In this document: positions 1 through 64,000 of the stretch, piece by piece
Layout of the letters: every line of letters starts with the position of its first letter
How positions within the stretch are numbered: position 1 is the first letter of the stretch
From: a virus
Lineage: Duplodnaviria; Caudoviricetes
DNA: 64,000 bases
IMG/VR virus record: IMGVR_UViG_3300021255_002539
Coordinates: 32,001-96,000 of that record
Strand: one strand, 5' to 3'
The notes under the pieces: generated by a model
What the model saw: the letters and a program-made list of their open reading frames with translations, nothing else
Told to the model about the DNA's origin: nothing
The model's database searches: none
Position numbers and translations under genes: made by a program

Positions 1-3000
1 ACGACATATCTCTCGTATCTGGACTTGATGCTCCTGCCCCTGGCCACGAAATGCAAATACTTCTTGTTGTTGTATTCGCTTATGACATATTCCCCCTCGA
101 TGTCGTCGCTGTTGGCCTTTACACTGTAGGCATATACCTGTCCAGAATCGTCAGAGATTGGGGTCATCTTCAACATCCCAGGAAGGTCGAGTTCTGTGCT
201 GTTCACCCATGTTCCACTTATCACCACACCTGGTTGTATGGTTGATGTGTTGATGTTGCCTACATCCTGCTGATATGTGATGTTCGATTTCCAGTTTTCG
301 ATTGGCATCCAAACCGCGTTCAGGTAGTTTTTGGGGCCATCAATGTCCTTGAGCAATATTGCAGTTGATGGATTCAGCAACCTCTCGACGATAATTCCAT
401 CCCTTATCTCGCCCTCAATATACCTGTCAGAAATTGGATTCAACCCAAGCAAATCGCCTTGTTGGACAATATCGCTTCTGAATACTGGTCCAAGATCTGT
501 CGTCGTGGTATACCCACTTGAATCCTTTGTCTTCAACCTCAAATTGCTGGTGACTACACCATCCACGCCAATGCTGTACAACTCGACATCGCATTCAGAC
601 TCCAACTTGCCACTGTACAGAACACCATTCCCCAAAGCTTGAATGCAACCCAACAAGTGGGGGTATTTGCCCTTGAATCCATCTATGAACCTGGCAATGT
701 ACCAATCCCAGGTTTTGTTGGCGTCGAACTATATGTCGAAATTGTCGTACTCGCACCACTCCGTGGCAACCTTGTCCACTACCTCGGACTGGACGCGCCT
801 TATCACAGACACCGTGTTTCTTGCATCGTTGGAGAACTTGAACCTCAACCCAGAGTCTGTCCATTGAGACTGTCCATCTTGCGTGAAGTATTGAACCTTC
901 AACTGGTTGTCGTCCACCTTGGCATACTGGATTTCTGTTCCCCCGTCGTCCAACACGCACCACAGACCATCCAATACGAACATGTTGTCCCTGATGTCGC
1001 AGATGTACTTGTCGTCGAATGTGATGTCACTGGATATCCACAGAACCATGCCATTCTGAATCTTGTATGTGGAGCCATTCAATGTGAATTCGTTGTTCTC
1101 GTCTACCTGTACCTGTCCATCAGCATGGAACAGAACATCGTTGAATTGGTTGTAGTATACGCTCGTTACCCTATATGGAATGTCGTCTGAATACACCACA
1201 TAGTACTCCACATCCCCATACACGAACTTGCCATTCTGAATCTGAATTGGCTCATACTGCATCTGATACTCGAATGTGTTGGTTTTCTCGAAGTATTCTA
1301 TGGCATCATCCAATATCTGGTATTCCCCATACCGATCACCCAACCCAGAGGCAGTCTTGTCGACGACACCCCAATTTCCATCAACGAACACCAACTGGTG
1401 CTGTTCACCATCGTGGTTGGTGTAGAACTTGTCTGTTGTGCAATAATAGGCAGCAGACTTGGTCGTGAAGTTCTTGAAGTCGTTGGGGTCGAAGAACATC
1501 GGACGGTAGAACTGCGACCTTATGAAGTTCTTCAATACTGTTGCATCCTCTGCCCATTTGCCAAACAATTCCCCCTTAGCAGAAGTCCAATCAATGCCTA
1601 TGACCCTGTTTGTGTTCAAGTACTTGGACAATGCTGCGAATTCTGCATTGTACCCAACCTGGAACAAGGTCAAGTCGTTCTGGTGATCCTTCAGGTCGTC
1701 ATATGTGGCATAGTCCTTGAAGAATGGGGATGATTTCACCGAAGCGACCATTTCTTGCTTGGCATTGTTCGCAGACATTATCACATTCACATCGTCCCTG
1801 GACAATGTAATCAAATTCTGCTGCAAATAGGCGTCTATTCCAGGATATACACCTTCACTGTAGCCACCGAGCACCAATGCCGTTTGCACATTCTCGGTTA
1901 TGTAGCTACGTATGGCATCTATGGCGTTCGCTATTGAATCCTCGTATCCATTCAAGGCAAGGGAATTCCACTTACCAGCAGAATAGTCGTTTTCCAAATG
2001 CTCAATGAGGTAGTCCCTGAAATACCTCAACAAGGGGAATCCACCAATCAATCCATCCACCAGTTCAGTGATATAGCCAGTCTTGTAGTTGGACTCGTAT
2101 TGCCCAGATCCACCAAAGTCTGTGGCAAGGGCTGCCTTCAGTGCAGATGCCCCACCCTTAATCAACCACTCAACATCACTTGTGGAGGAGGATGAGGAAG
2201 AAGGCTACTGCGAGAAGGCGTATAATGCTTCACAATAACCCTGAAGCGTGTTCGAACTTGGGTTTTCTTCCCGTATGAACTGAACCATGGACTGGAACCT
2301 GTCGTGCACCAGATCCTGGTTCATTCCCTGGAATTGGATGTTGGGGAATGTGTGACTCAATCTATTGTTCTGGCCAAGCCACCAAATGAACCCATTTCCA
2401 TCCTGGTTGACATGGTTGTTGTAGAGGTAGTATTCGCCGAATGCTGGGAGGTTGTGATCCCCCGAATACACCACTTGCCTATATAGCCAATCAACCAACA
2501 ACCTGACCAATTCGGGGTTGGCGAACAAGAGGCTCTTGAATTGAATCAAGTCCATGCTCACCAGGACATCTATGTATGTGTCGTCAACGCCAGCATATAC
2601 GCCGAAGTTCTGAGTTCCTCCCCGGAAGTCCAATCTTTTGCCAGTACCTCCAATGATGTAGTCCCAGTACTTGACGCCATCACTGTTCTTCAACGATGTC
2701 CAATATCCAGTCAAATCGCTCTCAGTGTATGTCCACAAGTCGTCGTACTCGATGAACTTGCCTCCCCCGCTACTGCCCAATCCGATGTCGGGTCTTGTCA
2801 ACTTGGACTCGTCCTCGAAAAACGACTGGAACTGCTCTACCTCCTTTTTCCCACTGTAGGAATATGTGATGTCGTTGGTGGCGTTCACCTCTATGTCCCA
2901 AAAGCCATAGTCTGTCATGGCAATCGACACACTGTCCAATTCACGCATCTACTCAACCTTGTCGAATGCCTTGTCTACAGCTATTGTCAATCCATCTACC

Positions 3001-4010
3001 ACCACTTGGTCTATCTCAGAAAAACCATATTTGGGGTCGAATGAACTCTCGTTGAGGAAGAAGTACCTGTACTTTGGCTTGTCCGAATTGGACTTCTCCA
3101 CCGCAACGAACAGGAATGTCGTCTCGTCTGCTATGGCATGGAAACTGCAGGTCTTGAACTCCATTTCAGATATGAAGTTTGGGGATTCTGCGCCAATGTC
3201 GTACAAGACCAGGCCAGCCAATTTGCCATTCTCCTGGTATGTGCCAAAACCCAACAGACCACTGTACTCGGAGTCTGGCAAGGTGCAGCACAAGATGTAC
3301 TTGCAGTTGCATATGTGCATGCCCTGGAACGCGGAATTGTCGTAGAATGCGTTCTCGACTATGCTGTTCACCTTGAGTTTGCTTGACTTGAACCACTCGT
3401 TTGCCGAGGCAGCAAGTGGGTTTGGATCCCTCTGACCAGCATCGTCTACAGGGTAGAGTGGAACATCCGAGAATGGGTTTCTGACATCAGAACTGTCGTA
3501 GAACCTGTTCATCGAATCCACAATCTCCATGTTGCTGTACACGACATCCCCATCGTCGTCCCTGATGTTCTGAACTCCATACCACACCGAATTCAGATTC
3601 ACAAACTCGTCAATCCCCTCTGGCAAGTCGAGCTTCTCGATGTCCAGGACAAGATCCCTGGTCTTGAATGTGCCATTGTCCCCATCTATGTCCAACAGCA
3701 ATTTGGTGGAGTTTGGCAGAATTGTGTTCTCGTCCAAACCCTCGACAATCTTGAAGTAGGAATCAGCCAGGACAGTGTATTCGTGGTTGTTGATGCAGTC
3801 AACAACATACGCGATGTCAACAATGTAGTTCGACAATATTGCGTTCAATGTACTTGAACTCGATATCTGATAGTCGTGCAGAATCAAGTCGTCCAAAGTG
3901 GGCTTGAACCCGCCATTCTTGCGTCTATTGGAATCCAATATCACTGACTTGAGAATGTTGCTCTCAACCAACGCCCTCTGCCTTATGTCGTTTGAATCGT
4001 ATCTGGTCAT
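1..4010 (-). CDS. Very large putative virion protein (>1336 aa, runs off window start); TAG=Gln
   Basis: ORFs 2949-4010, 2205-2948 and 729-2165 plus an open frame to position 3 join in one frame across TAGs at 2949, 2205 and 729. Late motif at 4052-4058. Confidence 0.8.
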
Positions 4011-4051
4011 GTTCGTCTATCCCGATTTCCTTCAGTAAACCTCGTTGTTGG

Positions 4052-4083
4052 TATTTACCATTCTTGGCCCGAAATGGTAAATA
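4052..4083. promoter_or_regulatory. Divergent late/late promoter pair
   Basis: TATTTACCATT...AATGGTAAATA inverted motifs between divergent genes. Confidence 0.7.
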
Positions 4084-4091
4084 ACGATGTC

Positions 4092-4520
4092 ATGGCAGAA
4101 GAAAAAGCAGAACAACAAAAGACCAGAAGTGGCGGTGGATGCTCAGGTGGTTCAGGTGGAGCTGGAGTTGGGGAATACTCGGCGTCAGATGGTCAGTGCC
4201 ACGAAAACCCAAAGACCCCACTGTTCAAGTTGGAGATTGAGGAGAACAACCTCCCAGAGAACTGGTGGGACAAGCTCCCTGACTTCGATCCAAGAATTTA
4301 CGACGCAATAGCAATGGAACAGGCTGCCGCCTGCGTGACGTACATATTCGACGGCCTCCCAGACATCCACGAACTGGAGAACATGATTGAGTCCAGGAAG
4401 AACCCAAAGACCTGCCCCAGGTTAAAGACCCAAATTCCCAGAACCCAGGTCATAATTCCAAAAGAAGTGAAATGTGAGGTCAAGATTGATTCCTTCATCA
4501 AGAAAGATCAGACCTATTAA
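4092..4520 (+). CDS. Hypothetical late protein
   Basis: ATG 8 nt after the late motif. The ORF-track start at 4074 lies inside the motif. Ends TAA. Confidence 0.65.
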   Translation: MAEEKAEQQKTRSGGGCSGGSGGAGVGEYSASDGQCHENPKTPLFKLEIEENNLPENWWDKLPDFDPRIYDAIAMEQAAACVTYIFDGLPDIHELENMIESRKNPKTCPRLKTQIPRTQVIIPKEVKCEVKIDSFIKKDQTY

Positions 4521-6181
4521 CCGCATTGGAAGTTCATCTGCGCTTGGTTTGGAACCTTCGTCTGAACATCCTTGAACTCGTCCATCGTCACCTTCTGAAT
4601 CAACCCATCGCGTATCCTCTTCACAGCAAACGACCTGTCGTTGAATGTGACGTGTCTGGGCAAGGCCGAGAAGTCTGGAACCCTGTCTGTGAATATGCTC
4701 TGATGGTCAAACCTCTTGGTTGGGTTCTTCAAGTTGAGCCAATTGAACCAAAGCGACATTATGATTACATTCTTGCGGTGCATGTAGTCAATCTCGTTGC
4801 ACATCTTGAGGAACAACTTCTTGTTGATGGGGGCGAAGATGTGTGGCTCGTAGAAGTAAATGTGCTCTCGGTTCCCAACAAACCTGTCAAGCGTTTGAAC
4901 CAAAAGACTGTCCCATGAATTGTTTCGGCAATCCCGCTTCATTCCATCCATGAATGCCTAAGTCTGCTTGTACTCGAACACATACCTCGGGGCGAAATCC
5001 TCCCAATCGGTCCTCTTCGTCACCATTATGTCGTCAGAACAAAAAAGGAAATTGCTGGACAACTTGGGTATCTTCTCTATAGCAGTCCTTATCTTGTGTA
5101 TGATGTTCGCATCCTTGTTCGACTTCGTGATGTCAGGGGCGTAGATGTGGTGTACCCTCGGGTTCCTTATCAAGGGGTTCTCGCCAACGACATAGATGTT
5201 GTCCACCCAATGGTCGCAGAACTTCAATATTGATGTTATGGATATCTTAATCTCAAGGTTCTTGTACTTGCTCCCCTTGCCCAGAACATACACGACATCG
5301 TGGCGAATTGGCTTCTTGAGGTTGTACTGGAACAACCTCTCTGTGTCGGGGTCTATCTTTGGCCGAGATTCCCATGTCAATTGATCCAATCTGACGAACT
5401 TGGAACGGGATTTCGGAATCTGAACCACCCTCTTTTCAACACCGCCATCAACTGGCTCTTCTCTGAACAACCCAAAGCACTGTCCAATTGACTTGCCACC
5501 AGACAGATTCTTGACTATCCCAGCAACAGCATTGTCGTACCTCGGGCCAATCTCGTACTTGTAGTCGCCATGTGGCATGGTCTCAAGTGGAACGACAGAA
5601 TTGACGCGCTTCCCAACGCAATACTTCGTGCAGGGAACCAACTGGTAGCCATTGAGGTGGCAAAGATAGAGATATGTCCTGTCGTCGTTGCATGTGTCAA
5701 GGACTGGCTTCTGAACGAACTTCTCCCAATTGTCAAGCATCTTCTTCGTGAACAGCGAATAGCAGGACATAACATAGTTGTCCATGTTGATGGTTCTGGA
5801 TTGGTTCGATGTGATTGGATGCTCCCTGTTGTTGTCGTTGAAGTCCTTCATCCTCGCCTCTATGAAGTCCTTTGGGAGAAGGGCGTCGTCGTCAATGTCT
5901 ATGATGATGTCGTCGTCCTCCAAGTATGGCAGAACAGGAAACACCTTCTTCATGGACTTCGTGTTCTCCTCCACCCAATTGAGTATTACCCGATTGGATG
6001 TCATTATCAACTAATACAAGTCCTTCGGCAAATCAGCCTCCCAATTGGGGAATTCCTGATGGGACAATGTGAGGTAGATTCGGTCAGGAAGGACCGAATT
6101 ATCAAGTACAGAATTTATGACCTTGACGCAGTTCGTTATGCGCCTTGGAAACGATGTCATGCAAATGTTTATAGTGGACAT
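4517..6181 (-). CDS. Glycosyltransferase (GT-A fold) fused to Stealth-family sugar-phosphate transferase domain, 554 aa; TAG=Gln
   Basis: Three ORFs join across TAGs at 6011 and 4958. N-domain MTSFPRRI...IDIDDD. C-domain DVVYV...LEIKISITSILKFCDHWVDNIYVVGE...IPKLSSNFLFCSDD resembles Stealth CR1/CR2. Late motif at 6201 plus SD place the start at ATG 6181. Confidence 0.75.
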
Positions 6182-6218
6182 ACATATGATCCTTTGGGAG
6201 TATTTACCATTCACTTTC

Positions 6219-6977
6219 TCATTTGTCCTTGCCACGGAACTCGATGTTGAGTTTCTTCAATGGGTCGATGAGCCTGCCAAGGGGCGTGTACCTGAACTTG
6301 CGCTCCATCGCGTTCACGTCCTTCGGGAAGCACTTGCCACCATATCCCAACTTGCCATCTGGACCAGGGACTTGGGTATGGACGTCGTTGATGTATGTGG
6401 ATGCGAGGATTCCGGAGCGAACGCGCTCGTAGTCCATTCCCATCTTCTGGCAGAGGTCGTAGATGCAGTTGAAGTAAGTCACCTTCAACGCGCCAAACAC
6501 GTTGTGGGCGTACTTCACCATCTCAGCTTCCTCTGAGGTCATCTCCACGTACTTCTTGCCCACGAAAATCCTCTTGAGAATCTCGCGATGCTCTGGGGCG
6601 CCAGCGAACACCATAGGCTGCCACTTGAAGTCCTCGATGTATGTGCGCTCGGTCAAGAACTCCGGCATGTGGTAGACAATCCTGCCAGTGAGATCCGACA
6701 ACTTCTTGGATGTCCCGGGGAGAATCGTGGTTCTTATCCATATTGGACGACCCTTTGGCAAGCCATTTATGATGTCAATCAATGGCGTCAAGTCCTGTGT
6801 CCCATTGTCCTCTGTCGGGACATGTATTTGGATGAAATATGCATCGCAGTCAGACACATCGTCGTGGAAGCCCTTGTATGGGTCGGAGATGCGCAGTTCG
6901 CAGTCTGGATTGTTATTTTCCAGCCAGTTCTTCAATGCTCCACCAACGAAGCCACAGCCTATTATTCCTATTTTCAT
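6219..6977 (-). CDS. ugd: UDP-glucose/GDP-mannose dehydrogenase family protein (short phage form)
   Basis: IGIIGCGFVG Rossmann motif, VPT, RTTILPGT, PEFLTE, AEMVKYAHN and GYGGKCFPKD catalytic motif. Confidence 0.88.
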   Translation of the reverse strand: MKIGIIGCGFVGGALKNWLENNNPDCELRISDPYKGFHDDVSDCDAYFIQIHVPTEDNGTQDLTPLIDIINGLPKGRPIWIRTTILPGTSKKLSDLTGRIVYHMPEFLTERTYIEDFKWQPMVFAGAPEHREILKRIFVGKKYVEMTSEEAEMVKYAHNVFGALKVTYFNCIYDLCQKMGMDYERVRSGILASTYINDVHTQVPGPDGKLGYGGKCFPKDVNAMERKFRYTPLGRLIDPLKKLNIEFRGKDK

Positions 6978-7705
6978 AGTAAGTGCTCCTTATTATTTTC
7001 CTTAAATTCTCTTAATCTATTATTATAGTCTTCAATGCTTTTATTCTATCCTCTACTCTCAGAACCATACCAAAAATGAGATATGCACTTCCAAATATCC
7101 ACATCCTTGTATTTCACACCATTTGCTGTAATCCACAAATGAAAATACCATCCAGGGTCAGCGAAATAAGTATTTTCAAACTATTTGTTGATATTTAATG
7201 ATTGGATATTTATGCCAACACTAACATCTGATTTATGGTAGGATATTTCCCTACCATTAAATGAATCCAAGTTAAAATACATAAGCATCGGCTATATTCT
7301 CCCGCCAAACAAACAAGCATCCTTTGTAAGTAATGTCCAAGACTGGTTTACATAATTTCCAACGACTTGAAAATTAGTATCGCATATTTCAGACAAATCA
7401 CATTTTACAATGGTATCGTTTTCAACAATCAATAATTCTTCATACTCCAAATGATTTTTTATAATGTCAAGTATTTTTTGAATTGCCGGAGCATGAGACG
7501 ATATATTATATGATTTCTTGAAGTTCAATATTGTAATGTTGTCATAATTGAATTTACTATCCAGGGTAAAATCTTTGTCAGATGTTGAAACTATCCACAA
7601 GTCAAATTTATCTTGACTGTTGTATTTATACAAGCTTTGAATAAAACACTCGTTGGTTATTCTATCAGCATTAAAGGTTATTGTTGCTATTAGTCGTTTC
7701 TTCAT
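6974..7705 (-). CDS. Putative glycosyltransferase, 243 aa; TAG=Gln
   Basis: Read through TAGs at 7292, 7181 and 7046, the frame ends at a TGA overlapping the ugd ATG (ATGA). LLIVENDT DxD-like motif. Confidence 0.65.
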
Positions 7706-7720
7706 AAAATTCACTCTGGT

Positions 7721-8473
7721 TTATACACATACATTCTATGCTTTGCACTTTGTGTCGTCATTGTAGTTCCACGAAAAATCATTGAAGTGCATGAAATACA
7801 TTGATTCATCCATATTGGGAAAACATGTATTCTATATGTCTTGGTGCGTTATGGTTGCATCTCTAAACTTCTTTTTCAATGTCTCAAACTGAGATTTGAC
7901 AACATCATTGTCAAAATGCCTATCATAGATTGAAAATATGAATTTCCTCTTTGACGTCCAGTAGATGTTTGACCACGCCTCCTGGCACTGCAACTTGCAT
8001 AGACTGTCAAATGAAAACATGTTCGTGTCAAAACCAATGGCGCACTTGTCTGACGATTTATTGTCCATGTGCATTATGCCAATCATGTCATTGTCCAGTA
8101 TCTCATCGGAAAACGACTTTATTGGATATGTGTCGCAGTCAATGTAGATTCCACCAACCATTGAAACCAGATACACCTTGAATCTCTCCAGGATTTCCAT
8201 AATGTTCTTTACGGTTTTCCCTTGAACACCCTTGTATATCTTATCGTTAGAATTCACCTTATAATGGTGTATTGCATGCCACAATGCCTTGTCCTATGGG
8301 TTTTCCACATTTTCAAGTTCTTCTCTGGAAAGGGATTCAATCTTATCCTTTGTGTACAGAACCCTGTTTATTTCATAAGAAGGATTCATTTCCCCATATG
8401 CAGTGAGGACATGTTCGTAATAATCAGGAACATTGTCCCCAAGCCATATAAAATGCAGACTTTTGTCAATCAT
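7721..8473 (-). CDS. GT32/OCH1-like DxD glycosyltransferase, 250 aa; TAG=Gln
   Basis: MIDKSLHFIWLG, GGIYIDCD and C-terminal YFMHFNDFSW. SD AAGGAGG. TAGs at 8294, 7832 and 7736. Confidence 0.8.
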
Positions 8474-8495
8474 GTGAAACTTACCTCCTTCATTT

Positions 8496-10634
8496 TCATT
8501 TTTCTATTTTTGATTTCAGCATTGCCTTCAAATCATCCAATACTGGGCTGTCTTTGCATTTGGAAATCACCCCAAGAAACAGTTCAAAGGACTTTTCCCT
8601 CTTCTTGTTGTCCGTGGTAGTCATTATGGAGTTTGAATGCACAGTCCTCATATAGCATTGTTCCTGAATCTACATGCACCTTTTGGCGCAGTTGAACACC
8701 ATTGGGGTGAACACAACATCCTCGTGGATTGCATTTTCAACGAAGGAAATGCAGTTCTCTCTCAGCATGTGCCTTTTCATCACAGAACAACAAGCAGATT
8801 CAATATATGACTTGTTCTTCTTCAGTTTGAAGTACAATGTATTGCCATCCAGAACCTTATCAACATATTGATTTATGTCCCCCTTCAATGAATAATACCG
8901 CTCATATCCCTTGGCAGTAGTATCATCCTCCTACTGATTTACCACTTTGAAGGTGAAACGAAGAAAATCCAGGTCGTTCTTCTAGCAAAGAGACATCCAC
9001 TTGTGTACCACAAACTTGTTTGCAAGGTAATCGTCAACATCAAGGAATTGCACATAATCCCCGGTGGCGTTCTTCAAACCAATGTTTCTTGGATTTGAGC
9101 AACATCCGCTGTTTTTGGCAGTCTTGAACACTTTTATGTTGGAATACCTCTCTGAATATTCCTTCAGAATTTTATTCGAGTTGTCCGTGGAGCAGTCGTC
9201 AACGCATATGATTTCAATGTTGTCGTAAATCTAATTGAGCACTGAACCAAGGCATCTGTCAATGTACTTCTCAGCATTATACACAGGTATGATGATTGAT
9301 AGCTTCAAACTTCTATTCGCCTATGTCGAATTGGAATATGTTGCCACCATATCGTGCAATACTCGCACTATGACATGCTTGGGCTAATTGGAGAATTTGT
9401 ATGTGTTCTTTTGTATCTATTCATAAAACCCATTGTAGTCAATAAGTCCCTTCATCAACTCATTTGCGTTCTCTTTCTTGTTCTTGACAAGATGCAAATT
9501 GCATAATACCTTGAACATTGGATTTGAAAAGTCGAGCCAAGCGAGAAGTCCGTTTTCGTCGTCGTAAATGTACTTGTTCATCCACGGATAGAACACAGAA
9601 ACCATAAAGTCCCTTTGACCATATGATCTATTTGCCATATCTCCATGGAAAAAATGGCATACATCAACATAGTTTGCTCCCATTAGGCTCTTGTTGGAAC
9701 TTTTGCTCAATCTTCTCATTACATAGTGAACATATTTGCGTTTACATAGTTTAGGCAACCATATGGCCGTGTTCTCAATGTCAGTAAGTTCAGTCCAAAA
9801 TAGGATATCACCTCCACCAAGTGGAAGGAAATTGAAATAATCTATGTACTAAAGAGTATTTTTCTCTATGCAAAACACACCACCTGGAGCGCATGTGTTC
9901 AATATTCGATCAATACTACAATTGGACAATTGGGACGAAAATGATTTTTTGTGGCGTTTTGTCTCCTTGTCGTTTTCATCCAAATACACTATGTCGTTAA
10001 ACCCCTGTGTGAACAAACACTTGTCCAAGGCATCGTAGACTTGCTTGAACCAGTCCTTATCCTCCAATGGGGAAATGTCGGAGTCCACGAACATCAATTT
10101 CTCGTACCTGGCACGTTTAGCTGCTATATTCCACAAATGCTCCTTTTGGAACAAGTACTTGTGGGAGTCATTGCCATCTATCCTTATATATTGAATCTAC
10201 TTTGGAAAGTCCTCCTTGGAAAATGTGAATACCCCATTGAATCCAAGCTCAATGAACATCATTTCCTTTGGTAGATGCGATTGCTTCATCCAGCAATTCA
10301 CTGCCTTTTTAGTGGCGACTTTCCTCAACTCATTTATGCCAGCATCGTAGAATACAGAAACCATCGTCATGTCCAGATAATCGTGTTGCTTGGGGTCAAA
10401 ATCAACCAAGTCAAACTCTCTGTTCCATGTCATCTTGACTTGTGGCTTGGACATCACAAATTGGATAAAGGATTCGGGCAAATCAATCATTCTATTGGGA
10501 AACAATGCTGTGGGCATCTTAACATACACCAACTCAGGCTTGTTGGTGTTGGTCATCAACTCGTCTATATCCTTTATCAAAGAATCAACATCCTATTTGT
10601 ACTCCAACTGGACAACATTCTTTCTACCATCCAT
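8496..10634 (-). CDS. Two-domain glycosyltransferase (GT-A-like plus canonical GT2), 712 aa; TAG=Gln
   Basis: Ten TAGs (10593, 10197, 9849, 9417, 9384, 9321, 9231, 8982, 8931, 8670). C-domain KLSIIIPVYNAEKYIDRCLGSVLN*IYDNIEIICVDDCSTDNS...RNIGLKNATGDYVQFLDVDD...HEDV. N-domain FQKEHLWN...FVDSD. SD AAGGAGA and late motif at 10663. Confidence 0.88.
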
Positions 10635-10702
10635 TTATGATAAATCTCCTTCATTCAAAGGGTATTTACCATTTCCAATCCAATTGCAATTGCACACCAA
10701 AA

Positions 10703-11629
10703 TTACTTACGGGAACTTATTTCCATCAACATCTTGGAATACTCCACTACACCATAATCATTCAAATGCCTGCAATCGCACATCCATTCTGCCGGTGGAA
10801 CAAACGATTTTATTTCATTGTGTTTCTGAGACAATTCCCTGCAAGTCTTAGTCAAAACACTATCTACAACCAAGAACTTGAAATTTGGTTTTGCCAAGAT
10901 ATCCTTTACAGCATCATATTCCCCATAATGAACATGCTCCAAATCCATGGTAACTATCGTCTTGTCCTCGTTTTGCTACGAGGAAAGTTCTCGCATCATT
11001 GGAAGATGGTGATATGAATGATGACCGCTTACTCCAAGCGTGGCAACATTGACACCGTACTGCCGATACATGTATTGGGAAAGTCCCATATGGTTTACAT
11101 TATTGCAGGTTTGGGCGACACTTGAACCGAGTATGACAATTGATGGTGGCACATAGTCGTACTATATCGGTTGATCAGATTCAATTTCCATCTTCTTGAC
11201 AAGTCCATCTGGAGGAAGACATATTTGAAACTTATCGTACTTGTTTAAGTTCCATATCTTCGCCTAAATCCATGTCTTGTCAGATTGGCAATCAAGAGGG
11301 GAATAACCGTTGAGTTCGCTCAACAAATCCCACCTATTGTCCTGACTGGAATATCCCAGGACGGTGCATTCCACCTTCTGACGCTTGGATATTCGATAGA
11401 AGTCATCTGAAAAATGACAAGTATACCTTAAACTCCATGACTTTGATTTAGTGCGAATGACTATAAACAAACCACATCCATATCTAAGAATCTTGTCTAT
11501 ATGCGTGTTTCCACTATTGCCATCATATCTATAGAAATTGCTTGATTGTTTCAACCTTCCCCAAAGGAATTTCACATCCACATTTGTTTTCATATTTACC
11601 CCCACATAGTCATCCATGCATAAATTCAT
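10703..11629 (-). CDS. SGNH/GDSL-like hydrolase (possible O-acetyl esterase), about 308 aa; TAG=Gln
   Basis: ORFs join across TAGs at 11264, 11162 and 10976. IVILGSSVAQ, NVATLGVSG and DCRHLNDYG blocks. Start uncertain (11629, 11617 or 11593). Confidence 0.65.
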
Positions 11630-13460
11630 TGTAATTCAACGGTCTTTGACTATAAGTCATATAATCATTGTGTATTGTGCCTTTGTTTGCAAACATCCAC
11701 TCCACCAATCTCTTGGTGTTGTTTGTATCCACATATGTAAACAACTTGTGCGAAAAATCGAATTTCCCGGTTGATGCATCCAACAACTCCTAAATCTTGG
11801 ACAATGCTTGTTCCTATGTCTTGCAATAGGACATGTGAACATAATCCAAATGTTCAAGATGATAGTGGTTTAACGAGGCATTCAAATCATTGATCCCAGG
11901 TATATATATGACAGATGGTTTGTCCATATATGCCATCTCAAATGAATTGGATGAGAAATCAGTTACAATCACATCACTTTCCACCAATATATCCTGAAAT
12001 GTATCGGTTTTTGGAATCTTCACCCAAGATGGTATCTTGAACCTGGATAGTTTATTGAGTAATTTGGCATGGGGAAGAAACACAATTGACACCCCAGAAT
12101 CATGCAATTGTTTCAACTTCTCACTGGCCAGGAAATTGTTGATGTCATTGAAGTATTTGGATGTTCCACCACCTCTTCGCCAATGAAATGATATAAAAAC
12201 CTGCTTTTTGCGCTCTACAGATGAACGCAAGGTGTTTTTCTCCAATAATGTGTCATGCCTGGGAAATCCAAGAAGAAGGGGTGTCAATTTTCCTTTAGAA
12301 TATCTTGTCAACACCTTGTATTCCCCCCTTGAAGTAGCCAACATATATTTCGCTTCACTTGATATTGTTCCTGAAATATAGAACGAATCGTCATATATCG
12401 TAGATGTGACTCCATGTCCCATGAATATGGTTTTATACCTGTTGCTCATCAAGGTTGTTTTGATGTCTGTGTTTGGAACATCCTTTGAAAACAGAACAAA
12501 AGTGGCGTTTTTTATGATAAACCCAATATGTTTCCCCTCAAATGGATATAGATTAAATCCTTCTGACTTCAGCCTTGTCCAATCCTTGCTTTTGTTGGAT
12601 AAAATGAATGTTGCCTTTATGTTTGGATAATCATGGGAAATGCGTTTATACAAGAACTCTCCGTTGTCTCCGGCCTTGTCGAATGAATCAAATATAACCA
12701 CATTGAACAACGAGTCTTCAAATGACTGTGGCATCACCTAATTGTATCTCAGTTCAATCTTGGGAAATGCATCTTTGTTTGATAAATATTGATGTGTCTT
12801 TCCCATTGGAAATACACTTCCCCTCTACATCATATTCCTTTTGGCATACCCATTGTGTGCGGATATCTTCTTGGATGGCAACACCCAATACCCATTTGAA
12901 ATCATCAACATTGTATATAGAAAATCGTCGTTGTATGTGTGAATAATTTCATCACATAGAATCTTGTCGTAGTTCGCAAGCATCTTTTTCTGGAAGATGG
13001 ACATTGCCGTTACATTGTTATATACAACACCGTTATACAATGGCAAATTCAAATGCCACTTTGGATTGGAACCGCCAGATATTGGAAATCTGAAATCTTC
13101 TTCTGCAAATTCGTTCAACCGAATTTCAATATAGTCGTTTGGTATCACAAAATCATCATCGACATTTAATATAATGTCCTCGTCGTCAATCAATGGCAGA
13201 ACTGGGAACACCTTCTTCATAGTCTTTGTGTTTGGACCTTCCACCCAATTTATCTTGAATGTTGGTTCAATTTTCGACAACTATACCAAATCAGAGGGTA
13301 AATCAACCTCCTTGTTCGGAAACTCAACCACTGCCAAGTTCAAGTATATGATGTCTGGCTTAACTGTGTTGTTCAATATAGACTTTACGACCTAATAGCA
13401 ATTTCCAATCCTCTTTGTCCAAGAGGTCATCGTCACCACAACCTTGTGCCCGTTAAACAT
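11610..13460 (-). CDS. Glycosyltransferase fused to TagF/TagB-like CDP-glycerol (polyol) phosphotransferase, 616 aa; TAG=Gln
   Basis: Six TAGs (13392, 13281, 12825, 12738, 11814, 11790). N-domain is paralogous to 4517-6181. C-domain AGDNGEFLY, GHG, GFPRHD, LPH, DVIVTDFSSNSFEMAYMDKP. Late motif at 13497. Confidence 0.82.
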
Positions 13461-13579
13461 GTCCTATAGTTTCCTTTGGTCTACCCAATTGTTGGTATTT
13501 ACCATTTCACATTAAAATTCAAGATTGACCAATTTCTAGATCAACCTTGGATTCTTCCAACAAAACTTGGCTTATGCCA

Positions 13580-14287
13580 TCACTTCACTGGCTTCTGCTT
13601 GACATATATCTTGCAGATGCAGGGTTCGCCAATCTTCTTGTTCTTGATGTAGTCATCGCAATGGCACTTGGTTCCCTCTCCAGCTGGTTGGCAAGGACAA
13701 TGACCATCGTTCTTGTCGATTGCGTCCAGAATCTTGTTGACCTGCTTGGTGGTCAAGGATTCGTTCAACCGAGTGACATATGCATCCTCTGGTTCAGGTG
13801 TTGGCTCTGGGGTTGGCTCTGGATCAACAGCTGGCTTCTTGGCGAACACAGTATCTATTGTGGTAATCATGTTCTTCGCCCCAGCGGCACCAGTCTTCTT
13901 GTCTCTGAGGTCGTTTCCTGTGATTGCCTTGTCAACCACAATCTTGCCCTTTGCGTCGTAGAGGGTGATTCTGAACCCAGGATACTGCTTGAGACCACCC
14001 TTCTTGAAGATCCAGTCATGGAGTGCCACCCCCTTGTCCTTGTCTCCACTGTACTGGAACACAAAGTAGACGTCCTGCTTCGCCATCCAGTTCTTGAATG
14101 TGGCAGTCATCATGCACTTCTCTGCCTGAACGCAATAGCTGCATGCATCGCCATTCGACCATACCGTGACGATGAACTTGCCTTCCTGCTTGGCCTTCTC
14201 AAGTGCCTTGTCGTAGTTCTTGTTCCACTCGCCGACCTTTGGTGTCTTTGTTGAGCGGAGTTTCACGAAATCTGACGTTGTTCCCAT
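13580..14287 (-). CDS. Thioredoxin-fold protein fused to ferredoxin-thioredoxin reductase catalytic-subunit-like domain
   Basis: WNKNYDKALEKAKQEGK...CSYC...YP thioredoxin-like part, PEPTPE linker, C-terminal HCPC...CHC...CIC triple CxC. SD AAGGAGAG before ATG 14287. Confidence 0.65.
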   Translation of the reverse strand: MGTTSDFVKLRSTKTPKVGEWNKNYDKALEKAKQEGKFIVTVWSNGDACSYCVQAEKCMMTATFKNWMAKQDVYFVFQYSGDKDKGVALHDWIFKKGGLKQYPGFRITLYDAKGKIVVDKAITGNDLRDKKTGAAGAKNMITTIDTVFAKKPAVDPEPTPEPTPEPEDAYVTRLNESLTTKQVNKILDAIDKNDGHCPCQPAGEGTKCHCDDYIKNKKIGEPCICKIYVKQKPVK

Positions 14288-14318
14288 TGTTTTCTCTCCT
14301 TGTATGTATATGTGTATA

Positions 14319-14666
14319 TCAAGCTTCGTCGGGGCAACTATCGCAACCAGCTGCTTCGTCAGCAACCTCGTCTGGATCAGAATATGCCCTGAACTTCACG
14401 CCGTTTAGGCTTTCCTTGGAGTCCTCCAGAACCTTGCTGACGAAATCAATGTGGTCTTTGGCTGTGCGGACCAAAGCATTCTTAGAAGTACTCGTCAGTC
14501 CGATTGAGTAGAGGACATCCTTGAGCATGTCCTTGGTGTCCTTGACTATGTACGCCAAATGACTGATATCGTATAACGCATAACTGCGCTCGGGCGCTGG
14601 AAGTGGATTTGCGTCTTTGTCTTTGTTGTCTTTTTCTTCCATTGTGGTATTTGTTGTCTTTTCCAT
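14319..14666 (-). CDS. Hypothetical protein
   Basis: ORF downstream of TATAAT at 14675-14680; ends GCDSCPDEA. Confidence 0.55.
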   Translation of the reverse strand: MEKTTNTTMEEKDNKDKDANPLPAPERSYALYDISHLAYIVKDTKDMLKDVLYSIGLTSTSKNALVRTAKDHIDFVSKVLEDSKESLNGVKFRAYSDPDEVADEAAGCDSCPDEA

Positions 14667-14689
14667 ATACCACAATTATACGACAGCAG

Positions 14690-14929
14690 TCATGTCAAGA
14701 CAATGGAATTCACGTCACGATTCCACTTTTTCGCATACTCGAACTGGCCACCACCAAACCCATTGCTGAATGTACCTATGCTGACATCCTCCACCTCGCC
14801 GAAGTCCTCGTAGTCCCTACTGTTGTTGATTACCACCTTGAGGTCATCTGGGTATGAATCCAATATCGCCTTTAGTTCGCGTACAGTCATCACTTGATCC
14901 TTCCGAGTTGTTGTATCTCTCTCCATCAC
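14690..14929 (-). CDS. Small phage protein (MTVRELKAILDSYPDD type)
   Basis: Common small phage protein motif; tightly packed early block. Confidence 0.6.
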   Translation of the reverse strand: MMERDTTTRKDQVMTVRELKAILDSYPDDLKVVINNSRDYEDFGEVEDVSIGTFSNGFGGGQFEYAKKWNRDVNSIVLT

Positions 14930-15405
14930 ATGTCCATAGGCGGAATGCTATTGGCGACTTCCTCCGGGATGGCAATCGTCCCCACGGAAGTCACATGCGT
15001 TGGAAGGGAAATCTTGACCATCTTGCCTTTGTGACCACTCTTCCTACAGAACTTCGAATGCTTAAGGTTGTACAGAACATTGTCAATCGCGTCTATTGAC
15101 TCACCGTCCACAAGGTACTCGAAATCCCAGAGTCTGAACAGAATAGATGTATCCCAATCTGGGATTGACCTTGTTTCTGTCCGTATTGAACCATCGCTTT
15201 CGACAATCTTCACAGGAATTGTCTCGTAAAGCTCATGGTTGCCATCTGCTTTCTCTGCCAGTTTCAACCCTCTTTTGGCAAGTGTCTTGAGCCTCTTCAA
15301 CAAGGGCTTCATCTGGGCGTAGATGTCGTTTCCCTCCTTCTGAAGGGCATCGTACTTTTCCTTGAATTGCTCAACTGTCATATTTGTTTTCTCCTCTTTG
15401 ATCAA
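14926..15405 (-). CDS. Hypothetical early protein
   Basis: ORF with 4-nt overlaps to neighbours; no TAG. Confidence 0.6.
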   Translation of the reverse strand: MIKEEKTNMTVEQFKEKYDALQKEGNDIYAQMKPLLKRLKTLAKRGLKLAEKADGNHELYETIPVKIVESDGSIRTETRSIPDWDTSILFRLWDFEYLVDGESIDAIDNVLYNLKHSKFCRKSGHKGKMVKISLPTHVTSVGTIAIPEEVANSIPPMDM

Positions 15406-15605
15406 TCGTCTCGACAGAGCACATCGTATACATTCTGCATCTGGGGACTGTTGAACTGGCCATCGAATGTGCCGAAGTAGTATCTCATTCTGTCCTTGGC
15501 TTCCTGGATTGTCGCCTTGAGCTTGTTGATTTCGTCAAGCAACCTTTTGTGTTCGCAAATCTCATTTCCCCGACAATCGCAATCTCTGCATTCACATTCC
15601 ATCAC
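15402..15605 (-). CDS. Small Cys-rich hypothetical protein
   Basis: CECRDCDCRG; overlapping start/stop with neighbours. Confidence 0.5.
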   Translation of the reverse strand: MMECECRDCDCRGNEICEHKRLLDEINKLKATIQEAKDRMRYYFGTFDGQFNSPQMQNVYDVLCRDD

Positions 15606-15946
15606 TTCAGTCCCTTCAATTCCTCGTGGATTCTGTTCCTCAAATTCTCGTCGGGTATCTCCTTCAACATCATGGCAATCCTGGCTGCAGCGGACAGATG
15701 TTGGGTAAGCCTATTGGAATAGTCCTTCAGCTTCTCGCTCAACGCCATTCTCACTTCGTCGGCAGATGTGACCAAATCAACAGATGGGTATATGATGAAC
15801 TGACCCATCGTCCAATCAAATCCCACATCCAGCCTTTCAACTGGGACGGTGGTGTTGCAGGACAATTGCCACTTGTCGTGCTTCCTGACCACAAGTTCGC
15901 AATCCTCGTGCCCCTTCGCCCTCTCTATGAACTCGCCTACTGTCAT
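15602..15946 (-). CDS. Hypothetical early protein
   Basis: MTVGEFIER start with SD GGAG; ATGA overlap. Confidence 0.6.
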   Translation of the reverse strand: MTVGEFIERAKGHEDCELVVRKHDKWQLSCNTTVPVERLDVGFDWTMGQFIIYPSVDLVTSADEVRMALSEKLKDYSNRLTQHLSAAARIAMMLKEIPDENLRNRIHEELKGLK

Positions 15947-16149
15947 GACAACTCCCTTCCATCGAATGTGACATACTTCATCTGAGTCCATCTCTGCGCA
16001 TATTTCTTGTCACACTCGACAAAGTGCTTGTTCATGTACTTCTCCACATCGTCGTATGTGTAGCCCAGAAACCCAATGTTGAGTCCCAGGCTTCTGTCTT
16101 CGTTCATGAGAAGCACTTGGCAATACGGAACTCCCTTGTATGTCTCCAC
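15943..16149 (-). CDS. Hypothetical early protein
   Basis: GTG start after GAGGGGG; fills gap in operon. Confidence 0.45.
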   Translation of the reverse strand: METYKGVPYCQVLLMNEDRSLGLNIGFLGYTYDDVEKYMNKHFVECDKKYAQRWTQMKYVTFDGRELS

Positions 16150-16160
16150 AATAGACCCCC

Positions 16161-16451
16161 TCAAATCCGGTTGAACGCCCGAATCACAATCCTCTGCTTG
16201 TACTTGTCCAGCCATTCCTTGCCCTGTTCTGGGATATCGTTGTAGATGTTCTCCGCAAGCACATCAATCAAGGTGTCAGGGTCGAAATTGCCCTTGAGGG
16301 TCAGGATTCTACTGCCCTCGATGCTGCAATCTGGCAAGTCGGCACCGAAATTCACGAACCAATTGCCGGTGAGGTTGATGCTGTTGCTGGTCTGATGTTC
16401 TGAGCCAGCAAGGTAGATTCCATTCGGTTTGCTGTTTTCTGTTTCTTCCAT
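16161..16451 (-). CDS. Hypothetical early protein
   Basis: SD AAGGAG before ATG 16451. Confidence 0.55.
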   Translation of the reverse strand: MEETENSKPNGIYLAGSEHQTSNSINLTGNWFVNFGADLPDCSIEGSRILTLKGNFDPDTLIDVLAENIYNDIPEQGKEWLDKYKQRIVIRAFNRI

Positions 16452-16468
16452 GTTGTATGTCTCCTTTG

Positions 16469-16711
16469 TCACATGTATTGTTCCAAGAGACGCTTGACCT
16501 TCGCCATCATTTCCCTGCCCTTGGTCTCCGCTTGCCACCGTTCCTTGCATTTGCCACGAATTACAAACGACATGTCCTTGAATATCAGTCCCGAGGTGAA
16601 GATGTCAATGGACAGATTGTTAAAACTGCAGAATGCCCGAAGATTGGATTCGATTGAACCCATGATCCAAAAGGGCGCGGAAACCATGTTTGTTATCTTG
16701 TATGTGTACAT
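16469..16711 (-). CDS. Hypothetical early protein
   Basis: SD GAGGAG, directly downstream of early promoter. Confidence 0.6.
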   Translation of the reverse strand: MYTYKITNMVSAPFWIMGSIESNLRAFCSFNNLSIDIFTSGLIFKDMSFVIRGKCKERWQAETKGREMMAKVKRLLEQYM

Positions 16712-16728
16712 TGGCGTGTCTCCTCTAT

Positions 16729-16757
16729 ATTATACCACTTTGATTTGTGTCAGTAAA
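16729..16757 (-). promoter_or_regulatory. Early sigma70-type promoter
   Basis: TTTACT-17-TATAAT. Confidence 0.7.
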
Positions 16758-17040
16758 CCCCATCCAATATCATCTCGAATGCAGTCTTGGGGTAGTGGAA
16801 CCAGAACTTCTCGAAGTCGTCATCCTCAAGCATAACGGCAACCATGTCAGACTTCGGTCGAATCCTCAGCTTGCTCCCATCGCACCAACCAATGCAGCGC
16901 TTCTTGATTTCCCTCGCCATCACCTTGTTGTCTATACTGCTTCGGAAGTCAAGGTCAAGCCGACCACCATAGTCGTACTCGTACCTCTCCCAGGTAAAGT
17001 CGATTGGAGACAACTCCTCTATGTCAAGTTTCTTTTCCAT
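16750..17040 (-). CDS. Hypothetical early protein
   Basis: SD GGAGGTG before MEKKLD. Confidence 0.6.
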   Translation of the reverse strand: MEKKLDIEELSPIDFTWERYEYDYGGRLDLDFRSSIDNKVMAREIKKRCIGWCDGSKLRIRPKSDMVAVMLEDDDFEKFWFHYPKTAFEMILDGVY

Positions 17041-17041
17041 T

Positions 17042-17263
17042 TCACCTCCTGAGGCGGTCGTATTCAATTGCGTACTGCATGTACTTGTTGATTGCGTTGT
17101 CAAGCTCTTCCCACCACTTGTCTTCAAGCTCAGGCTCTGTCTCATTCCTGATCTTGATAACTGCCCTATCAATGTCATTCTTAAGCTTGCCACCAGGAGC
17201 AAGCAGTTCCTCAAGTTCCTCTTCCCGAGTCTTGAATCCATCTACTATTGTTTCCATGCCCAT
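17042..17263 (-). CDS. Hypothetical early protein
   Basis: ORF directly after early promoter. Confidence 0.55.
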   Translation of the reverse strand: MGMETIVDGFKTREEELEELLAPGGKLKNDIDRAVIKIRNETEPELEDKWWEELDNAINKYMQYAIEYDRLRR

Positions 17264-17303
17264 GTCGGTTCCCCTTTGGTTGGTTTCCCCCCACAACACC
17301 TAT

Positions 17304-17332
17304 ATTATAGCATATCCTGCGTCAGAAGTCAA
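17304..17332 (-). promoter_or_regulatory. Early sigma70-type promoter
   Basis: TTGACT-17-TATAAT with extended -10 TG. Confidence 0.75.
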
Positions 17333-17409
17333 TACTCCCCTTTAGACAAAGAATTGACCCGGAACCATATGATTCCGAGCCGCATTATCCCCATGATTAA
17401 TGGGCAATA

Positions 17410-18552
17410 TCAATCAATTGGTGTTGTTTTCTCGCAACTCCAATCTGTTGTGTCGCAAGCATCCCCAAATGCAGGATGTGGCTCAAATTCGCTCTCTGTA
17501 CCCTCGATGGGCGAAATCAACGCTATGCCTTGCGAGGCCAACCGGTCAATGAAATCGTCCACCAACTTGATGTCCTCGTCTGTGAGATTGTCAGGTACAT
17601 CTCCATACATTATGTAGGTAGTTGCCCAATTGGGGATCTTTTCGACAACATCATCTTCGCCCTGTCCTGGGTTTCCACCCCTCTGCTCCCAGAACTCGTC
17701 CTCGTTCACAATCACGAAGTCATCTGTTCCAAAGTCCAGGTCAGGATACTCCTTGCCAATCATCCTGCACACTTCGTCCACCAACCGATCATGGGTATCT
17801 GCCCTGTCATAATCGATGAGATATGTAGAACCATCGCCCTTGAAGATGCCAAAGTCCTCGTATTCGTCAGTATCCCACATTATCTCGACCTCGCCCTCAG
17901 AATCTGACAAATCGCGTGGATTGTCATCCATACTCTCGTCGTATACCATATCATCCAGGTCTGCCCTGTACTGCTCTATGGCAGCTTGGTCATAGTCCTT
18001 GTTCCCAATTCTGATGTGGTCAATCTCGGGCAAATCCCCCTCTGGCTCACTGTCCTGCATTCCATCCAGGACATATAGTGCCTCAATGAGACTGTGAACT
18101 TGGCTTATTACATGGGGCTGGATGCGACTATCCTTCCAATAGACAATTGCAGAATCAATCTGGTTGCCCTCAGTGAAGTTGCCCCTGATAGGTCTGCATG
18201 TCTGGGTCTTGTATACCTCGTCGTCCTCGCCCTTGGTTTGAAGTCCATTCCACTTCACTGCGAATTCCTTGAACTCGTCACCATGTGCGTCCAAAAACAC
18301 CTCGTTGATGAGGTCTGGGTTTTTCAAGACTTCCCATATATCCAAATCATTCTCATGCAACAGTTTGTCGGTTGCATATCTGGCAAGTTTGGGTTCATAA
18401 TAGTAGATTTCTCCATTGGCATCGTCAACAATGCACTCCATATGGAAAACTTCGTCACTGCCAGGGAACTTGATTTCAGTTCTATCACAGCTAACTACAA
18501 CATCCCCTATGTAGTCGGGACCTAATGTGGATTCTGAAACTACGACTTTCAT
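17410..18552 (-). CDS. Acidic multidomain late protein (possible internal head protein)
   Basis: Late motif at 18585; N-terminus MKVVVSES; very acidic. Confidence 0.7.
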   Translation of the reverse strand: MKVVVSESTLGPDYIGDVVVSCDRTEIKFPGSDEVFHMECIVDDANGEIYYYEPKLARYATDKLLHENDLDIWEVLKNPDLINEVFLDAHGDEFKEFAVKWNGLQTKGEDDEVYKTQTCRPIRGNFTEGNQIDSAIVYWKDSRIQPHVISQVHSLIEALYVLDGMQDSEPEGDLPEIDHIRIGNKDYDQAAIEQYRADLDDMVYDESMDDNPRDLSDSEGEVEIMWDTDEYEDFGIFKGDGSTYLIDYDRADTHDRLVDEVCRMIGKEYPDLDFGTDDFVIVNEDEFWEQRGGNPGQGEDDVVEKIPNWATTYIMYGDVPDNLTDEDIKLVDDFIDRLASQGIALISPIEGTESEFEPHPAFGDACDTTDWSCEKTTPID

Positions 18553-18560
18553 GTTAACAC

Positions 18561-18594
18561 ACCTATATTGGATTTCAATATAGGTATTTACAAT
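18561..18594 (-). promoter_or_regulatory. Late promoter overlapping an RBS-sequestering hairpin
   Basis: ATTGTAAATA overlapping the perfect 10-bp stem ACCTATATTG-AAATC-CAATATAGGT, which covers an AGGTG SD-like sequence. Confidence 0.6.
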
Positions 18595-18600
18595 CTAAAG

Positions 18601-19425
18601 TCAGAAATTCGGAATATCCACATTCATCTGAGCCAATGCCTCCTGCCGCTTCCTCCAATCCACTAGAATCTTGTCCTTGAAGGGAAGGAACTTGTTGTCG
18701 ATTTCGTGGAACTTGCAGCCAGTCTCTGCGTGGAAGTGGCAAATGAACTTGCGGAACTTGGCGTCTGGCTCCACATACCCACCTTCCTTGAGGATATGCT
18801 CGTACATCGTGAGCTGAAGTCCATACAGGTTCAACTCGCAATCTTCAAGGTCGTCAATTGGGGACAGGAAGGTGTCGCCCCACTCGTTGTCAGTGCGAAT
18901 CTTCTTGTTGGTCTTCCAATCGACCAGGATGTACTCGTTGGGGTGGTCTTTGCTTCGTCCAATGAGGTCAATCGTGCCAGCGACATTGATGACAGGGTCG
19001 AACACAATCTTCTCAGACTCGTAGTCGTAGGGGCGTTCCTTGAGCTTGTTGCAGACAGTGGAGATCTGCTTGAACACGACCTGTTGTTCTGGGGAGAAAG
19101 TCGAATCGTCCACGAACTCGCCATTGAAGATGCGCTCTGCGACACTGTGCATCTTCGTTCCATGCTTGCAGGCGGTCTTGTTGATCTTCGCCCACCTGTC
19201 CTTGATTTCCTGCTGAGTGACGCCCTCCTTCTTGGCACAGAGCGCAGACATGCCCTCCAAGTCAAAGGGCTTCTGGTACTTGTGGATGAGGGTGGTCACG
19301 CTGATTGGCTTGTACTTGAGCTGTTGATCCTTGTCGAACACCCTGTACACATGTCCCTTGTTCTCGAAGCAAACCTCCAGTCCATTATGCTTCACGATTG
19401 ACTTCTTTTCGCTGCTTACTGCCAT
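18601..19425 (-). CDS. PD-(D/E)xK exonuclease
   Basis: ISVTTLI, GTKMHSVAE, ESEKIV, VAGTIDL, LVDWKTNK and YGLQLTMY motifs. Confidence 0.85.
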   Translation of the reverse strand: MAVSSEKKSIVKHNGLEVCFENKGHVYRVFDKDQQLKYKPISVTTLIHKYQKPFDLEGMSALCAKKEGVTQQEIKDRWAKINKTACKHGTKMHSVAERIFNGEFVDDSTFSPEQQVVFKQISTVCNKLKERPYDYESEKIVFDPVINVAGTIDLIGRSKDHPNEYILVDWKTNKKIRTDNEWGDTFLSPIDDLEDCELNLYGLQLTMYEHILKEGGYVEPDAKFRKFICHFHAETGCKFHEIDNKFLPFKDKILVDWRKRQEALAQMNVDIPNF

Positions 19426-19465
19426 ATACGACAACCTTCTTTCTTGATTTGGTTTGATACATCAT

Positions 19466-19494
19466 ATTATACATGTTTGTGGTTGTCATGTAAA
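19466..19494 (-). promoter_or_regulatory. Early sigma70-type promoter
   Basis: TTTACA-17-TATAAT. Confidence 0.7.
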
Positions 19495-20973
19495 CACACC
19501 AATCCCCTTGAGGAATTCAAGTGCTGCATTCTTGCCCTCGATTTCCTTCCTTTGGGTCTCGTCCAATTCTGCAAGTCGTTCCTTGTGGTATTCGATGCCA
19601 TTCTGCCTATTCCCAATTAGCCTGTCGTGGCAGCCAAGTTCGTTCAGGAAATTGACGACATCTTCCATCAACTTGAAGACTGAGCAGGAGGTCTTGAAGT
19701 CCCGTATTCTATCCTTGAAGATATACGCAGTGGCAAGGTGATCCCCAATTCCACCACACCACTCGGATCCAATGAACCCCCTTAAGCCAGATAGCCATGT
19801 GAATTCCTCCCCAGGTGGAGTATGTGTCGATATCCTCTCGGTGTCGTAATCCCCCTTGAAATACAACCTGCCACCAATCTCCACCAACTTGAATTCCAGC
19901 AGCCTGCCGTCCTTGATGTATCTATGGGCATTGGACATGAAGCCACGCAGCCACTTTGGGTCAAGCGGCTGGGCAAACCCCTGGTCAGTATACTCGCATA
20001 CCTCGAACATGAATATGCCCTTCCTGGACTTGTACACATTGATGACGAACCTGGTGGAGCAACCCTTGATTTCCCATCCAAGCGACGAGGTGAAGAAGCT
20101 GCTGGACGAAAACCCCCTCAACTTGGGTCTGGACACTTCATATGCCCTGGAAAAGTGTTCGTTTGACTCTTGCTTCTCTGCATCCAACTCAATCCCATAT
20201 TGCTCAGAAAGCTTGTTCATGGCGTCTGCTGCCTTTTGGGAGGTCTCAGCGAACTGGTTCTCGAGATCCTGAATCATCGCAATGTCGGTTTCAATTCCCT
20301 TTTTGTACTGTTGCCTTTGATTATCGTAGTAGTTGGAATCCTCGTGCAGAACCACAGAGTGGTATTCGTCCAGTTTCTCCAACGCCTGGGTGGTGGTGTC
20401 GAGGTCAGGCAACTGCTTCGGGTACATGGACATCAACCCCAGTTCCCTGGCGAAATTGTACATGATGGCGTGGATTGGCGAAAAGCACGACATCGAGATC
20501 GCATCCATTCCACCGAAATAGTTATCGACATGCACATTCAGAACTGGCAGACCATCGTACATTCCAATGTCCATGGACAACACCTTGGCGTTGTTGCAAC
20601 ACTTGTTGTTCGGCCGAACAACAACATTGTTGTTATCCACCAACATCTTCTGAAGAACTTCCGCAAGTATGAACTGTTGATCCAGTTTCTCTGGAGCATT
20701 GTCGTAGAAGGGGGTTTCATGTTCGTGATAACACTCGTACACCCCATACTTGATAACGAACTTGTAGACGACATCGTGTTGGTTGTTCTTGCACTCGTCG
20801 TATGTTGGCGAATACGACGCCACCAAGTACAGTATCTCCTTTGTGACATGCTTGCCATCCACCAGAAGATAGGGGAACAGTACTGACCTTTCGGTTATCC
20901 AACAACGCCTCGTGTATCCAGGTATTGTTGGCACACCTGGCATCTTGTCCTTCGCAATCACATTCCAGCGCAT
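19486..20973 (-). CDS. Hypothetical protein, two copies of a paralogous domain
   Basis: TIPGY motif, DAMNKLSEQYGIEL, EIGGRLYF; similar to the two neighbouring genes. Confidence 0.7.
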   Translation of the reverse strand: MRWNVIAKDKMPGVPTIPGYTRRCWITERSVLFPYLLVDGKHVTKEILYLVASYSPTYDECKNNQHDVVYKFVIKYGVYECYHEHETPFYDNAPEKLDQQFILAEVLQKMLVDNNNVVVRPNNKCCNNAKVLSMDIGMYDGLPVLNVHVDNYFGGMDAISMSCFSPIHAIMYNFARELGLMSMYPKQLPDLDTTTQALEKLDEYHSVVLHEDSNYYDNQRQQYKKGIETDIAMIQDLENQFAETSQKAADAMNKLSEQYGIELDAEKQESNEHFSRAYEVSRPKLRGFSSSSFFTSSLGWEIKGCSTRFVINVYKSRKGIFMFEVCEYTDQGFAQPLDPKWLRGFMSNAHRYIKDGRLLEFKLVEIGGRLYFKGDYDTERISTHTPPGEEFTWLSGLRGFIGSEWCGGIGDHLATAYIFKDRIRDFKTSCSVFKLMEDVVNFLNELGCHDRLIGNRQNGIEYHKERLAELDETQRKEIEGKNAALEFLKGIGVFT

Positions 20974-20974
20974 G

Positions 20975-21724
20975 TCACCAGACCCTCCCGCCAACAATGT
21001 TCTTGAAGTTCTCCACTGTCATCCCATATTGGTCGATAACATCGGTGAACTTCTGCATTTCCTCGGCCCTCTTCGCCAACTTCCCCTCGTATTCGCCTAT
21101 AGTGGTCAAATGGAAGTTTCGGTTGCGGGTGAGTCTTTTGATGGTGGCTGTGGCAGACTCCCACAAAAAGGTATTCGGCTGGGTGTTGATTTCGTTCATG
21201 AAGGCCTCCACCTTGAGCATCAATCCAAGTACCTCCTTGGCGGAGCCCATTGTGTCCACTTTACCAAGTCCAATCTGCTTGCTGACCAGGAGAACAGCCA
21301 GTTCGTCGCCATGGTGGTCGAGGAACCTGCCAACCGTGGAACGGCATATGTGGAACGGCAAAGGGGCATTGTAATAGGGAATTCCATATGGATATCCAAC
21401 GAAATAGGGTCTTCCACCAATATTGGCGATGTATTTGGCATAATCTGTCTCGCCAACAGCCTTCGTCAGAATCTGGGAGTCGATGCATTCAAGGGACTTC
21501 AACTCGCCATCTGAACCAATATTGGCTATCCTCAACTCGAACCTGGGTGTATCCCCAAAGGGGTGTCGGTACATCACAATCCCAAACTTGACCTTGAACG
21601 CCACATTGCCAACCTCCACGCCATATTCCTTGTCGTGGTAGAATGCGTGGCGACGGTATCCTGGGAAATGGATACCATCAACCACCTTGCTCAATTTCAC
21701 GCTCTTAATATCCTTCTCGTCCAT
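20975..21724 (-). CDS. Hypothetical protein, paralog family
   Basis: HFPGY, NIGGRPYF; SD GGAGG. Confidence 0.7.
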   Translation of the reverse strand: MDEKDIKSVKLSKVVDGIHFPGYRRHAFYHDKEYGVEVGNVAFKVKFGIVMYRHPFGDTPRFELRIANIGSDGELKSLECIDSQILTKAVGETDYAKYIANIGGRPYFVGYPYGIPYYNAPLPFHICRSTVGRFLDHHGDELAVLLVSKQIGLGKVDTMGSAKEVLGLMLKVEAFMNEINTQPNTFLWESATATIKRLTRNRNFHLTTIGEYEGKLAKRAEEMQKFTDVIDQYGMTVENFKNIVGGRVW

Positions 21725-21741
21725 CTTGCTTCTCTCCTCCA

Positions 21742-22467
21742 CTACAGAGCAATCTCGATTCCAAACCTCTCGGAAAGCTCGTTCATCGCCTCTGCGGCGG
21801 ATTCTGAAATCTCCTGCTCCTTCTTCGTGTACTTCTCAATTTCCTTGGACTCTGCGTCCATCTGACTCCTGAGCCATGTGATCTTGCTTTTGAGGTATTC
21901 CTCTGATCCATCATGCTCCATGTAGTTCAGTTTTGCAAATGCGTTCCATGCCTGCTCGGCGTCGACGAATGTCCTCAACTTCTCAGGATATTGCGCCATT
22001 GCCACCATCGCCAACCCACAATGCATGGCAATCAGCCCTGCAGGAGTCCTTGGCATCGAACTCAGAACTGGAAGCACACTATATATAGTAAGCTTTTTCA
22101 TCCAATCGTGGGTGTCCATCGTCAGTAACGCCCTACCCTCAACCTCCTCTATGTTGAACTGGACGGGGCACATCGAGAGGAAGTCATCTGGGTTGGCCTC
22201 AACGCACATCTTGACCAGATTTGGTGGAATCGGTTCCCATTTCCCAGTAATGGAGTTGGGGTAGATTATCTCCTGCATGACCTGGCCTTTTCCATTATGG
22301 TAGTAGGTGTTCACGAAAAAGGCAATCTTCACGGATGTAGGGGAGTTGGAATTGGTATATGCCTTGAATGTGCGCACCTTGTACCCAGGGATGGTCAATG
22401 GGTTCATGGGTTCCGACACGAACTTCCAATAGTACCAGGATTCTGATGTTGGCAGTGAATGGTGCAT
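21742..22467 (-). CDS. Hypothetical protein, paralog family (apparent TAG stop)
   Basis: TIPGY, EAMNELSERFGIEI; follows early promoter; ends at TAG just before the next SD. Confidence 0.65.
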   Translation of the reverse strand: MHHSLPTSESWYYWKFVSEPMNPLTIPGYKVRTFKAYTNSNSPTSVKIAFFVNTYYHNGKGQVMQEIIYPNSITGKWEPIPPNLVKMCVEANPDDFLSMCPVQFNIEEVEGRALLTMDTHDWMKKLTIYSVLPVLSSMPRTPAGLIAMHCGLAMVAMAQYPEKLRTFVDAEQAWNAFAKLNYMEHDGSEEYLKSKITWLRSQMDAESKEIEKYTKKEQEISESAAEAMNELSERFGIEIAL

Positions 22468-22503
22468 ATGTATATACTTCTTCTTATCCTTCTCGACATG
22501 TAT

Positions 22504-22533
22504 ATTATAGCACATTCCCATGCCATCTGTCAA
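22504..22533 (-). promoter_or_regulatory. Early sigma70-type promoter
   Basis: TTGACA-18-TATAAT; the 14-mer TCTGTCAAGGGGGT recurs at 22563. Confidence 0.75.
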
Positions 22534-22606
22534 GGGGGTTGGCAAAGCCAACAACCTTGTTGTCTGTCAAGGGGGTATCCTCAAACAAGTCCAATGGCCT
22601 CAACAA

Positions 22607-23146
22607 TCAATACCATGGATAGTAGAACACAACGTGATCGTCGTCCCAATGCTTCAGGGCATCCTCAAACTCGTCTCCCCAACCGTCGGCGACAATCTTC
22701 TCCAGGTCGCCCTTGGTCAGGAAGACGTCCACCAGGTTGTCGTTGTCCTTGTCGTGCCAGAAGTTGTCTATGATATATTGATGCAGATCCCAATTCTTTC
22801 GCCAATATCCAATTTCCTCCACTCTGTCGTCCTGGTGGTTCAAGCCAAATTCCTCAATGTCGAAGATTGGTCGGCAATCTCGGTCAAGCACAAGTCCATG
22901 CTTCTTGGCAACCCTATGTGCAGCACGGCGAAGATTCCGAACCCCAACCTTCTGCTCGTCAGTGTATGTCCTCCAATCGTAGTATCCAAATTCGTCCTTG
23001 GGAAGGGAATCCAACAGATTCTTCCACCTTGGTTTCTTCATCAGGAGGTCGATGTCCTCAGAATATGCCCTTCGGATTTCATGAAACTTCTTCGTAGCAT
23101 CGACCCTGCGCTTGGAAGTCCTGTATAGATAGCCGTCGAGACCCAT
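22607..23146 (-). CDS. Conserved phage protein (MGLD...YWRK...W type)
   Basis: MGLDGYLY, EIGYWRKNWDLH and YYPWY motifs; early promoter TTTACA-18-TATAAT at 23182-23211. Confidence 0.7.
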   Translation of the reverse strand: MGLDGYLYRTSKRRVDATKKFHEIRRAYSEDIDLLMKKPRWKNLLDSLPKDEFGYYDWRTYTDEQKVGVRNLRRAAHRVAKKHGLVLDRDCRPIFDIEEFGLNHQDDRVEEIGYWRKNWDLHQYIIDNFWHDKDNDNLVDVFLTKGDLEKIVADGWGDEFEDALKHWDDDHVVFYYPWY

Positions 23147-23182
23147 TTCTGACAATCCTTTCCATAGATTTCTTTTCCAATA

Positions 23183-24733
23183 TTATAGCACATCTGACGG
23201 GGAACTGTAAAGGGGGTTATCCCAAAGGACAGAATGGGCGTGAATGAGGTCAAAGTCATGACCATCGCATTTCACCCCAAGCTCAAGCAGGAGGATGTTG
23301 TCTATCGTCCTTTGGTACTCTTCCGGGAACTTGACGCTCTCCATCATCTTGCCCGAGTTCTTCTTGCGCACTATGTTCTGCCTCTCAATGCTCTGCATCT
23401 TTTGGGCAATGCCAATCAAGGTGGTTCTGGCGTCAGAAGTCAGTTTGCCAATGAAGGTTGGCATTTCGTCGAGCATTCCCTGTTGGTATGTTATCTCACC
23501 ATCATACAAACGCCAATGCCAATAGCAGAAACTGGAATTGAGCCAGCAATAGGCAAGGTCTCTCGTTTCCTCGTCCTTGAAGCCCAATTTGCGCTTGCCA
23601 GAGCGAAATAGGTCAGAGACATATGCCACTGTATTGTACCTGCAAGTCGTTACGAAATTCAAGTAATGTTCTCCATCTGGGCAAACATAGTCGCCAAACC
23701 TCTCGCCGATTGACTTTGTTCTCCACGCAAACATCAAAGGCTCCAGTTGGGGGAAGCACTTTGCATATCTGCTCCCATTTGATGACCTTTGAGGGGTGTT
23801 ACCAACGAACTGGGACAGAAATTCTGGCGTCAGAACCTGGTCCCTCTCGCCATTTCGAAAGCGAACCATGCCAGCGACATTGAGTCCAATACCCAATTTG
23901 CGGTTGTCAGTCACCAATATCGCAGGTCTCACCTGGTTCTGCTGGTTGGTGTTGAACACGCCATGCTTCTTGCCGTTGAACAACTGACCTGGGGTGTTGT
24001 CGAAGGGGATGACGAAGCCAGAATACCCAGAACCCAGCTTCTCGCGCAGGGACTTGAACTTCCCACGACCCAAGTAGTTTTGTGGCGTGAGAAGCACTGT
24101 CCCTTGGCATCCTCCTTCGCACAACACCTTCTCCATCACTGCAGCATACAGTTCGTGGGTATCGTGGACTATCGTGGTCTGAGTCCAATTCTCGGGTATC
24201 TCGTCGACCTTTGCGTAGGGTGGATTGGAAACGACCTTGCAGTTATCTGGCAGACACACCTTGTCGTCCAGGAAGTCCCCAGGTCTCGAATGGATGTACC
24301 CAACAACATCGTCGCCATATATGAAGCCTATGGTATTGACGCAGATGTAGAGGGCAAGCTCGTCCTTGTCGTAGAGCCAGAGATTTCCTGACTTGATTAG
24401 GTTTCTCGCACGTTCCTTCCCAATGTACTTGAGATATGCCAGAATCAGATTGCCAACCCCACAACAGACATCACAGACATTCTCGCCAGGAAGATAATCG
24501 AACCACTTCGCCATCAAGGTTGCGACATCCTCTGGCGTGAAGTACTTGCCAAGCGACTTCTTGCTCTGCTTGTTCACATGCGCCAGTCCAATTTCGTATA
24601 GTTCCCCGAAGTTGGATATGGACAACACGCCATCAACATGGTCTGGATTGCCCTTGAACCTCCCCAATATGTCCATCCAGGTGTCGTTCAAGCCAATATT
24701 GTCAAGCGATGTCAGATATTCCTCAATTTTCAT
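23183..24733 (-). CDS. N6-adenine DNA methyltransferase
   Basis: GKYFTPEDVA, DVCCGVGNL (motif I), SNPPY (motif IV). Confidence 0.88.
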   Translation of the reverse strand: MKIEEYLTSLDNIGLNDTWMDILGRFKGNPDHVDGVLSISNFGELYEIGLAHVNKQSKKSLGKYFTPEDVATLMAKWFDYLPGENVCDVCCGVGNLILAYLKYIGKERARNLIKSGNLWLYDKDELALYICVNTIGFIYGDDVVGYIHSRPGDFLDDKVCLPDNCKVVSNPPYAKVDEIPENWTQTTIVHDTHELYAAVMEKVLCEGGCQGTVLLTPQNYLGRGKFKSLREKLGSGYSGFVIPFDNTPGQLFNGKKHGVFNTNQQNQVRPAILVTDNRKLGIGLNVAGMVRFRNGERDQVLTPEFLSQFVGNTPQRSSNGSRYAKCFPQLEPLMFAWRTKSIGERFGDYVCPDGEHYLNFVTTCRYNTVAYVSDLFRSGKRKLGFKDEETRDLAYCWLNSSFCYWHWRLYDGEITYQQGMLDEMPTFIGKLTSDARTTLIGIAQKMQSIERQNIVRKKNSGKMMESVKFPEEYQRTIDNILLLELGVKCDGHDFDLIHAHSVLWDNPLYSSPSDVL

Positions 24734-24792
24734 ACCTCAATTATACCACATCGTATAATTGTCATCAAGGGCATGCATAGAGAAGCCAGCAA

Positions 24793-25032
24793 ATGACAAC
24801 ACTTACGATTTACAGCTCGAAATACGACTCGAAGGAGAATGTAGTAAACAATGGAATGTCGGGAAAGGCCTTCCTGGACAGGGACAACAAGCTTGGAACG
24901 CCATTTGATTGCTTGGACGACGCACTACAATATGCTGTGGACAATAGACTGGCCATCAACAGGATAGAGTTCGACTATATAGACCAGGACGGCTGCCAAT
25001 CGTTCAAGAAGTTCGATGTATTCGATGCCTGA
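24793..25032 (+). CDS. Small hypothetical protein
   Basis: ORF after TATAAT at 24754, which is part of the palindrome CAATTATAC-N6-GTATAATTG shared with the methyltransferase promoter. Confidence 0.5.
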   Translation: MTTLTIYSSKYDSKENVVNNGMSGKAFLDRDNKLGTPFDCLDDALQYAVDNRLAINRIEFDYIDQDGCQSFKKFDVFDA

Positions 25033-25053
25033 CAATGGTAAATAGGAATTGCC

Positions 25054-26097
25054 ATGAAGATATTGAACAGAACATATAGGGATGTAATTGGGACAGAACC
25101 CAGTTTCCAGAAGACCACGATAACCGACCTCCCCGAGACGCAGGAACTGCTGGAGGGGTCGTTGATGCATGTCGCAGTGAAGGTTGATGACGAGAACAAC
25201 AACTACGAGTCCATGAGGATATCCACCGACAACTTCAAGCAGAAGATATACGAGTCAATATTGAATACCCTCAGGACGAAGTACTGGGACTCACACGAGT
25301 ACAACAAGCAGAAACGGGAGCCCAGCAAGAAGCACGATGTCGTGGAGGGACCCGACAGCAGACCGGCTGGCACATCGTTCAAGGATTTGCTCGACTACCT
25401 CGAACAGATGGACAAGGACAAGCCATCATCCGACAAAAACGTGTATGCTCCAGAGGAAGTTCCTGAACAAGACCCCAATGGCTTCGTGGATCACCTCTAC
25501 TACGACTTCGACTTGCTCAAGCGGTACATGGTGGCGAAGGACAACGAGATTGAGGGCACCATAACTGGATCTCTGTCGATGTCAAAGGACTTGGATTGCT
25601 ATTTCACAGAGCGCATGATGTTGTACTCCACAGACGAGGACAACAACTTGGAGGTTGTGGATTCGGTCAACGCAACAGATGGCGACTTGACAGAGAACGA
25701 CACCTATTGCCAAATGAAGATAGAGCCAGGCAACAAGATATCGAACGAATGGCAATGCCCCAAGACTGGCAATTTGGTCGTATATGGGTGGTTGGATTCC
25801 AGCAAGTGCCTCAACAACAAGGCGACCCCATCTGCGTTTTGCGTATTGGAGGGCATGATAGAGGACAAATGGAGGGTGATATCTGTCCAGCCAGTTAACC
25901 CAGCCAAGAACATATGCTATGTTGGCTTCAATCTCCTGGTGAAGGAAGGCTTGACTATACGGGCCAGGACAGGATTCGACGTTGGTGCCAAGTCAGGGCA
26001 GTACTCCAATGAGCAGGATGGCTTAGACACACTCTCCAACACCACGCCAAACGGCTTCAAGTGCATTATATACGCAAGAAAGGAACTGGAACAATGA
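25054..26097 (+). CDS. Late protein, possibly tail/baseplate associated
   Basis: Late motif ending at 25044; C-terminal FNLLVKEGLTI resembles FNLPVKQGTKI of the fibre at 49351-50850. Confidence 0.65.
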   Translation: MKILNRTYRDVIGTEPSFQKTTITDLPETQELLEGSLMHVAVKVDDENNNYESMRISTDNFKQKIYESILNTLRTKYWDSHEYNKQKREPSKKHDVVEGPDSRPAGTSFKDLLDYLEQMDKDKPSSDKNVYAPEEVPEQDPNGFVDHLYYDFDLLKRYMVAKDNEIEGTITGSLSMSKDLDCYFTERMMLYSTDEDNNLEVVDSVNATDGDLTENDTYCQMKIEPGNKISNEWQCPKTGNLVVYGWLDSSKCLNNKATPSAFCVLEGMIEDKWRVISVQPVNPAKNICYVGFNLLVKEGLTIRARTGFDVGAKSGQYSNEQDGLDTLSNTTPNGFKCIIYARKELEQ

Positions 26098-26558
26098 CCA
26101 TATTGGACAAGGCAAGAGGTGGTAGTGGAAAAAAGCCAATAGGCGAATCCACGACCAAGAAGGAACAACACGAAGTTGAAAGCAACAAAAAGAAGGAACA
26201 GCCAAAAGAGGTTGCCTCCGACGAGTCCAGTGCAATAGACCAGAATGCCCAATTGCTCACGGCAGTTGAGAGTCAGTTCAAGAACATAATGGCGGAGTTC
26301 CAGGCGAACACTGGATTCAGCGTAAACACAGGTGAGCAACCAGTAGACGCCATGATTGAGGTTCTGTCCAGCAAGGGGGTCGTCGTCTCAATCGCTGTCC
26401 TGTTGTCCTACATCCGCCACTGCATCAACCACGGCATCAAGAAGGAACTCAAGGTGAAGATTGGCTACAACAAGCCTGCTGGCGTCCCAATGAACTTCGC
26501 CGTGAACGAGGAGCTGCTTGAGGACATCTACCCAGGGGATGTAATCGAAATCAACTGA
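26094..26558 (+). CDS. Hypothetical late protein
   Basis: ATGA overlap with upstream gene. Confidence 0.65.
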   Translation: MTILDKARGGSGKKPIGESTTKKEQHEVESNKKKEQPKEVASDESSAIDQNAQLLTAVESQFKNIMAEFQANTGFSVNTGEQPVDAMIEVLSSKGVVVSIAVLLSYIRHCINHGIKKELKVKIGYNKPAGVPMNFAVNEELLEDIYPGDVIEIN

Positions 26559-29500
26559 CCACATCCACTATGTCCGTCTTGATTTCTGCATTTGCAGAAC
26601 CATCCTTCTTCCCAATCTCGTCTGTGGCGGCCTGATGCATCTTGTTCATCTCCTCAATCACCATGGCTTCCTTCGCCACTCTGACCTAGTTGGTGAAGTC
26701 AGAAAGCAAGTTGGACAATTCGGAACTTGAACTGTCGGCGTTCTCCAACTTCAACTCGATTATCCTCTCCTTCAACTAGCACACACTGGAGTCGCTGTTG
26801 ATCTTCTGATATGCAGCCCTGGTCAACCCTTCCTCGCTTCCCCACTTCCTCGCCACTATGTCGTTTCTGACGCTCCTCAACTTCTCCACCTGCATCTCGG
26901 ACTCCCTGTCCTGAACAATCTCCTTCTTCTCCTTCTCGTCGGCCACATCTTCGGCAACAACCACATCATCTGGAACCACCATGTTCACCTTCAACTGCGC
27001 CATGAACAATTGGTATAGGGTGTTGCCTTCGAGCATCTGGTCTATCTTGGTGTAGTCCTTGGCGTCCTGTTCTGTTATCTGGAACAAGTTGGTTCTGTTG
27101 ATGTCGAACTTGGCGTCTTTTCTGATTGCGTCCACATCCAACTGGAGCATCCTCAACTTCCTGGTGATTCTGTATATGGTGTCGAACTCGTCCCATGCGC
27201 AATTCTTGAACCAAAGGATCAACCTCCTCATCTCGGCAACTATGAAGTCCAGCACAACGACCCTGAAAAACCAATCCTGGTGGGTCAATATGCCATATGT
27301 GTCGAATTTCTGAAGTTCCCTCACCTTGTCCTTGAAGTACCTTGCCTTCTCGTCGGATGTGAGGTACTGAAGTTGCTCCCTCTCGTAGGGGTTCACAATG
27401 CGCTCGTTCCAATATTGCTTGAATACCCTGAAGTTCAGTTCCCTCCGCTTCACAGACACCACATCGTCGTGTTCGTCGAATGCGATTTGAATCATGTCAG
27501 TGTCAATTTGAACCAATTCGTCAGCAACTTGTTCTCTGTTCTGGCCTATTTCAGACACAGTCTTCATCAACTGCACACGTTTCCTGAGCAATTCGTCTCT
27601 GGATTCAAGGTCAGTGGTCTTCTGCAACCTGTCGTCTATTTCCCTGACATCAGATTGAACTTGCCTCAATTGGGCGTCAACCCTCCTGAGTTCCTGAATC
27701 CTATTCTTGTACCTCTACTGAAGCTGTTTCCTGTAGTCTGGCTTGAATGTCGTTTGCAGTTCCTCGTTGGGGTCTGGTCTGTACCACAAGGCGCTGTCTG
27801 ACGAATTGTACAGCTTGTCGAGGAACCTCTGGGAGTCGCCTATGGTCGCCTGGGACTGCTTGACTATCTCCACCACGCCTTGGGATGTAGTGGACTGCTC
27901 CCCTTGGTTTGTGTTCAACTTGCCAATTGTCTTGTTGTAGGTGGATTCCTCGAATGTCTCGATGAACCTGTCCAACTCGTCAGAATCGACTATTTCTGAC
28001 TATGATCCACGAGTAACCCCATTTGTGGTTTCTTGTTGTTGGTTGTTGGTGGTTTTAACTGGCGGGTCCTCCGTTAAGACTTCGCCGGCCTTGAACTTCT
28101 GCTGCACCTCCCCAGTCAAGATGGCATCGGTTGATATCGCACCATCCTCCTGCAAACCTGGCTTCACGCCATCACTGTATCCAACCATCTTCACATAGTA
28201 CTGAAAGACAGCCGTGTTCATGTTGTTTGGCAGACAACTCTTGAATGTGATTGAGAGCTTGTATGCGTCTGGAAGCACCTCAATTCCCTCCTGGTGGGGG
28301 TTCTTAATCGGCGCGACTGTCTCGTTGGAAGTGCCTATCTCGAACTTCGCCCCAGAGACACCACCACCCTTGAAGAAGTTGGTTGGAGTGCGTCTGTTGA
28401 GTCCCAGTGGATAGAGCTTGAAGTCGCCGGTGCACATCAAGTGGCGCTGACCAGTTGGCAGCCAAATCTCGTACAACGCGCCAGGGAACGCCAGAATGGC
28501 CTTTTGGATTGACCTGTTGTTGTGGATGATGGTGTTCACGCACATGTAGTTGTTGCGGGACTTCACGATGTTGTCGTTTATCAGGATCAAATCGAACTGG
28601 AACGAAACACCCTCTCCCTTTGGACCACCCCAAGTTGGTGCAGGGAACAAGTCGGCACCCCTTGCAGTCGATCCAATGGCACCAGCAGCCAAGCCGGCAG
28701 CCATTCCAGCAATGTTGCTCAAAACCGTCTTCAAACCCTCGATGAGTCCACCTTGTCCCCTTTCCCACTCGGCACTGTTGCTGGCCTCGTTAATCACAGT
28801 CGAGCTGTTTGCTATGTAGGGGAAGATGTAGGTGTTGCCATATTGCCTTTGGCGAAGTCCAGCATACAGGACATATGGAATGTCTATTACGGTCTTCTGG
28901 GCCAACTTCACATCTGCCATCTGGAAGATTTCCTTGATCTTGTTGAGCATGGAGTTTCCCTCCTGCTTCGCGTCGGCAGAACCCTGGGTGCTCTTTTCGT
29001 TCACATTGGCGTCTCCACCACCATTATCGTCTGGTTTTGCTGGCTGCCAAGCGGTTTTCACAGAATCAGCTATCTTCTTGATGAAATCAACCATCGTGGC
29101 AGCAGTGTTCTTGAAGAAGTACTCCTTCACCACTATGTATGGAACCAGGTTGAGCATGTCGTCCATGGACTTTATCGCCTCAAACGAAGCTGGCGTTATG
29201 GCTATTTGGGGCCAGGACTCCCTGGCGTCCTCTGGCCTAAACGAGTACATCGTCCAGTTTCCAGTAACGTGTCCATATGGGTTGAACCACTGTTGGTCGC
29301 CATCGTGCATCATGAACTCCATGCCAGTGACCAATTCGTTCTTCACATTGTTCCATCCAATCTTGCGTTGTCCACCTCCATTTGTGGTTTCAATCGAGTC
29401 GTCTTGTTGTGGTTGGTTCGCAGTCGGGTATGTCGTGGAATTTGGATTGGAGTCCTGGTCCTGGTTATCCTTGTTTTCCTGCTGCCTCTGCTCTTGATCT

Positions 29501-31005
29501 TGTTGTTCTTGGGTCTTTTCCTCTGGTGGGAAATCATCTCCTTTGTCCTGCCATGTACCCTCTTGCCTCCATTGATCCTCCCAATTCCTGTTGTTCATCT
29601 CTCCAGCCATTTGCTCAGACGCCTCTTCCATGGCCTTTGCCCTTTCGTCGTTGGCGTAGTCCTCTGCTGCCTGCTCCTGGGAGTTCTGCATCTCTTGCGC
29701 GTCCTTCTGGGCGTCGTCCACGGTTTCCTCCGCCTCCTTGTCTGTAAAACCAAGCATGTCGCCAATTGAGGAGAACAGACCCTTTGCCATGTCTGAACCT
29801 GCATCCCACAACGACCCAGCGAAATCCACCAACCCCTTCGCGGCGTCTCCACCAGTTGAAATCAACGACTTGGCAATGTCACCGACACCCCCAACGAGGC
29901 TCTTGCCTATGCCACCAGCGCAATCAATCAAACTCCCAGCGACATTCTTGGCAGTGTCCATTATGGTGTTTTGTTGTTGGTTGGATGCGCCGAATATGTT
30001 GCCGAGGACATTGGATGCGCAATTGGTTATGTTCTTGACTACATTTCCTGTGGTTCCAAGCAGGGTGCTTGTGGTGTTCCCCAGTCCATTCGCCAATGTC
30101 CCAACCAAGTTTCCAGCAGATTGCAGGGCAGTAGGCCCAGTTGAGTCGCCAATGTCGTCTGCCGTCTTGCCGAACTCGCCACCCTGGTTGTCATCTTCCC
30201 TGACTGATGCCAAAAGCACCTTGCGCATCATTGGCTTCCTCTATTGGGATTGCTCGACATCCTCTACCCCAAACACCTTGATGGCGAGTTCCCTGCCCTC
30301 TTCCTCGCCCACCATGACGATGGCATATGAAACCACTGTGTCGATCAGATTGTACTTCGCCGACACGACACTGTCCTTCAATTCATCCACCCCAACTCCC
30401 ATGACCTGAGATATGTCGGGCGGAACGACATCCTTTACTTCTGCTACCTAGTTCGACACATAATCCTCCATCTCGGACACAAATGGACCTATGTACCCAT
30501 CCAGTGTGTCAAGTGGCATGAATTCCCCAAACTGGTCCCTGGCCATCTGCCGTATGGTCGTCGCCACTTGGGTCGAGTGGTGGAGCATGGATCTGCGCGC
30601 CCGTTCCGAAAACAGATTCATCTCGTCATATGACTTGTAGTACAACTCAACCAGCCCATCTATCAGGTAGCCACATTCCTCAGTGAATCCATCCACCAAG
30701 TTCTTGGCGAGGTTCAGAACCCTGAGCGTCATCGGTCTCCTGGCCTCGTCTATTGTGCTTCGACCATCGAGGTATGTCCTGCCCAGTAGACCAACCATCT
30801 GACCAAATCCCATGTCCCCATCTGAACTCTGCGTTATCGTCTGTCTTCTGTACTCGCTGTCGAAATCCTCAGTCAATTCTGAACTGGTAGAGTCGTATGC
30901 CTCAACCGAAAGCTCAAGCAGCTCCTGCAGTTCAAGCACCCTGTCCACATGTTGCTTCAGGGTATTGACAACATCATCAACCTGTTTCTCAATTTCGTTT
31001 GTCAT
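26551..31005 (-). CDS. Large baseplate/tail protein with central gp48-like (tail tube cap) domain, about 1484 aa; TAG=Gln
   Basis: ORFs join across TAGs at 30448, 30241, 28000, 27715, 26776 and 26686 and end at TGA 26551. Central YIFPY...FPAPTW...FQFDLILIN...PGALYEIWLP...PDAYKLSITFKS. Next to the gp25-like gene. Confidence 0.65.
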
Positions 31006-31007
31006 GT

Positions 31008-31487
31008 TCACCTTCCTGAAATCGTAGTCTGTTCCTCAAACCTGGCTGCATCTGCGCCAGTGCCACCAACGACGCTGTACACCACCCTCACATGCAGGGC
31101 GTTCGACTCCTCAGAATCGTTGTCGTCCTCCCTCTTGACAGCAACAGTCTCCACCTTCGCCCTAGGTTCGTTTTCCTCAATCGCCCTCTTGATCTCCTCG
31201 CATATCTGGTCCTGGTTGAATTGGTTCATCTGAGAGTACATCGACAACTTCAACTTGTGCCCGAACTCTGGCCTCAATATGCTCTCTCCAACCCTCCACA
31301 TCAATATGTTTCTCACGGAAACCCTCACAGCATCCACATCCACCACCATTGGCACCTCAAGCAAATCGACGCCAGTCCTCCCAACGACTGGTCCCTTGTA
31401 CTCAAGCATGTCGATGTCCGAGTAGTGCCACCTTCTCTTCAACCTATCCTGCGTAGGCGCGTCGAGTTTTACAATCATGCTTCCCAT
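31008..31487 (-). CDS. Baseplate wedge subunit, gp25-like
   Basis: DVDAVRVSVRNILMWRVGESILRPEFG...IKRAIEENEPRAKV is the GPW/gp25 signature. Confidence 0.9.
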   Translation of the reverse strand: MGSMIVKLDAPTQDRLKRRWHYSDIDMLEYKGPVVGRTGVDLLEVPMVVDVDAVRVSVRNILMWRVGESILRPEFGHKLKLSMYSQMNQFNQDQICEEIKRAIEENEPRAKVETVAVKREDDNDSEESNALHVRVVYSVVGGTGADAARFEEQTTISGR

Positions 31488-31490
31488 GTG

Positions 31491-33728
31491 TCAAGCAACC
31501 TCCGTTCCTTGTTCTGCCCTGCCCATCCCTGTCGCATCGTGCTTTGTCACCATGCTCACATAGCTCTCCACGGGGGTTGGCTTCGCCGACGGGGAGTTCG
31601 TCATCCTCTGTATCAGACCACCCAGTTCCCCAATTCCACTTCCAGTGAGACCGAGTACCTTGGACGCCAGTTCGCCAACACCACCCATCGAGGACGATAT
31701 CGTGTTGGACGCGCCAGCAAGGGCAGACGCCATGGTTAATGTGTTCTGCACCTCGTTCTTCGCCTACGTTGTCTGAGCCATCTGTTGTTGTATCTGTTGT
31801 TGTGTTGGTTGCCCACCATCGAACCTGCCCAGAATGCCACCCATGATGTTCCCAGCCTGTCCAACTACATCACCAACCTTCGTGAATGCCGAAGACAGGG
31901 TCTTGTCGAATATGCCACCCAATGCAGTGGAGTTTCCAGTAGCACCACCACCCTGTGGGGACAATGCGTTTGTCACAGTTCCAAATGCCGTCTATACCCC
32001 ACCCGCCAGTCCATTCAGGGCGTTCCCCAATGCAGAGAACAACCCACCAGAAGATCCTTGGTTCTACTACTGGGTGGATTGCTGACCACCTCCACCTACC
32101 ATCCCACCGGTCAATGCGTTGAATGCGGACGAAGCAAGGTCTGCCGCCGCCCCAACCAATCCCTTTGCTGCCCCAGAGGCGACACCCAAGGCACCAGTGG
32201 CAGCATCCGTCACCAGTCCAACCGCACCAGTAGCCAAGTCCACAGCACCACCAATCGCCTTGTCCATGAACGATGGCTCGGCGCCAGGGGCATTCTGCTC
32301 GTTCGCTTGAAATCCCTCTGGTTGTGCAGACGCATTAGCAACCTCCGAACCAGTGTCCAAAACCTCGTTGTGTACATCAGCGACAGCAGCAACATCCCCA
32401 GGAACCTCACCTTGCCCCATTCCAGCCTCCTGCTCTATCGTCTTGTCGTGGAGGTCGCCATTTGGGTCGTTGGTGTCGTTGGCTTGGGCGTCCTTGTTCT
32501 CCCATGGCTCCTGTTGGTCGGGCGTCGTGTTCTACTCACCTTGGTCTGGGGGATTCCCCTCCTCGTTCACATCCATGTTTGAGGTTTGCGTTTCGCCATC
32601 GCCATTCTGGTCAGCATATTCGTCTGGATTGTAGTTGGGATCGTCCTTGTTCTGCCATTCTGGTTCGTCCTCTCCTGGCATGTCACCCTCACCTTGCTGC
32701 TGTGCGTCTTGCTCGTTCTGATACGCCTCGTCGCGCATCTCCTGCAACGCCTCTTGCATCTGCTCCATTTCCTCCTCTGTTGGACCAGTGTCGTCTTGGT
32801 CTGGGTTCTCGTCTTGGTTGTCTTGGGAACCAGACGCCGATGGAGGCGTGGTGAACACGAACGACCTTCTGTTCCCCAGGTTGGCAGAGCCCGAACTGGA
32901 CCCAGCAACATCCCCCATTATGTCCACCAGGCACATGTCGCAGGTCAAGGACAGACTCCTGAGCAAATTGCTGACGCCAGACCCATTCACCTCGAATGCG
33001 TTGTAGTTGGTTGGCTTCACCCCAATGTACTTGTAGGAATAGTACTGATACTCTGCGTCGTTTCTGGATTCCTGGGAACTGGGCATGTCCCTGTACCGCA
33101 TTCTGGGACGCTGAACCTCAAGGGTTGCCATTGGATAGGGGGTCGCCCACTCTGTGTATGCAGCATCTGGCTTGTACCACCATGGGGAGTTGATGTCCTT
33201 CATCCAGGGATAGAACAGGGAATCCAGAATGGAGAACTCGGTGTCGACCATCTGCAGGGTTATCTGTTGCTGACCATCAGACGCATATGGGGAGAACGAG
33301 CCAGCAGCCGTTTTTCCGAACAAAGTGTCAATCTACTCGCCATTCGCGGGCTTAATCTCTGGCAACTGCGCCTGCCGCACAAATGGAGTCAAGTCGATGC
33401 AATTGTATGGCAAGGATGTGTCGTCTGTTCCACTCTGGATTCCCCCCTCGCCCCACAGACTCCAGTTGGTGGCATGGAAATCTGGGGCAGTCTTGTCAAG
33501 CACCGGCCTCCACCCAAACTCCACATATGGACACTATATCAATGTGCCCTGGGCGTCGTGGAACCAGAGGAACACATAATACTCCGGGTCGGTGATGATG
33601 GTATAGTTTGGGACAGTTGGCTGATGAAACTTGTCGAGAAACCGTTCCAACCCTTGGTGTGCATCTCGACCCATCGGGTCCTGATAACCATTGGTCATCA
33701 TCTCCTTGCTGTTGAATATATTCTCCAT
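31491..33728 (-). CDS. Tail-tube-fold (gp54-like) protein with long low-complexity extension, about 745 aa; TAG=Gln
   Basis: Seven TAGs (33534, 33333, 32532, 32067, 32064, 31992, 31764). VRQAQLPEI...ITLQMVDTE...FYPWMKDI...YIGVKPT is tube-like. Late motif at 33738. Confidence 0.7.
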
Positions 33729-33773
33729 CACATTTCGTATTTACCATTTGTGGAGCAAATGGAACAGACAAGC

Positions 33774-33800
33774 AAAAACCGACTTCAACTGGGAAGTCGG
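33774..33800 (-). terminator. Intrinsic terminator
   Basis: CCGACTTC-N6-GAAGTCGG plus U-tract on minus strand. Confidence 0.75.
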
Positions 33801-33838
33801 CCTTTGTCATTTGGATTACTTAATTTGTTGTTGGTCTC

Positions 33839-36556
33839 TCAATCCCCTTCTTCTTCAGAATCTTCGCCGTCCTTCATCTTGATTTCAAGGTTCTGACTCC
33901 AAGCATGTGGATCGCATCCGAACATGTCAAGGATGGTCGGGAAGTCATATGCGAATGCATCGTTTATCGCAGTAAGATCCCGAATTTCCATGTCCTCAAT
34001 CATCTGCATGACGAAATCCTCGTCAAACAGCTCAGATTCAAGCAACTCGCGGAGATTCTCGCGCCCTTGTCCCCAAAGCATCTCGGAGAGTTTCCATGGA
34101 TTGTCAATTTCCTGTTCTATCGTCATTTCTGTCACCTCTTTCTTGTTGTTATAGGGGTCTGCCACCTTGTGGGAAACCAATCCCATGTCAGCCGCATCCA
34201 TATCTGTTTCGGATGCACCACCCATTATTACTGCTGCATCTGCGTCGGTCATTTCCTTCTTGTTCTCCTTGTCAGAACCAGTAACGAGCGTCTTGGTCTC
34301 GCCATCCTTCTTGTACTTCTTCTCCCCACCCTTCACTTCGTCGGGCTTCTGAACATCACTCTCGTCCAAAGAACAGGGTTTGTATTGCAAGTCGTCGGAA
34401 GTAACGATGCCAACAACCTCTTGGTTGAATTTATCGAACTCAGACTTGTCCTGGATGTGCTTTCTGGCAAAAGACCACGAGCCATCTTCCTTGTCAAGTA
34501 TTATGTATTGGTCGTAGCCATCCTTTTTCGCGGTTTTCTTGGCATTGTCCACAACCTTTCTCTGCTCCGGGGTCATCTTGATAGAACCTTCAAGCGTCAC
34601 TGGCTTCTCGGTATCAACGAAAGAACCATCCTTCTTGAACTGCTCGACATCTAGATCAAGGGCAGAGACAATCCACCAGAAATCCCGAATGGCGTCGTTC
34701 AACTCCACCTTCGTTGGGGATTCCGCTCCAAATCTCGAGTTAATCGCGTCCATTATCTCGTCCTCTGTTCGGACATGGGAGTTGATGAGGTCAGTGAGGT
34801 TCTTGTTCGCGTCAGGATCGTCAAGGAGGTCAAGCACCTCCCAAACATCGTTTGCGTCAACGACTACGGACGCTTCGTTCATTTGCTGGGATTCGCTATA
34901 CTCAGAATTCCCCTCGTAGATGTCCTTGACGAGATCATACACGCTCTTGGAAATCCCCTTTGCTGGGGCGAATTCGTCTTCGTCGTTGCTTCCAACTGCC
35001 CACTTCACCACAACTTCCCTTGGATTGAGTTTCTTGACGGAGGAGGCCAGTCCCTTCATCTCAATGTACTCCAGAACCCGCTTTGGCACAATGCCCACTA
35101 TGTTCAACCCACTGTCCTCGCTCTCCAAATGGGATATCTCCTCGGCAATGTAGTCCATCAGGTCGTCAGCTTCGTATTGCGTGAAGTTCAAGGTCCTCGT
35201 GGTGGATTTCCCATCCCAGTCAGATTCAAGGGTCACATGCTTCTCGGAATCAACAGCGCCGGCGGTTTCCTTGAATATTCCCTTGTATGGATTTCTGGGG
35301 TAGAGGACAGGATACACTTTCTTCACTTCAAGTCCTTCCTTCTCAGCAAGTTCTTTGGCCTTTGCCTTTGCCTCATCCTTACCACACTTGAACTTCTTCT
35401 CGGTGCCATCAGAAAGCACAACACACCACACAGTCGCCTTGGCTTCGTTCATCTGCTTGGATTCGTTGTATTCCTCCACCCTGACATCATCAACCCAGAC
35501 ATCCTCGCCATCCTTCTCCAGATGGTATTCAAAGGTATTGACATCGCAGCCAATAACCTTCCAGCCATCCTGCATCTCGTCGTTCTCGTCCTTCCAGGAG
35601 ACAATCTCGCCAATGCCATATTCGGGATACCAGGACTCCTTATATTCCACTGGATCAGAATCACGGGGTCTTATCTCCCAACCAGGAACCTCTTTCTTAT
35701 CACCGTTCTTCTGTCCAATAACGAAAAGATTGTCATATGAAGTCTCATCTTCTGCCTTTGGCATCTCCAAGATCTTCCAAACACTTTCCTCGCCAGAATC
35801 AGGATCCGTCCAAATCACCCACATTCCCTTTTCAAATCCACCATCGTTGTAGGAGTCCTCATCGTCCCAATTGATTGGATCATCGTCAGATTCCCCAACC
35901 TCCATTCCAACAATGTCTTTCATGGGAACCCAATCGGATCCACCTCTCTCGTTTGTCGTCTTCTTCATAGTGTCATATACCTCTTTAGTTTCGCAATATG
36001 GATTCACGAAATTCACGATGTCCTTCACCTTGTTGGCAATCTCGCCAATGTGCTGAATGGCGAAGTCGAAGTCCTTGTTCATCTCGTCTTCTTCTACCTT
36101 GTCAGCTTCCTCGTAGTCTTCTTTGACTTGTTCAAATTCCTCAAGCACAACCTCGTTGTTGTCCCCAGAAGCTTCCTTGTCGCCAGCCTTCATTATCTCG
36201 GCCATCAAGTCGTCAATCTTCTGGTTGAATTCAGATACGCTGACCTTTGGCATCTTCCCATCAGTCACCTTCCCAAGTACCTCGAAGAACGCCCTCCACC
36301 AATTATACATCTTCTTCTTGACATCGGGGTTCTGGTCGTCTGATGCACAAAGCACCTTGTCAAAGCACTCGGTCGGGGGAATTTCCATTGTCTGCCCCAA
36401 CGAGTTCAGGGCATCCATCAACTTGAATTGGAAGTCCCTGGGGGTGTCCTGCAATGCGTCGAACATCTACGAGAACTCAAGGGAATTGTCCAATGTCTTG
36501 AGCTGAATAATGTTCTTTAGAGAGCCATCTATGGTTTCGGTGAATTTCGTCTTCAT
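33839..36556 (-). CDS. Large acidic multidomain late protein (putative internal head protein), 905 aa; TAG=Gln
   Basis: ATG 36556 lies 8 nt after the late motif; one TAG at 36467; repeated hydrophobic-X-E-(S/A) motifs between domains. Confidence 0.7.
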
Positions 36557-36567
36557 GGTAGTAGTAT

Positions 36568-37002
36568 TTACAATTTCCCGCCAAAAAGCGAGCCTATGTA
36601 TTCAAGCAAGTTTGGCCCGATGTTGGTTTTGCTTTGGATCTTGTCCAGTTCATGGACCTTGATTTGCATTTCAAAGCGATTGTCGGACAATTTCTGCACG
36701 CTGAACCTCGTGATGTACCACGCCAGACTGTCGTCGAACAATTTGCCCACCACATCGTCCTTGTTGTAGTACCCTGAACTGTCAAACCAAGCTTCCCCAT
36801 ACCGTATCTCCACGAAGACAAGACGACTGTTGCCAATATGTGCCATTGCGTCCTTCAGGCACTCAAGCACCTTGGATTCGCATTGGTACGTGGAGAATAT
36901 CCTGTTGTACCTGTTCACCTCGCCTCCTCCACGAACGATATAATTATCGTCCTTGAACTCAATTCCTGGGAACCGTTCTCTATTGTGTTGAGTCTGATTC
37001 AT
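36568..37002 (-). CDS. Hypothetical protein
   Basis: ATGA-coupled operon. Confidence 0.6.
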   Translation of the reverse strand: MNQTQHNRERFPGIEFKDDNYIVRGGGEVNRYNRIFSTYQCESKVLECLKDAMAHIGNSRLVFVEIRYGEAWFDSSGYYNKDDVVGKLFDDSLAWYITRFSVQKLSDNRFEMQIKVHELDKIQSKTNIGPNLLEYIGSLFGGKL

Positions 37003-37325
37003 GAAAGAAATTTCCTATATCTTGATATGCAATCCACAAACTCTGGGGTGATGTTTGTGCAACCATCTTTAGAATCCACCAAGTATAAGTTGTATCCATA
37101 CAATCTCCCATTGTTGGACATTCTGTACTTGAATGCGTGGTCTATCGTCTTGGACATGGATGCATCGAACAAATATCCCATCAAATCATCTATATCAGAT
37201 GGCAAGATGAACTTCTTGTTGGGTATCCTGTATCCACCAACCTCCACTACCAGGTCAATGTGTCTTGGCAAGTCTGAGGCGACGAAAACCTCGCCAATCT
37301 TGTCTATGTTCAAAATCCCAATCAT
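36999..37325 (-). CDS. Hypothetical protein
   Basis: ATGA-coupled; SD GGGGAG. Confidence 0.6.
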   Translation of the reverse strand: MIGILNIDKIGEVFVASDLPRHIDLVVEVGGYRIPNKKFILPSDIDDLMGYLFDASMSKTIDHAFKYRMSNNGRLYGYNLYLVDSKDGCTNITPEFVDCISRYRKFLS

Positions 37326-37831
37326 GTCTCCCCACCATTCATGTACTTCTCCAACATTTCCCAGGGGTCTTCTGGAGGAATGCAACAAATGGGAACACCA
37401 TCAGAATATCCCTTGAACTCGTACTCAATCCTGTTTCTTCCCATTGGGAACGCCAGTCTATCCAACCCATCTCTGGTAAACGCCACCTCAAGGAACTTCA
37501 TCAAACGGGGAGTTATGTTGGTGCTGTGATCCTCAGAATCCCGAAGTCCAAATGTATATCCAATTATTGGGAATTGACTGCCATTATAGGACTTCTTGCC
37601 AATACGAGAAGCAAGTTCATCCACCCCCAATCGTCTGGCCCTCACAACCACGATGTTCTTGGTCAAGGAATAGTCGAACAATACCTTGAACATATCATCC
37701 CAATATTCCTCTGAGAAGCACAACATCTTCTTGCCTCCGGAAAGGTCTATGACATCCAATGTCAGGAAATCTGCTGTCTCGCCAGTGATAATATCCCCCT
37801 TGATTATGTCAATTATCTCTCGGTCGGTCAT
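37322..37831 (-). CDS. Hypothetical protein
   Basis: ATGA-coupled; SD GAGGA. Confidence 0.6.
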   Translation of the reverse strand: MTDREIIDIIKGDIITGETADFLTLDVIDLSGGKKMLCFSEEYWDDMFKVLFDYSLTKNIVVVRARRLGVDELASRIGKKSYNGSQFPIIGYTFGLRDSEDHSTNITPRLMKFLEVAFTRDGLDRLAFPMGRNRIEYEFKGYSDGVPICCIPPEDPWEMLEKYMNGGET

Positions 37832-38298
37832 GTATCCTCACTTCTCTGGCACATCTTGTTCGCCAATGCCTCAACCAGGTCGGCATCCATGTTGCTTGCG
37901 CCCCCATTCCTATAGTCCACTGGGGTCACGACGACATCATACGAGACCAATAGGGAAGTTGTGCGCACACCTATCTTGTATATGTTGTATCGCAAGGACA
38001 GATCCATGAACACACCCATCAACCCACCCATGTCAGTGTCAATGCACTTGAGTCTGTGCGTTATCATATTATATTCGGGATCCCAAGAATAGGGCAGAAG
38101 ACTGCCAATGGAAATACACATCCTCTCGTTGGTGTATATGCCATTGTCGAAGTCCTCTAGTTCGTGTTCTGACTCCGCCTCGAATATCTCCACCACTGCC
38201 ATTGGATATCGGGTATTTCTGCTGAGCCAATGGGGGTTGAACTTCAGAAACTCCCCAATTGGCATGGGTCTTTGGCTATAGGTCTTTGGGTATCCCAT
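37828..38298 (-). CDS. Hypothetical protein
   Basis: ORF in operon. Confidence 0.6.
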   Translation of the reverse strand: MGYPKTYSQRPMPIGEFLKFNPHWLSRNTRYPMAVVEIFEAESEHELEDFDNGIYTNERMCISIGSLLPYSWDPEYNMITHRLKCIDTDMGGLMGVFMDLSLRYNIYKIGVRTTSLLVSYDVVVTPVDYRNGGASNMDADLVEALANKMCQRSEDT

Positions 38299-38614
38299 CT
38301 ACAATCCCCTTATTTCCAAACGAGTCCATCAACGCCTCCACCACATCCCCAAAGATGTTGGTCTGGTGGTTGCTGTTCAATTCGAGATATATGTTCAACA
38401 GGGATATCATTGCGGAGGTTGAATTTCTCTGCACATCCACAATCTCCCAGCTCTTTAGGTTCAAGTCATACAATTTGACTGCCAGTATATTGGCATACCT
38501 CCTGTAGAACATTTGGCGAAAGTAAAAGTCTTTACCCACGAAATGAAGGTAAATCACATCTACGTCCCTTCCAATCTCGCGGATTGACTTGGCTATGTCC
38601 TCTGATGTCTTCAT
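38276..38614 (-). CDS. Hypothetical protein (apparent TAG stop)
   Basis: Ends at TAG; read-through would overlap the next gene by about 230 nt. Confidence 0.55.
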   Translation of the reverse strand: MKTSEDIAKSIREIGRDVDVIYLHFVGKDFYFRQMFYRRYANILAVKLYDLNLKSWEIVDVQRNSTSAMISLLNIYLELNSNHQTNIFGDVVEALMDSFGNKGIVDGIPKDL

Positions 38615-38615
38615 G

Positions 38616-39263
38616 TCACGGTGCATATAGTATCGTGGGGTTGTCGTGGAGAACAGCAACCTCGCCATCGTCAGAAAGATGCTCTGCTTGCTTGAACTTG
38701 TTGAACATCTGCAGGTCGAAGGGCTTGGTGATGAGATGGGTTCCGGTTCTAGTTGGTATCACCGCGACCACCTTCTTGTTCTGCTCGTCGTCATAGGGTT
38801 TGCAGTAGTTTCGGATGATGCTCATGGCCACCTGGACCTTGTTGCTGTCGGGTCCAAAGTCGTCTATGTCAACCAGCCAAGTCTTGTCCTCCTTGTGACC
38901 TTCAGGGAACCGACCTATGACCGAGTTGATTTCGTTGTAGGTGTTCCCAAACTGCTCTCCCTTCCTCGCCTTTTCCAGCGTCTCCTGGGCATACGCCATC
39001 GCAATCGTCTTGTAGTTGCGCTTGTTGAGACGGATGTACGCACGGGCGTTCGTCTCGTTGCAGCGGCGAATTACATCCTCCTTGATTTCGTCAAGCATCT
39101 CGGGGGATGTGATGTGGTAGTCCCTCACTAGACGATGTTGGTTGTCGGAGCCAGCAGGAACATCGTTGCCATCCTTCTTCCTGAGCAATAGTTGCAGGAA
39201 ATAGAAGTCCTGATGGTCGGTGAACTTGAGCAGGGGCTTGATTATGTCGAAGTTGTCTACCAT
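38616..39263 (-). CDS. Conserved phage protein with AEP/primase-like DxD and H motifs
   Basis: FYFLQLLLRKKD, RAYIRLNKR, WLVDIDD, IPTRTGTHLITKPF; SD AGGAGG. Confidence 0.6.
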   Translation of the reverse strand: MVDNFDIIKPLLKFTDHQDFYFLQLLLRKKDGNDVPAGSDNQHRLVRDYHITSPEMLDEIKEDVIRRCNETNARAYIRLNKRNYKTIAMAYAQETLEKARKGEQFGNTYNEINSVIGRFPEGHKEDKTWLVDIDDFGPDSNKVQVAMSIIRNYCKPYDDEQNKKVVAVIPTRTGTHLITKPFDLQMFNKFKQAEHLSDDGEVAVLHDNPTILYAP

Positions 39264-39286
39264 TGCGTGTTCCTCCTCCTTTTCAG

Positions 39287-39988
39287 TTAAACCTCGCCGT
39301 TCGCGTATGCAGCCCCAATGTCAGACTTCATTGTAGTAATCCTGTTTAGGATCTCCTTGTCTTGACCCAATATTGAGGATATGGCTTCCTTGAGGCAATC
39401 CTTGCAGACATTGGCGTTCTTCCAATCCTCGTCTACCCAGTCCTTGAGCCTGAAATACCCAAACGGCGATTTGGGAAGATTGCCAAAGTAGGTTTCAAAG
39501 GCAGGTGTCTTTGCATACTGCTCGTATCCAAAGGAAGGGAATTTGCCCCCATCGTAAAAATGGAAGAACCTGTACTTGACACACTCCATGTCTGGGCCCG
39601 TATTGCGTTCGTTCTCCACATCGCGTTCATGCGTGATCCAAAACACGCGCTTCTGCTCCAGATTGTAGAAGAACTTGATCCCCAGTGGAATCCAGATGGA
39701 TATGCACTTCGGGTCGGTGCTATACCCAAGAACGGAATTGTATTCGTTCATGAGGGCATAGGCGCACTTGTTCGACTGAACCCACTTCCAATCGGGGTTG
39801 TAGAAGATGTCAAGATTGTCCTCGATGAACTTGGACATCTCAAGGAACAGCTTTATTGTATCCTCGCGACGGGCGACGCAATAGTCTGAGACATCGCTGA
39901 AGTTTGTCTGCTCAACTTCCTTGCGGACTCTCCTGATTTCGTCCAGCCACGAATTGACGCTGATTTGATCTTCCTTGTCGAATGCCAT
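39287..39988 (-). CDS. Hypothetical protein
   Basis: SD AAGGAG; no TAG. Confidence 0.65.
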   Translation of the reverse strand: MAFDKEDQISVNSWLDEIRRVRKEVEQTNFSDVSDYCVARREDTIKLFLEMSKFIEDNLDIFYNPDWKWVQSNKCAYALMNEYNSVLGYSTDPKCISIWIPLGIKFFYNLEQKRVFWITHERDVENERNTGPDMECVKYRFFHFYDGGKFPSFGYEQYAKTPAFETYFGNLPKSPFGYFRLKDWVDEDWKNANVCKDCLKEAISSILGQDKEILNRITTMKSDIGAAYANGEV

Positions 39989-40005
39989 GTTCAGTCTCCT
40001 TGTCA

Positions 40006-40281
40006 TCAGCCTATGAGGTTTTCCATGGATATGTCAAGCATGTCGCAGTACTCGTCGAAGCCCATGCCCTCCTTCTTGGCGCAGAACTCCACGAAGCCCT
40101 TGCTTGCAGATGTGTAGAGGAACCGATATGCCTCGTCCAAGTATTCGTCTTGAGGGATCTTCCCATACGAATTCAACTCGTCAGCTCTCCAATACTCCTT
40201 CCAATACTTGAAGGCAGCAACCCTCTGGCGCACCTCCACGAATATGTCTTTGTATTGCATTTGTTTCCCTTCCATATTCAC
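40006..40281 (-). CDS. Hypothetical early protein
   Basis: Coupled ORF. Confidence 0.55.
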   Translation of the reverse strand: MNMEGKQMQYKDIFVEVRQRVAAFKYWKEYWRADELNSYGKIPQDEYLDEAYRFLYTSASKGFVEFCAKKEGMGFDEYCDMLDISMENLIG

Positions 40282-40496
40282 TTGATTGTTATTTCAAGCG
40301 AACCGTAGTCCTTCAGCTCATGAAACTCCATGTGGTAGGCAGCCGTCTCATGGGCAGAACCATAATAGTCACCCTCCACATAGTAGAAGTCGAGGGCGCG
40401 GTCCTTCGGGAACTTCTGAAGAAACTCGATCATTTCCCCCACGGTGCCAGGGATGGGCATTTCTTTCTTCTTGTCATCCATAACTACCTCCTTCAT
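40278..40496 (-). CDS. Small phage protein (TVGEMIEFLQKFP type)
   Basis: Coupled ORF, common motif. Confidence 0.55.
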   Translation of the reverse strand: MKEVVMDDKKKEMPIPGTVGEMIEFLQKFPKDRALDFYYVEGDYYGSAHETAAYHMEFHELKDYGSLEITIK

Positions 40497-40726
40497 TTCT
40501 TGGGCTTATAGTCAAAGGTAGAGGCATGAACATCCTCAAACCCCCTATCAATGGCTTCGGCTTTTGCAATCTTCATCACATCCTTCACATCCTCCGGGTC
40601 AATGGGGGCTGCGTCATGAAGATAGTTGAGCAGAAAGTATCTAATGACATTCCCTGACCTATCATATGCCGCATGGACATACATGGGATATCTACCGTAA
40701 GAAGTAACCTTAATAACCTTTTTCAT
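40493..40726 (-). CDS. Hypothetical early protein
   Basis: SD GGGAG after early promoter. Confidence 0.55.
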   Translation of the reverse strand: MKKVIKVTSYGRYPMYVHAAYDRSGNVIRYFLLNYLHDAAPIDPEDVKDVMKIAKAEAIDRGFEDVHASTFDYKPKK

Positions 40727-40766
40727 TTGTTATGCTCCCTATAGTCTTGTTTCTCACAACACCTAT

Positions 40767-40796
40767 ATTATAGCATAATCAGACTTCGGATGTCAA
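40767..40796 (-). promoter_or_regulatory. Early sigma70-type promoter
   Basis: TTGACA-18-TATAAT with extended -10; flanks resemble the promoter at 17304. Confidence 0.78.
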
Positions 40797-40803
40797 TACC
40801 CCT

Positions 40804-40835
40804 AAAAAGAAAAAGACCCCAACTAAATGGGGTCT
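40804..40835 (-). terminator. Intrinsic terminator
   Basis: AGACCCCA-N6-TGGGGTCT plus long U-tract. Confidence 0.75.
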
Positions 40836-40868
40836 CTTCTGCTCAATCGGCATGGTGAGTTGCGTGTA

Positions 40869-41426
40869 TCAAGCCATTGCCCAGGAAATGGTGAAGTGGT
40901 AGTTGATCGTGCCAACATCCTTGCCATAGGGTGGCGTTGTGGTCTCCTTCATGTCCACCTTGAATCCCCTGGTGGCATACCAGTCGATGATGTGGTTCAC
41001 ATTCACCCAGTCGTTGGGGAGGACGCGGAACTGCACATTGGTGGAGTATCCACCCTGACGGGTCTCGTCAAAGATCTTCTTGTTGATCGACCTCACATAT
41101 TCCTCGATGCTGGGGTCTTCCATCTTGGATGACTCCTCGTGGCACATCTTCGCGTCAATCTTGAGGTTGTAGCATGCCTCGGCGAACTGCTTGGTCTCTG
41201 GGGAGATGCCATCACCGTCTGCCTTTGACTTGTTCTCTGCCTTTGGCGCTGCCTTCTTGCCCTGACCCTTTGGCCTCCCAGCTGACTTCTTGGATACTGG
41301 AGTCTTGATTGGATTGCCCTTGGTGTCTGCAAGCGCGTTGTTGAGGGCAGCGGCGATCTTGTCCTTGTCCTCTGTCATGGCCCTTCTGATTTCGGCCGCA
41401 TTCTTCTCGTTGTTGTCTGTTGCCAT
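40869..41426 (-). CDS. Hypothetical protein with basic K/A-rich N-terminus
   Basis: SD AAAGGAAA; KKSAGRPK AT-hook-like motif. Confidence 0.65.
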   Translation of the reverse strand: MATDNNEKNAAEIRRAMTEDKDKIAAALNNALADTKGNPIKTPVSKKSAGRPKGQGKKAAPKAENKSKADGDGISPETKQFAEACYNLKIDAKMCHEESSKMEDPSIEEYVRSINKKIFDETRQGGYSTNVQFRVLPNDWVNVNHIIDWYATRGFKVDMKETTTPPYGKDVGTINYHFTISWAMA

Positions 41427-41441
41427 TTGTCGTTTCCTTTG

Positions 41442-41747
41442 TTATGTTGAAAAACCCCTGCCCATGTCCTTGAATGTGTCGTCTGACTCGAACTCGAAGT
41501 CCTCGTCAACAGGATCGTCGTCGTGCGCAGGATTCCTGTAAAGCGCGTTCCAGGATTCAACTGCGAAATCTGGCGTGTACTCTGTCGGACCCCTTGCTCC
41601 ACAGCACTCGCACTCCATCTGCCATAGGTTGTGTTCCTCGGTGGAGCCATCTTCGTACCTGGTGTTCACGACATCATGCAGAAGACGATGCCCGTGGTGG
41701 CCACAGAATGGACAAAACCGAACCTTTGCTGTTTTTGTGTTGGACAT
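41442..41747 (-). CDS. Lar-like (restriction alleviation) zinc-ribbon protein
   Basis: FCPFCG...CECCGARGP...AVESWN; early promoter TTTACT-18-TATAAT at 41778-41807. Confidence 0.7.
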   Translation of the reverse strand: MSNTKTAKVRFCPFCGHHGHRLLHDVVNTRYEDGSTEEHNLWQMECECCGARGPTEYTPDFAVESWNALYRNPAHDDDPVDEDFEFESDDTFKDMGRGFST

Positions 41748-41860
41748 GGTATATGTATGTTCTCCTCTACTCACACAATTATACGACATATGAGGGGGAA
41801 AAGTAAAGCCGATGGGAAATACCCACCGGCTCCATTATATCGTCCAACTGTCTCTTTGTA

Positions 41861-42700
41861 TCAGTTGAATATCTTGGCATTGAGGTCAAATGCACCAATC
41901 TTTGTGCAAATTGGGGTCTGCTTCACCTTCTTGAACGAAGAATCAACCCTGAACTTGTTCCACCACTCGCGGTATGTCAAGCACTTGTTGAACGCCCGCT
42001 TCATGGACGAACTCAACACACCACCGTTTTTCGAGTCGCCCCAGCTCACGGTCTCCTCACCGCAACCAGATATGACCAACATTCTCCGTGCCACATCACG
42101 CACATTCTCGAATTTGGCGAAGAATGGCTTTTCAAGTGGAAGTCTGTCCTCTTCCTCCACACCCTCCTCTTGTTCGGTTGGAAGACGGTAAATTGTTCCT
42201 GAGTGGCAGCAGTCCGCAATAAATAGAATCCTGCCCTTGCACCAGCCAAACATCTCCCAGAGGTCGTTGTCAATCAACGCGCCATCGTAGAGGCACAGGA
42301 ACTCGTCGCGACCATCTGTCTCGTCCTTCGCAGTTGAAGACTTGTTGTATTGCCCTCCATGACCACTGTATGTCAAGATGAGCAATCCATCCTCTGGAAC
42401 CTTCTCAATCTGCTCTGTCAAGGCCTTCTTGAATGCAGCCACTGTCGCCTGCTTGTTGTTGAGCCTCACGATGTTGTCAGTATATTGCGACACCATGCCA
42501 TACATCGTTCTGGAATCCAGATCTGCACCTGGACATACCCCCCACTTCGAGCTTTCCATTCCAACCACCAACGCGAACTTCTTGTTCTTGTCAGTCGTCT
42601 GGCAAATGTCCTTTACCTCGCATTCTGGGCAGTTCCCATTTGGGTCCGCCTTCTTGAACAGGCTCTTGATGAAGCCAAATATCTTTTCAAATAGTTTCAT
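41861..42700 (-). CDS. Metacaspase/orthocaspase (peptidase C14)
   Basis: FALVVG, TYSGHGGQ, DETDGRDEFLCLYD, IADCCHSGT His-Cys dyad; late motif at 42731. Confidence 0.9.
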   Translation of the reverse strand: MKLFEKIFGFIKSLFKKADPNGNCPECEVKDICQTTDKNKKFALVVGMESSKWGVCPGADLDSRTMYGMVSQYTDNIVRLNNKQATVAAFKKALTEQIEKVPEDGLLILTYSGHGGQYNKSSTAKDETDGRDEFLCLYDGALIDNDLWEMFGWCKGRILFIADCCHSGTIYRLPTEQEEGVEEEDRLPLEKPFFAKFENVRDVARRMLVISGCGEETVSWGDSKNGGVLSSSMKRAFNKCLTYREWWNKFRVDSSFKKVKQTPICTKIGAFDLNAKIFN

Positions 42701-42730
42701 TGTTCTGTTTCCTCCCATTTGTTGTGTAGA

Positions 42731-42762
42731 TATTTACCATTTCCTCTTGCAAATGTATAATT
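42731..42762. promoter_or_regulatory. Divergent late(-)/early(+) promoter pair sharing one element
   Basis: TATTTACC is the late motif on minus and TTTACC-17-TATAAT on plus. Confidence 0.7.
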
Positions 42763-42796
42763 GAATTAAAGACATTATACAAGGTTCTACAAACCC

Positions 42797-43726
42797 ATGA
42801 AGATGAAAAAAGTGCTTTTAATAGTGGATGGTTCATACATTGCGTTCGTCTGCAATTTCCGGGCGTTCAAGACCTGGCAGGAGCAATATGCTGGCATGGA
42901 CACCTGCATAATCCGCCCACCAGATGAGTCAGACCAAGACAACTTGCCCGACTTGGTGAACGAGAGCCAGTGGTTCAAGAAGTGCCTCCACAACGCTGCG
43001 GTTGACAAGCTCAACTCGATAGCGACAATCGTCGAAAACTCCACTGGCATGATGTACCCACAAAGCACATTCGTGGACACCATCATAGCGAAGGACAGCA
43101 AGTTGGTGAAGTCGTTCAGGTACTCGTTGTATCCAGAGTACAAGCTCACCAGAAAACTCAATCGGGCAAAGAGGGGGCAATACAAGATTGGACCAGTATT
43201 CGACGAACTCTACACAAATGTGTTCCCCTCAATCTTCGGCGACCATGCAGTTCAGTTGGTTGTTGATGGTGCAGAGGGAGACGATGTGATAGCGTCAATC
43301 GCCAGAAGCCAGCGTATAGCAGATGACTACGAGAAGATAATCTTGATATCGTCTGACAGGGACTTCGTTCAACTTCAGATAGACAGACCAGTATCCCAAT
43401 ACGACGCGAAGGGTGAATTGGTGCTTCCGAAGATGAAGCATGGGGCAGAAACCATCAACCTCACCCCTCAACAAGCCTTGATGATTAAGATAATATCAGG
43501 AGACAGTTCTGACAACATCAAGCCAATCAAGCCGAAGATCGGGGAAATCCGCGCATTCAGGTACATCACAGAGAAGACTGATGAGTTCAAGAAGATGCTG
43601 AGAGAGGAACCAGAGGTGGCGCAGCACCTGATACTCAACTCCAAGCTCATCGACTTCAAGAACATCCCAGAGGAACTGTCCAAAAAGATCGTCGACGAGT
43701 TCTACAGCATCAAGACCTGGAACTGA
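42797..43726 (+). CDS. rnh: RNase H / 5'-3' exonuclease (T4 rnh-like, FEN family)
   Basis: LIVDGS, FRYSLYPEYKLTR, GAEGDDVIA, ISSDRDFVQL, GDSSDNI, NSKLIDFKNIP. Confidence 0.88.
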   Translation: MKMKKVLLIVDGSYIAFVCNFRAFKTWQEQYAGMDTCIIRPPDESDQDNLPDLVNESQWFKKCLHNAAVDKLNSIATIVENSTGMMYPQSTFVDTIIAKDSKLVKSFRYSLYPEYKLTRKLNRAKRGQYKIGPVFDELYTNVFPSIFGDHAVQLVVDGAEGDDVIASIARSQRIADDYEKIILISSDRDFVQLQIDRPVSQYDAKGELVLPKMKHGAETINLTPQQALMIKIISGDSSDNIKPIKPKIGEIRAFRYITEKTDEFKKMLREEPEVAQHLILNSKLIDFKNIPEELSKKIVDEFYSIKTWN

Positions 43727-43728
43727 TG

Positions 43729-44481
43729 TTATTTCCTCTGCACGACGAATCCATAGAACGCGGTATATGGGGGTATGTTGTTGTGCGTCACTGTCTGTTC
43801 GCCGGTCTCCACAACTTCGAATTCGTCCACTGTTCCATCCAACTCGTTCTTGTCCAGTCCTGCGTCAAGCGAGTCTGAATGGAACATGTCATATGTGTAG
43901 TTCCCCTTCTTGGCGTAGGATTTCCCAGTACCATTGCCCAGGGAGAGGAAGTCAGAACCTGTCGTTATAGCACTGTGGTGCATGTGGGTTGGCATGTTAT
44001 CCTGTGTGAGATTCACTGTCGTGTTGTTGGGGGAAAGCACCGTCAACGGGTCTTCTTCCTATATAAGCAACACCCCCCGAAGCATGCAATTTGGAATTGG
44101 GGTCAATTGGAATTCAGACGAAACATCCCAATGTTCCAAGGCATAGTCCATTGGGGAGACACCCTTGGGGACGCCAGTTGCATTCAACAGTATCACCTGT
44201 CCCTCCACTGCCCTGAACTTGGGTTTTGCGCCAGATGTGCTGGGTATGTCCAAGTCCTCGTACATGTCACCCAATCGCATCTTGGTTGTATTGAACTCAG
44301 ATACAGTCAAGTACTGGTCCATGTCCAGATATCTACTGAACAATGCGTCCTGAGCCATTTCTGCCAATGTGGTGTATGGCAGTTGCTTGGAGTCCATCTG
44401 AGTCTGAATCTCGTCAGAATCGGAAACCAAGAGGCATCTGTTTTTCAAGTCAATTGTGTCGTTTGTCGTCGTCGTTGCCAT
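43729..44481 (-). CDS. Baseplate/short tail fibre-like protein, 250 aa; TAG=Gln
   Basis: ORFs join across TAG 44059; VNLTQDNMPTHMH and HNNIPPY fibre motifs; late motif at 44490. Confidence 0.7.
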
Positions 44482-44489
44482 TGTGAAGG

Positions 44490-44569
44490 TATTTACACTT
44501 TTTGTAGGAAATATTGTAAATAGACATGTTGAAACGCCCGAGTGGATTCGACGCGAAAAAGTGTAAATA
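44490..44569. promoter_or_regulatory. Divergent late promoters plus a second tandem late promoter for the tail tube gene
   Basis: TATTTACA (44490), TTGTAAATA (44514-44522), GTGTAAATA (44561-44569). Confidence 0.68.
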
Positions 44570-44613
44570 ATAGCAACCAAATGGGTTTCTCCATCAAATG
44601 AGGTAAAAGAGAT

Positions 44614-45303
44614 ATGGCAAACTACAATCTAGTTCAAGCAATTGACTTGTTCAACCAGGATCAGGTCCGTACACAGCATATGTACGAGATCGACTTCTTC
44701 TCCGGGTTTCCGAAGATTGACGCGACGTTGACGAGAATGCAGGTGTATGGTCAGAACTTCACGCTCCCCGAGAGGACAGTGAACTTCGACAATGTTCAAT
44801 ACAGGGCTTACAATGTCCCTGTCCCAACCACATTGGAAATGACTCAAGATCACAGCATCACCGTCTATGCCGATGTGCGTGGCGACTTGAGAAGGGCGAT
44901 GCTTGACTGGCAGGCAGCATGCATTGACCCAGACATCAGTGGTGGTTCATACTTCGAGTCCAACAGGCGTCCAACGAAGCTTGGTCCAGGGGAGGGCGCG
45001 ACGCCCCAAATCACCGTGAAGCTTCTGGCTCCTGACTTCCAGACATGCATCGAGAAGACTGTGATATATGGAACGAGGGTGACGAAGGTTGGTGGTCTTG
45101 AACTCTCCAATACTGCTGGAAGCATCTCGACCTTCACTGTTGACTTCAAGTCTGTGTATTGGGAGCAGTTGCCAGGCGAAGGCACCACGGTTGGCATATA
45201 CAACAGGGACAACGCAAGGCACACCATCATGGGTCAGACCTACGCAGATGGCGACTTCAACAGGGCAACCGAGGATCCAATGGCGTCCGAGAACCACGTG
45301 TGA
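44614..45303 (+). CDS. Tail tube protein, gp19-like
   Basis: RTQHMYEI, FTLPERTV, SITVYAD, LRRAMLDWQ, VGGLELS, STFTVDF pattern; SD GAGGT. Confidence 0.8.
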   Translation: MANYNLVQAIDLFNQDQVRTQHMYEIDFFSGFPKIDATLTRMQVYGQNFTLPERTVNFDNVQYRAYNVPVPTTLEMTQDHSITVYADVRGDLRRAMLDWQAACIDPDISGGSYFESNRRPTKLGPGEGATPQITVKLLAPDFQTCIEKTVIYGTRVTKVGGLELSNTAGSISTFTVDFKSVYWEQLPGEGTTVGIYNRDNARHTIMGQTYADGDFNRATEDPMASENHV

Positions 45304-45364
45304 TGATGGATGCCGCATGATTGGCGACGCCACCTTGATGGCTGCGGCGTAAAAACAACAACCG

Positions 45365-45397
45365 AGGGGTGGAGAAGTACAAGAATCTCCGCCCCTT
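45365..45397 (+). terminator. Stem-loop after tail tube gene (terminator or RNA-stability hairpin)
   Basis: AGGGGTGGAGA-N10-TCTCCGCCCCT, weak U-tract. Confidence 0.5.
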
Positions 45398-45424
45398 AAC
45401 ATTATGGGATGAAAGAGAAGTCAA

Positions 45425-47185
45425 ATGCGAGGAGACCCAACATATACGCAATACGACATGTCCGAGAGGGGGGAGGAGAAGAAGTACCCAAATTGGAAGG
45501 ATGCTGCCCCAAATCTGCAGACATTCCTCACTGCCCTCAACCAATCTCAACCAATAATCCAATGCCAATACGAATTGGTGTGGAGCAGATGGCCGAGGAC
45601 AATCTTCTTCGCAAAGAACATCACGATTCCTGGCGTATCTGTGAACACGCTTGACATCTCCCATGCTGGATTCACCATCAAGATACCAACTCACGTCACA
45701 TACGAAACCACAGAGGTCTCGATAAACATAATCGCTGACAAGGAGGGCTTCCACTACTACGACCTCAGGAACATGGTTCTGCAGACTGGACATCCATTGG
45801 TTGCTGGCGATCCAAGGGCCACAATTGGAAACCCATACGGACTGTCACCTGACGAGGACACATTGGAGGTCAGATTGCGCAACAGACCCGAGGACGAGAC
45901 CCACCACCACTGGATTCTGCACAACTTCCACCCAACTGGGATAGGAGACCTTGAACTGACCCAAGATGGTGGTGGATTCGTGGAGTTCGAGTTGAAGGGG
46001 ACGATAACCCATGTCACATACGATTGTGGAAACAGCAACGGAGAAATGCCACAACAAGAGCAGCAACAGCAAGAAAGCCAACAGGAAGGTTCGAGCAACA
46101 ACCCAATCGTGCAACTGGCGTAGTCCCCAACACTTGGCGTGTATGTATACAACACTGAAACCCACGAGGGCAAGTGGGAGCGAACAGGGCAGCCCGTTGA
46201 TGTGTCTAGCGTGGTTCTGCCACCTGGAACATCCCAATATGGCGACAATCCAGATCTGAACTACGACGGTTCATCCACGCAAAAGTGGAATCCACAGGAT
46301 TGGGATGGCGACCCAAACACCCAATACATCGTCAAAAGCGAAACCCTTACTGCTGCGAAGAAGGATGTTCAGGTTGATGGCAAGACGATGACAATGGTGA
46401 AGATTCAGGGGAACTTGACTCCAGAACAAACAGAAATACTGAAACAGGGTGGAACACAGGCATTGATCAACCAACTTGAGATGGAGAACAAGGAACAAGC
46501 AAACATCGACCAATATGCCGAGGATTTGCAGGAAATCAGCGACCAATCCAGAAACAGCAACTAGTCTGAGCAACAACCCCCAGAAGAAGACGACCAAAAC
46601 ACATCTGGATTTAAGATATAGGCGACGAAAAGCGCAGATGGCACATACACGATTGAAAAGGCAACCATGTTCAACTCGTCGAAGGTGTTGACGCAAGACG
46701 ACATGGTTGTGCAAACGCAGATACTCACATCACTGAGAAACGACTACGAAAAGTCCAAGGGAGGGAAGAACACTGTGATGCAGGCGCATCTAAAACGGCA
46801 AGTCGAACTGCAGGAGAAGAAGATGAAAGTGATGCAACAGTGGATTGACGAGCGAAATGCAGAACAACCCCAGACCAGAGGTGGTTCCCTTCCTGTTGGA
46901 TAGATGTCCCAAAGCCAATTGGAGCAGCTGAAGTACCTTTTCGAGGCGGTTCAATACAACTACGACCTGCCAGACAACTTCATAGTCGTAGTCAATCCAC
47001 TAGAGGAAATTGAAATATACAACCAGAGATTGACCAAGATGAGCCTCCCAGGGAGATTTGGAATGTACAAGTCCACAAAGAAGGATGCTGAGGAAAAACT
47101 GGACATAGACCCAGAAGACCCACCCTTCAACCCAAATCCAAGAAAAGTGGATCCCAACCACAAGGTCAGGGATATATTCGGGTGA
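45425..47185 (+). CDS. Second tail-tube-fold protein with long C-terminal extension, 586 aa; TAG=Gln
   Basis: Four ORFs join across TAGs at 46121, 46562, 46619 and 46901; FAKNITIPGV...LHNFHPTGIGDLEL...EFEL tube-like domain. Confidence 0.72.
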
Positions 47186-47304
47186 TTCAGATTCGGAATT
47201 TCGTATAATTGAGGCATAGGTAAGTGTAAAGGGTGGTATTTACCATAACTTCAAGTAAAAGGATACATGGTGATGCTCCCAACCAACAAAGGAAACAAAA
47301 CACC

Positions 47305-47961
47305 ATGCCAAGAAGAAAAACCGAATCACTGGAGGAATTCCAGAAGAAGAACCTAGAGAAGTCCAAGATAAGATAGAGGTAGAGGGCGGAGCAGGAGAAG
47401 ACCAACCCGAAGCCAAAGCGCAAGCCATTCGTCAACAACGCAGAACTTCTGGACGAATTGAAGAAGTGGCGGGACTCCAACGAGGACGAGACAAAGAGGG
47501 TTCCATCAGAAAGGTTGGGGAAGATGATGCAGGACATAGCCACGCACTACATGGGACACCCAGACTATGTTCGATACCCCAAGGAAATCAAGGAGGACAT
47601 CATTTCAATGTCCTACGAGAGGATATTCAAGACTGCGATATTCAAGTACAACTTCAACTTCACGAACCCATTCGCGTACTTCACTCAGGTTTGTTGGAGC
47701 TGTGCGATGACCTACCTCAAGAAGCACTACGACTTTTTGAACTTCAAGAGGAAGCTGGTGAAGGAGAATCTGGAGAAGGCGATGGACGAACTCCCATCCA
47801 TCAACATAGACAAGTCCTACATGACCTTCCTGAAGAACATGATTGGCGCAGATCAGATAACTGAGGCAGACGCCAAGTTCCTGAAACGGCAGAAGGACTC
47901 CATCATCCAGGAGATTCTGACAGAGAAAGCCAACAACGAAGACGACGACAACATCAACTGA
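47305..47961 (+). CDS. Late-transcription sigma factor, T4 gp55-like, 218 aa; TAG=Gln
   Basis: FVNNAELLDELKKW, LGKMMQDIA, PDYVRY, KEDIIS, NPFAYFTQVCW; SD AAAGGAAA; TAGs at codons 24 (47374) and 26 (47380). Confidence 0.88.
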
Positions 47962-47963
47962 CA

Positions 47964-48719
47964 ATGGCGGAGCAAATCAACAAGAGCAAACTGGACGAAC
48001 TGCTAGGAATCCACGAGGGACAAAGCTTCGACGACTACATGAACGAGTCCATTGGGGAGACCCCTCAGAAGGACGAAGCCCAACAGGTCATAGACCAGAC
48101 GACGAAGATGCTTGAGGAGGCGAAGAACAAGGTTGGTGAGCTGGATTGCCAGTTCCAACACAACTTGAAGGTGGCAGACGACAATACCAACCAACTGCAA
48201 CAATCCTTGATGGACAGCCAAGGGTCGGCCAGCGCCAGAATAGACAACATGGTGAATGTGGAGAGCGCGTTCAAGTCAATCGAGGATCTGGTCGACACCA
48301 CCAAGCAGATGATTGGAACAGTCTACTCCATCATATCGAGTTGCGATGTGTTGGACTCTGAGACTGTCTCTGCGGCAGCCTCCCTCATCACCTCCACCAA
48401 GCAACTCATAGCTGAGTACCTTGGGTTGTACAAGCAAAGGGTCAAGTTCTTCGACAATGTGAAGTTGGAGATGATGAAGCAGGAGCACCGTCTTGAACTA
48501 CTGCGCGAGAAGTACAGGTTGGACGAGGAAAAGCAGAACAGGTTGATGTCAAAGCCAGCCGAGGCGCAAGAGGTCACTGGTCCAGGTGGAAATGTCCCAC
48601 CAGGAATGGTTGAGGCAGGTTCAATAGACATGCTCAAGCTCCTAGAGGAAATTGACGACAAGGACGAAGAATCAGAAGAAGGAGAAGACACTTTACAATC
48701 TGACTCAGAGGGCGTATAA
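47964..48719 (+). CDS. Possible terminase small subunit (gp16-like)
   Basis: Helical core and C-terminal AGSIDMLKLL reminiscent of the VGST.EL..LL tail of T4-like small terminases. Confidence 0.4.
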   Translation: MAEQINKSKLDELLGIHEGQSFDDYMNESIGETPQKDEAQQVIDQTTKMLEEAKNKVGELDCQFQHNLKVADDNTNQLQQSLMDSQGSASARIDNMVNVESAFKSIEDLVDTTKQMIGTVYSIISSCDVLDSETVSAAASLITSTKQLIAEYLGLYKQRVKFFDNVKLEMMKQEHRLELLREKYRLDEEKQNRLMSKPAEAQEVTGPGGNVPPGMVEAGSIDMLKLLEEIDDKDEESEEGEDTLQSDSEGV

Positions 48720-48720
48720 T
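48692..48720 (+). promoter_or_regulatory. Early sigma70-type promoter
   Basis: TTTACA-17-TATAAT. Confidence 0.7.
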
Positions 48721-48758
48721 TCAACCAGAAGGCAACAAAAACCAAAAGGAAAACAAAC

Positions 48759-49274
48759 ATGAACTATAGAATCTACACAGGCACCGAACGTGATTTGCTT
48801 GACTTGCTGGACGAGTTCTTCACGGCAAAGTCCAACGATGAAAACCTCAATTGGTTCAACGGCAGACCATATGAGGTGCACTGTCAGGAATACCAGGCAC
48901 CAACAATCGAGTTCAAGGACATCCTGGACGATGTGAAGCAGGTCATCTACAACGAGCCAGCCACCATCGTGGTATTCTCGGATGGGTCGAAGGTCTGCGT
49001 CAAGTGCTGCGAGAAGGACAAGTTCTCCAAGGAGGCTGGTCTAATCTACGCCATCGTCAAGCGGCTCTACTCGAACGACATCGAGAAGAAGTCTGGCTAC
49101 ATGAAGTCCACTGGGCTGGGCGAGAAGCTGAACAAGCTAATCAATGGCGCACTTGACCAGAAGGAACAGGAGCGCGAGAGGCGCAGGAAGCAGAAGGAGA
49201 AGCAGGCCAAGAAGGAGAAGGAAAAGGCAGAACAGGCAAACGAGGAGTGCCCACCAAAACAGAGTGGTGATTGA
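48759..49274 (+). CDS. Conserved phage protein
   Basis: KQVIYNEPATIVVFSDGSKVCVKC...DKFSKEAGL..AIVKR motif. Confidence 0.7.
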   Translation: MNYRIYTGTERDLLDLLDEFFTAKSNDENLNWFNGRPYEVHCQEYQAPTIEFKDILDDVKQVIYNEPATIVVFSDGSKVCVKCCEKDKFSKEAGLIYAIVKRLYSNDIEKKSGYMKSTGLGEKLNKLINGALDQKEQERERRRKQKEKQAKKEKEKAEQANEECPPKQSGD

Positions 49275-49293
49275 ACTACTCAGATGTGAGGAC

Positions 49294-49326
49294 AAAAAGA
49301 AACCGAGGGAACAATCCCTCGGTTTT
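49294..49326. terminator. Bidirectional intrinsic terminator
   Basis: AAACCGAGGGA-ACAA-TCCCTCGGTTT between convergent genes. Confidence 0.8.
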
Positions 49327-49350
49327 GCATTGCCATTATTATTATTGTTG

Positions 49351-50850
49351 TTATTGCTATCCAACAAATGGCATTTCATATACCTGTATCTTGTACTCGG
49401 TTGGTGTGAACCCAGAGGTTTCTGGATACCACTCTATGATTTCGTGTGTTCCACTGCTGTCAAGTTCATGTGTTCTCTTCGCCAATGTACACACATAGTC
49501 CCATGTTCTATCCGTTACATAGGAATATCTTGTACTATCGACAATATCGTTTTCAATGGGTTTGTCCAAAGATGTTGGTGCATATTTCCATGCTGGTGGC
49601 GTGTCATCTGTCTTGCGGTCGCTTAAATCAATGTCACATGCCACGAAAGGCGAATCATAGGACCAGGTTTTTGGTGATTCCAATCTGCTTTGGAACTTCA
49701 CGAAGTGGAATGCGAATACTATCTTTGTTCCCTGTTTTACTGGTAAATTGAATGCAGACTCTGGTTCTGGTCCCTTGAACATCTCCAGATGACGGAACAA
49801 CCTGTATCCAAGGATATTTGTCCCATCATATGTGAATATGGAGAATCCATCGCCATAGTGGTCAGACAAATCTTGCCCCTTTACATATAGAAAGCAATTT
49901 GTTCGTGCTGTATATGTCAAAAACCCACTTTCCTTGGCAAAACCCCTTGAATCGCATATGGATTTACCCTCTGTGTCTGTGTGGTTTTCACCCAGTTCAT
50001 ATTCTGTGCTGGCTGTGTATATGTGCCCTATTCCTCCATTCCACACTGGCGTTGTCAAGTCTATTGTCTTGTCGGAATCCATCACTATCCCAGGAACACT
50101 GTCCACCTGAACGCCGTTTTGTCTGATGGTCAATTCGTGGGAGGGAAGATTGATTGTCTTGTCGCCACCCATCATCCCATTTGCACTGCCAATCGTCTGT
50201 GTGTTACCTTTTGTTATGGTCAAGGTTCCGGCTGGGAGTCTTAAAGTCTGATCATTGCTCATTACAATGCCGTTGGCAGTTACAGCAATCGTCGCCTCTG
50301 AATCGCCATATGATATCGTCAAGTTTTTCTTCGGTAGCGTGATGGATGTTGTTTCAGACGGGTATTGTCTCATTGTATTGAAACTCAAGGTCTGATTCTC
50401 GATTGCCAAGGTGATGTCCCGTCCAAAGCCACCAAATGTTGTTGGTCCACCGGGAGTCAAGTTTCCATTTGCTATCTAAGAACCATTGTTGTCCTTGAAC
50501 ACCAAGGTATATGTTGGGGATGTTGTATGCGAGGCAACCTTTTCAATCAACTCCAAGATGGCGCGCAGGTCATATGTTATGTTGTTGTGCTGGTTGTTGT
50601 TGAAGTAGCTTATTACGGTCTCGCTTCCAGACAATGCGTCTTGTATGTTTGGCAATCCCATGTTTGTGCTTGGATTGTCGCTTCCTGCCAGAATGTTCCA
50701 TGTAGCCCCAGAACCACTGTATCCATATGCCGAGCAAACTGTCTTTTGGCAATGTCTGTGGAACTTGACTGGATCTTCCCCCGCTCTGGTTGTTTGGTGG
50801 AATGTCGTTGGCATGTCGTCGCCACTTGAATTTGGTATTGTTGTGTTCAT
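49351..50850 (-). CDS. Tail fibre-like protein, 499 aa; TAG=Gln
   Basis: N-terminal region is paralogous to 50882-51871 and the alignment continues across TAG 50476; repeated LTI...GI.M..DKTI.LP units; ends TAG CAA TAA. Confidence 0.72.
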
Positions 50851-50881
50851 TGGCTGTTTACCTCTAATTATTCACAATTTG

Positions 50882-51871
50882 TCAGCGGGTTCTTTTCCAC
50901 ATGGTGACGCCAAAAGATGGTGGTCTCAATGTAGAACCGACAGTAACATTGGAAACAGAAGAATCCAGTATTGTCGTTCTGGTTGTTCCTGTTGTATATC
51001 TCCCAACATATACCCATCCCGTTTGTTTATCGGTCAAATCGTTTTCATGTCCATAATATTCTGGCGCTTTGTCGTGTTGGTGTGTGTGTTGTGGGAATAT
51101 GCCATCCAGATTCTTATTCAACTCACTGGCATCAGTGGTATTCCACAAAGTCCTGCCAGTTCCAATTTGGGTCCAAGTTGAAGACACCCCATCAATACCC
51201 TGGAATGGTATCCTGTTATCGACACTTATGTATATCGAACCAACTGGCCAGAGTTGGTTGAACATGTTTTGCGTCAATTTCACTTCTGGGGTTGGTGGTG
51301 TTGGAATGTTGAATTCAGTCAATTCCCTTCTCTCGTTGATTCCAATTGGTCCCTCGTAGCCTTGGCGGATTCCGTTCTTCACTTTGATCGTGTTGGTATT
51401 CCCAGACTTGTCGATCTGCACAATATCTCCAGCAGCCAAAGTGGGTACTGGAATGGTTATGCTCGTACTTTCAGATTGACCCTGAATCATGGTGTTGAAA
51501 CTGAGGTTCTGACCGTTCACTTTCAAGGTGATGTCCCTGCCAAAGCCGTCAAATGTTGCTGTTCCATTGGGGGACAAGCTTCCACTGGTTATGGTGGAAT
51601 TCCTGTTGTTCTTGAATTCCAAGGTATAGGTTGGAGTGGCTGTTTTACCTGCAACACTGTTAATCAACCTCAATATCGAAGCCAAGTCTTGCGTAATGTT
51701 TTTGGTATTGCTGGTGAAGTAGTTTTTCCAATTGCTGTCCAGGTTCGTCAAAGTCAGTTCGTCTATGACATTCCATGTGGCTCCATGACCAGTTGGGCCA
51801 TATGCAGACAATACTGTTGCTTGGCAATGCCTGTGGAAAAGCAAATCCTCGTTGTTGTTTTCGTCGCTCAT
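50882..51871 (-). CDS. Tail fibre/baseplate protein with gp10-C-like tip
   Basis: WPVGSIYIS...WTQIGTGRTLW...PQHTH...PPSFGVTMWKRT; late motif at 51904. Confidence 0.75.
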   Translation of the reverse strand: MSDENNNEDLLFHRHCQATVLSAYGPTGHGATWNVIDELTLTNLDSNWKNYFTSNTKNITQDLASILRLINSVAGKTATPTYTLEFKNNRNSTITSGSLSPNGTATFDGFGRDITLKVNGQNLSFNTMIQGQSESTSITIPVPTLAAGDIVQIDKSGNTNTIKVKNGIRQGYEGPIGINERRELTEFNIPTPPTPEVKLTQNMFNQLWPVGSIYISVDNRIPFQGIDGVSSTWTQIGTGRTLWNTTDASELNKNLDGIFPQHTHQHDKAPEYYGHENDLTDKQTGWVYVGRYTTGTTRTTILDSSVSNVTVGSTLRPPSFGVTMWKRTR

Positions 51872-51903
51872 TGTATTTCGCCTCTAAATTCCATTACATT
51901 CCC

Positions 51904-51935
51904 TATTTACCATTTCATCGTTTTGTTGTATAATA
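51904..51935. promoter_or_regulatory. Divergent late(-)/early(+) promoter pair sharing one element
   Basis: TATTTACC / TTTACC-17-TATAAT. Confidence 0.7.
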
Positions 51936-51975
51936 TATTGGACATCCACAAAGGAAGGAAGGAGAAAGAAACAAC

Positions 51976-52485
51976 ATGACTGACAAACTGGACAAATTGG
52001 AGGCGCAACTTGACGCCATTATGGGTACCCTTGAGGGATTCAAGGACGAAATCAAGGAACTTCGATCTGGTGGCAAGATCGAGACTGTAGAGGTCGATGG
52101 CGACCCCAAATTCGCGTCCCTGGAGCCAGTTGAGAGGTCCAAGATCAAGGACATCCTCAAGAACTTCGACTTCGAGAGGGTACATTCCATCATGAAGATG
52201 CTTGACTGGAAATGGGCCACTGTGAAGACCGACAATGGCATTCCAAGCGTTGACGAACTCAAGGCAGAGGCGAAAAGGCTTTTGATCGCGGCAGCGACCG
52301 AACAGACCCAGGTAGCAACAGGTGGGTTCAGGGCAGTGTACGAAGCTGATGGGGAATGCGACGGCGACCCCTACATTGGACTGGAGTTCATCGCGGTCGA
52401 GTGCGAGGGGTTCGTTGACGACGATGAAGATGAAGACGAAGACGAAGACCCAGCACCATGGACAAGTGGTGGAGCGGTAGAATAA
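51976..52485 (+). CDS. Conserved phage protein
   Basis: ILKNFDFERVHSIMKMLDWKW...PSVDELK...TGGF. Confidence 0.7.
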   Translation: MTDKLDKLEAQLDAIMGTLEGFKDEIKELRSGGKIETVEVDGDPKFASLEPVERSKIKDILKNFDFERVHSIMKMLDWKWATVKTDNGIPSVDELKAEAKRLLIAAATEQTQVATGGFRAVYEADGECDGDPYIGLEFIAVECEGFVDDDEDEDEDEDPAPWTSGGAVE

Positions 52486-52509
52486 CCTACCATGCATTTG
52501 GTTCAATTT

Positions 52510-52533
52510 GGACACCCCTTTTGGTGTCCTTTT
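52510..52533 (+). terminator. Intrinsic terminator
   Basis: GGACACC-N6-GGTGTCC-TTTT. Confidence 0.7.
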
Positions 52534-52580
52534 CGTATAATTAAGTCATAGAAACAATCATCAAACGGAGAAACAAAAAC

Positions 52581-53111
52581 ATGAAGAAACTCATTATCAC
52601 GATGCTTGCTGCCGTTGGAATTATGTTCAATGGTTGCACACCCGACGAGAATACTCTTGTCGCTGCCGCCAACAGTGCAGGAACAATTGGAATGCTGACT
52701 TGGTTCAGCATCGACGACCCAGATCCAGAGGTAAAGGCGACTCTCAAGGAAGTCATTACCTATGTGGATGGTGCGTCGGTGAAGGTTGCTGAGGGAGAAA
52801 CCTACCTCAATAGCCTCCTTCCCTACATCCAGAAGTTCGTTGGCGAGCAGGAAAAGCTCACTGACTATCAGAAGCAGCTCATCAACGCCGGTTCGGTGGT
52901 CGTGCTCAATGGCATAGACACCTTCATGGCAGCAAATCCAAAGGTAAAGGCAAACGCCGAACTTGTGAACAAAGTTGTTGGCGCGTTCTGCAAGGGATGC
53001 CTTACCGTGCTCAACATGCCAGAGGATTGCCCTGAGTGCAGGCGGGCCAAGGAAGTCTACCAGAAGCGCAGCATGAAGTGCAGGGGTGGCAAGTTCGTCA
53101 CTGAGAAGTGA
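52581..53111 (+). CDS. Putative lipoprotein
   Basis: MKKLIITMLAAVGIMFNG-C signal peptide/lipobox; SD GGAG. Confidence 0.7.
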   Translation: MKKLIITMLAAVGIMFNGCTPDENTLVAAANSAGTIGMLTWFSIDDPDPEVKATLKEVITYVDGASVKVAEGETYLNSLLPYIQKFVGEQEKLTDYQKQLINAGSVVVLNGIDTFMAANPKVKANAELVNKVVGAFCKGCLTVLNMPEDCPECRRAKEVYQKRSMKCRGGKFVTEK

Positions 53112-53187
53112 TTAGTGACGAAACTGGAAATTCAAGTCCAGTTCCATACGATTGGGAGGGAAGTCAATCTTTCCTCCCAATCTTGTT

Positions 53188-54834
53188 TTACTTTGGCTCT
53201 GGGGTGTCGTATGCCAACTTGGTTGCGGCGTCGCAGGCCTTTGCTATCGTGTCGACCGCATCAAATGGCATGTCGATGAAAGGCTGCACAACCTGAACCA
53301 CTTGTGGCAGTGTCAGGTTCAACGCGCCATTGCAGCAGGTGTCGGCTTGATTTGGCACCTTCCAGCACATATCCAACAGATCCTCCAGTGGTGGTACGAT
53401 TTCGATGACCATCTTCCATATATCGAATACCTTGTCTATTATCTGTTTCGCCAATTTCGCGAACTTCTGAACGAACATGTTGATTATCAGCTCGACTATC
53501 TTGTCTATGACAATGTGCAGGTTCTGATATATGAACTCAACCTCAATCAAGACCTCCATGACAAGCATCATGTCCTTTGGTGGCACCATTGACATGTCTG
53601 GTCCCTCCAGGGATCTCAACTTGTACAGTACCATCTTCGCCTTTTGCCTGACAATCTCCTTTAGTATCTGCAGTTTGTCCTGGAAGTCAATCATCTGCTT
53701 TCCAATGGACATGTTCGGCACCTTGAGTGGTGGTGTTGGGAAATTCTTGCATGCCCCCTTTTTTATTGCCTCCCTTATCTGCTCCTCGTTGTAGCCACCA
53801 CAGCACTTTGTGACCTGTTGGTACATCTCCTTCCCACCTTCCCACACCGCGTCAATCGCGCCACCCATGACTTCCTGGACAAAGTCGAAGAATTCGGACA
53901 GTTCCTGCTTGCACTCAGACCATGTTGGGAGTTCATCTGCCTCGTCCACGCCCAGTTCGCCTTGTATGTTTTCAGCCAGGAAGTCGGGTATCCATTGTTG
54001 GTTTTCGCTCCAGGTCATCTTCAAGATTGCGATGAACAAGGGATGTGAATAGGGGTGTACTGCATTCACTGCCCCCATTACCTTGGTCATCAGATACGCA
54101 ATTGCCATCTTCTTGGCCGAGTCCAACGACGCAGTCAGAAGGTCTCTGGCCCCATTTCCCTCTCCGACAATGGATGTGAGGGACTTGATGCAGGACATTC
54201 CCTTGTCCATTGCGGTCCTCACCAACTCCAACTGGCCATGTGCCTGTGATACGGATGCTGAGCAAATCTCCGGCACTGGAACCCTTACCGACACTTGTGC
54301 GCCATCTGTGGACTGGGTTATCGAAACCGTGGCCTTGGCAGCCAGTTCCCTGGCTGTGTTCCCTTGAATTGCGGTTGCCATCCAGTTTGTGCTTTCCTGA
54401 GATGCGAAAGTCCTGGCGGCCTCAATTGTGCTCTGCCCAAAACCCGTGTCTGGCAAGTATCCAACTGACACATCCACGATGTCGTCAACCAACTCCTGCA
54501 CCTCGTCCCTGTTGGATGGCTATACCTACATGGCGGCGTCCACGATTCCCTTTGTCGTTCCAACATGCGATGTCCTAATCACTTGTGGATTCTGCATGGA
54601 CACTGACGTGAACATTTGAAACAACTTGTCCATCTTGGATTTGTCGTTGTATTGGTTCATGAACGACCTCAACTCGCCAATGGCATCTAGATCCACAATG
54701 GATTTCTGGTAATGATGATGTGCATTCTTCCTATTGGCAGACGACACACCAGTTCTGTGTGGATGACTGTTTTGCTTGACCTTCGCAATCATCCTTCTGG
54801 GGTTTACATGCTTTTCTATGTGTCTGCGTTCCAT
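53188..54834 (-). CDS. Hypothetical late helical protein, 548 aa; TAG=Gln
   Basis: ORFs join across TAGs at 54526 and 54520; ATG 9 nt after late motif. Confidence 0.7.
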
Positions 54835-54843
54835 CTATGCGCC

Positions 54844-54875
54844 TATTTACCATCTTTGGCGTCAAATGGTAAATA
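54844..54875. promoter_or_regulatory. Divergent late/late promoter pair
   Basis: TATTTACCAT...ATGGTAAATA. Confidence 0.72.
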
Positions 54876-54882
54876 CCAACAT

Positions 54883-57225
54883 ATGAGCGACACGACTACA
54901 ACATTTAGCATGAGGGACATCAACAACCTCCTGACGAATCAGTTCCAGGAATACACCCTTCTCTTGAACAGTATTGTTGGTGGCGGTGGGTTGATTGCCG
55001 AATCGCAAATACGACAGATATACAAATACGACTCTGACGCCAACAGGGAATACGACAAGGGTCAGATTGTGTTCAAGAATGGAATAGACTCCCTTCAGTA
55101 CATGCTCGACCACAAGGAATCAGTCGCCAAGATGATTGGGTTGAAGGATGGTACCGAGATATTTGAGGCAAGAAGGGATTTCGGCAAGACCAGCGAGTTC
55201 CTGTCGAGGATGAACAGTGCCTATGAACTGGGGGATGTGAACCACCCAATGCAGATGTACATGTCCAAGGTCAATGGGAATGTTGGCGAATTGGACATAC
55301 TGCAAAACTGGCAGGACTACATAATGTCCCAGAGTTGGATTGACGACCTCGCCAAGTTCTCGGCGAATGGGGATGCCTCCCAGACAATATCCGACTACCG
55401 CATATCCTATCTGTCCGACATCATACAACAGATGGTGAAGGAACACGAACTCAACTACCACAAGCAGCTGTCTGAATTCGACGAATCCCTCTACATGGAC
55501 GATGGGGGGGATGACGACTACATTGACGCATTGAACATGGTTGGTTCCATGGGCAAGTTGGAATATGGCTTCTACGAGATGTTCAAGCCAATTGGCAGAA
55601 CCACAGAGAAATACATCAAGGTGAAGATGTCCACTGATGGGATACTCGACATAACTGGCGTGGTTGGTTTGGAGGATTGCGAACATTGGGAATGGGAACA
55701 TGGGTCCAGGGACTACCTTCGGTCGCTCAACAACGGCAACCAAAGGTATATGCTCCAGTTGTCGAGACCGATCAACGACTTGTCCGAGGAAAACCCTGGC
55801 GGAAGCGTGATTTGGTGGAGGCCCGACAACCCAGAGCCACTTGATGGCATAGAGGAAGTGGATGGAGAAGAAGACACAGAGAAGCAGATGCGGTACTTCA
55901 AGCCCTACGAGACAGAACGCATGTTGAGGTGGTTTGGAACGACATACATCCCAGTTCTGGACATAGACAACATATACAAATGCACTGTATGCTCAATACC
56001 CCAATTGTCAGACGATGTGCAGTCAAACGACTTCCACCTGGATGCCACCAACATAGCAGCGAACGGCATGGACTTGGCCCGGGCGAACATAGACAACTCC
56101 ACTTCCCTGTCCCTGTTGACGCTCGCGCCAAAGGCGACAATCAAGGTCGAGAACCACGACGAGCGCACATACAAGATTGGGCAGTTCCTGAAGTTCATCG
56201 TGTCTGGAGGCCAATAGACTTCTGTAATGGCATTCCATGTTCGGGGCAAGGCATACGACGACATCCAGGAGATGAACCACTACATCGAAACATGGGAGTC
56301 GTTCACGGACATACATGAAACCCTGTTTGGATGGAAACTGGCACTTGAACTTGCCGAATATGCCCACCCAGAGGTGGTGGAGAAGTGGAACATCAATCAC
56401 CCAGACGACAAGTGGATACCAAACGACTGGACAAGGACACTGGAATCCACGACCAACATTTGGTGGGATGCCACATAGATTGACATGCTCCGTCTAAGGC
56501 AACTTGACATTGAGACTCTAGTCGGGAGATTCCAACAGGACTGGGATGACAGATTTGGATATATGTCTTCTCAACAATCAACAAAGGGGTGGTTCGACAA
56601 TGTATACAACTACATGGTGATGTTCAGGAAATGTGGAAAGAACAGTGGGCCCGATTCCTCAGACACAAGCAAGAAGGAACTGGACATCCTCTATCAGGCA
56701 ATAACCAACATATCAAACAGCGCCAAGGACGCAAGGTTGAGGAAACCATTGAACTTGATGTATGGCGTATATGAAGACTATCTTTCCAATGATGAACAGA
56801 AGAGGATAGATGATAGGGAAGAAAGATACGACATCATCTTCGACGACATCACCGTTGACGAGTTGAGAATCAGAATCCAGACATTCAACAACCTGGTTGT
56901 CAGACTTCCTGTCGACACCAAGCACAACAAGATGGCATCCAAGCACATATTCAAGGATTGGCAGGCATTTGTGGATGGTGCAGTGGATTATCTGGTTGGA
57001 ATGGAGCAGCTGTTTGTGGAAGACGACGAGAGTCAAGGTCTCGGCACCGATGGACTTCTGCATGGGTTCAAGGAACTCTACATAGACGAAAGCAAGTCCA
57101 TTCCATTGATTGACTATTCCTACATCTGCGATGGCAAAGACTTCGAGCATCCATACATCGACGAAAAGACAGGAAAGCCAGTTGCCGACAGATGGGACTA
57201 TTGGAGCGAATCTGACTTCGATTGA
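54883..57225 (+). CDS. Hypothetical late (virion) protein, 780 aa; TAG=Gln
   Basis: Three ORFs join across TAGs at 56215 and 56476; ends at a TGA abutting the convergent gene. Confidence 0.72.
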
Positions 57226-57906
57226 TCAAACCAGACTTGGCATGTCGCAATCCAAGCTCTTGATGCACCTGTCTATGTAGATTTGCGCATCCTTTGCCAG
57301 AATTCCCTTTGTAATCTTTGAATCCAAACCACCCAACAGCTGGTTGGTGGAGCGTACTTGGATGTACGGCGCATCAGAAAACCCTTGTATTGTCAATGCG
57401 GTTTTGGCGAAGAACGCACGCATGGCACGCTCCATGTCAGGAACCCCCAGGGACTGCATTCGATACAGCCGAACCCCATCCAACCCCCGATTGTAGAGGG
57501 AGACGAATGTCTGAACAAGCATCTCCTCTATCTCCTTGTTCTGGGGCACCATGAATGTAGAGGACACCAGAACATACCTTCTGTTTGCGAGATGGAGTAT
57601 CTGCCCCAGGCGGGTCTTGTCAGACACCTCTGACTCCAGTTTCCTGAGCATTGGTTGCAGCCGAACATTGTCAACTGGCCGAGGTTCCATGACCACAACG
57701 GCAATCGACCCATCAGAAGCCAGATTCCCCAATTTGCCCAAGATGAACTTCTCTGTTGGTTTCCTGTGCGAATCCACCTTCAGGGCATTCACATACACGA
57801 CATCCACGCCAGGAACAGACGATGCCTTGTTCCCAACATGGTTCGGCAGATACTCGTTGTACCAGTCGGAGACCAAGCTTCTATAGTCTACCAGCTTGTA
57901 GTTCAT
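57226..57906 (-). CDS. Hypothetical protein
   Basis: ORF in operon with upstream gene. Confidence 0.6.
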   Translation of the reverse strand: MNYKLVDYRSLVSDWYNEYLPNHVGNKASSVPGVDVVYVNALKVDSHRKPTEKFILGKLGNLASDGSIAVVVMEPRPVDNVRLQPMLRKLESEVSDKTRLGQILHLANRRYVLVSSTFMVPQNKEIEEMLVQTFVSLYNRGLDGVRLYRMQSLGVPDMERAMRAFFAKTALTIQGFSDAPYIQVRSTNQLLGGLDSKITKGILAKDAQIYIDRCIKSLDCDMPSLV

Positions 57907-57909
57907 GGT

Positions 57910-58461
57910 TCACTTTGCTGTGTATCTGGTCTCAGATGCATATCTGGACTCAGATGCATATCTGGACTCAAGCTCCTCGATGATCTCGTTCCTGTGCTTG
58001 GGCGAACCGTAATCGAGGTCGTATTGGAACAACTTGAGACCATCCAGTGGCAGACCCTTCCCACGGGACTGCTTCCTGAGTTTGTCCCTCACAGAACCAT
58101 CATCGTAGTAATCATATGAATAGTCGTCCAAATAGGACTTGCCATAATTCCTTGCCATCCATTTGGCGTATGAGTCTCCAGTAGTCATGCTTGATTCGTT
58201 GTCTATGTACTTCGCCTTCACGATGTCGAACAAATCGCTGCTGAGGGGAATCTGATGCATGTCGCAATCCATCATGAACTCTGGCGTGACAGGGAAGATG
58301 TAGTCCCCTTCGCTGCCAACACCCTTGAGGACAATGAAGTAGGCCTCGTCAGAACCAAGTACCTCCAAGTCCGTGACTTCCAATTTGCCAGTAAACAGGT
58401 CTCCATACACGATGAACGAACTGGAACTCGAATTGCTCACATAGTCTGACCTAATCTTCAT
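57910..58461 (-). CDS. Conserved phage protein (MKIRxDxVSNSSSSSF family)
   Basis: N-terminal motif; early promoter TTTACA-17-TATAAT at 58488-58516. Confidence 0.7.
   Translation of the reverse strand: MKIRSDYVSNSSSSSFIVYGDLFTGKLEVTDLEVLGSDEAYFIVLKGVGSEGDYIFPVTPEFMMDCDMHQIPLSSDLFDIVKAKYIDNESSMTTGDSYAKWMARNYGKSYLDDYSYDYYDDGSVRDKLRKQSRGKGLPLDGLKLFQYDLDYGSPKHRNEIIEELESRYASESRYASETRYTAK
57923..57970. repeat. 18-nt in-frame tandem repeat, about 2.7 copies
   Basis: TATCTGG(T/A)CTCAGATGCA units encoding SRYASE repeats. Confidence 0.85.
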
Positions 58462-58519
58462 GGTATAATATTGCCTTTCCTTGACATATTATACCACTTC
58501 AGGGAAAGGATGTAAAGCT

Positions 58520-59782
58520 TCAAGCGACAATCAGCAGTCTGTCGTTTGACCTCGTTATCGCTGTATACAACCACCTGCTCTTGTATGCGTCGTCCCAGAA
58601 TCCTGATATTTCCTCGAACAACATCACATTCCCCCACTCGGAACCCTGAGCCTTGTGGACAGTGAGGCAATAGCCAAAGTCAAAGGAATCGAAGTAGAGC
58701 TTCTTCTTGCCAATCTTCCTCATCATCTTGCGCTCTGAAATCGTCAGCTTGGACTTCAGCTTCATCAACTCCCTTACGGTGATGAACTCCTTGCCATCAG
58801 ACGAATACTTCATCTGCCCAAATGGGGACTTGTTCACCAACCCAGAATATCCGAACCCATCGTCCACATCCACCGACATGGAATATACCTCCCCCAGTTC
58901 AGATGGCACCAGCCCCTTCGCGTCAGAAATTGAGGTGATTCGACCCAACATCCCATTGTAGATTGGCTCAGCATAGGACTTGTTGTTCCTCAGGCAAACC
59001 ACCCTGTCGCCAACCCTCGGTATCTTGTCCTCGAAATCCTCCACGATGCCATAGTTGGTTCTGATTAGCTGGTTCACATCCACCCTCGTGTTGTTCGTCC
59101 CACACAGGCAAACGCCATTGGAAAAATCACCAAGGTGATTTAGGATGAAGTCGTTCACCAATGGATCGTTCTCGTTCACCTTCGCCACCTTGTCGTCGAA
59201 TTGCTTGAAGGGGATGTCATCGCCATTTCGCGCCATTATCGACAAGTCGAGCAATGTGCTGTTAGACCCAAACCTATGAACCTCCTCCAACCTTATCTGG
59301 GGGTTCTCCATCAAGTTGAACTGGTCTGCCGAGATTGGTGGCAACTGACCATGATCCCCAACAAACAAAATCGGAATCCCATACATCCTCAAGTCCTGGA
59401 ACAACTCCCTGTTCACCATCGACGCCTCGTCCACTATGATGAGGTTGTAGTCAAGGTAGGTGACGCGCTCAAAGACATTCAACTTCGTCTCAGGATCCTG
59501 CCTTACCCTATAGCAAAGGGAGTGTATTGTCCCAACATAGTCGTTCGACCGAATGGCGTTCGCGTCAATCAACTTCTCCTTCATCACGCCAGAAGCCTTG
59601 CCAGTATAGGCGCAAAAGGCCACCCTCCACCGCTTTGGCAGCTCCTTGCGCACCTCTGCTATGAGGGATGTCTTGCCAGTTCCAGCATATCCACCCAATG
59701 TGAGATAGGACATCCTGTTCCTGGAGTTTACCCAGTCCATGATTGTCTTCTTCGCGTCTATCTGATCCTTGCTTAAGTCCAT
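58520..59782 (-). CDS. dda: Dda/RecD-like SF1B DNA helicase
   Basis: GYAGTGKT, AYTGKA, TIHS, IVDEASM, VGDHGQLPP, YCLTVHKAQGSEW, WLYTAITR. Confidence 0.88.
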   Translation of the reverse strand: MDLSKDQIDAKKTIMDWVNSRNRMSYLTLGGYAGTGKTSLIAEVRKELPKRWRVAFCAYTGKASGVMKEKLIDANAIRSNDYVGTIHSLCYRVRQDPETKLNVFERVTYLDYNLIIVDEASMVNRELFQDLRMYGIPILFVGDHGQLPPISADQFNLMENPQIRLEEVHRFGSNSTLLDLSIMARNGDDIPFKQFDDKVAKVNENDPLVNDFILNHLGDFSNGVCLCGTNNTRVDVNQLIRTNYGIVEDFEDKIPRVGDRVVCLRNNKSYAEPIYNGMLGRITSISDAKGLVPSELGEVYSMSVDVDDGFGYSGLVNKSPFGQMKYSSDGKEFITVRELMKLKSKLTISERKMMRKIGKKKLYFDSFDFGYCLTVHKAQGSEWGNVMLFEEISGFWDDAYKSRWLYTAITRSNDRLLIVA

Positions 59783-59789
59783 AGCATCA

Positions 59790-59821
59790 TATTATACCAC
59801 TTTTACTGGAAATGGTAAATA
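59790..59821. promoter_or_regulatory. Divergent early(-)/late(+) promoter pair sharing one element
   Basis: Minus strand TTTACC-17-TATAAT; plus strand GGTAAATA. Confidence 0.7.
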
Positions 59822-59914
59822 GTCTCAACAATCAACACATTTGGGTAGAAGCTTTTTTGCTCTTTTTGTGTAAATATAATTGTTGAAAACAAAATCTACA
59901 TTGTGGACATACAA

Positions 59915-61843
59915 ATGAAACTTGAAGAACTATACGCCAAGTACGACGAAATTGCGGGCAAGTTGAATGTCACGCCCATTGAGCATTTCGTGTTCGACCT
60001 TGGCGACGACAATTCCCAGAAGTCTCTCAAGAATGGCTTTCCTGGGATTGAGGCTGTGTTGATGCCCGAAGTTGGGAACTACATGGTGGCTTCCACGGTA
60101 GTGGAGGATCCTGATGTTCTGCTTCTCTTGTTCCCACAGAAGACAGATGGGAACATGGGTCTTTGGGCGTTCAACACGAAGACAAAGGCGAATCGCGATC
60201 TCCTGGAGAATGGAGAGAAAGCGACAATAGACAATTTCAACGACGACTTCGAAAGCATGGAAGAAGTTGCCAAGCGGTTCAATGAATTCGCTTTCATGCC
60301 CGCTGATGGCGAGAATTCTGCCAATGAAGTCAAAAACATTGGTTCATTTGACGTTTCAACCGATGAACCTGTGGAAGTAAACAACAACACACATACAGAT
60401 AACGAGGAAACTGAAATGAAATTCAAGCCAATCAACGAGGAAGATGAACTCAAGGACACAAAGTGGGTTGAGATTCCAAACACGAACGCACATGGCGTCA
60501 CGGTGACAGAGGATGGAGAGGAAAACGCCGATCCATTTGCCGATGCCGGCGCAGATGTCCCAGCGGACAATGCTGCCCCTGCAGACACTGCTGCCCAAAC
60601 CGATCCAACAGGGGATGTTGCTCCCGCTGACAACGCGGCCCCAGCAACCGATGCAGCCCCAGCAGACGCAACCACGGATGTTGCTCCAGCTGAAGCACCC
60701 GCCGAGGAAGCCCCTGCCGAGGAGCCAGCGACAATCGACGACCCCAAGGCGAAGATGCGCGACCTGCTCGCGTACTACACCAACTACATGACAGAGTTGG
60801 TCAAGGATCCAAACACTTCCACAGAACTCATCTCGGCGACGCAGGAGATGATTGATTCTCTCATCAAGAACATGGAGAGCGCAGATGGAATCGAGGAAGT
60901 CAAGGCTGAGCAAGAGGAGGCCGCTGCAGAGGAAGCTCAAGCAGAGGAAACACCCGCCGAAGAGACTCCTGCCGAGGAAACCCCAGCCGAGGGACCTGCG
61001 CCAGAAACGCCAGCAGAGGAAGAGCCAGTTGCAGAGAACACTGACGAGCAGGCGGCACTTGACGAGCAAGCAGCGCTTGACGCCAAGGTTGATTCCGAGA
61101 TTGACGATCTCCACAAGGACGATTGGGAGGACATCGAGCCTGCCACGAGCGACAACATCATGACGCCCGGCGACCTCTCCAACCTCCCTGTAAACCAGGT
61201 TGACATCTCCGATGTCCCTGCAACACCAGACGAGGAATTGGCGGCAACCCTCCCAGACGAGACGCAGCAGCCAACAAGCGATGTTCTTGACGACATGGCT
61301 CCAGTCACGCCTGACGAGGAAGTTGACCTCCTGGGCGCAGACGAATATGCTGTTGGACCTGATGGATTGCCACTTGACAAGTTCGATGGTGATGTAGATG
61401 CCTTGACCACCAGCCCAGTCTCCAAGAAGATCAATTGGTCGACCGACTACGCAGTGAATGGAATTGCCACGACAGACGACAACTCCGTTGTTGTCCCTGA
61501 GGTTCTGAAGGAGCTTGAGGACTACTACAAGAAGGTGTCCGACGAAGTGAGCAAGGTTCCTGGCAAGGAGGATGTTGCGATGAAGTTGCAGAAGATTCAG
61601 ATCCTCTCGCAGACAATCGCAAACGAGTGGAATGGCATCGTCTCCCAGATTGGGGACAATGTTGCTGATTCCTATGACCTCTCCAACATGGGAGACCTCG
61701 AAAAGGACGAACTGGCCGCTCAGGACGCGATGAACCAGGTTGGCGCAGATGTGATGTCCGACCGTGAGGAAGAAGAGGAGGACGACCTCCGAATCAACGA
61801 CCAAATCGCCGCGTTCTGCGAGAGTTGGGGGCATTTGATGTAA
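59915..61843 (+). CDS. Highly acidic low-complexity late protein (possible prohead core/scaffold-like)
   Basis: Two late motifs upstream (about 59815 and 59870); EETPA, APAD and DEQAAL repeats. Confidence 0.7.
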   Translation: MKLEELYAKYDEIAGKLNVTPIEHFVFDLGDDNSQKSLKNGFPGIEAVLMPEVGNYMVASTVVEDPDVLLLLFPQKTDGNMGLWAFNTKTKANRDLLENGEKATIDNFNDDFESMEEVAKRFNEFAFMPADGENSANEVKNIGSFDVSTDEPVEVNNNTHTDNEETEMKFKPINEEDELKDTKWVEIPNTNAHGVTVTEDGEENADPFADAGADVPADNAAPADTAAQTDPTGDVAPADNAAPATDAAPADATTDVAPAEAPAEEAPAEEPATIDDPKAKMRDLLAYYTNYMTELVKDPNTSTELISATQEMIDSLIKNMESADGIEEVKAEQEEAAAEEAQAEETPAEETPAEETPAEGPAPETPAEEEPVAENTDEQAALDEQAALDAKVDSEIDDLHKDDWEDIEPATSDNIMTPGDLSNLPVNQVDISDVPATPDEELAATLPDETQQPTSDVLDDMAPVTPDEEVDLLGADEYAVGPDGLPLDKFDGDVDALTTSPVSKKINWSTDYAVNGIATTDDNSVVVPEVLKELEDYYKKVSDEVSKVPGKEDVAMKLQKIQILSQTIANEWNGIVSQIGDNVADSYDLSNMGDLEKDELAAQDAMNQVGADVMSDREEEEEDDLRINDQIAAFCESWGHLM

Positions 61844-61866
61844 TAGGCATCAAGATAGACCCAATG

Positions 61867-61908
61867 AAAAGCGAAGGTTGCTGGTTTAGTTCAGCAACCT
61901 TTGTTTTT
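61867..61908. terminator. Bidirectional intrinsic terminator
   Basis: AAGGTTGCTG-N8-CAGCAACCTT flanked by A and T tracts. Confidence 0.78.
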
Positions 61909-61917
61909 GCGATACAA

Positions 61918-63846
61918 TCAAGCAGATTGTTGTTCTGCTTCTTCCTAGTCCCGTACTATCTTGGAGATGTTGTCCTGCTTCTGAACAACCATCATCTGGG
62001 TCTCTGGCATGTCCTTGAACATGGTCTCGACCTCGCCACGGTGCGAGATGATGGAGATGTTGGTGTTCTCCCTCTGAGACAACTGAAGCAATATGCCCAG
62101 CAACTTCTGAATCGACACACTGTCCAACGCCCTGTCCACAACCTCGTCTATGATCATTATGTTCATGCAGACATTGAACCTCGACATCAAGAACCTCCGA
62201 AACGCCAACTGGGAGGATATTATCAACTTCATCTGCTCGCCCAACGAGAGGTTGGGGAAATCCAGTTCGCCACCACTGGACTGAATCTCGTAGTCGTTCA
62301 TGTCACTGGTGAGGTTGCAGGTGAAGCTCACGCACAACTCAGAGAGGTTGGCGTTAATCATGGCGTTTATCGAGGACACCACTCGGGAGATTATGTTGCG
62401 CTTGATTGCGTCTGGCGAGACTATCTCTGAGCCAACCTTCATCAGGCACATCCTCAATGCCTCGGTCTTCAGGTCGTTCTCAACCTCGGTGATCTGCTCC
62501 AATGTGCTCTGGTACACATTCCAGGACGGTATCTTGCTCTCGTCCTCTATGGAGTCCACCAATTCTGATATCTTGCGTTCAAGCGACTGTATGGAGCTGG
62601 CAATCTGGTTCTTCTGGAACAAAAGGCTTCTCTCCTGAACCTGAATGTCTGACAACTCGCCCATCTTCCCAGTCTCCTCTGCCTTGAGCTTGTCGTCGTA
62701 GACCTTCACCTTCTCGATTTGTCTGTTGGCGTTGTCAATCCTGGCTTGCTCGTTGGATATGTTCGCATTCAGCTTGTCTATCTCGTTCCTGTACACATCA
62801 AGGGAGTAGAACTTGTTGACGACCTTCTGGCAGTCGTCGCAAATCATGCCCAGAACCTCCTTGTGCTTGTTCAACTCCCGCTCGTGGTGGGATATCGTGG
62901 TCTGGGAGTTCGTGATGGATATTCTGGAATCTGTAATGGCGTCTCCACACCTCTTCATCGCGTCCTCCAACTTCGCCTTGCTTTCGCGGATGGTCTTCAA
63001 TGCGGCATCCACGACCTCCTTCTGCCTCTCCAACTCAGTGAACTTGGGTTCCAAATCCCCCAACTGGGACTCCTGCGACTCCTTCTCCTTCTTCGTCTCC
63101 TCTATCTGACCGTTGACGCCAGCCTTGTACTTCGCAATCTCCCCCTCACACATCTCCTTCGTCTTCTCCAACTTGACCTGGTTCACCTTGAGGTTCTGAA
63201 TCAGCATGTTCTTCGCCTTCATGTCCTCGCCCATCATCTTGTACATCTTGGTGTAGACAGAGGTGTCGAACAGGGTCTCCACGAATTCCCTCTTCTGGGA
63301 TGCGTTCAGCTTGAAGAAGTTGTACTTGTCGTCGACAGAGAGCATCACCATGCGCTGATACATCTCGAAGTTCATGAACAGAACATTCTCCTCTATGAAC
63401 TTCTGCGTATTTGCGGATGTTGACTTGGATATGTCGGTCCACTCCCCAGACTCGTCGTCCAGGGCAAACAACTGCAGGACAATGGAGGCCGAACCCTTCT
63501 GAAGACCACGCACTATCTTCCAATGCCTGGTGGACGAACTCGACACAATGGCGTCAACCTCCACAGACACGCACATCTTCCACCCATTCCTCACAGAATC
63601 CAGATACTTGTTCTTGAGGTTCGCTGTGTGGATCTTTCCACTCAACTGCCCAAACAGCGCGAACATGAGGGCATGCGACCAGGCTGACTTGCCAGAGCCA
63701 TTGGATGTGTTGCCCAATGTGGACTCAGTGTCTTTATTGACGCCCTTTATCAGAACCAGCCTGTTCGTGTTGTCGAAATCCCATTCCTCGTCCTGAAACG
63801 ACAGGAAGTTGTGTATGTCTATCTTCTTTACCTTGACTTTGGTCAT
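61918..63846 (-). CDS. Recombination endonuclease ATPase subunit, T4 gp46/SbcC-like
   Basis: NFLSF, SNGSGKS Walker A, coiled coil with CDDC hook, LSLGE signature, IIDEVVD, IISH. Ends at 61945 if TAG is a stop, 61918 if read as Gln. Confidence 0.9.
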
Positions 63847-63868
63847 ATTATGGTATTCCTCTTTGTTC

Positions 63869-63901
63869 AATTATACCATTTCGCGCATATAATTGTAAAT
63901 A
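63869..63901. promoter_or_regulatory. Divergent early(-)/late(+) promoter pair sharing one element
   Basis: Minus strand TTTACA-18-TATAAT; plus strand TTGTAAATA. Confidence 0.68.
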
Positions 63902-63934
63902 GACTATGACAATACCCAATAGAGGAAAGCAACT

Positions 63935-64000
63935 ATGAAATGGAAGAGGATAGACGAGAGTTCCGACTACAACGGACCAGTAAAGATAAAGAACCTGCGC
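63935..64000 (+). CDS. Start of late gene (partial)
   Basis: SD GAGGA; MKWKRIDESS...; open to window end. Confidence 0.55.
   Translation, partial: MKWKRIDESSDYNGPVKIKNLR

Follow-up and report, generated by a model that had tools for sequence, protein, structure and literature searches.

Does the amber codon (TAG) end translation in the DNA analysed here, or is it read as an amino acid and, if so, as which one? The question arises from a stretch of 64,000 nt (hereafter the window; positions 32,001–96,000 of IMGVR_UViG_3300021255_002539), for which the initial annotation had reported about 56 internal TAGs in 16 genes and proposed their reassignment to glutamine across late genes. The window is part of the complete genome of a 414-kb T4-like jumbo phage from ruminant gut samples (414,060 bp with terminal repeats, rated 100% complete; 48% GC), which was analysed (as G000) together with two related phages of 418 and 434 kb (G001 and G002). 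In-frame TAGs were confirmed wherever they had been reported, with TAG codons verified at 729, 6011, 13281, 9231, 32064–32069, 50476 and 56476, as were the ATGA start/stop overlap at 6974–6977 and the translated runs GSVLNxIYD at 9231 and QQSTQxxNQ at 32064–32069 (x denotes TAG). The reported figure proved slightly low: our curated list for the window contains 65 in-frame TAGs in 21 genes. Since four or five N-terminal TAGs (54688, 51884, 38299, 37015) may precede the true start of their genes, the realistic count is about 60.

Reading TAG as sense merged the 86 ORFs called in the window under code 11 (coding density 0.881, mean length 237 aa) into 60 (0.920 and 366 aa), while the density was 0.772 with TGA and 0.877 with TAA as sense. 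Genome-wide, the number of calls fell from 514 to 395, their mean length rose from 226 to 308 aa and the density from 0.84 to 0.877, whereas the ORF calls grew worse when TGA or TAA was taken as sense. The gains in density (3.7 points genome-wide, 3.9 in the window) were obtained with an in-house codon-usage ORF caller, not Prodigal. Across the genome, 84% of the code-11 ORFs ending in TAG were followed by 40 in-frame codons free of TAA and TGA, compared with 25% of those ending in TGA and 38% of those ending in TAA, and the downstream codon-usage score was +7.75 after TAG, −4.95 after TGA and −2.65 after TAA. Such figures go far beyond what chance would give: TAG is a sense codon in this phage, and TAA and TGA remain stops. 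In total, 315 in-frame TAGs are found in 108 of the 395 genes (up to 20 per gene) and make up ∼7% of all glutamine codons.

The view that the TAGs are true stops, in genes that are fragmented, decayed, mis-assembled or affected by sequencing errors, has only the default code 11 reading in its favour and is of practically negligible probability. It is already contradicted by fragments that always rejoin in frame with the coding signal persisting past TAG, by Pfam domains that span TAGs (GT2, residues 446–626; Glyphos_transf, residues 268–605), and by conserved TAG columns; moreover, CAG and TAG exchange among the three independent complete genomes, and essential genes, those for the portal and the terminase, contain TAGs. 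Because independently assembled genomes share 21 TAG–TAG columns and a sheep-gut run from another study contains near-identical contigs, the TAGs are not sequencing errors.

A giant late protein of 3450 aa (genome positions 25658–36010), whose N-terminal portion lies in the window (3–4010, minus strand), contains TAGs there at 2949, 2205 and 729, and its gene is preceded by a late motif at 4059. It is followed on the same strand by genes for a Stealth_CR2-like protein (4517–6235; TAGs 6011 and 4958), a protein in a low-GC island (6974–7714; TAGs 7292, 7181 and 7046) in which the stop, TGA, overlaps the following gene's ATG, a DXD-type glycosyltransferase-like protein with a weak Pfam match (7721–8473; TAGs 8294, 7832 and 7736), a 712-aa family-2 glycosyltransferase (8496–10634; ten TAGs, including 9231 at residue 468 and 8982 at residue 551), a further island protein (10703–11629; TAGs 11264, 11162 and 10976) and a TagF-like CDP-glycerol glycerophosphotransferase (11610–13505; seven TAGs). 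The Stealth_CR2-like and TagF-like proteins have an N-terminal domain in common, and both carry a TAG at residue 75 within a 42%-identical block, so that 6011 and 13281 share an alignment column, as the initial annotation had it.

Also on the minus strand are the genes for a 1486-aa tape-measure-like protein (26551–31011; six TAGs), a 746-aa late protein (31491–33731, late motif at 33745; seven TAGs, two of which form the TAG TAG pair of a glutamine-rich run, at 32064–32069) and a 905-aa late protein (33839–36556, late motif at 36572), in which TAG 36467 is matched by CAG in both relatives. A tail-tube-like protein (45425–47185, plus strand) has four TAGs. The minus-strand gene for a baseplate protein with a Gp10 C-terminal domain (50882–51949), whose TAG 51884 may lie before the true start, has a paralogue on the same strand (49351–50850; TAGs 50476 and 49357, the latter one codon before the TAA stop), and here too the noted alignment between paralogues continues through TAG 125, at 50476. 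Two further late proteins are encoded on opposite strands, one with a weak head-protein match (53188–54834, minus; TAGs 54526 and 54520) and one at 54616–57225 (plus; TAGs 56215 and 56476); the true start of the latter is probably downstream of the late motif at 54868, leaving TAG 54688 non-coding.

In order to determine which amino acid is encoded, residues aligned with TAG were tabulated in 339 orthologue columns against G001 and G002. The partner was Q in 148 columns (CAG in 109, CAA in 39), followed by K (37), E (31) and D (22). Glutamine had a log-likelihood of −747, while the next best, glutamate, had −1160. The CAG:CAA ratio among TAG partners was 2.8-fold compared with 1.6-fold in overall usage, an excess that fits single C/T changes. 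Columns from the window alone were few (Q in 7 of 25), and TAGs 468 and 551 of the family-2 glycosyltransferase fall on glutamine in its best PDB homologues. Alignments thus support glutamine as the amino acid encoded by TAG, in agreement with the assignment made at the outset. Another residue, such as glutamate or lysine, might be suggested by the 27% of TAG partners that are K, E or D; however, the K/E share is in line with how genuine CAG and CAA codons are substituted, glutamine is favoured by 412 log-likelihood units over glutamate and 419 over lysine, TAGs fall on the glutamine of the GT2 motif, and the tRNA-CUA of G002 has D-arm and acceptor features in common with phage tRNA-Gln(UUG). 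We therefore consider a residue other than glutamine highly improbable. The share of glutamine partners is lower at TAG columns (44%) than at ordinary glutamine codons (64%), indicating that TAG occupies less constrained sites.

A search of the whole genome for decoding genes yielded a candidate tRNA(CUA) of noncanonical form only, located outside the window (genome c[297902–297980]), while release-factor (PF00472) and GlnRS (PF00749) genes were not found in any of the three phages. The candidate sequence forms a perfect cloverleaf whose anticodon loop reads CUCUAAC; its CCA end is encoded, and the gene has both a promoter box and a terminator. Its position is that of the tRNA-CUA genes in G001 and G002, which likewise follow the orthologous giant gene and have the same promoter box ahead of them. 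Compared with a homologue from another contig, six of its 21 pairs show compensatory changes, and the D- and T-loops are identical. ARAGORN and Rfam did not call the tRNA of G000, which scored below threshold, nor does its fold energy stand out (z −1.33). In Escherichia coli, amber suppressor tRNA-Gln(CUA) of the supE type carries U1-A72, G2-C71 and G73 as glutamine identity features. The candidate has the CUA anticodon and all three of these features in common with it; unlike the supE-type tRNA, it has a D-loop AAUGCCUAAUA without the GG dinucleotide and an 8-nt T-loop GUGGCAAA without T-psi-C. GCC of the D-loop could pair with GGC of the T-loop.

This tRNA is the likely decoder of TAG, and it would be charged by the host GlnRS, given that the phage has none of its own. 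Neither an RF2 gene nor an RF1 inhibitor was identified by which host RF1 might be outcompeted. Suppression might instead be supplied by the host, through a tRNA-CUA or a code in which TAG is sense, the phage tRNA-like gene then being irrelevant; such suppressors, from the host or a co-infecting phage, have been proposed for jumbo phages lacking their own (PMC13037316), and standard finders do miss the tRNA of G000. Nevertheless, all three genomes retain a tRNA with a CUA anticodon at this position, preceded by a conserved promoter; the stems of the phage tRNA covary, and TAG is avoided in early genes, as would be expected only with a host for which TAG is a stop. A host source of suppression is accordingly very unlikely.

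Judged by its gene content, the phage is a T4-like jumbo phage: it encodes a gp23 capsid protein (PF07068, 5.5e-71), a gp20 portal (PF07230, 8.6e-67), a T4-type TerL, or gp17-type terminase (PF03237, 1.3e-11), and a gp55-like sigma factor (phrog_234, 5.4e-17), and the gp10 C-terminal domain is also present. No GenBank phage has a capsid protein more than 31% identical to its own. Together with the genome size of 414 kb and the GC content of 48%, this bears out the earlier suggestion that it belongs to a lineage different from the Lak and crAss-like phages.

In phage T4, late transcription is driven by the gp55 sigma factor at TATAAATA promoters (PHROG 234). Both phages have a gp55-like gene and a short A/T-rich late box; in the present phage the box, AT[TG]GTAAATA, differs from that of T4 and is positioned ∼32 nt upstream of late-gene starts, and TATAAATA occurs only four times in the genome. 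With promoter classes defined as sequence motifs and timing assigned by analogy with T4, TAG makes up 9.6% of glutamine codons in operons behind the late box, compared with 2.4–2.8% behind TATAAT-type (sigma70-like) promoters (late-motif versus TATAAT operons: odds ratio 4.06, p 3.7e-16). The genes for DNA polymerase B, NrdD, topoisomerase II and helicases are free of TAG, as is the late gp23 major capsid gene. The analysis thus supports a preference of TAG for late genes, as had been claimed, in the form of an enrichment; as an absolute rule the claim fails on gp23.

The gene for the gp55-like late sigma factor (47305–47961, plus strand) itself has TAG as codons 24 and 26 (47374 and 47380), and all six orthologues carry at least one TAG in codons 24–26, at shifting positions. 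It is preceded by a promoter-like box, GTATAATTGAGG (47203–47214, plus strand), of the same class (GTATAATTGA) as that of the tRNA-CUA gene. Unlike that of T4, this sigma gene would need amber suppression for its translation. The explanation that we consider very probable is that TAG encodes glutamine by means of the phage tRNA(CUA), that early genes avoid TAG and that the late sigma factor awaits the suppressor. Early genes, behind sigma70-like TATAAT boxes, would be readable by the standard code of the host; since the tRNA and the amber-containing sigma gene share a promoter class, neither transcription from AT[TG]GTAAATA promoters nor the translation of late genes rich in TAG would proceed before the suppressor is available.

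A more far-reaching version of this explanation makes the code change a checkpoint in a T4-type cascade, with late transcription impossible until UAG is read as glutamine, with TAG still ending some early genes, and with the tRNA elbow rebuilt as a short D-loop/T-loop helix through which the tRNA escapes standard detection and perhaps also host tRNA-targeting defences. We put this forward tentatively, as a proposal with somewhat less than an even chance of being right.

A few extreme C-terminal TAGs align with real stops in orthologues, suggesting that TAG may still terminate some early genes. In the gene for the gp46-like SMC/AAA_23 ATPase (61918–63870, minus strand), the single TAG, 61945, is located eight codons upstream of the TGA stop. 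This TAG is conserved in G001, and G002 has one directly before the stop. Another early gene carries a TAG one codon upstream of where its G002 orthologue stops. Of the 29 TAGs in early operons, 5 fall within the final 15 codons, compared with an expectation of 2.1 (p 0.058). TAG might then have a dual meaning, ending some early genes, with TAA or TGA further on as backup, and specifying glutamine once the suppressor accumulates, so that decoding is partial and competitive and not a clean reassignment. The missing RF2 and RF1-inhibitor genes and the avoidance of TAG in the capsid gene would agree with this, but the terminal enrichment is weak, and genes with up to 20 TAGs would demand very efficient read-through at each site. 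We regard a dual meaning as possible but rather unlikely; it would refine the explanation by a phage suppressor more than contradict it.

Recoding of TAG to glutamine (code 15) is of a known kind, described in Lak, crAss-like, Agate, Sapphire, Garnet and other phages (10.1101/2021.08.26.457843; PMC9523058; PMC13037316), while the lineage that carries it here, a deep T4-like jumbo lineage, is new. With code-15 phages the present phage shares TAG as glutamine, a putative suppressor tRNA-CUA, enrichment in late and structural genes and the animal gut, and its share of recoded genes (27%) is close to that of the Sapphire clade (26%). It differs in being T4-like, with 414 kb and 48% GC (average sizes across the named clades run from 22 to 562 kb), and in the rebuilt D- and T-loops of its tRNA; it lacks an RF2 gene, and RF2 or GlnRS is present in only some code-15 phages. 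The late sigma gene carries TAGs here, and the word 'sigma' is absent from the preprint of Borges et al. (10.1101/2021.08.26.457843). The screen in that study required a density gain of >5% under code 15 in contigs of ≥100 kb (10.1101/2021.08.26.457843); with a crude caller, the gain here was ∼4 points.

The TAG density of this lineage may be low enough to escape published screening thresholds. Under code 11, about one gene in four of this genome and its relatives is annotated in pieces, including those for the portal, terminase, tape measure, baseplate and several proteins of 1500–3900 aa. If the reading given here is true, density-based screens would miss low-density recoding, and code 15 may be commoner among large phages than reported. 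The noncanonical tRNA would illustrate how a suppressor can seem to be missing, as it does in many recoded phages, and an amber-containing late sigma gene in one promoter class with the suppressor tRNA provides a testable handle on how recoding may time late expression.

The phage is set apart from Lak megaphages by its genome size of 414,060 bp, Lak genomes measuring about 500–660 kb (Borges et al. give 562 ± 44 kb; 10.1101/2021.08.26.457843). By their T4-like markers, size of ∼400 kb and animal or human gut source, and by these features alone, it can be likened to the Jug phages, T4-like gut jumbo phages of 360–402 kb (PMC12880540).

The window spans bases 32001-96000 of one IMG/VR virus record (G000; 414,060 bp), which carries direct terminal repeats and is rated complete. 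The genome has a GC content of 48% and comes from an animal gut; a sheep-gut run from another study yields near-identical contigs. The initial annotation had suspected a T4-like lineage distinct from the phages known to be recoded, and this holds, the capsid protein being at most 31% identical to those of GenBank phages. The G000 phage also differs from the Jug phages, which are of low GC content and use the standard code. Reading of TAG as a sense codon under genetic code 15 has already been established in phages (10.1101/2021.08.26.457843; PMC9523058; PMC13037316), so that what is found here is a known recoding in a T4-like lineage with a divergent capsid protein. A 905-aa protein used as a query for related loci gave no match, and the GT2 protein gave a single distant one.

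Re-calling of the genes bore out the proposal that TAG is read through. Under the standard code (code 11) the window yields 86 ORF calls with a mean length of 237 aa and a coding density of 0.881, whereas with TAG as a sense codon there are 60 calls with a mean of 366 aa and the density rises to 0.920. All coordinates of the initial annotation were exact, and our curated count stands at 65 in-frame TAGs in 21 window genes. Pfam domains extend across TAGs, and in both of the paralogue comparisons put forward earlier the alignment continues through the TAG, one pair having it in an identical column. A few of the 65 TAGs probably lie upstream of true starts, judging from the positions of late promoters and from where orthologue alignments begin. 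For instance, divergent late-promoter motifs stand back to back at window 54844-54875 (54851 on the minus strand, 54868 on the plus strand) between two late genes with overlapping longest ORFs, which places the true starts of both genes further in.

The signal extends over the whole genome. With a codon-usage score trained on long code-11 ORFs, the 40 codons downstream of a 'stop' score +7.75 for TAG, that is, they are still coding, as against -4.95 for TGA and -2.65 for TAA; no TAA or TGA occurs within the next 40 codons after 84% of TAG 'stops', compared with 25% for TGA and 38% for TAA. Treating TAG as sense reduces the gene number from 514 to 395, with 315 in-frame TAGs spread over 108 genes, and all genes then end at TGA (280) or TAA (115). 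Reading TGA or TAA as sense was rejected, since coding density and score both fall, in the window and genome-wide. Observed-to-expected ratios on both strands show strong depletion of TAA (0.27) and TAG (0.41) and none of TGA (1.17). Because TAA and TAG are so scarce, ORFs in the wrong frame become very long, and an ORF list made naively fills up with antisense shadows. In a gene for a BspA-type LRR protein (L003; genome 223906-225354), 10 TAGs keep to two fixed positions within a 23-residue repeat, which suggests that the repeat units were duplicated together with their TAGs.

To identify the inserted residue, G000 was compared with G001 (418 kb) and G002 (434 kb), complete genomes of relatives reached via the portal protein; reciprocal-best matching gave 234-272 orthologue pairs, about 60-64% identical. 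The codons opposite TAG are CAG (109), TAG (42, representing 21 columns each counted from both sides), CAA (39), AAG (31), GAC (18) and GAG (17). Tabulated as residues, glutamine accounts for 148 of the 339 partners, and the log-likelihood of the partner profile is -747 for Gln, compared with -1160 for Glu and -1167 for Lys. The GT2 motif first cited in favour of glutamine is borne out by GT2 enzymes in the PDB, where TAG 468 aligns with the Gln of 'S-x-L-x-Q' and TAG 551 with a second Gln. In deep PDB alignments of the portal, terminase and TagF-like enzyme the TAGs fall in poorly aligned regions and say nothing about the residue. On the strength of the orthologue and GT2 alignments, TAG is glutamine, and it makes up 7.2% of the Gln codons.

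Use of the codon is uneven. Three prominent upstream motif classes were recognized, AT[TG]GTAAATA, TGTGGTATAATAT and TTTTCGTATAATTGAA, the timing of which we infer by analogy with T4. TAG constitutes 9.6% of Gln codons in AT[TG]GTAAATA operons and 2.4% and 2.8% in the other two classes. The earlier assignment of the reassigned codons to late genes thus stands as an enrichment (odds ratio 4.06, p = 3.7e-16) but not as an absolute rule. Long genes free of TAG include those for DNA polymerase B, NrdD, topoisomerase II, DnaB-like and DEAD helicases, and Cpn60, and the gp23 capsid gene is among them too. Within late operons, genes of lower GC content use more TAG (Spearman -0.47). The peak, 35% of Gln codons, is found in a low-GC glycopolymer synthesis island (window 6219-13505; GC 0.39-0.41) encoding UDP-sugar dehydrogenase-like, DXD glycosyltransferase, GT2 and TagF-like proteins and adjoined by a Stealth-like gene, where TAG (26) exceeds CAG (16). 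G001 lacks the island and G002 has only part of it; its TAG excess in G000 reflects either mutation bias or acquisition of the island from a lower-GC recoded phage.

A few TAGs (window 61945, window 49357 and genome 273368-273826) are located 1-8 codons before a TAA or TGA stop and align to true stops in orthologues. These extreme C-terminal codons may be original stops retained with a backup stop, and from this alignment TAG may still terminate some early genes.

The window gene at 47305-47961 matches the PHROG late sigma factor family (5.4e-17), and in it codons 24 and 26 read TAG. The gp55-like orthologues number six, each on a contig of its own; every one of them carries one or more TAGs within codons 24-26, the exact position shifting, and has a GTATAATT box upstream. 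An antisense late-promoter motif (window 47237-47244, minus strand) also lies in the leader of the window gene, where it follows that gene's promoter box by 20-30 nt. The motif is kept as TATTTAC[CA] in 6/6 orthologues; it could provide negative feedback or cause promoter occlusion by the late polymerase.

Neither RF-1-domain nor class-Ic synthetase genes were found in G000, G001 or G002. ARAGORN called a tRNA-CUA in each of the two relatives; in G000 it identified 28 tRNAs and a tmRNA but no credible tRNA-CUA at default or relaxed thresholds, with or without introns, the intron mode returning only noise. A motif-plus-stem scan, in which a YU-CUA-R loop had to be closed by a stem of 5 bp, retrieved one candidate, at genome c[297902-297980], a position without a match to Rfam tRNA models even at E 1. 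The candidate folds into a perfect cloverleaf whose CCA end is encoded; a TATAAT-type box precedes it and a hairpin with a T-run follows. The position of the CUA tRNA is shared by G000, G001 and G002: it comes immediately after the orthologous giant gene, behind a conserved box, GTATAATTGAA. Scanning with the 15-mer anticodon arm produced mostly chance matches and a few unrelated phage tRNA-CUA genes. Two CUA-anticodon tRNA-like genes, arranged in tandem and with noncanonical T-loops, occur in an unrelated viral contig of 6.9 kb (at L153:2270-2431); the second is a homologue of the G000 candidate, with letter-identical D- and T-loops and 6 of 21 stem pairs altered at both partners. An array tRNA at genome c[367853-367926] was rejected as the UAG reader, its loop being of CAU type. 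This tRNA, unassignable by ARAGORN and scoring 43 bits with Rfam, belongs to the main array outside the window; its anticodon loop is 6 nt long (GUCAUA) and its acceptor stem extends over 8 bp. In the G002 tRNA-CUA (c[410487-410576]; L081:988-1077) the extra arm is long and forms a hairpin of 4 bp with a 3-nt loop, CUG, which is a Gln anticodon, and the D-arm nearly matches that of a phage tRNA-Gln(UUG).

Follow-up and report, generated by a model that had tools for sequence, protein, structure and literature searches.

The window analyzed here, a 64,000-nt stretch of DNA, comprises bases 32001-96000 of a 414,060-bp phage contig, which has a 107-bp terminal overlap and is rated complete. It contains a gene that we assign, on its sequence and predicted fold, to the gp55 family of late sigma factors. 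Two in-frame TAG codons lie near the 5' end of this gene, and its leader carries an early-type promoter element, a late-type motif in reverse orientation and a Shine-Dalgarno-like AGGA (Table 1).

Table 1. Features of the gp55 locus and the candidate suppressor tRNA gene (window positions unless marked as genome)
Feature	Position	Strand	Remarks
Early-type promoter element TTCGTATAATTGAG, subtype E2	47200..47213	+	TATAAT at 47204-47209; promoter predicted from motif
Reverse late-type motif in gp55 leader	47235..47246	-	plus strand GGTATTTACCAT; reverse complement ATGGTAAATACC
Shine-Dalgarno-like AGGA in conserved stretch ACAGGAAAC/AAAGGAAAC	47290..47293	+	kept with the ATG in six aligned relatives
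gp55-family late sigma factor gene	47305..47961	+	218 codons with TAG as Gln; profile and fold matches
Clade-specific N-terminal extension, codons 1-42	47305..47430	+	without counterpart in T4 and other gp55 proteins
In-frame TAG, codon 24	47374..47376	+	seen in sequence
In-frame TAG, codon 26	47380..47382	+	seen in sequence
Conserved gp55 core, residues 36-205	47410..47919	+	extent of PHROG profile match
Non-canonical tRNA(CUA), 79-nt cloverleaf	genome 297902-297980, outside the window	-	folds as the cloverleaf at minimum free energy

The gp55 gene, its N-terminal extension and the genetic code

The frame opens with an ATG preceded by AAAGGAAAC and is closed by a TGA at 47959-47961. The ATG start with a good ribosome-binding site and the TAGs at codons 24 and 26 are present as described in the original prediction. 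Its further statement that no ATG separates the TAGs from the FVNNAELL motif (codons 42-49) can be extended to GTG and TTG, since no in-frame start codon of any of the three types occurs from codon 27 up to the TTG at 47458 (codon 52). The conserved gp55 core can be translated in this phage only by TAG readthrough. Initiation at TTG 47458 was rejected because it would remove the VNNxELL motif together with the 23 most conserved residues of the protein.

Assignment to the gp55 family draws on profile and structural comparisons. The translated product matches the PHROG family phrog_234 'late sigma transcription factor' (E = 3e-17), whereas a Pfam search of the protein gave only a sub-threshold, spurious match. 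In tblastn searches, gp55 genes annotated in T4-like cyanophages, a Pelagibacter phage and coliphages were matched at about 30% identity, and the sequence-profile comparison with the T4 gp55 chain 7d7c_F from the open complex 7D7C yielded E = 2e-8. The AlphaFold2 model (mean pLDDT 84) has the same chain as its best Foldseek match (probability 1.00, TMt 0.67), followed by sigma-E region 2 chains; the predicted structure has the sigma region-2-like helical fold of T4 gp55. The C-termini of the gp55 homologs are acidic and variable.

Residue 11 of T4 gp55 aligns to about residue 43 of the window protein, and the first ~32 residues therefore constitute an extension that other gp55 proteins lack. 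The same MPRRK.ESLEEF... extension opens gp55 in all 13 clade members compared. Conservation within the protein peaks at its codons 1-23 (mean pairwise identity of 0.91 vs ~0.8 elsewhere), residues 24-41 stay in frame with an identity of 0.79, and AlphaFold2 predicts a single helix at residues 9-33, which spans both TAG positions. This conservation shows the extension to be genuinely coding and its start to be conserved.

The high identity of residues 1-23 would also be expected if the TAG were a real stop releasing a functional peptide of 23-25 residues, with the core being made by re-initiation or the fusion being made late. Indeed, in the sub-lineage with a TAG at codon 25, codon 27 is a start codon (TAG-CAG-ATG in L082 and TAG-CAG-TTG in L001), and termination followed by re-initiation could yield a core-only sigma in these two phages. 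However, codon 27 encodes Arg in the window and most relatives, no other start precedes codon 52, and initiation at codon 52 would delete VNNxELL, which aligns to T4 gp55 residues 11-18. Both the in-frame conservation of residues 24-41 and the predicted helix crossing the TAG positions also stand against two separate products, and we consider this explanation very improbable.

The source of the window is a giant gut/rumen phage with a TAG-to-Gln code, in which TAG readthrough opens frames of up to 3,889 codons. Among the 450 genes called by a simple gene caller of our own, 101 contain an in-frame TAG (308 TAG vs 4,153 CAA/CAG codons). As a true terminator, TAG is depleted: TGA closes 310 of the called genes and TAA 140, and a TAG within the final 12 codons that might serve as the actual stop is present in 14 genes at most. 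Alignments of 250 ortholog pairs shared with G001, a 418-kb relative whose genome is complete, were made with TAG masked. Gln makes up 31% of the residues facing a TAG in these alignments and is 7.8-fold enriched there, which indicates that TAG means Gln in this phage.

The genome encodes a T4-like core that includes the portal gp20, gp15, the large terminase, tail tube and baseplate proteins, as well as gp46/gp47-like nucleases, a Dda-like helicase and a family-B DNA polymerase on the replication side. No match to the gp45 clamp C-domain (PF09116) or to the release factor domain (PF00472) was found in the genome, and megablast against cultured phages gave no match. The body of the gp46/SbcC-like gene (window 61918-63846, minus strand) is free of TAG, in agreement with the original prediction; its only TAG (61945-61947) is codon 634 of 642 and is also present in G001. 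This early gene probably ends at that codon and keeps the TGA eight codons further on in reserve; the protein would then acquire a short tail if suppression were on.

A TAG hotspot at codons 24-26 of gp55 orthologs

The expectation that gp55 orthologs keep N-terminal TAGs was assessed at the DNA level in 13 distinct clade members, including the window, with pairwise protein identities of 72-96% (the window, L001, L082, L083, L085, L086, L087, L089, L091, L092, L094, L098 and L099). It was borne out, as every one of the 13 genes possesses at least one TAG at codons 24-26. TAG accounts for 19 of the 28 Gln-class codons (68%) at these three positions vs 11 of 102 (11%) elsewhere in gp55, with a Fisher p = 5e-9 that is to be read with the relatedness, and hence non-independence, of the 13 sequences in mind. 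The codon 24 column is Gln-class in 13/13 genes (eight TAG, two CAG, three CAA) and the codon 26 column in 12/13 (eight TAG, four CAG); relatives lacking a TAG at these columns have Gln there in all but one case at codon 26.

The number of N-terminal TAGs varies from one to three among the relatives, and the suggestion that two TAGs compound the dependence is therefore not conserved as such; only the presence of at least one TAG at codons 24-26 is kept. On a gp55 nucleotide tree built without codons 24-26, six patterns were distinguished (qRq, qKq, qKQ, QKq, QqQ and QqR). TAG was gained at codon 25 on two independent occasions, each time with the codon 24 TAG lost and the codon 26 TAG absent, and the other branches show single TAG losses at codon 24 or codon 26; no branch in this tree of 13 sequences lacks a TAG at codons 24-26. 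Identity at four-fold sites within the set is 0.45 vs 0.29 for random, and synonymous positions have therefore largely turned over.

This persistence was weighed against a simpler scenario, in which gp55 is a middle-class, TAG-tolerant gene and the cluster consists of ordinary recoded Gln codons of no regulatory meaning, retained through common descent in a stretch rich in Gln. Gln is indeed conserved at codons 24 and 26, a single transition converts CAG to TAG, the 13 sequences are related rather than independent, and N-terminal TAG clusters also occur in the portal gene and a tail-tube paralog. Nevertheless, TAG positions elsewhere in the genome are randomized at this divergence: in the ortholog alignments, only 9 of 140 TAGs (6%) are retained in place between this genome and G001, a TAG falls within ±2 codons in the G001 ortholog for 8% of this genome's TAGs, and the conserved Gln sites carry 9 TAG vs 41 CAA/CAG codons. 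The N-terminal TAGs of the portal gene are not retained in G001 (four vs one), the conserved Gln columns 13, 184 and 196 of gp55 are never TAG, and codon 25 acquired its TAG twice exactly where the neighboring TAGs had been lost. Because the hotspot is retained against fast TAG turnover elsewhere, the persistence of TAG in gp55 is, from these comparisons, best explained by selection for TAG itself, and we regard ordinary Gln recoding as improbable.

Database homologs of gp55 offer this simpler scenario one further point. In 29 of 34 such homologs the gene is 5'-truncated, as expected when standard-code gene callers meet a TAG, and the remaining five (P0004, P0013, P0015, P0016 and P0017) are full length in apparent standard-code gene calls; because of these five, TAG-free gp55 alleles may exist. 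Scans of viral contigs with degenerate patterns did not recover any of the five.

Position within the gene should also be considered. Among TAG-bearing genes, TAG is about twice as common in the first 30 codons (24% vs 12%), an excess that could be inflated by start-codon errors in our own gene calls, and the N-terminal bias may for this reason partly represent a general cost-minimizing pattern.

Promoter classes, the gp55 leader and the suppressor tRNA

De novo 8-mer enrichment upstream of genes yielded two motif groups, a TATAAT type (E) and [GT]GTAAATA, the latter splitting into GGTAAATA (L, usually AATGGTAAATA) and TGTAAATA (M). Upstream regions are strongly enriched in [CTG]TATAAT[AT], and the genes that follow this motif are poor in TAG. 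The TAG share of Gln-class codons is 1.8% in class E (70 genes in this genome), 6.3% in class M and 9.6% in class L (37 genes), with closely similar values in G001 (1.2%, 6.9% and 9.8%, respectively); the difference between E and L is significant in both genomes (p = 1e-10 here and p = 4e-10 in G001). Internal TAGs occur in 4/70 E genes vs 24/37 L genes, and a gene that contains TAG in one of the two genomes tends to contain it in the other as well (odds ratio 25, p = 2e-18). Class E can be further divided into E1 (gAATaTGgTATAATATAGg; 51 genes, TAG 0.6%) and E2 (ttTtTcGTATAATTgaA; 43 genes, TAG 3.0%), giving at least four upstream motif classes genome-wide (E1, E2, M and L), examples of which are found upstream of window genes 17410-18552 and 25054-26094. 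The L motifs are often arranged as back-to-back divergent pairs.

In both genomes, the virion genes rich in TAG show an enrichment of GGTAAATA at a distance of 30-50 nt upstream. The late -10 consensus of T4 is TATAAATA, which GGTAAATA resembles. Because of this likeness, and that of the TATAAT type to sigma-70 -10 elements, we interpret class E as putative early promoters and class L as putative gp55-dependent late promoters. Among T4-like late genes, those for the portal, large terminase, tail tube, gp15 and tail fibre bear TAGs, whereas the genes for DNA polymerase, helicases, NrdD and nucleases do not; the partition between early and late genes is not absolute, as some structural genes are also TAG-free. 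Within the window, the Dda-like helicase, two exonucleases and a methyltransferase-like gene have no in-frame TAG, as the original prediction had stated for its early and replication genes.

The gp55 gene is an exception among the E genes. It is one of the four of 70 E-only genes with an internal TAG, alongside a gene resembling a transposase and two others that contain one TAG apiece, and it is the only gene located directly behind an E motif that has an internal TAG in both genomes. The transposase-like gene (genome 13552-14916, plus strand) has seven in-frame TAGs behind an early-type promoter and is thus another exception to the class rule; it is probably a mobile element and was rejected as a member of the circuit.

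The early-type TATAAT reported in the original prediction is present 101 nt upstream of gp55, and in all 13 relatives a TATAAT lies 78-102 nt before the ATG. Neither a forward L or M motif nor a canonical -35/-10 pair was found upstream of gp55, the leader RNA shows no significant structure (z = -0.93), and no plus-strand terminator was detected before the gene. Two tail-tube-like genes (phrog_45) directly upstream, at window 44614-45300 and 45425-47182, lie on the same strand with no terminator in between, and gp55 may therefore also be read from later transcripts. One of them is TAG-free and the other has 586 codons with four TAGs; a third paralog (genome 328468-329217, minus strand) contains five TAGs in its first 64 codons.

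A reverse-oriented late-type motif is also part of the gp55 leader, where 11 of the 13 relatives have an exact TATTTAC[CA] 62-68 nt before the ATG. Among tandem intergenic regions, a reverse late-type motif occurs only at gp55 (1/121 here and 1/133 in G001), and all remaining reverse motifs in the two complete genomes serve divergent genes. This arrangement is suggestive, speculatively, of an antisense and possibly gp55-dependent promoter that would exert negative feedback on gp55. The minus-strand open reading frame of 85 codons downstream of the motif (46960-47217) was rejected as a gene, its start not being conserved in the relatives.

Standard tRNA finders reported 28 tRNAs and a tmRNA in the genome, and no tRNA(CUA) was recognized in the tRNA array or the whole genome by ARAGORN (at default or lowered thresholds, with introns allowed) or by Rfam. 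The intron-containing 'cta' calls made by ARAGORN at low threshold were rejected, as they lie inside coding regions. Outside the tRNA finders' predictions, a non-canonical tRNA(CUA) was identified elsewhere in the genome (Table 1). Its acceptor stem measures 7 bp and its anticodon loop reads CU-CUA-AC; the T loop has 8 nt, the D loop is unusual, the discriminator base is G, and CCA is encoded. The gene is flanked by a CGTATAATTG promoter motif on one side and by a hairpin followed by a T run, resembling a terminator, on the other. G001 has a different, canonical tRNA(CUA) body behind the same promoter and leader, and the E2 subtype (ttTtTcGTATAATTgaA) is common to gp55 and the tRNA(CUA) genes of both phages. 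The phage tRNA(CUA) would presumably be charged with Gln.

Two other loci were discarded as suppressor candidates. A tRNA-like gene at genome 367853-367926 (minus strand), scoring 43 bits with the Rfam tRNA model, combines an acceptor stem of 8 bp with the 6-nt anticodon loop GUCAUA and lacks CUA. In the tRNA array region, the tRNA adjoining a stretch that matches the flank of the G001 suppressor locus is an ordinary tRNA-Ile(UAU).

A possible gate on late transcription and its relation to known systems

We consider it fairly probable that the late sigma factor is amber-gated, that is, that the onset of late transcription depends on TAG decoding and that selection keeps at least one TAG at codons 24-26. 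According to this model, gp55 would be transcribed from its early-type, host-polymerase-like promoter, and ribosomes would stop after a 23-residue peptide unless the TAG is decoded as glutamine. The host polymerase would presumably transcribe both tRNA(CUA) and gp55 early, and the build-up of full-length sigma would be limited by how quickly the suppressor prevails over release factor 1. Such a tie between sigma accumulation and the suppressor would make the start of late transcription dependent on the code change, and two TAGs would render the suppressor dependence steeper, the relatives having one to three. The TAG-rich virion genes behind GGTAAATA motifs would then be transcribed only in cells able to translate them, so that the TAGs may serve to time or license the late programme.

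The original prediction that full-length sigma is made only once suppression is active is thus upheld in that the core needs TAG readthrough, and is to be modified in that no separate later switch is implied. Because the suppressor tRNA also has an early-type promoter, we prefer to regard the arrangement as a dependency, a delay or a checkpoint tied to the accumulation of the suppressor, and the delay imposed by an early-class suppressor could be small.

The same hotspot would fit equally well with attenuation of the sigma dose, where incomplete suppression holds full-length sigma at a low, fixed fraction of its mRNA for the whole infection, the early location of the TAGs minimizes wasted translation, and late timing has another source, such as the coupling to replication known from T4. 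Sharing an early-type promoter subtype, gp55 and the suppressor tRNA would appear together; TAG is generally enriched in the first 30 codons; and TAG numbers from one to three are as expected for level tuning. On the other hand, gp55 is nearly the sole early-promoter gene treated in this way, and weaker ribosome-binding sites or promoters would do the same. The output of an attenuator would still depend on the suppressor, so it is not cleanly separable from a gate. We regard a pure dose effect as unlikely.

The gating model can also be carried further, to a small complete timing circuit built on the genetic code at the gp55 locus. In that case, early promoters would supply both the suppressor tRNA and the gp55 mRNA, and sigma output may rise steeply with suppressor level owing to the TAG hotspot, as in a feed-forward AND gate that would license the TAG-rich late regulon. 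A gp55-dependent antisense promoter may then fire back at the early promoter and end the production of sigma when the late genes are being transcribed. The complete circuit, with both AND gate and antisense feedback, appears doubtful to us.

A regulatory role of recoding has been proposed before. In gut phages with a TAG-to-Gln code (code 15), recoding was suggested to regulate late or lytic genes (Borges et al., 10.1101/2021.08.26.457843), and TAG-to-Gln recoding was validated by metaproteomics (PMC9523058). The present phage shares with that model the meaning of TAG as Gln, early/replication and code-change genes compatible with the standard code, recoded virion genes and a suppressor tRNA of its own. 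The gating of late genes by recoding is, as a general idea, already published. The published model blocks each late or lysis protein separately, whereas here the TAG hotspot is in a gene that follows an early-type promoter and encodes the master regulator of the late programme, so that the code change would operate one level further up. Neither 'sigma' nor 'gp55' is mentioned in Borges et al. (10.1101/2021.08.26.457843), and among the papers searched none was found that ties recoding to a late sigma factor. A 2026 survey of jumbo phages reports recoding without preference for protein types (PMC13037316).

The comparison with T4 is informative. Both gp55 proteins are homologous in sequence and fold and share the VNNxELL and NPxAY(F/I)TQ motifs, and both phages have the T4-like core genes and a similar late-type motif. 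The window protein differs from T4 gp55 in its low identity (~30%) and in the ~32-residue clade-specific N-terminal helix that carries the TAGs; in addition, the gp45-type clamp C-domain of the T4 gp55-gp33-gp45 system was not detected here. In T4, gp55 has a hydrophobic C-terminal motif for binding the sliding clamp gp45, and gp33 acts as co-activator. T4 couples late onset to replication and not to decoding. Its gp55 is a pre-late ('middle') product (PMC6024815), and transcription of the T4 late genes requires a functional gene 55 (PMC2988020). Because loss of gene 55 abolishes late transcription in T4, the present phage resembles a natural gene-55 amber mutant with its own suppressor. As in the gene 55 amber mutants of T4 that are propagated on suppressor hosts in the laboratory, the late programme would depend on an amber suppressor tRNA; unlike in those mutants, the ambers are natural and apparently kept by selection, and the suppressor is carried by the phage itself. 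A further parallel is provided by the Jade phages, in which the code change is likewise wired to one decisive step of the lytic cycle. In that case, however, the link consists of gene neighborhood, lysis proteins and TGA, whereas here it is a hotspot of TAG inside a transcription factor.

Phage recoding is widely suspected to be regulatory, and the evidence so far has been the correlation of recoded stops with late genes. In gp55, the recoded codon itself appears to be selected, with compensatory turnover at one spot while TAG drifts freely elsewhere. The gp55 TAGs also suggest that gene callers systematically truncate the late sigma regulator. The locus offers a small testable object, 80 nt of coding sequence and one tRNA, for asking what recoding is for. 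If the gating model is true, the code change would be an input to the transcriptional master switch and not only a lock on each virion protein, which would explain the clean absence of TAG from early-class genes.
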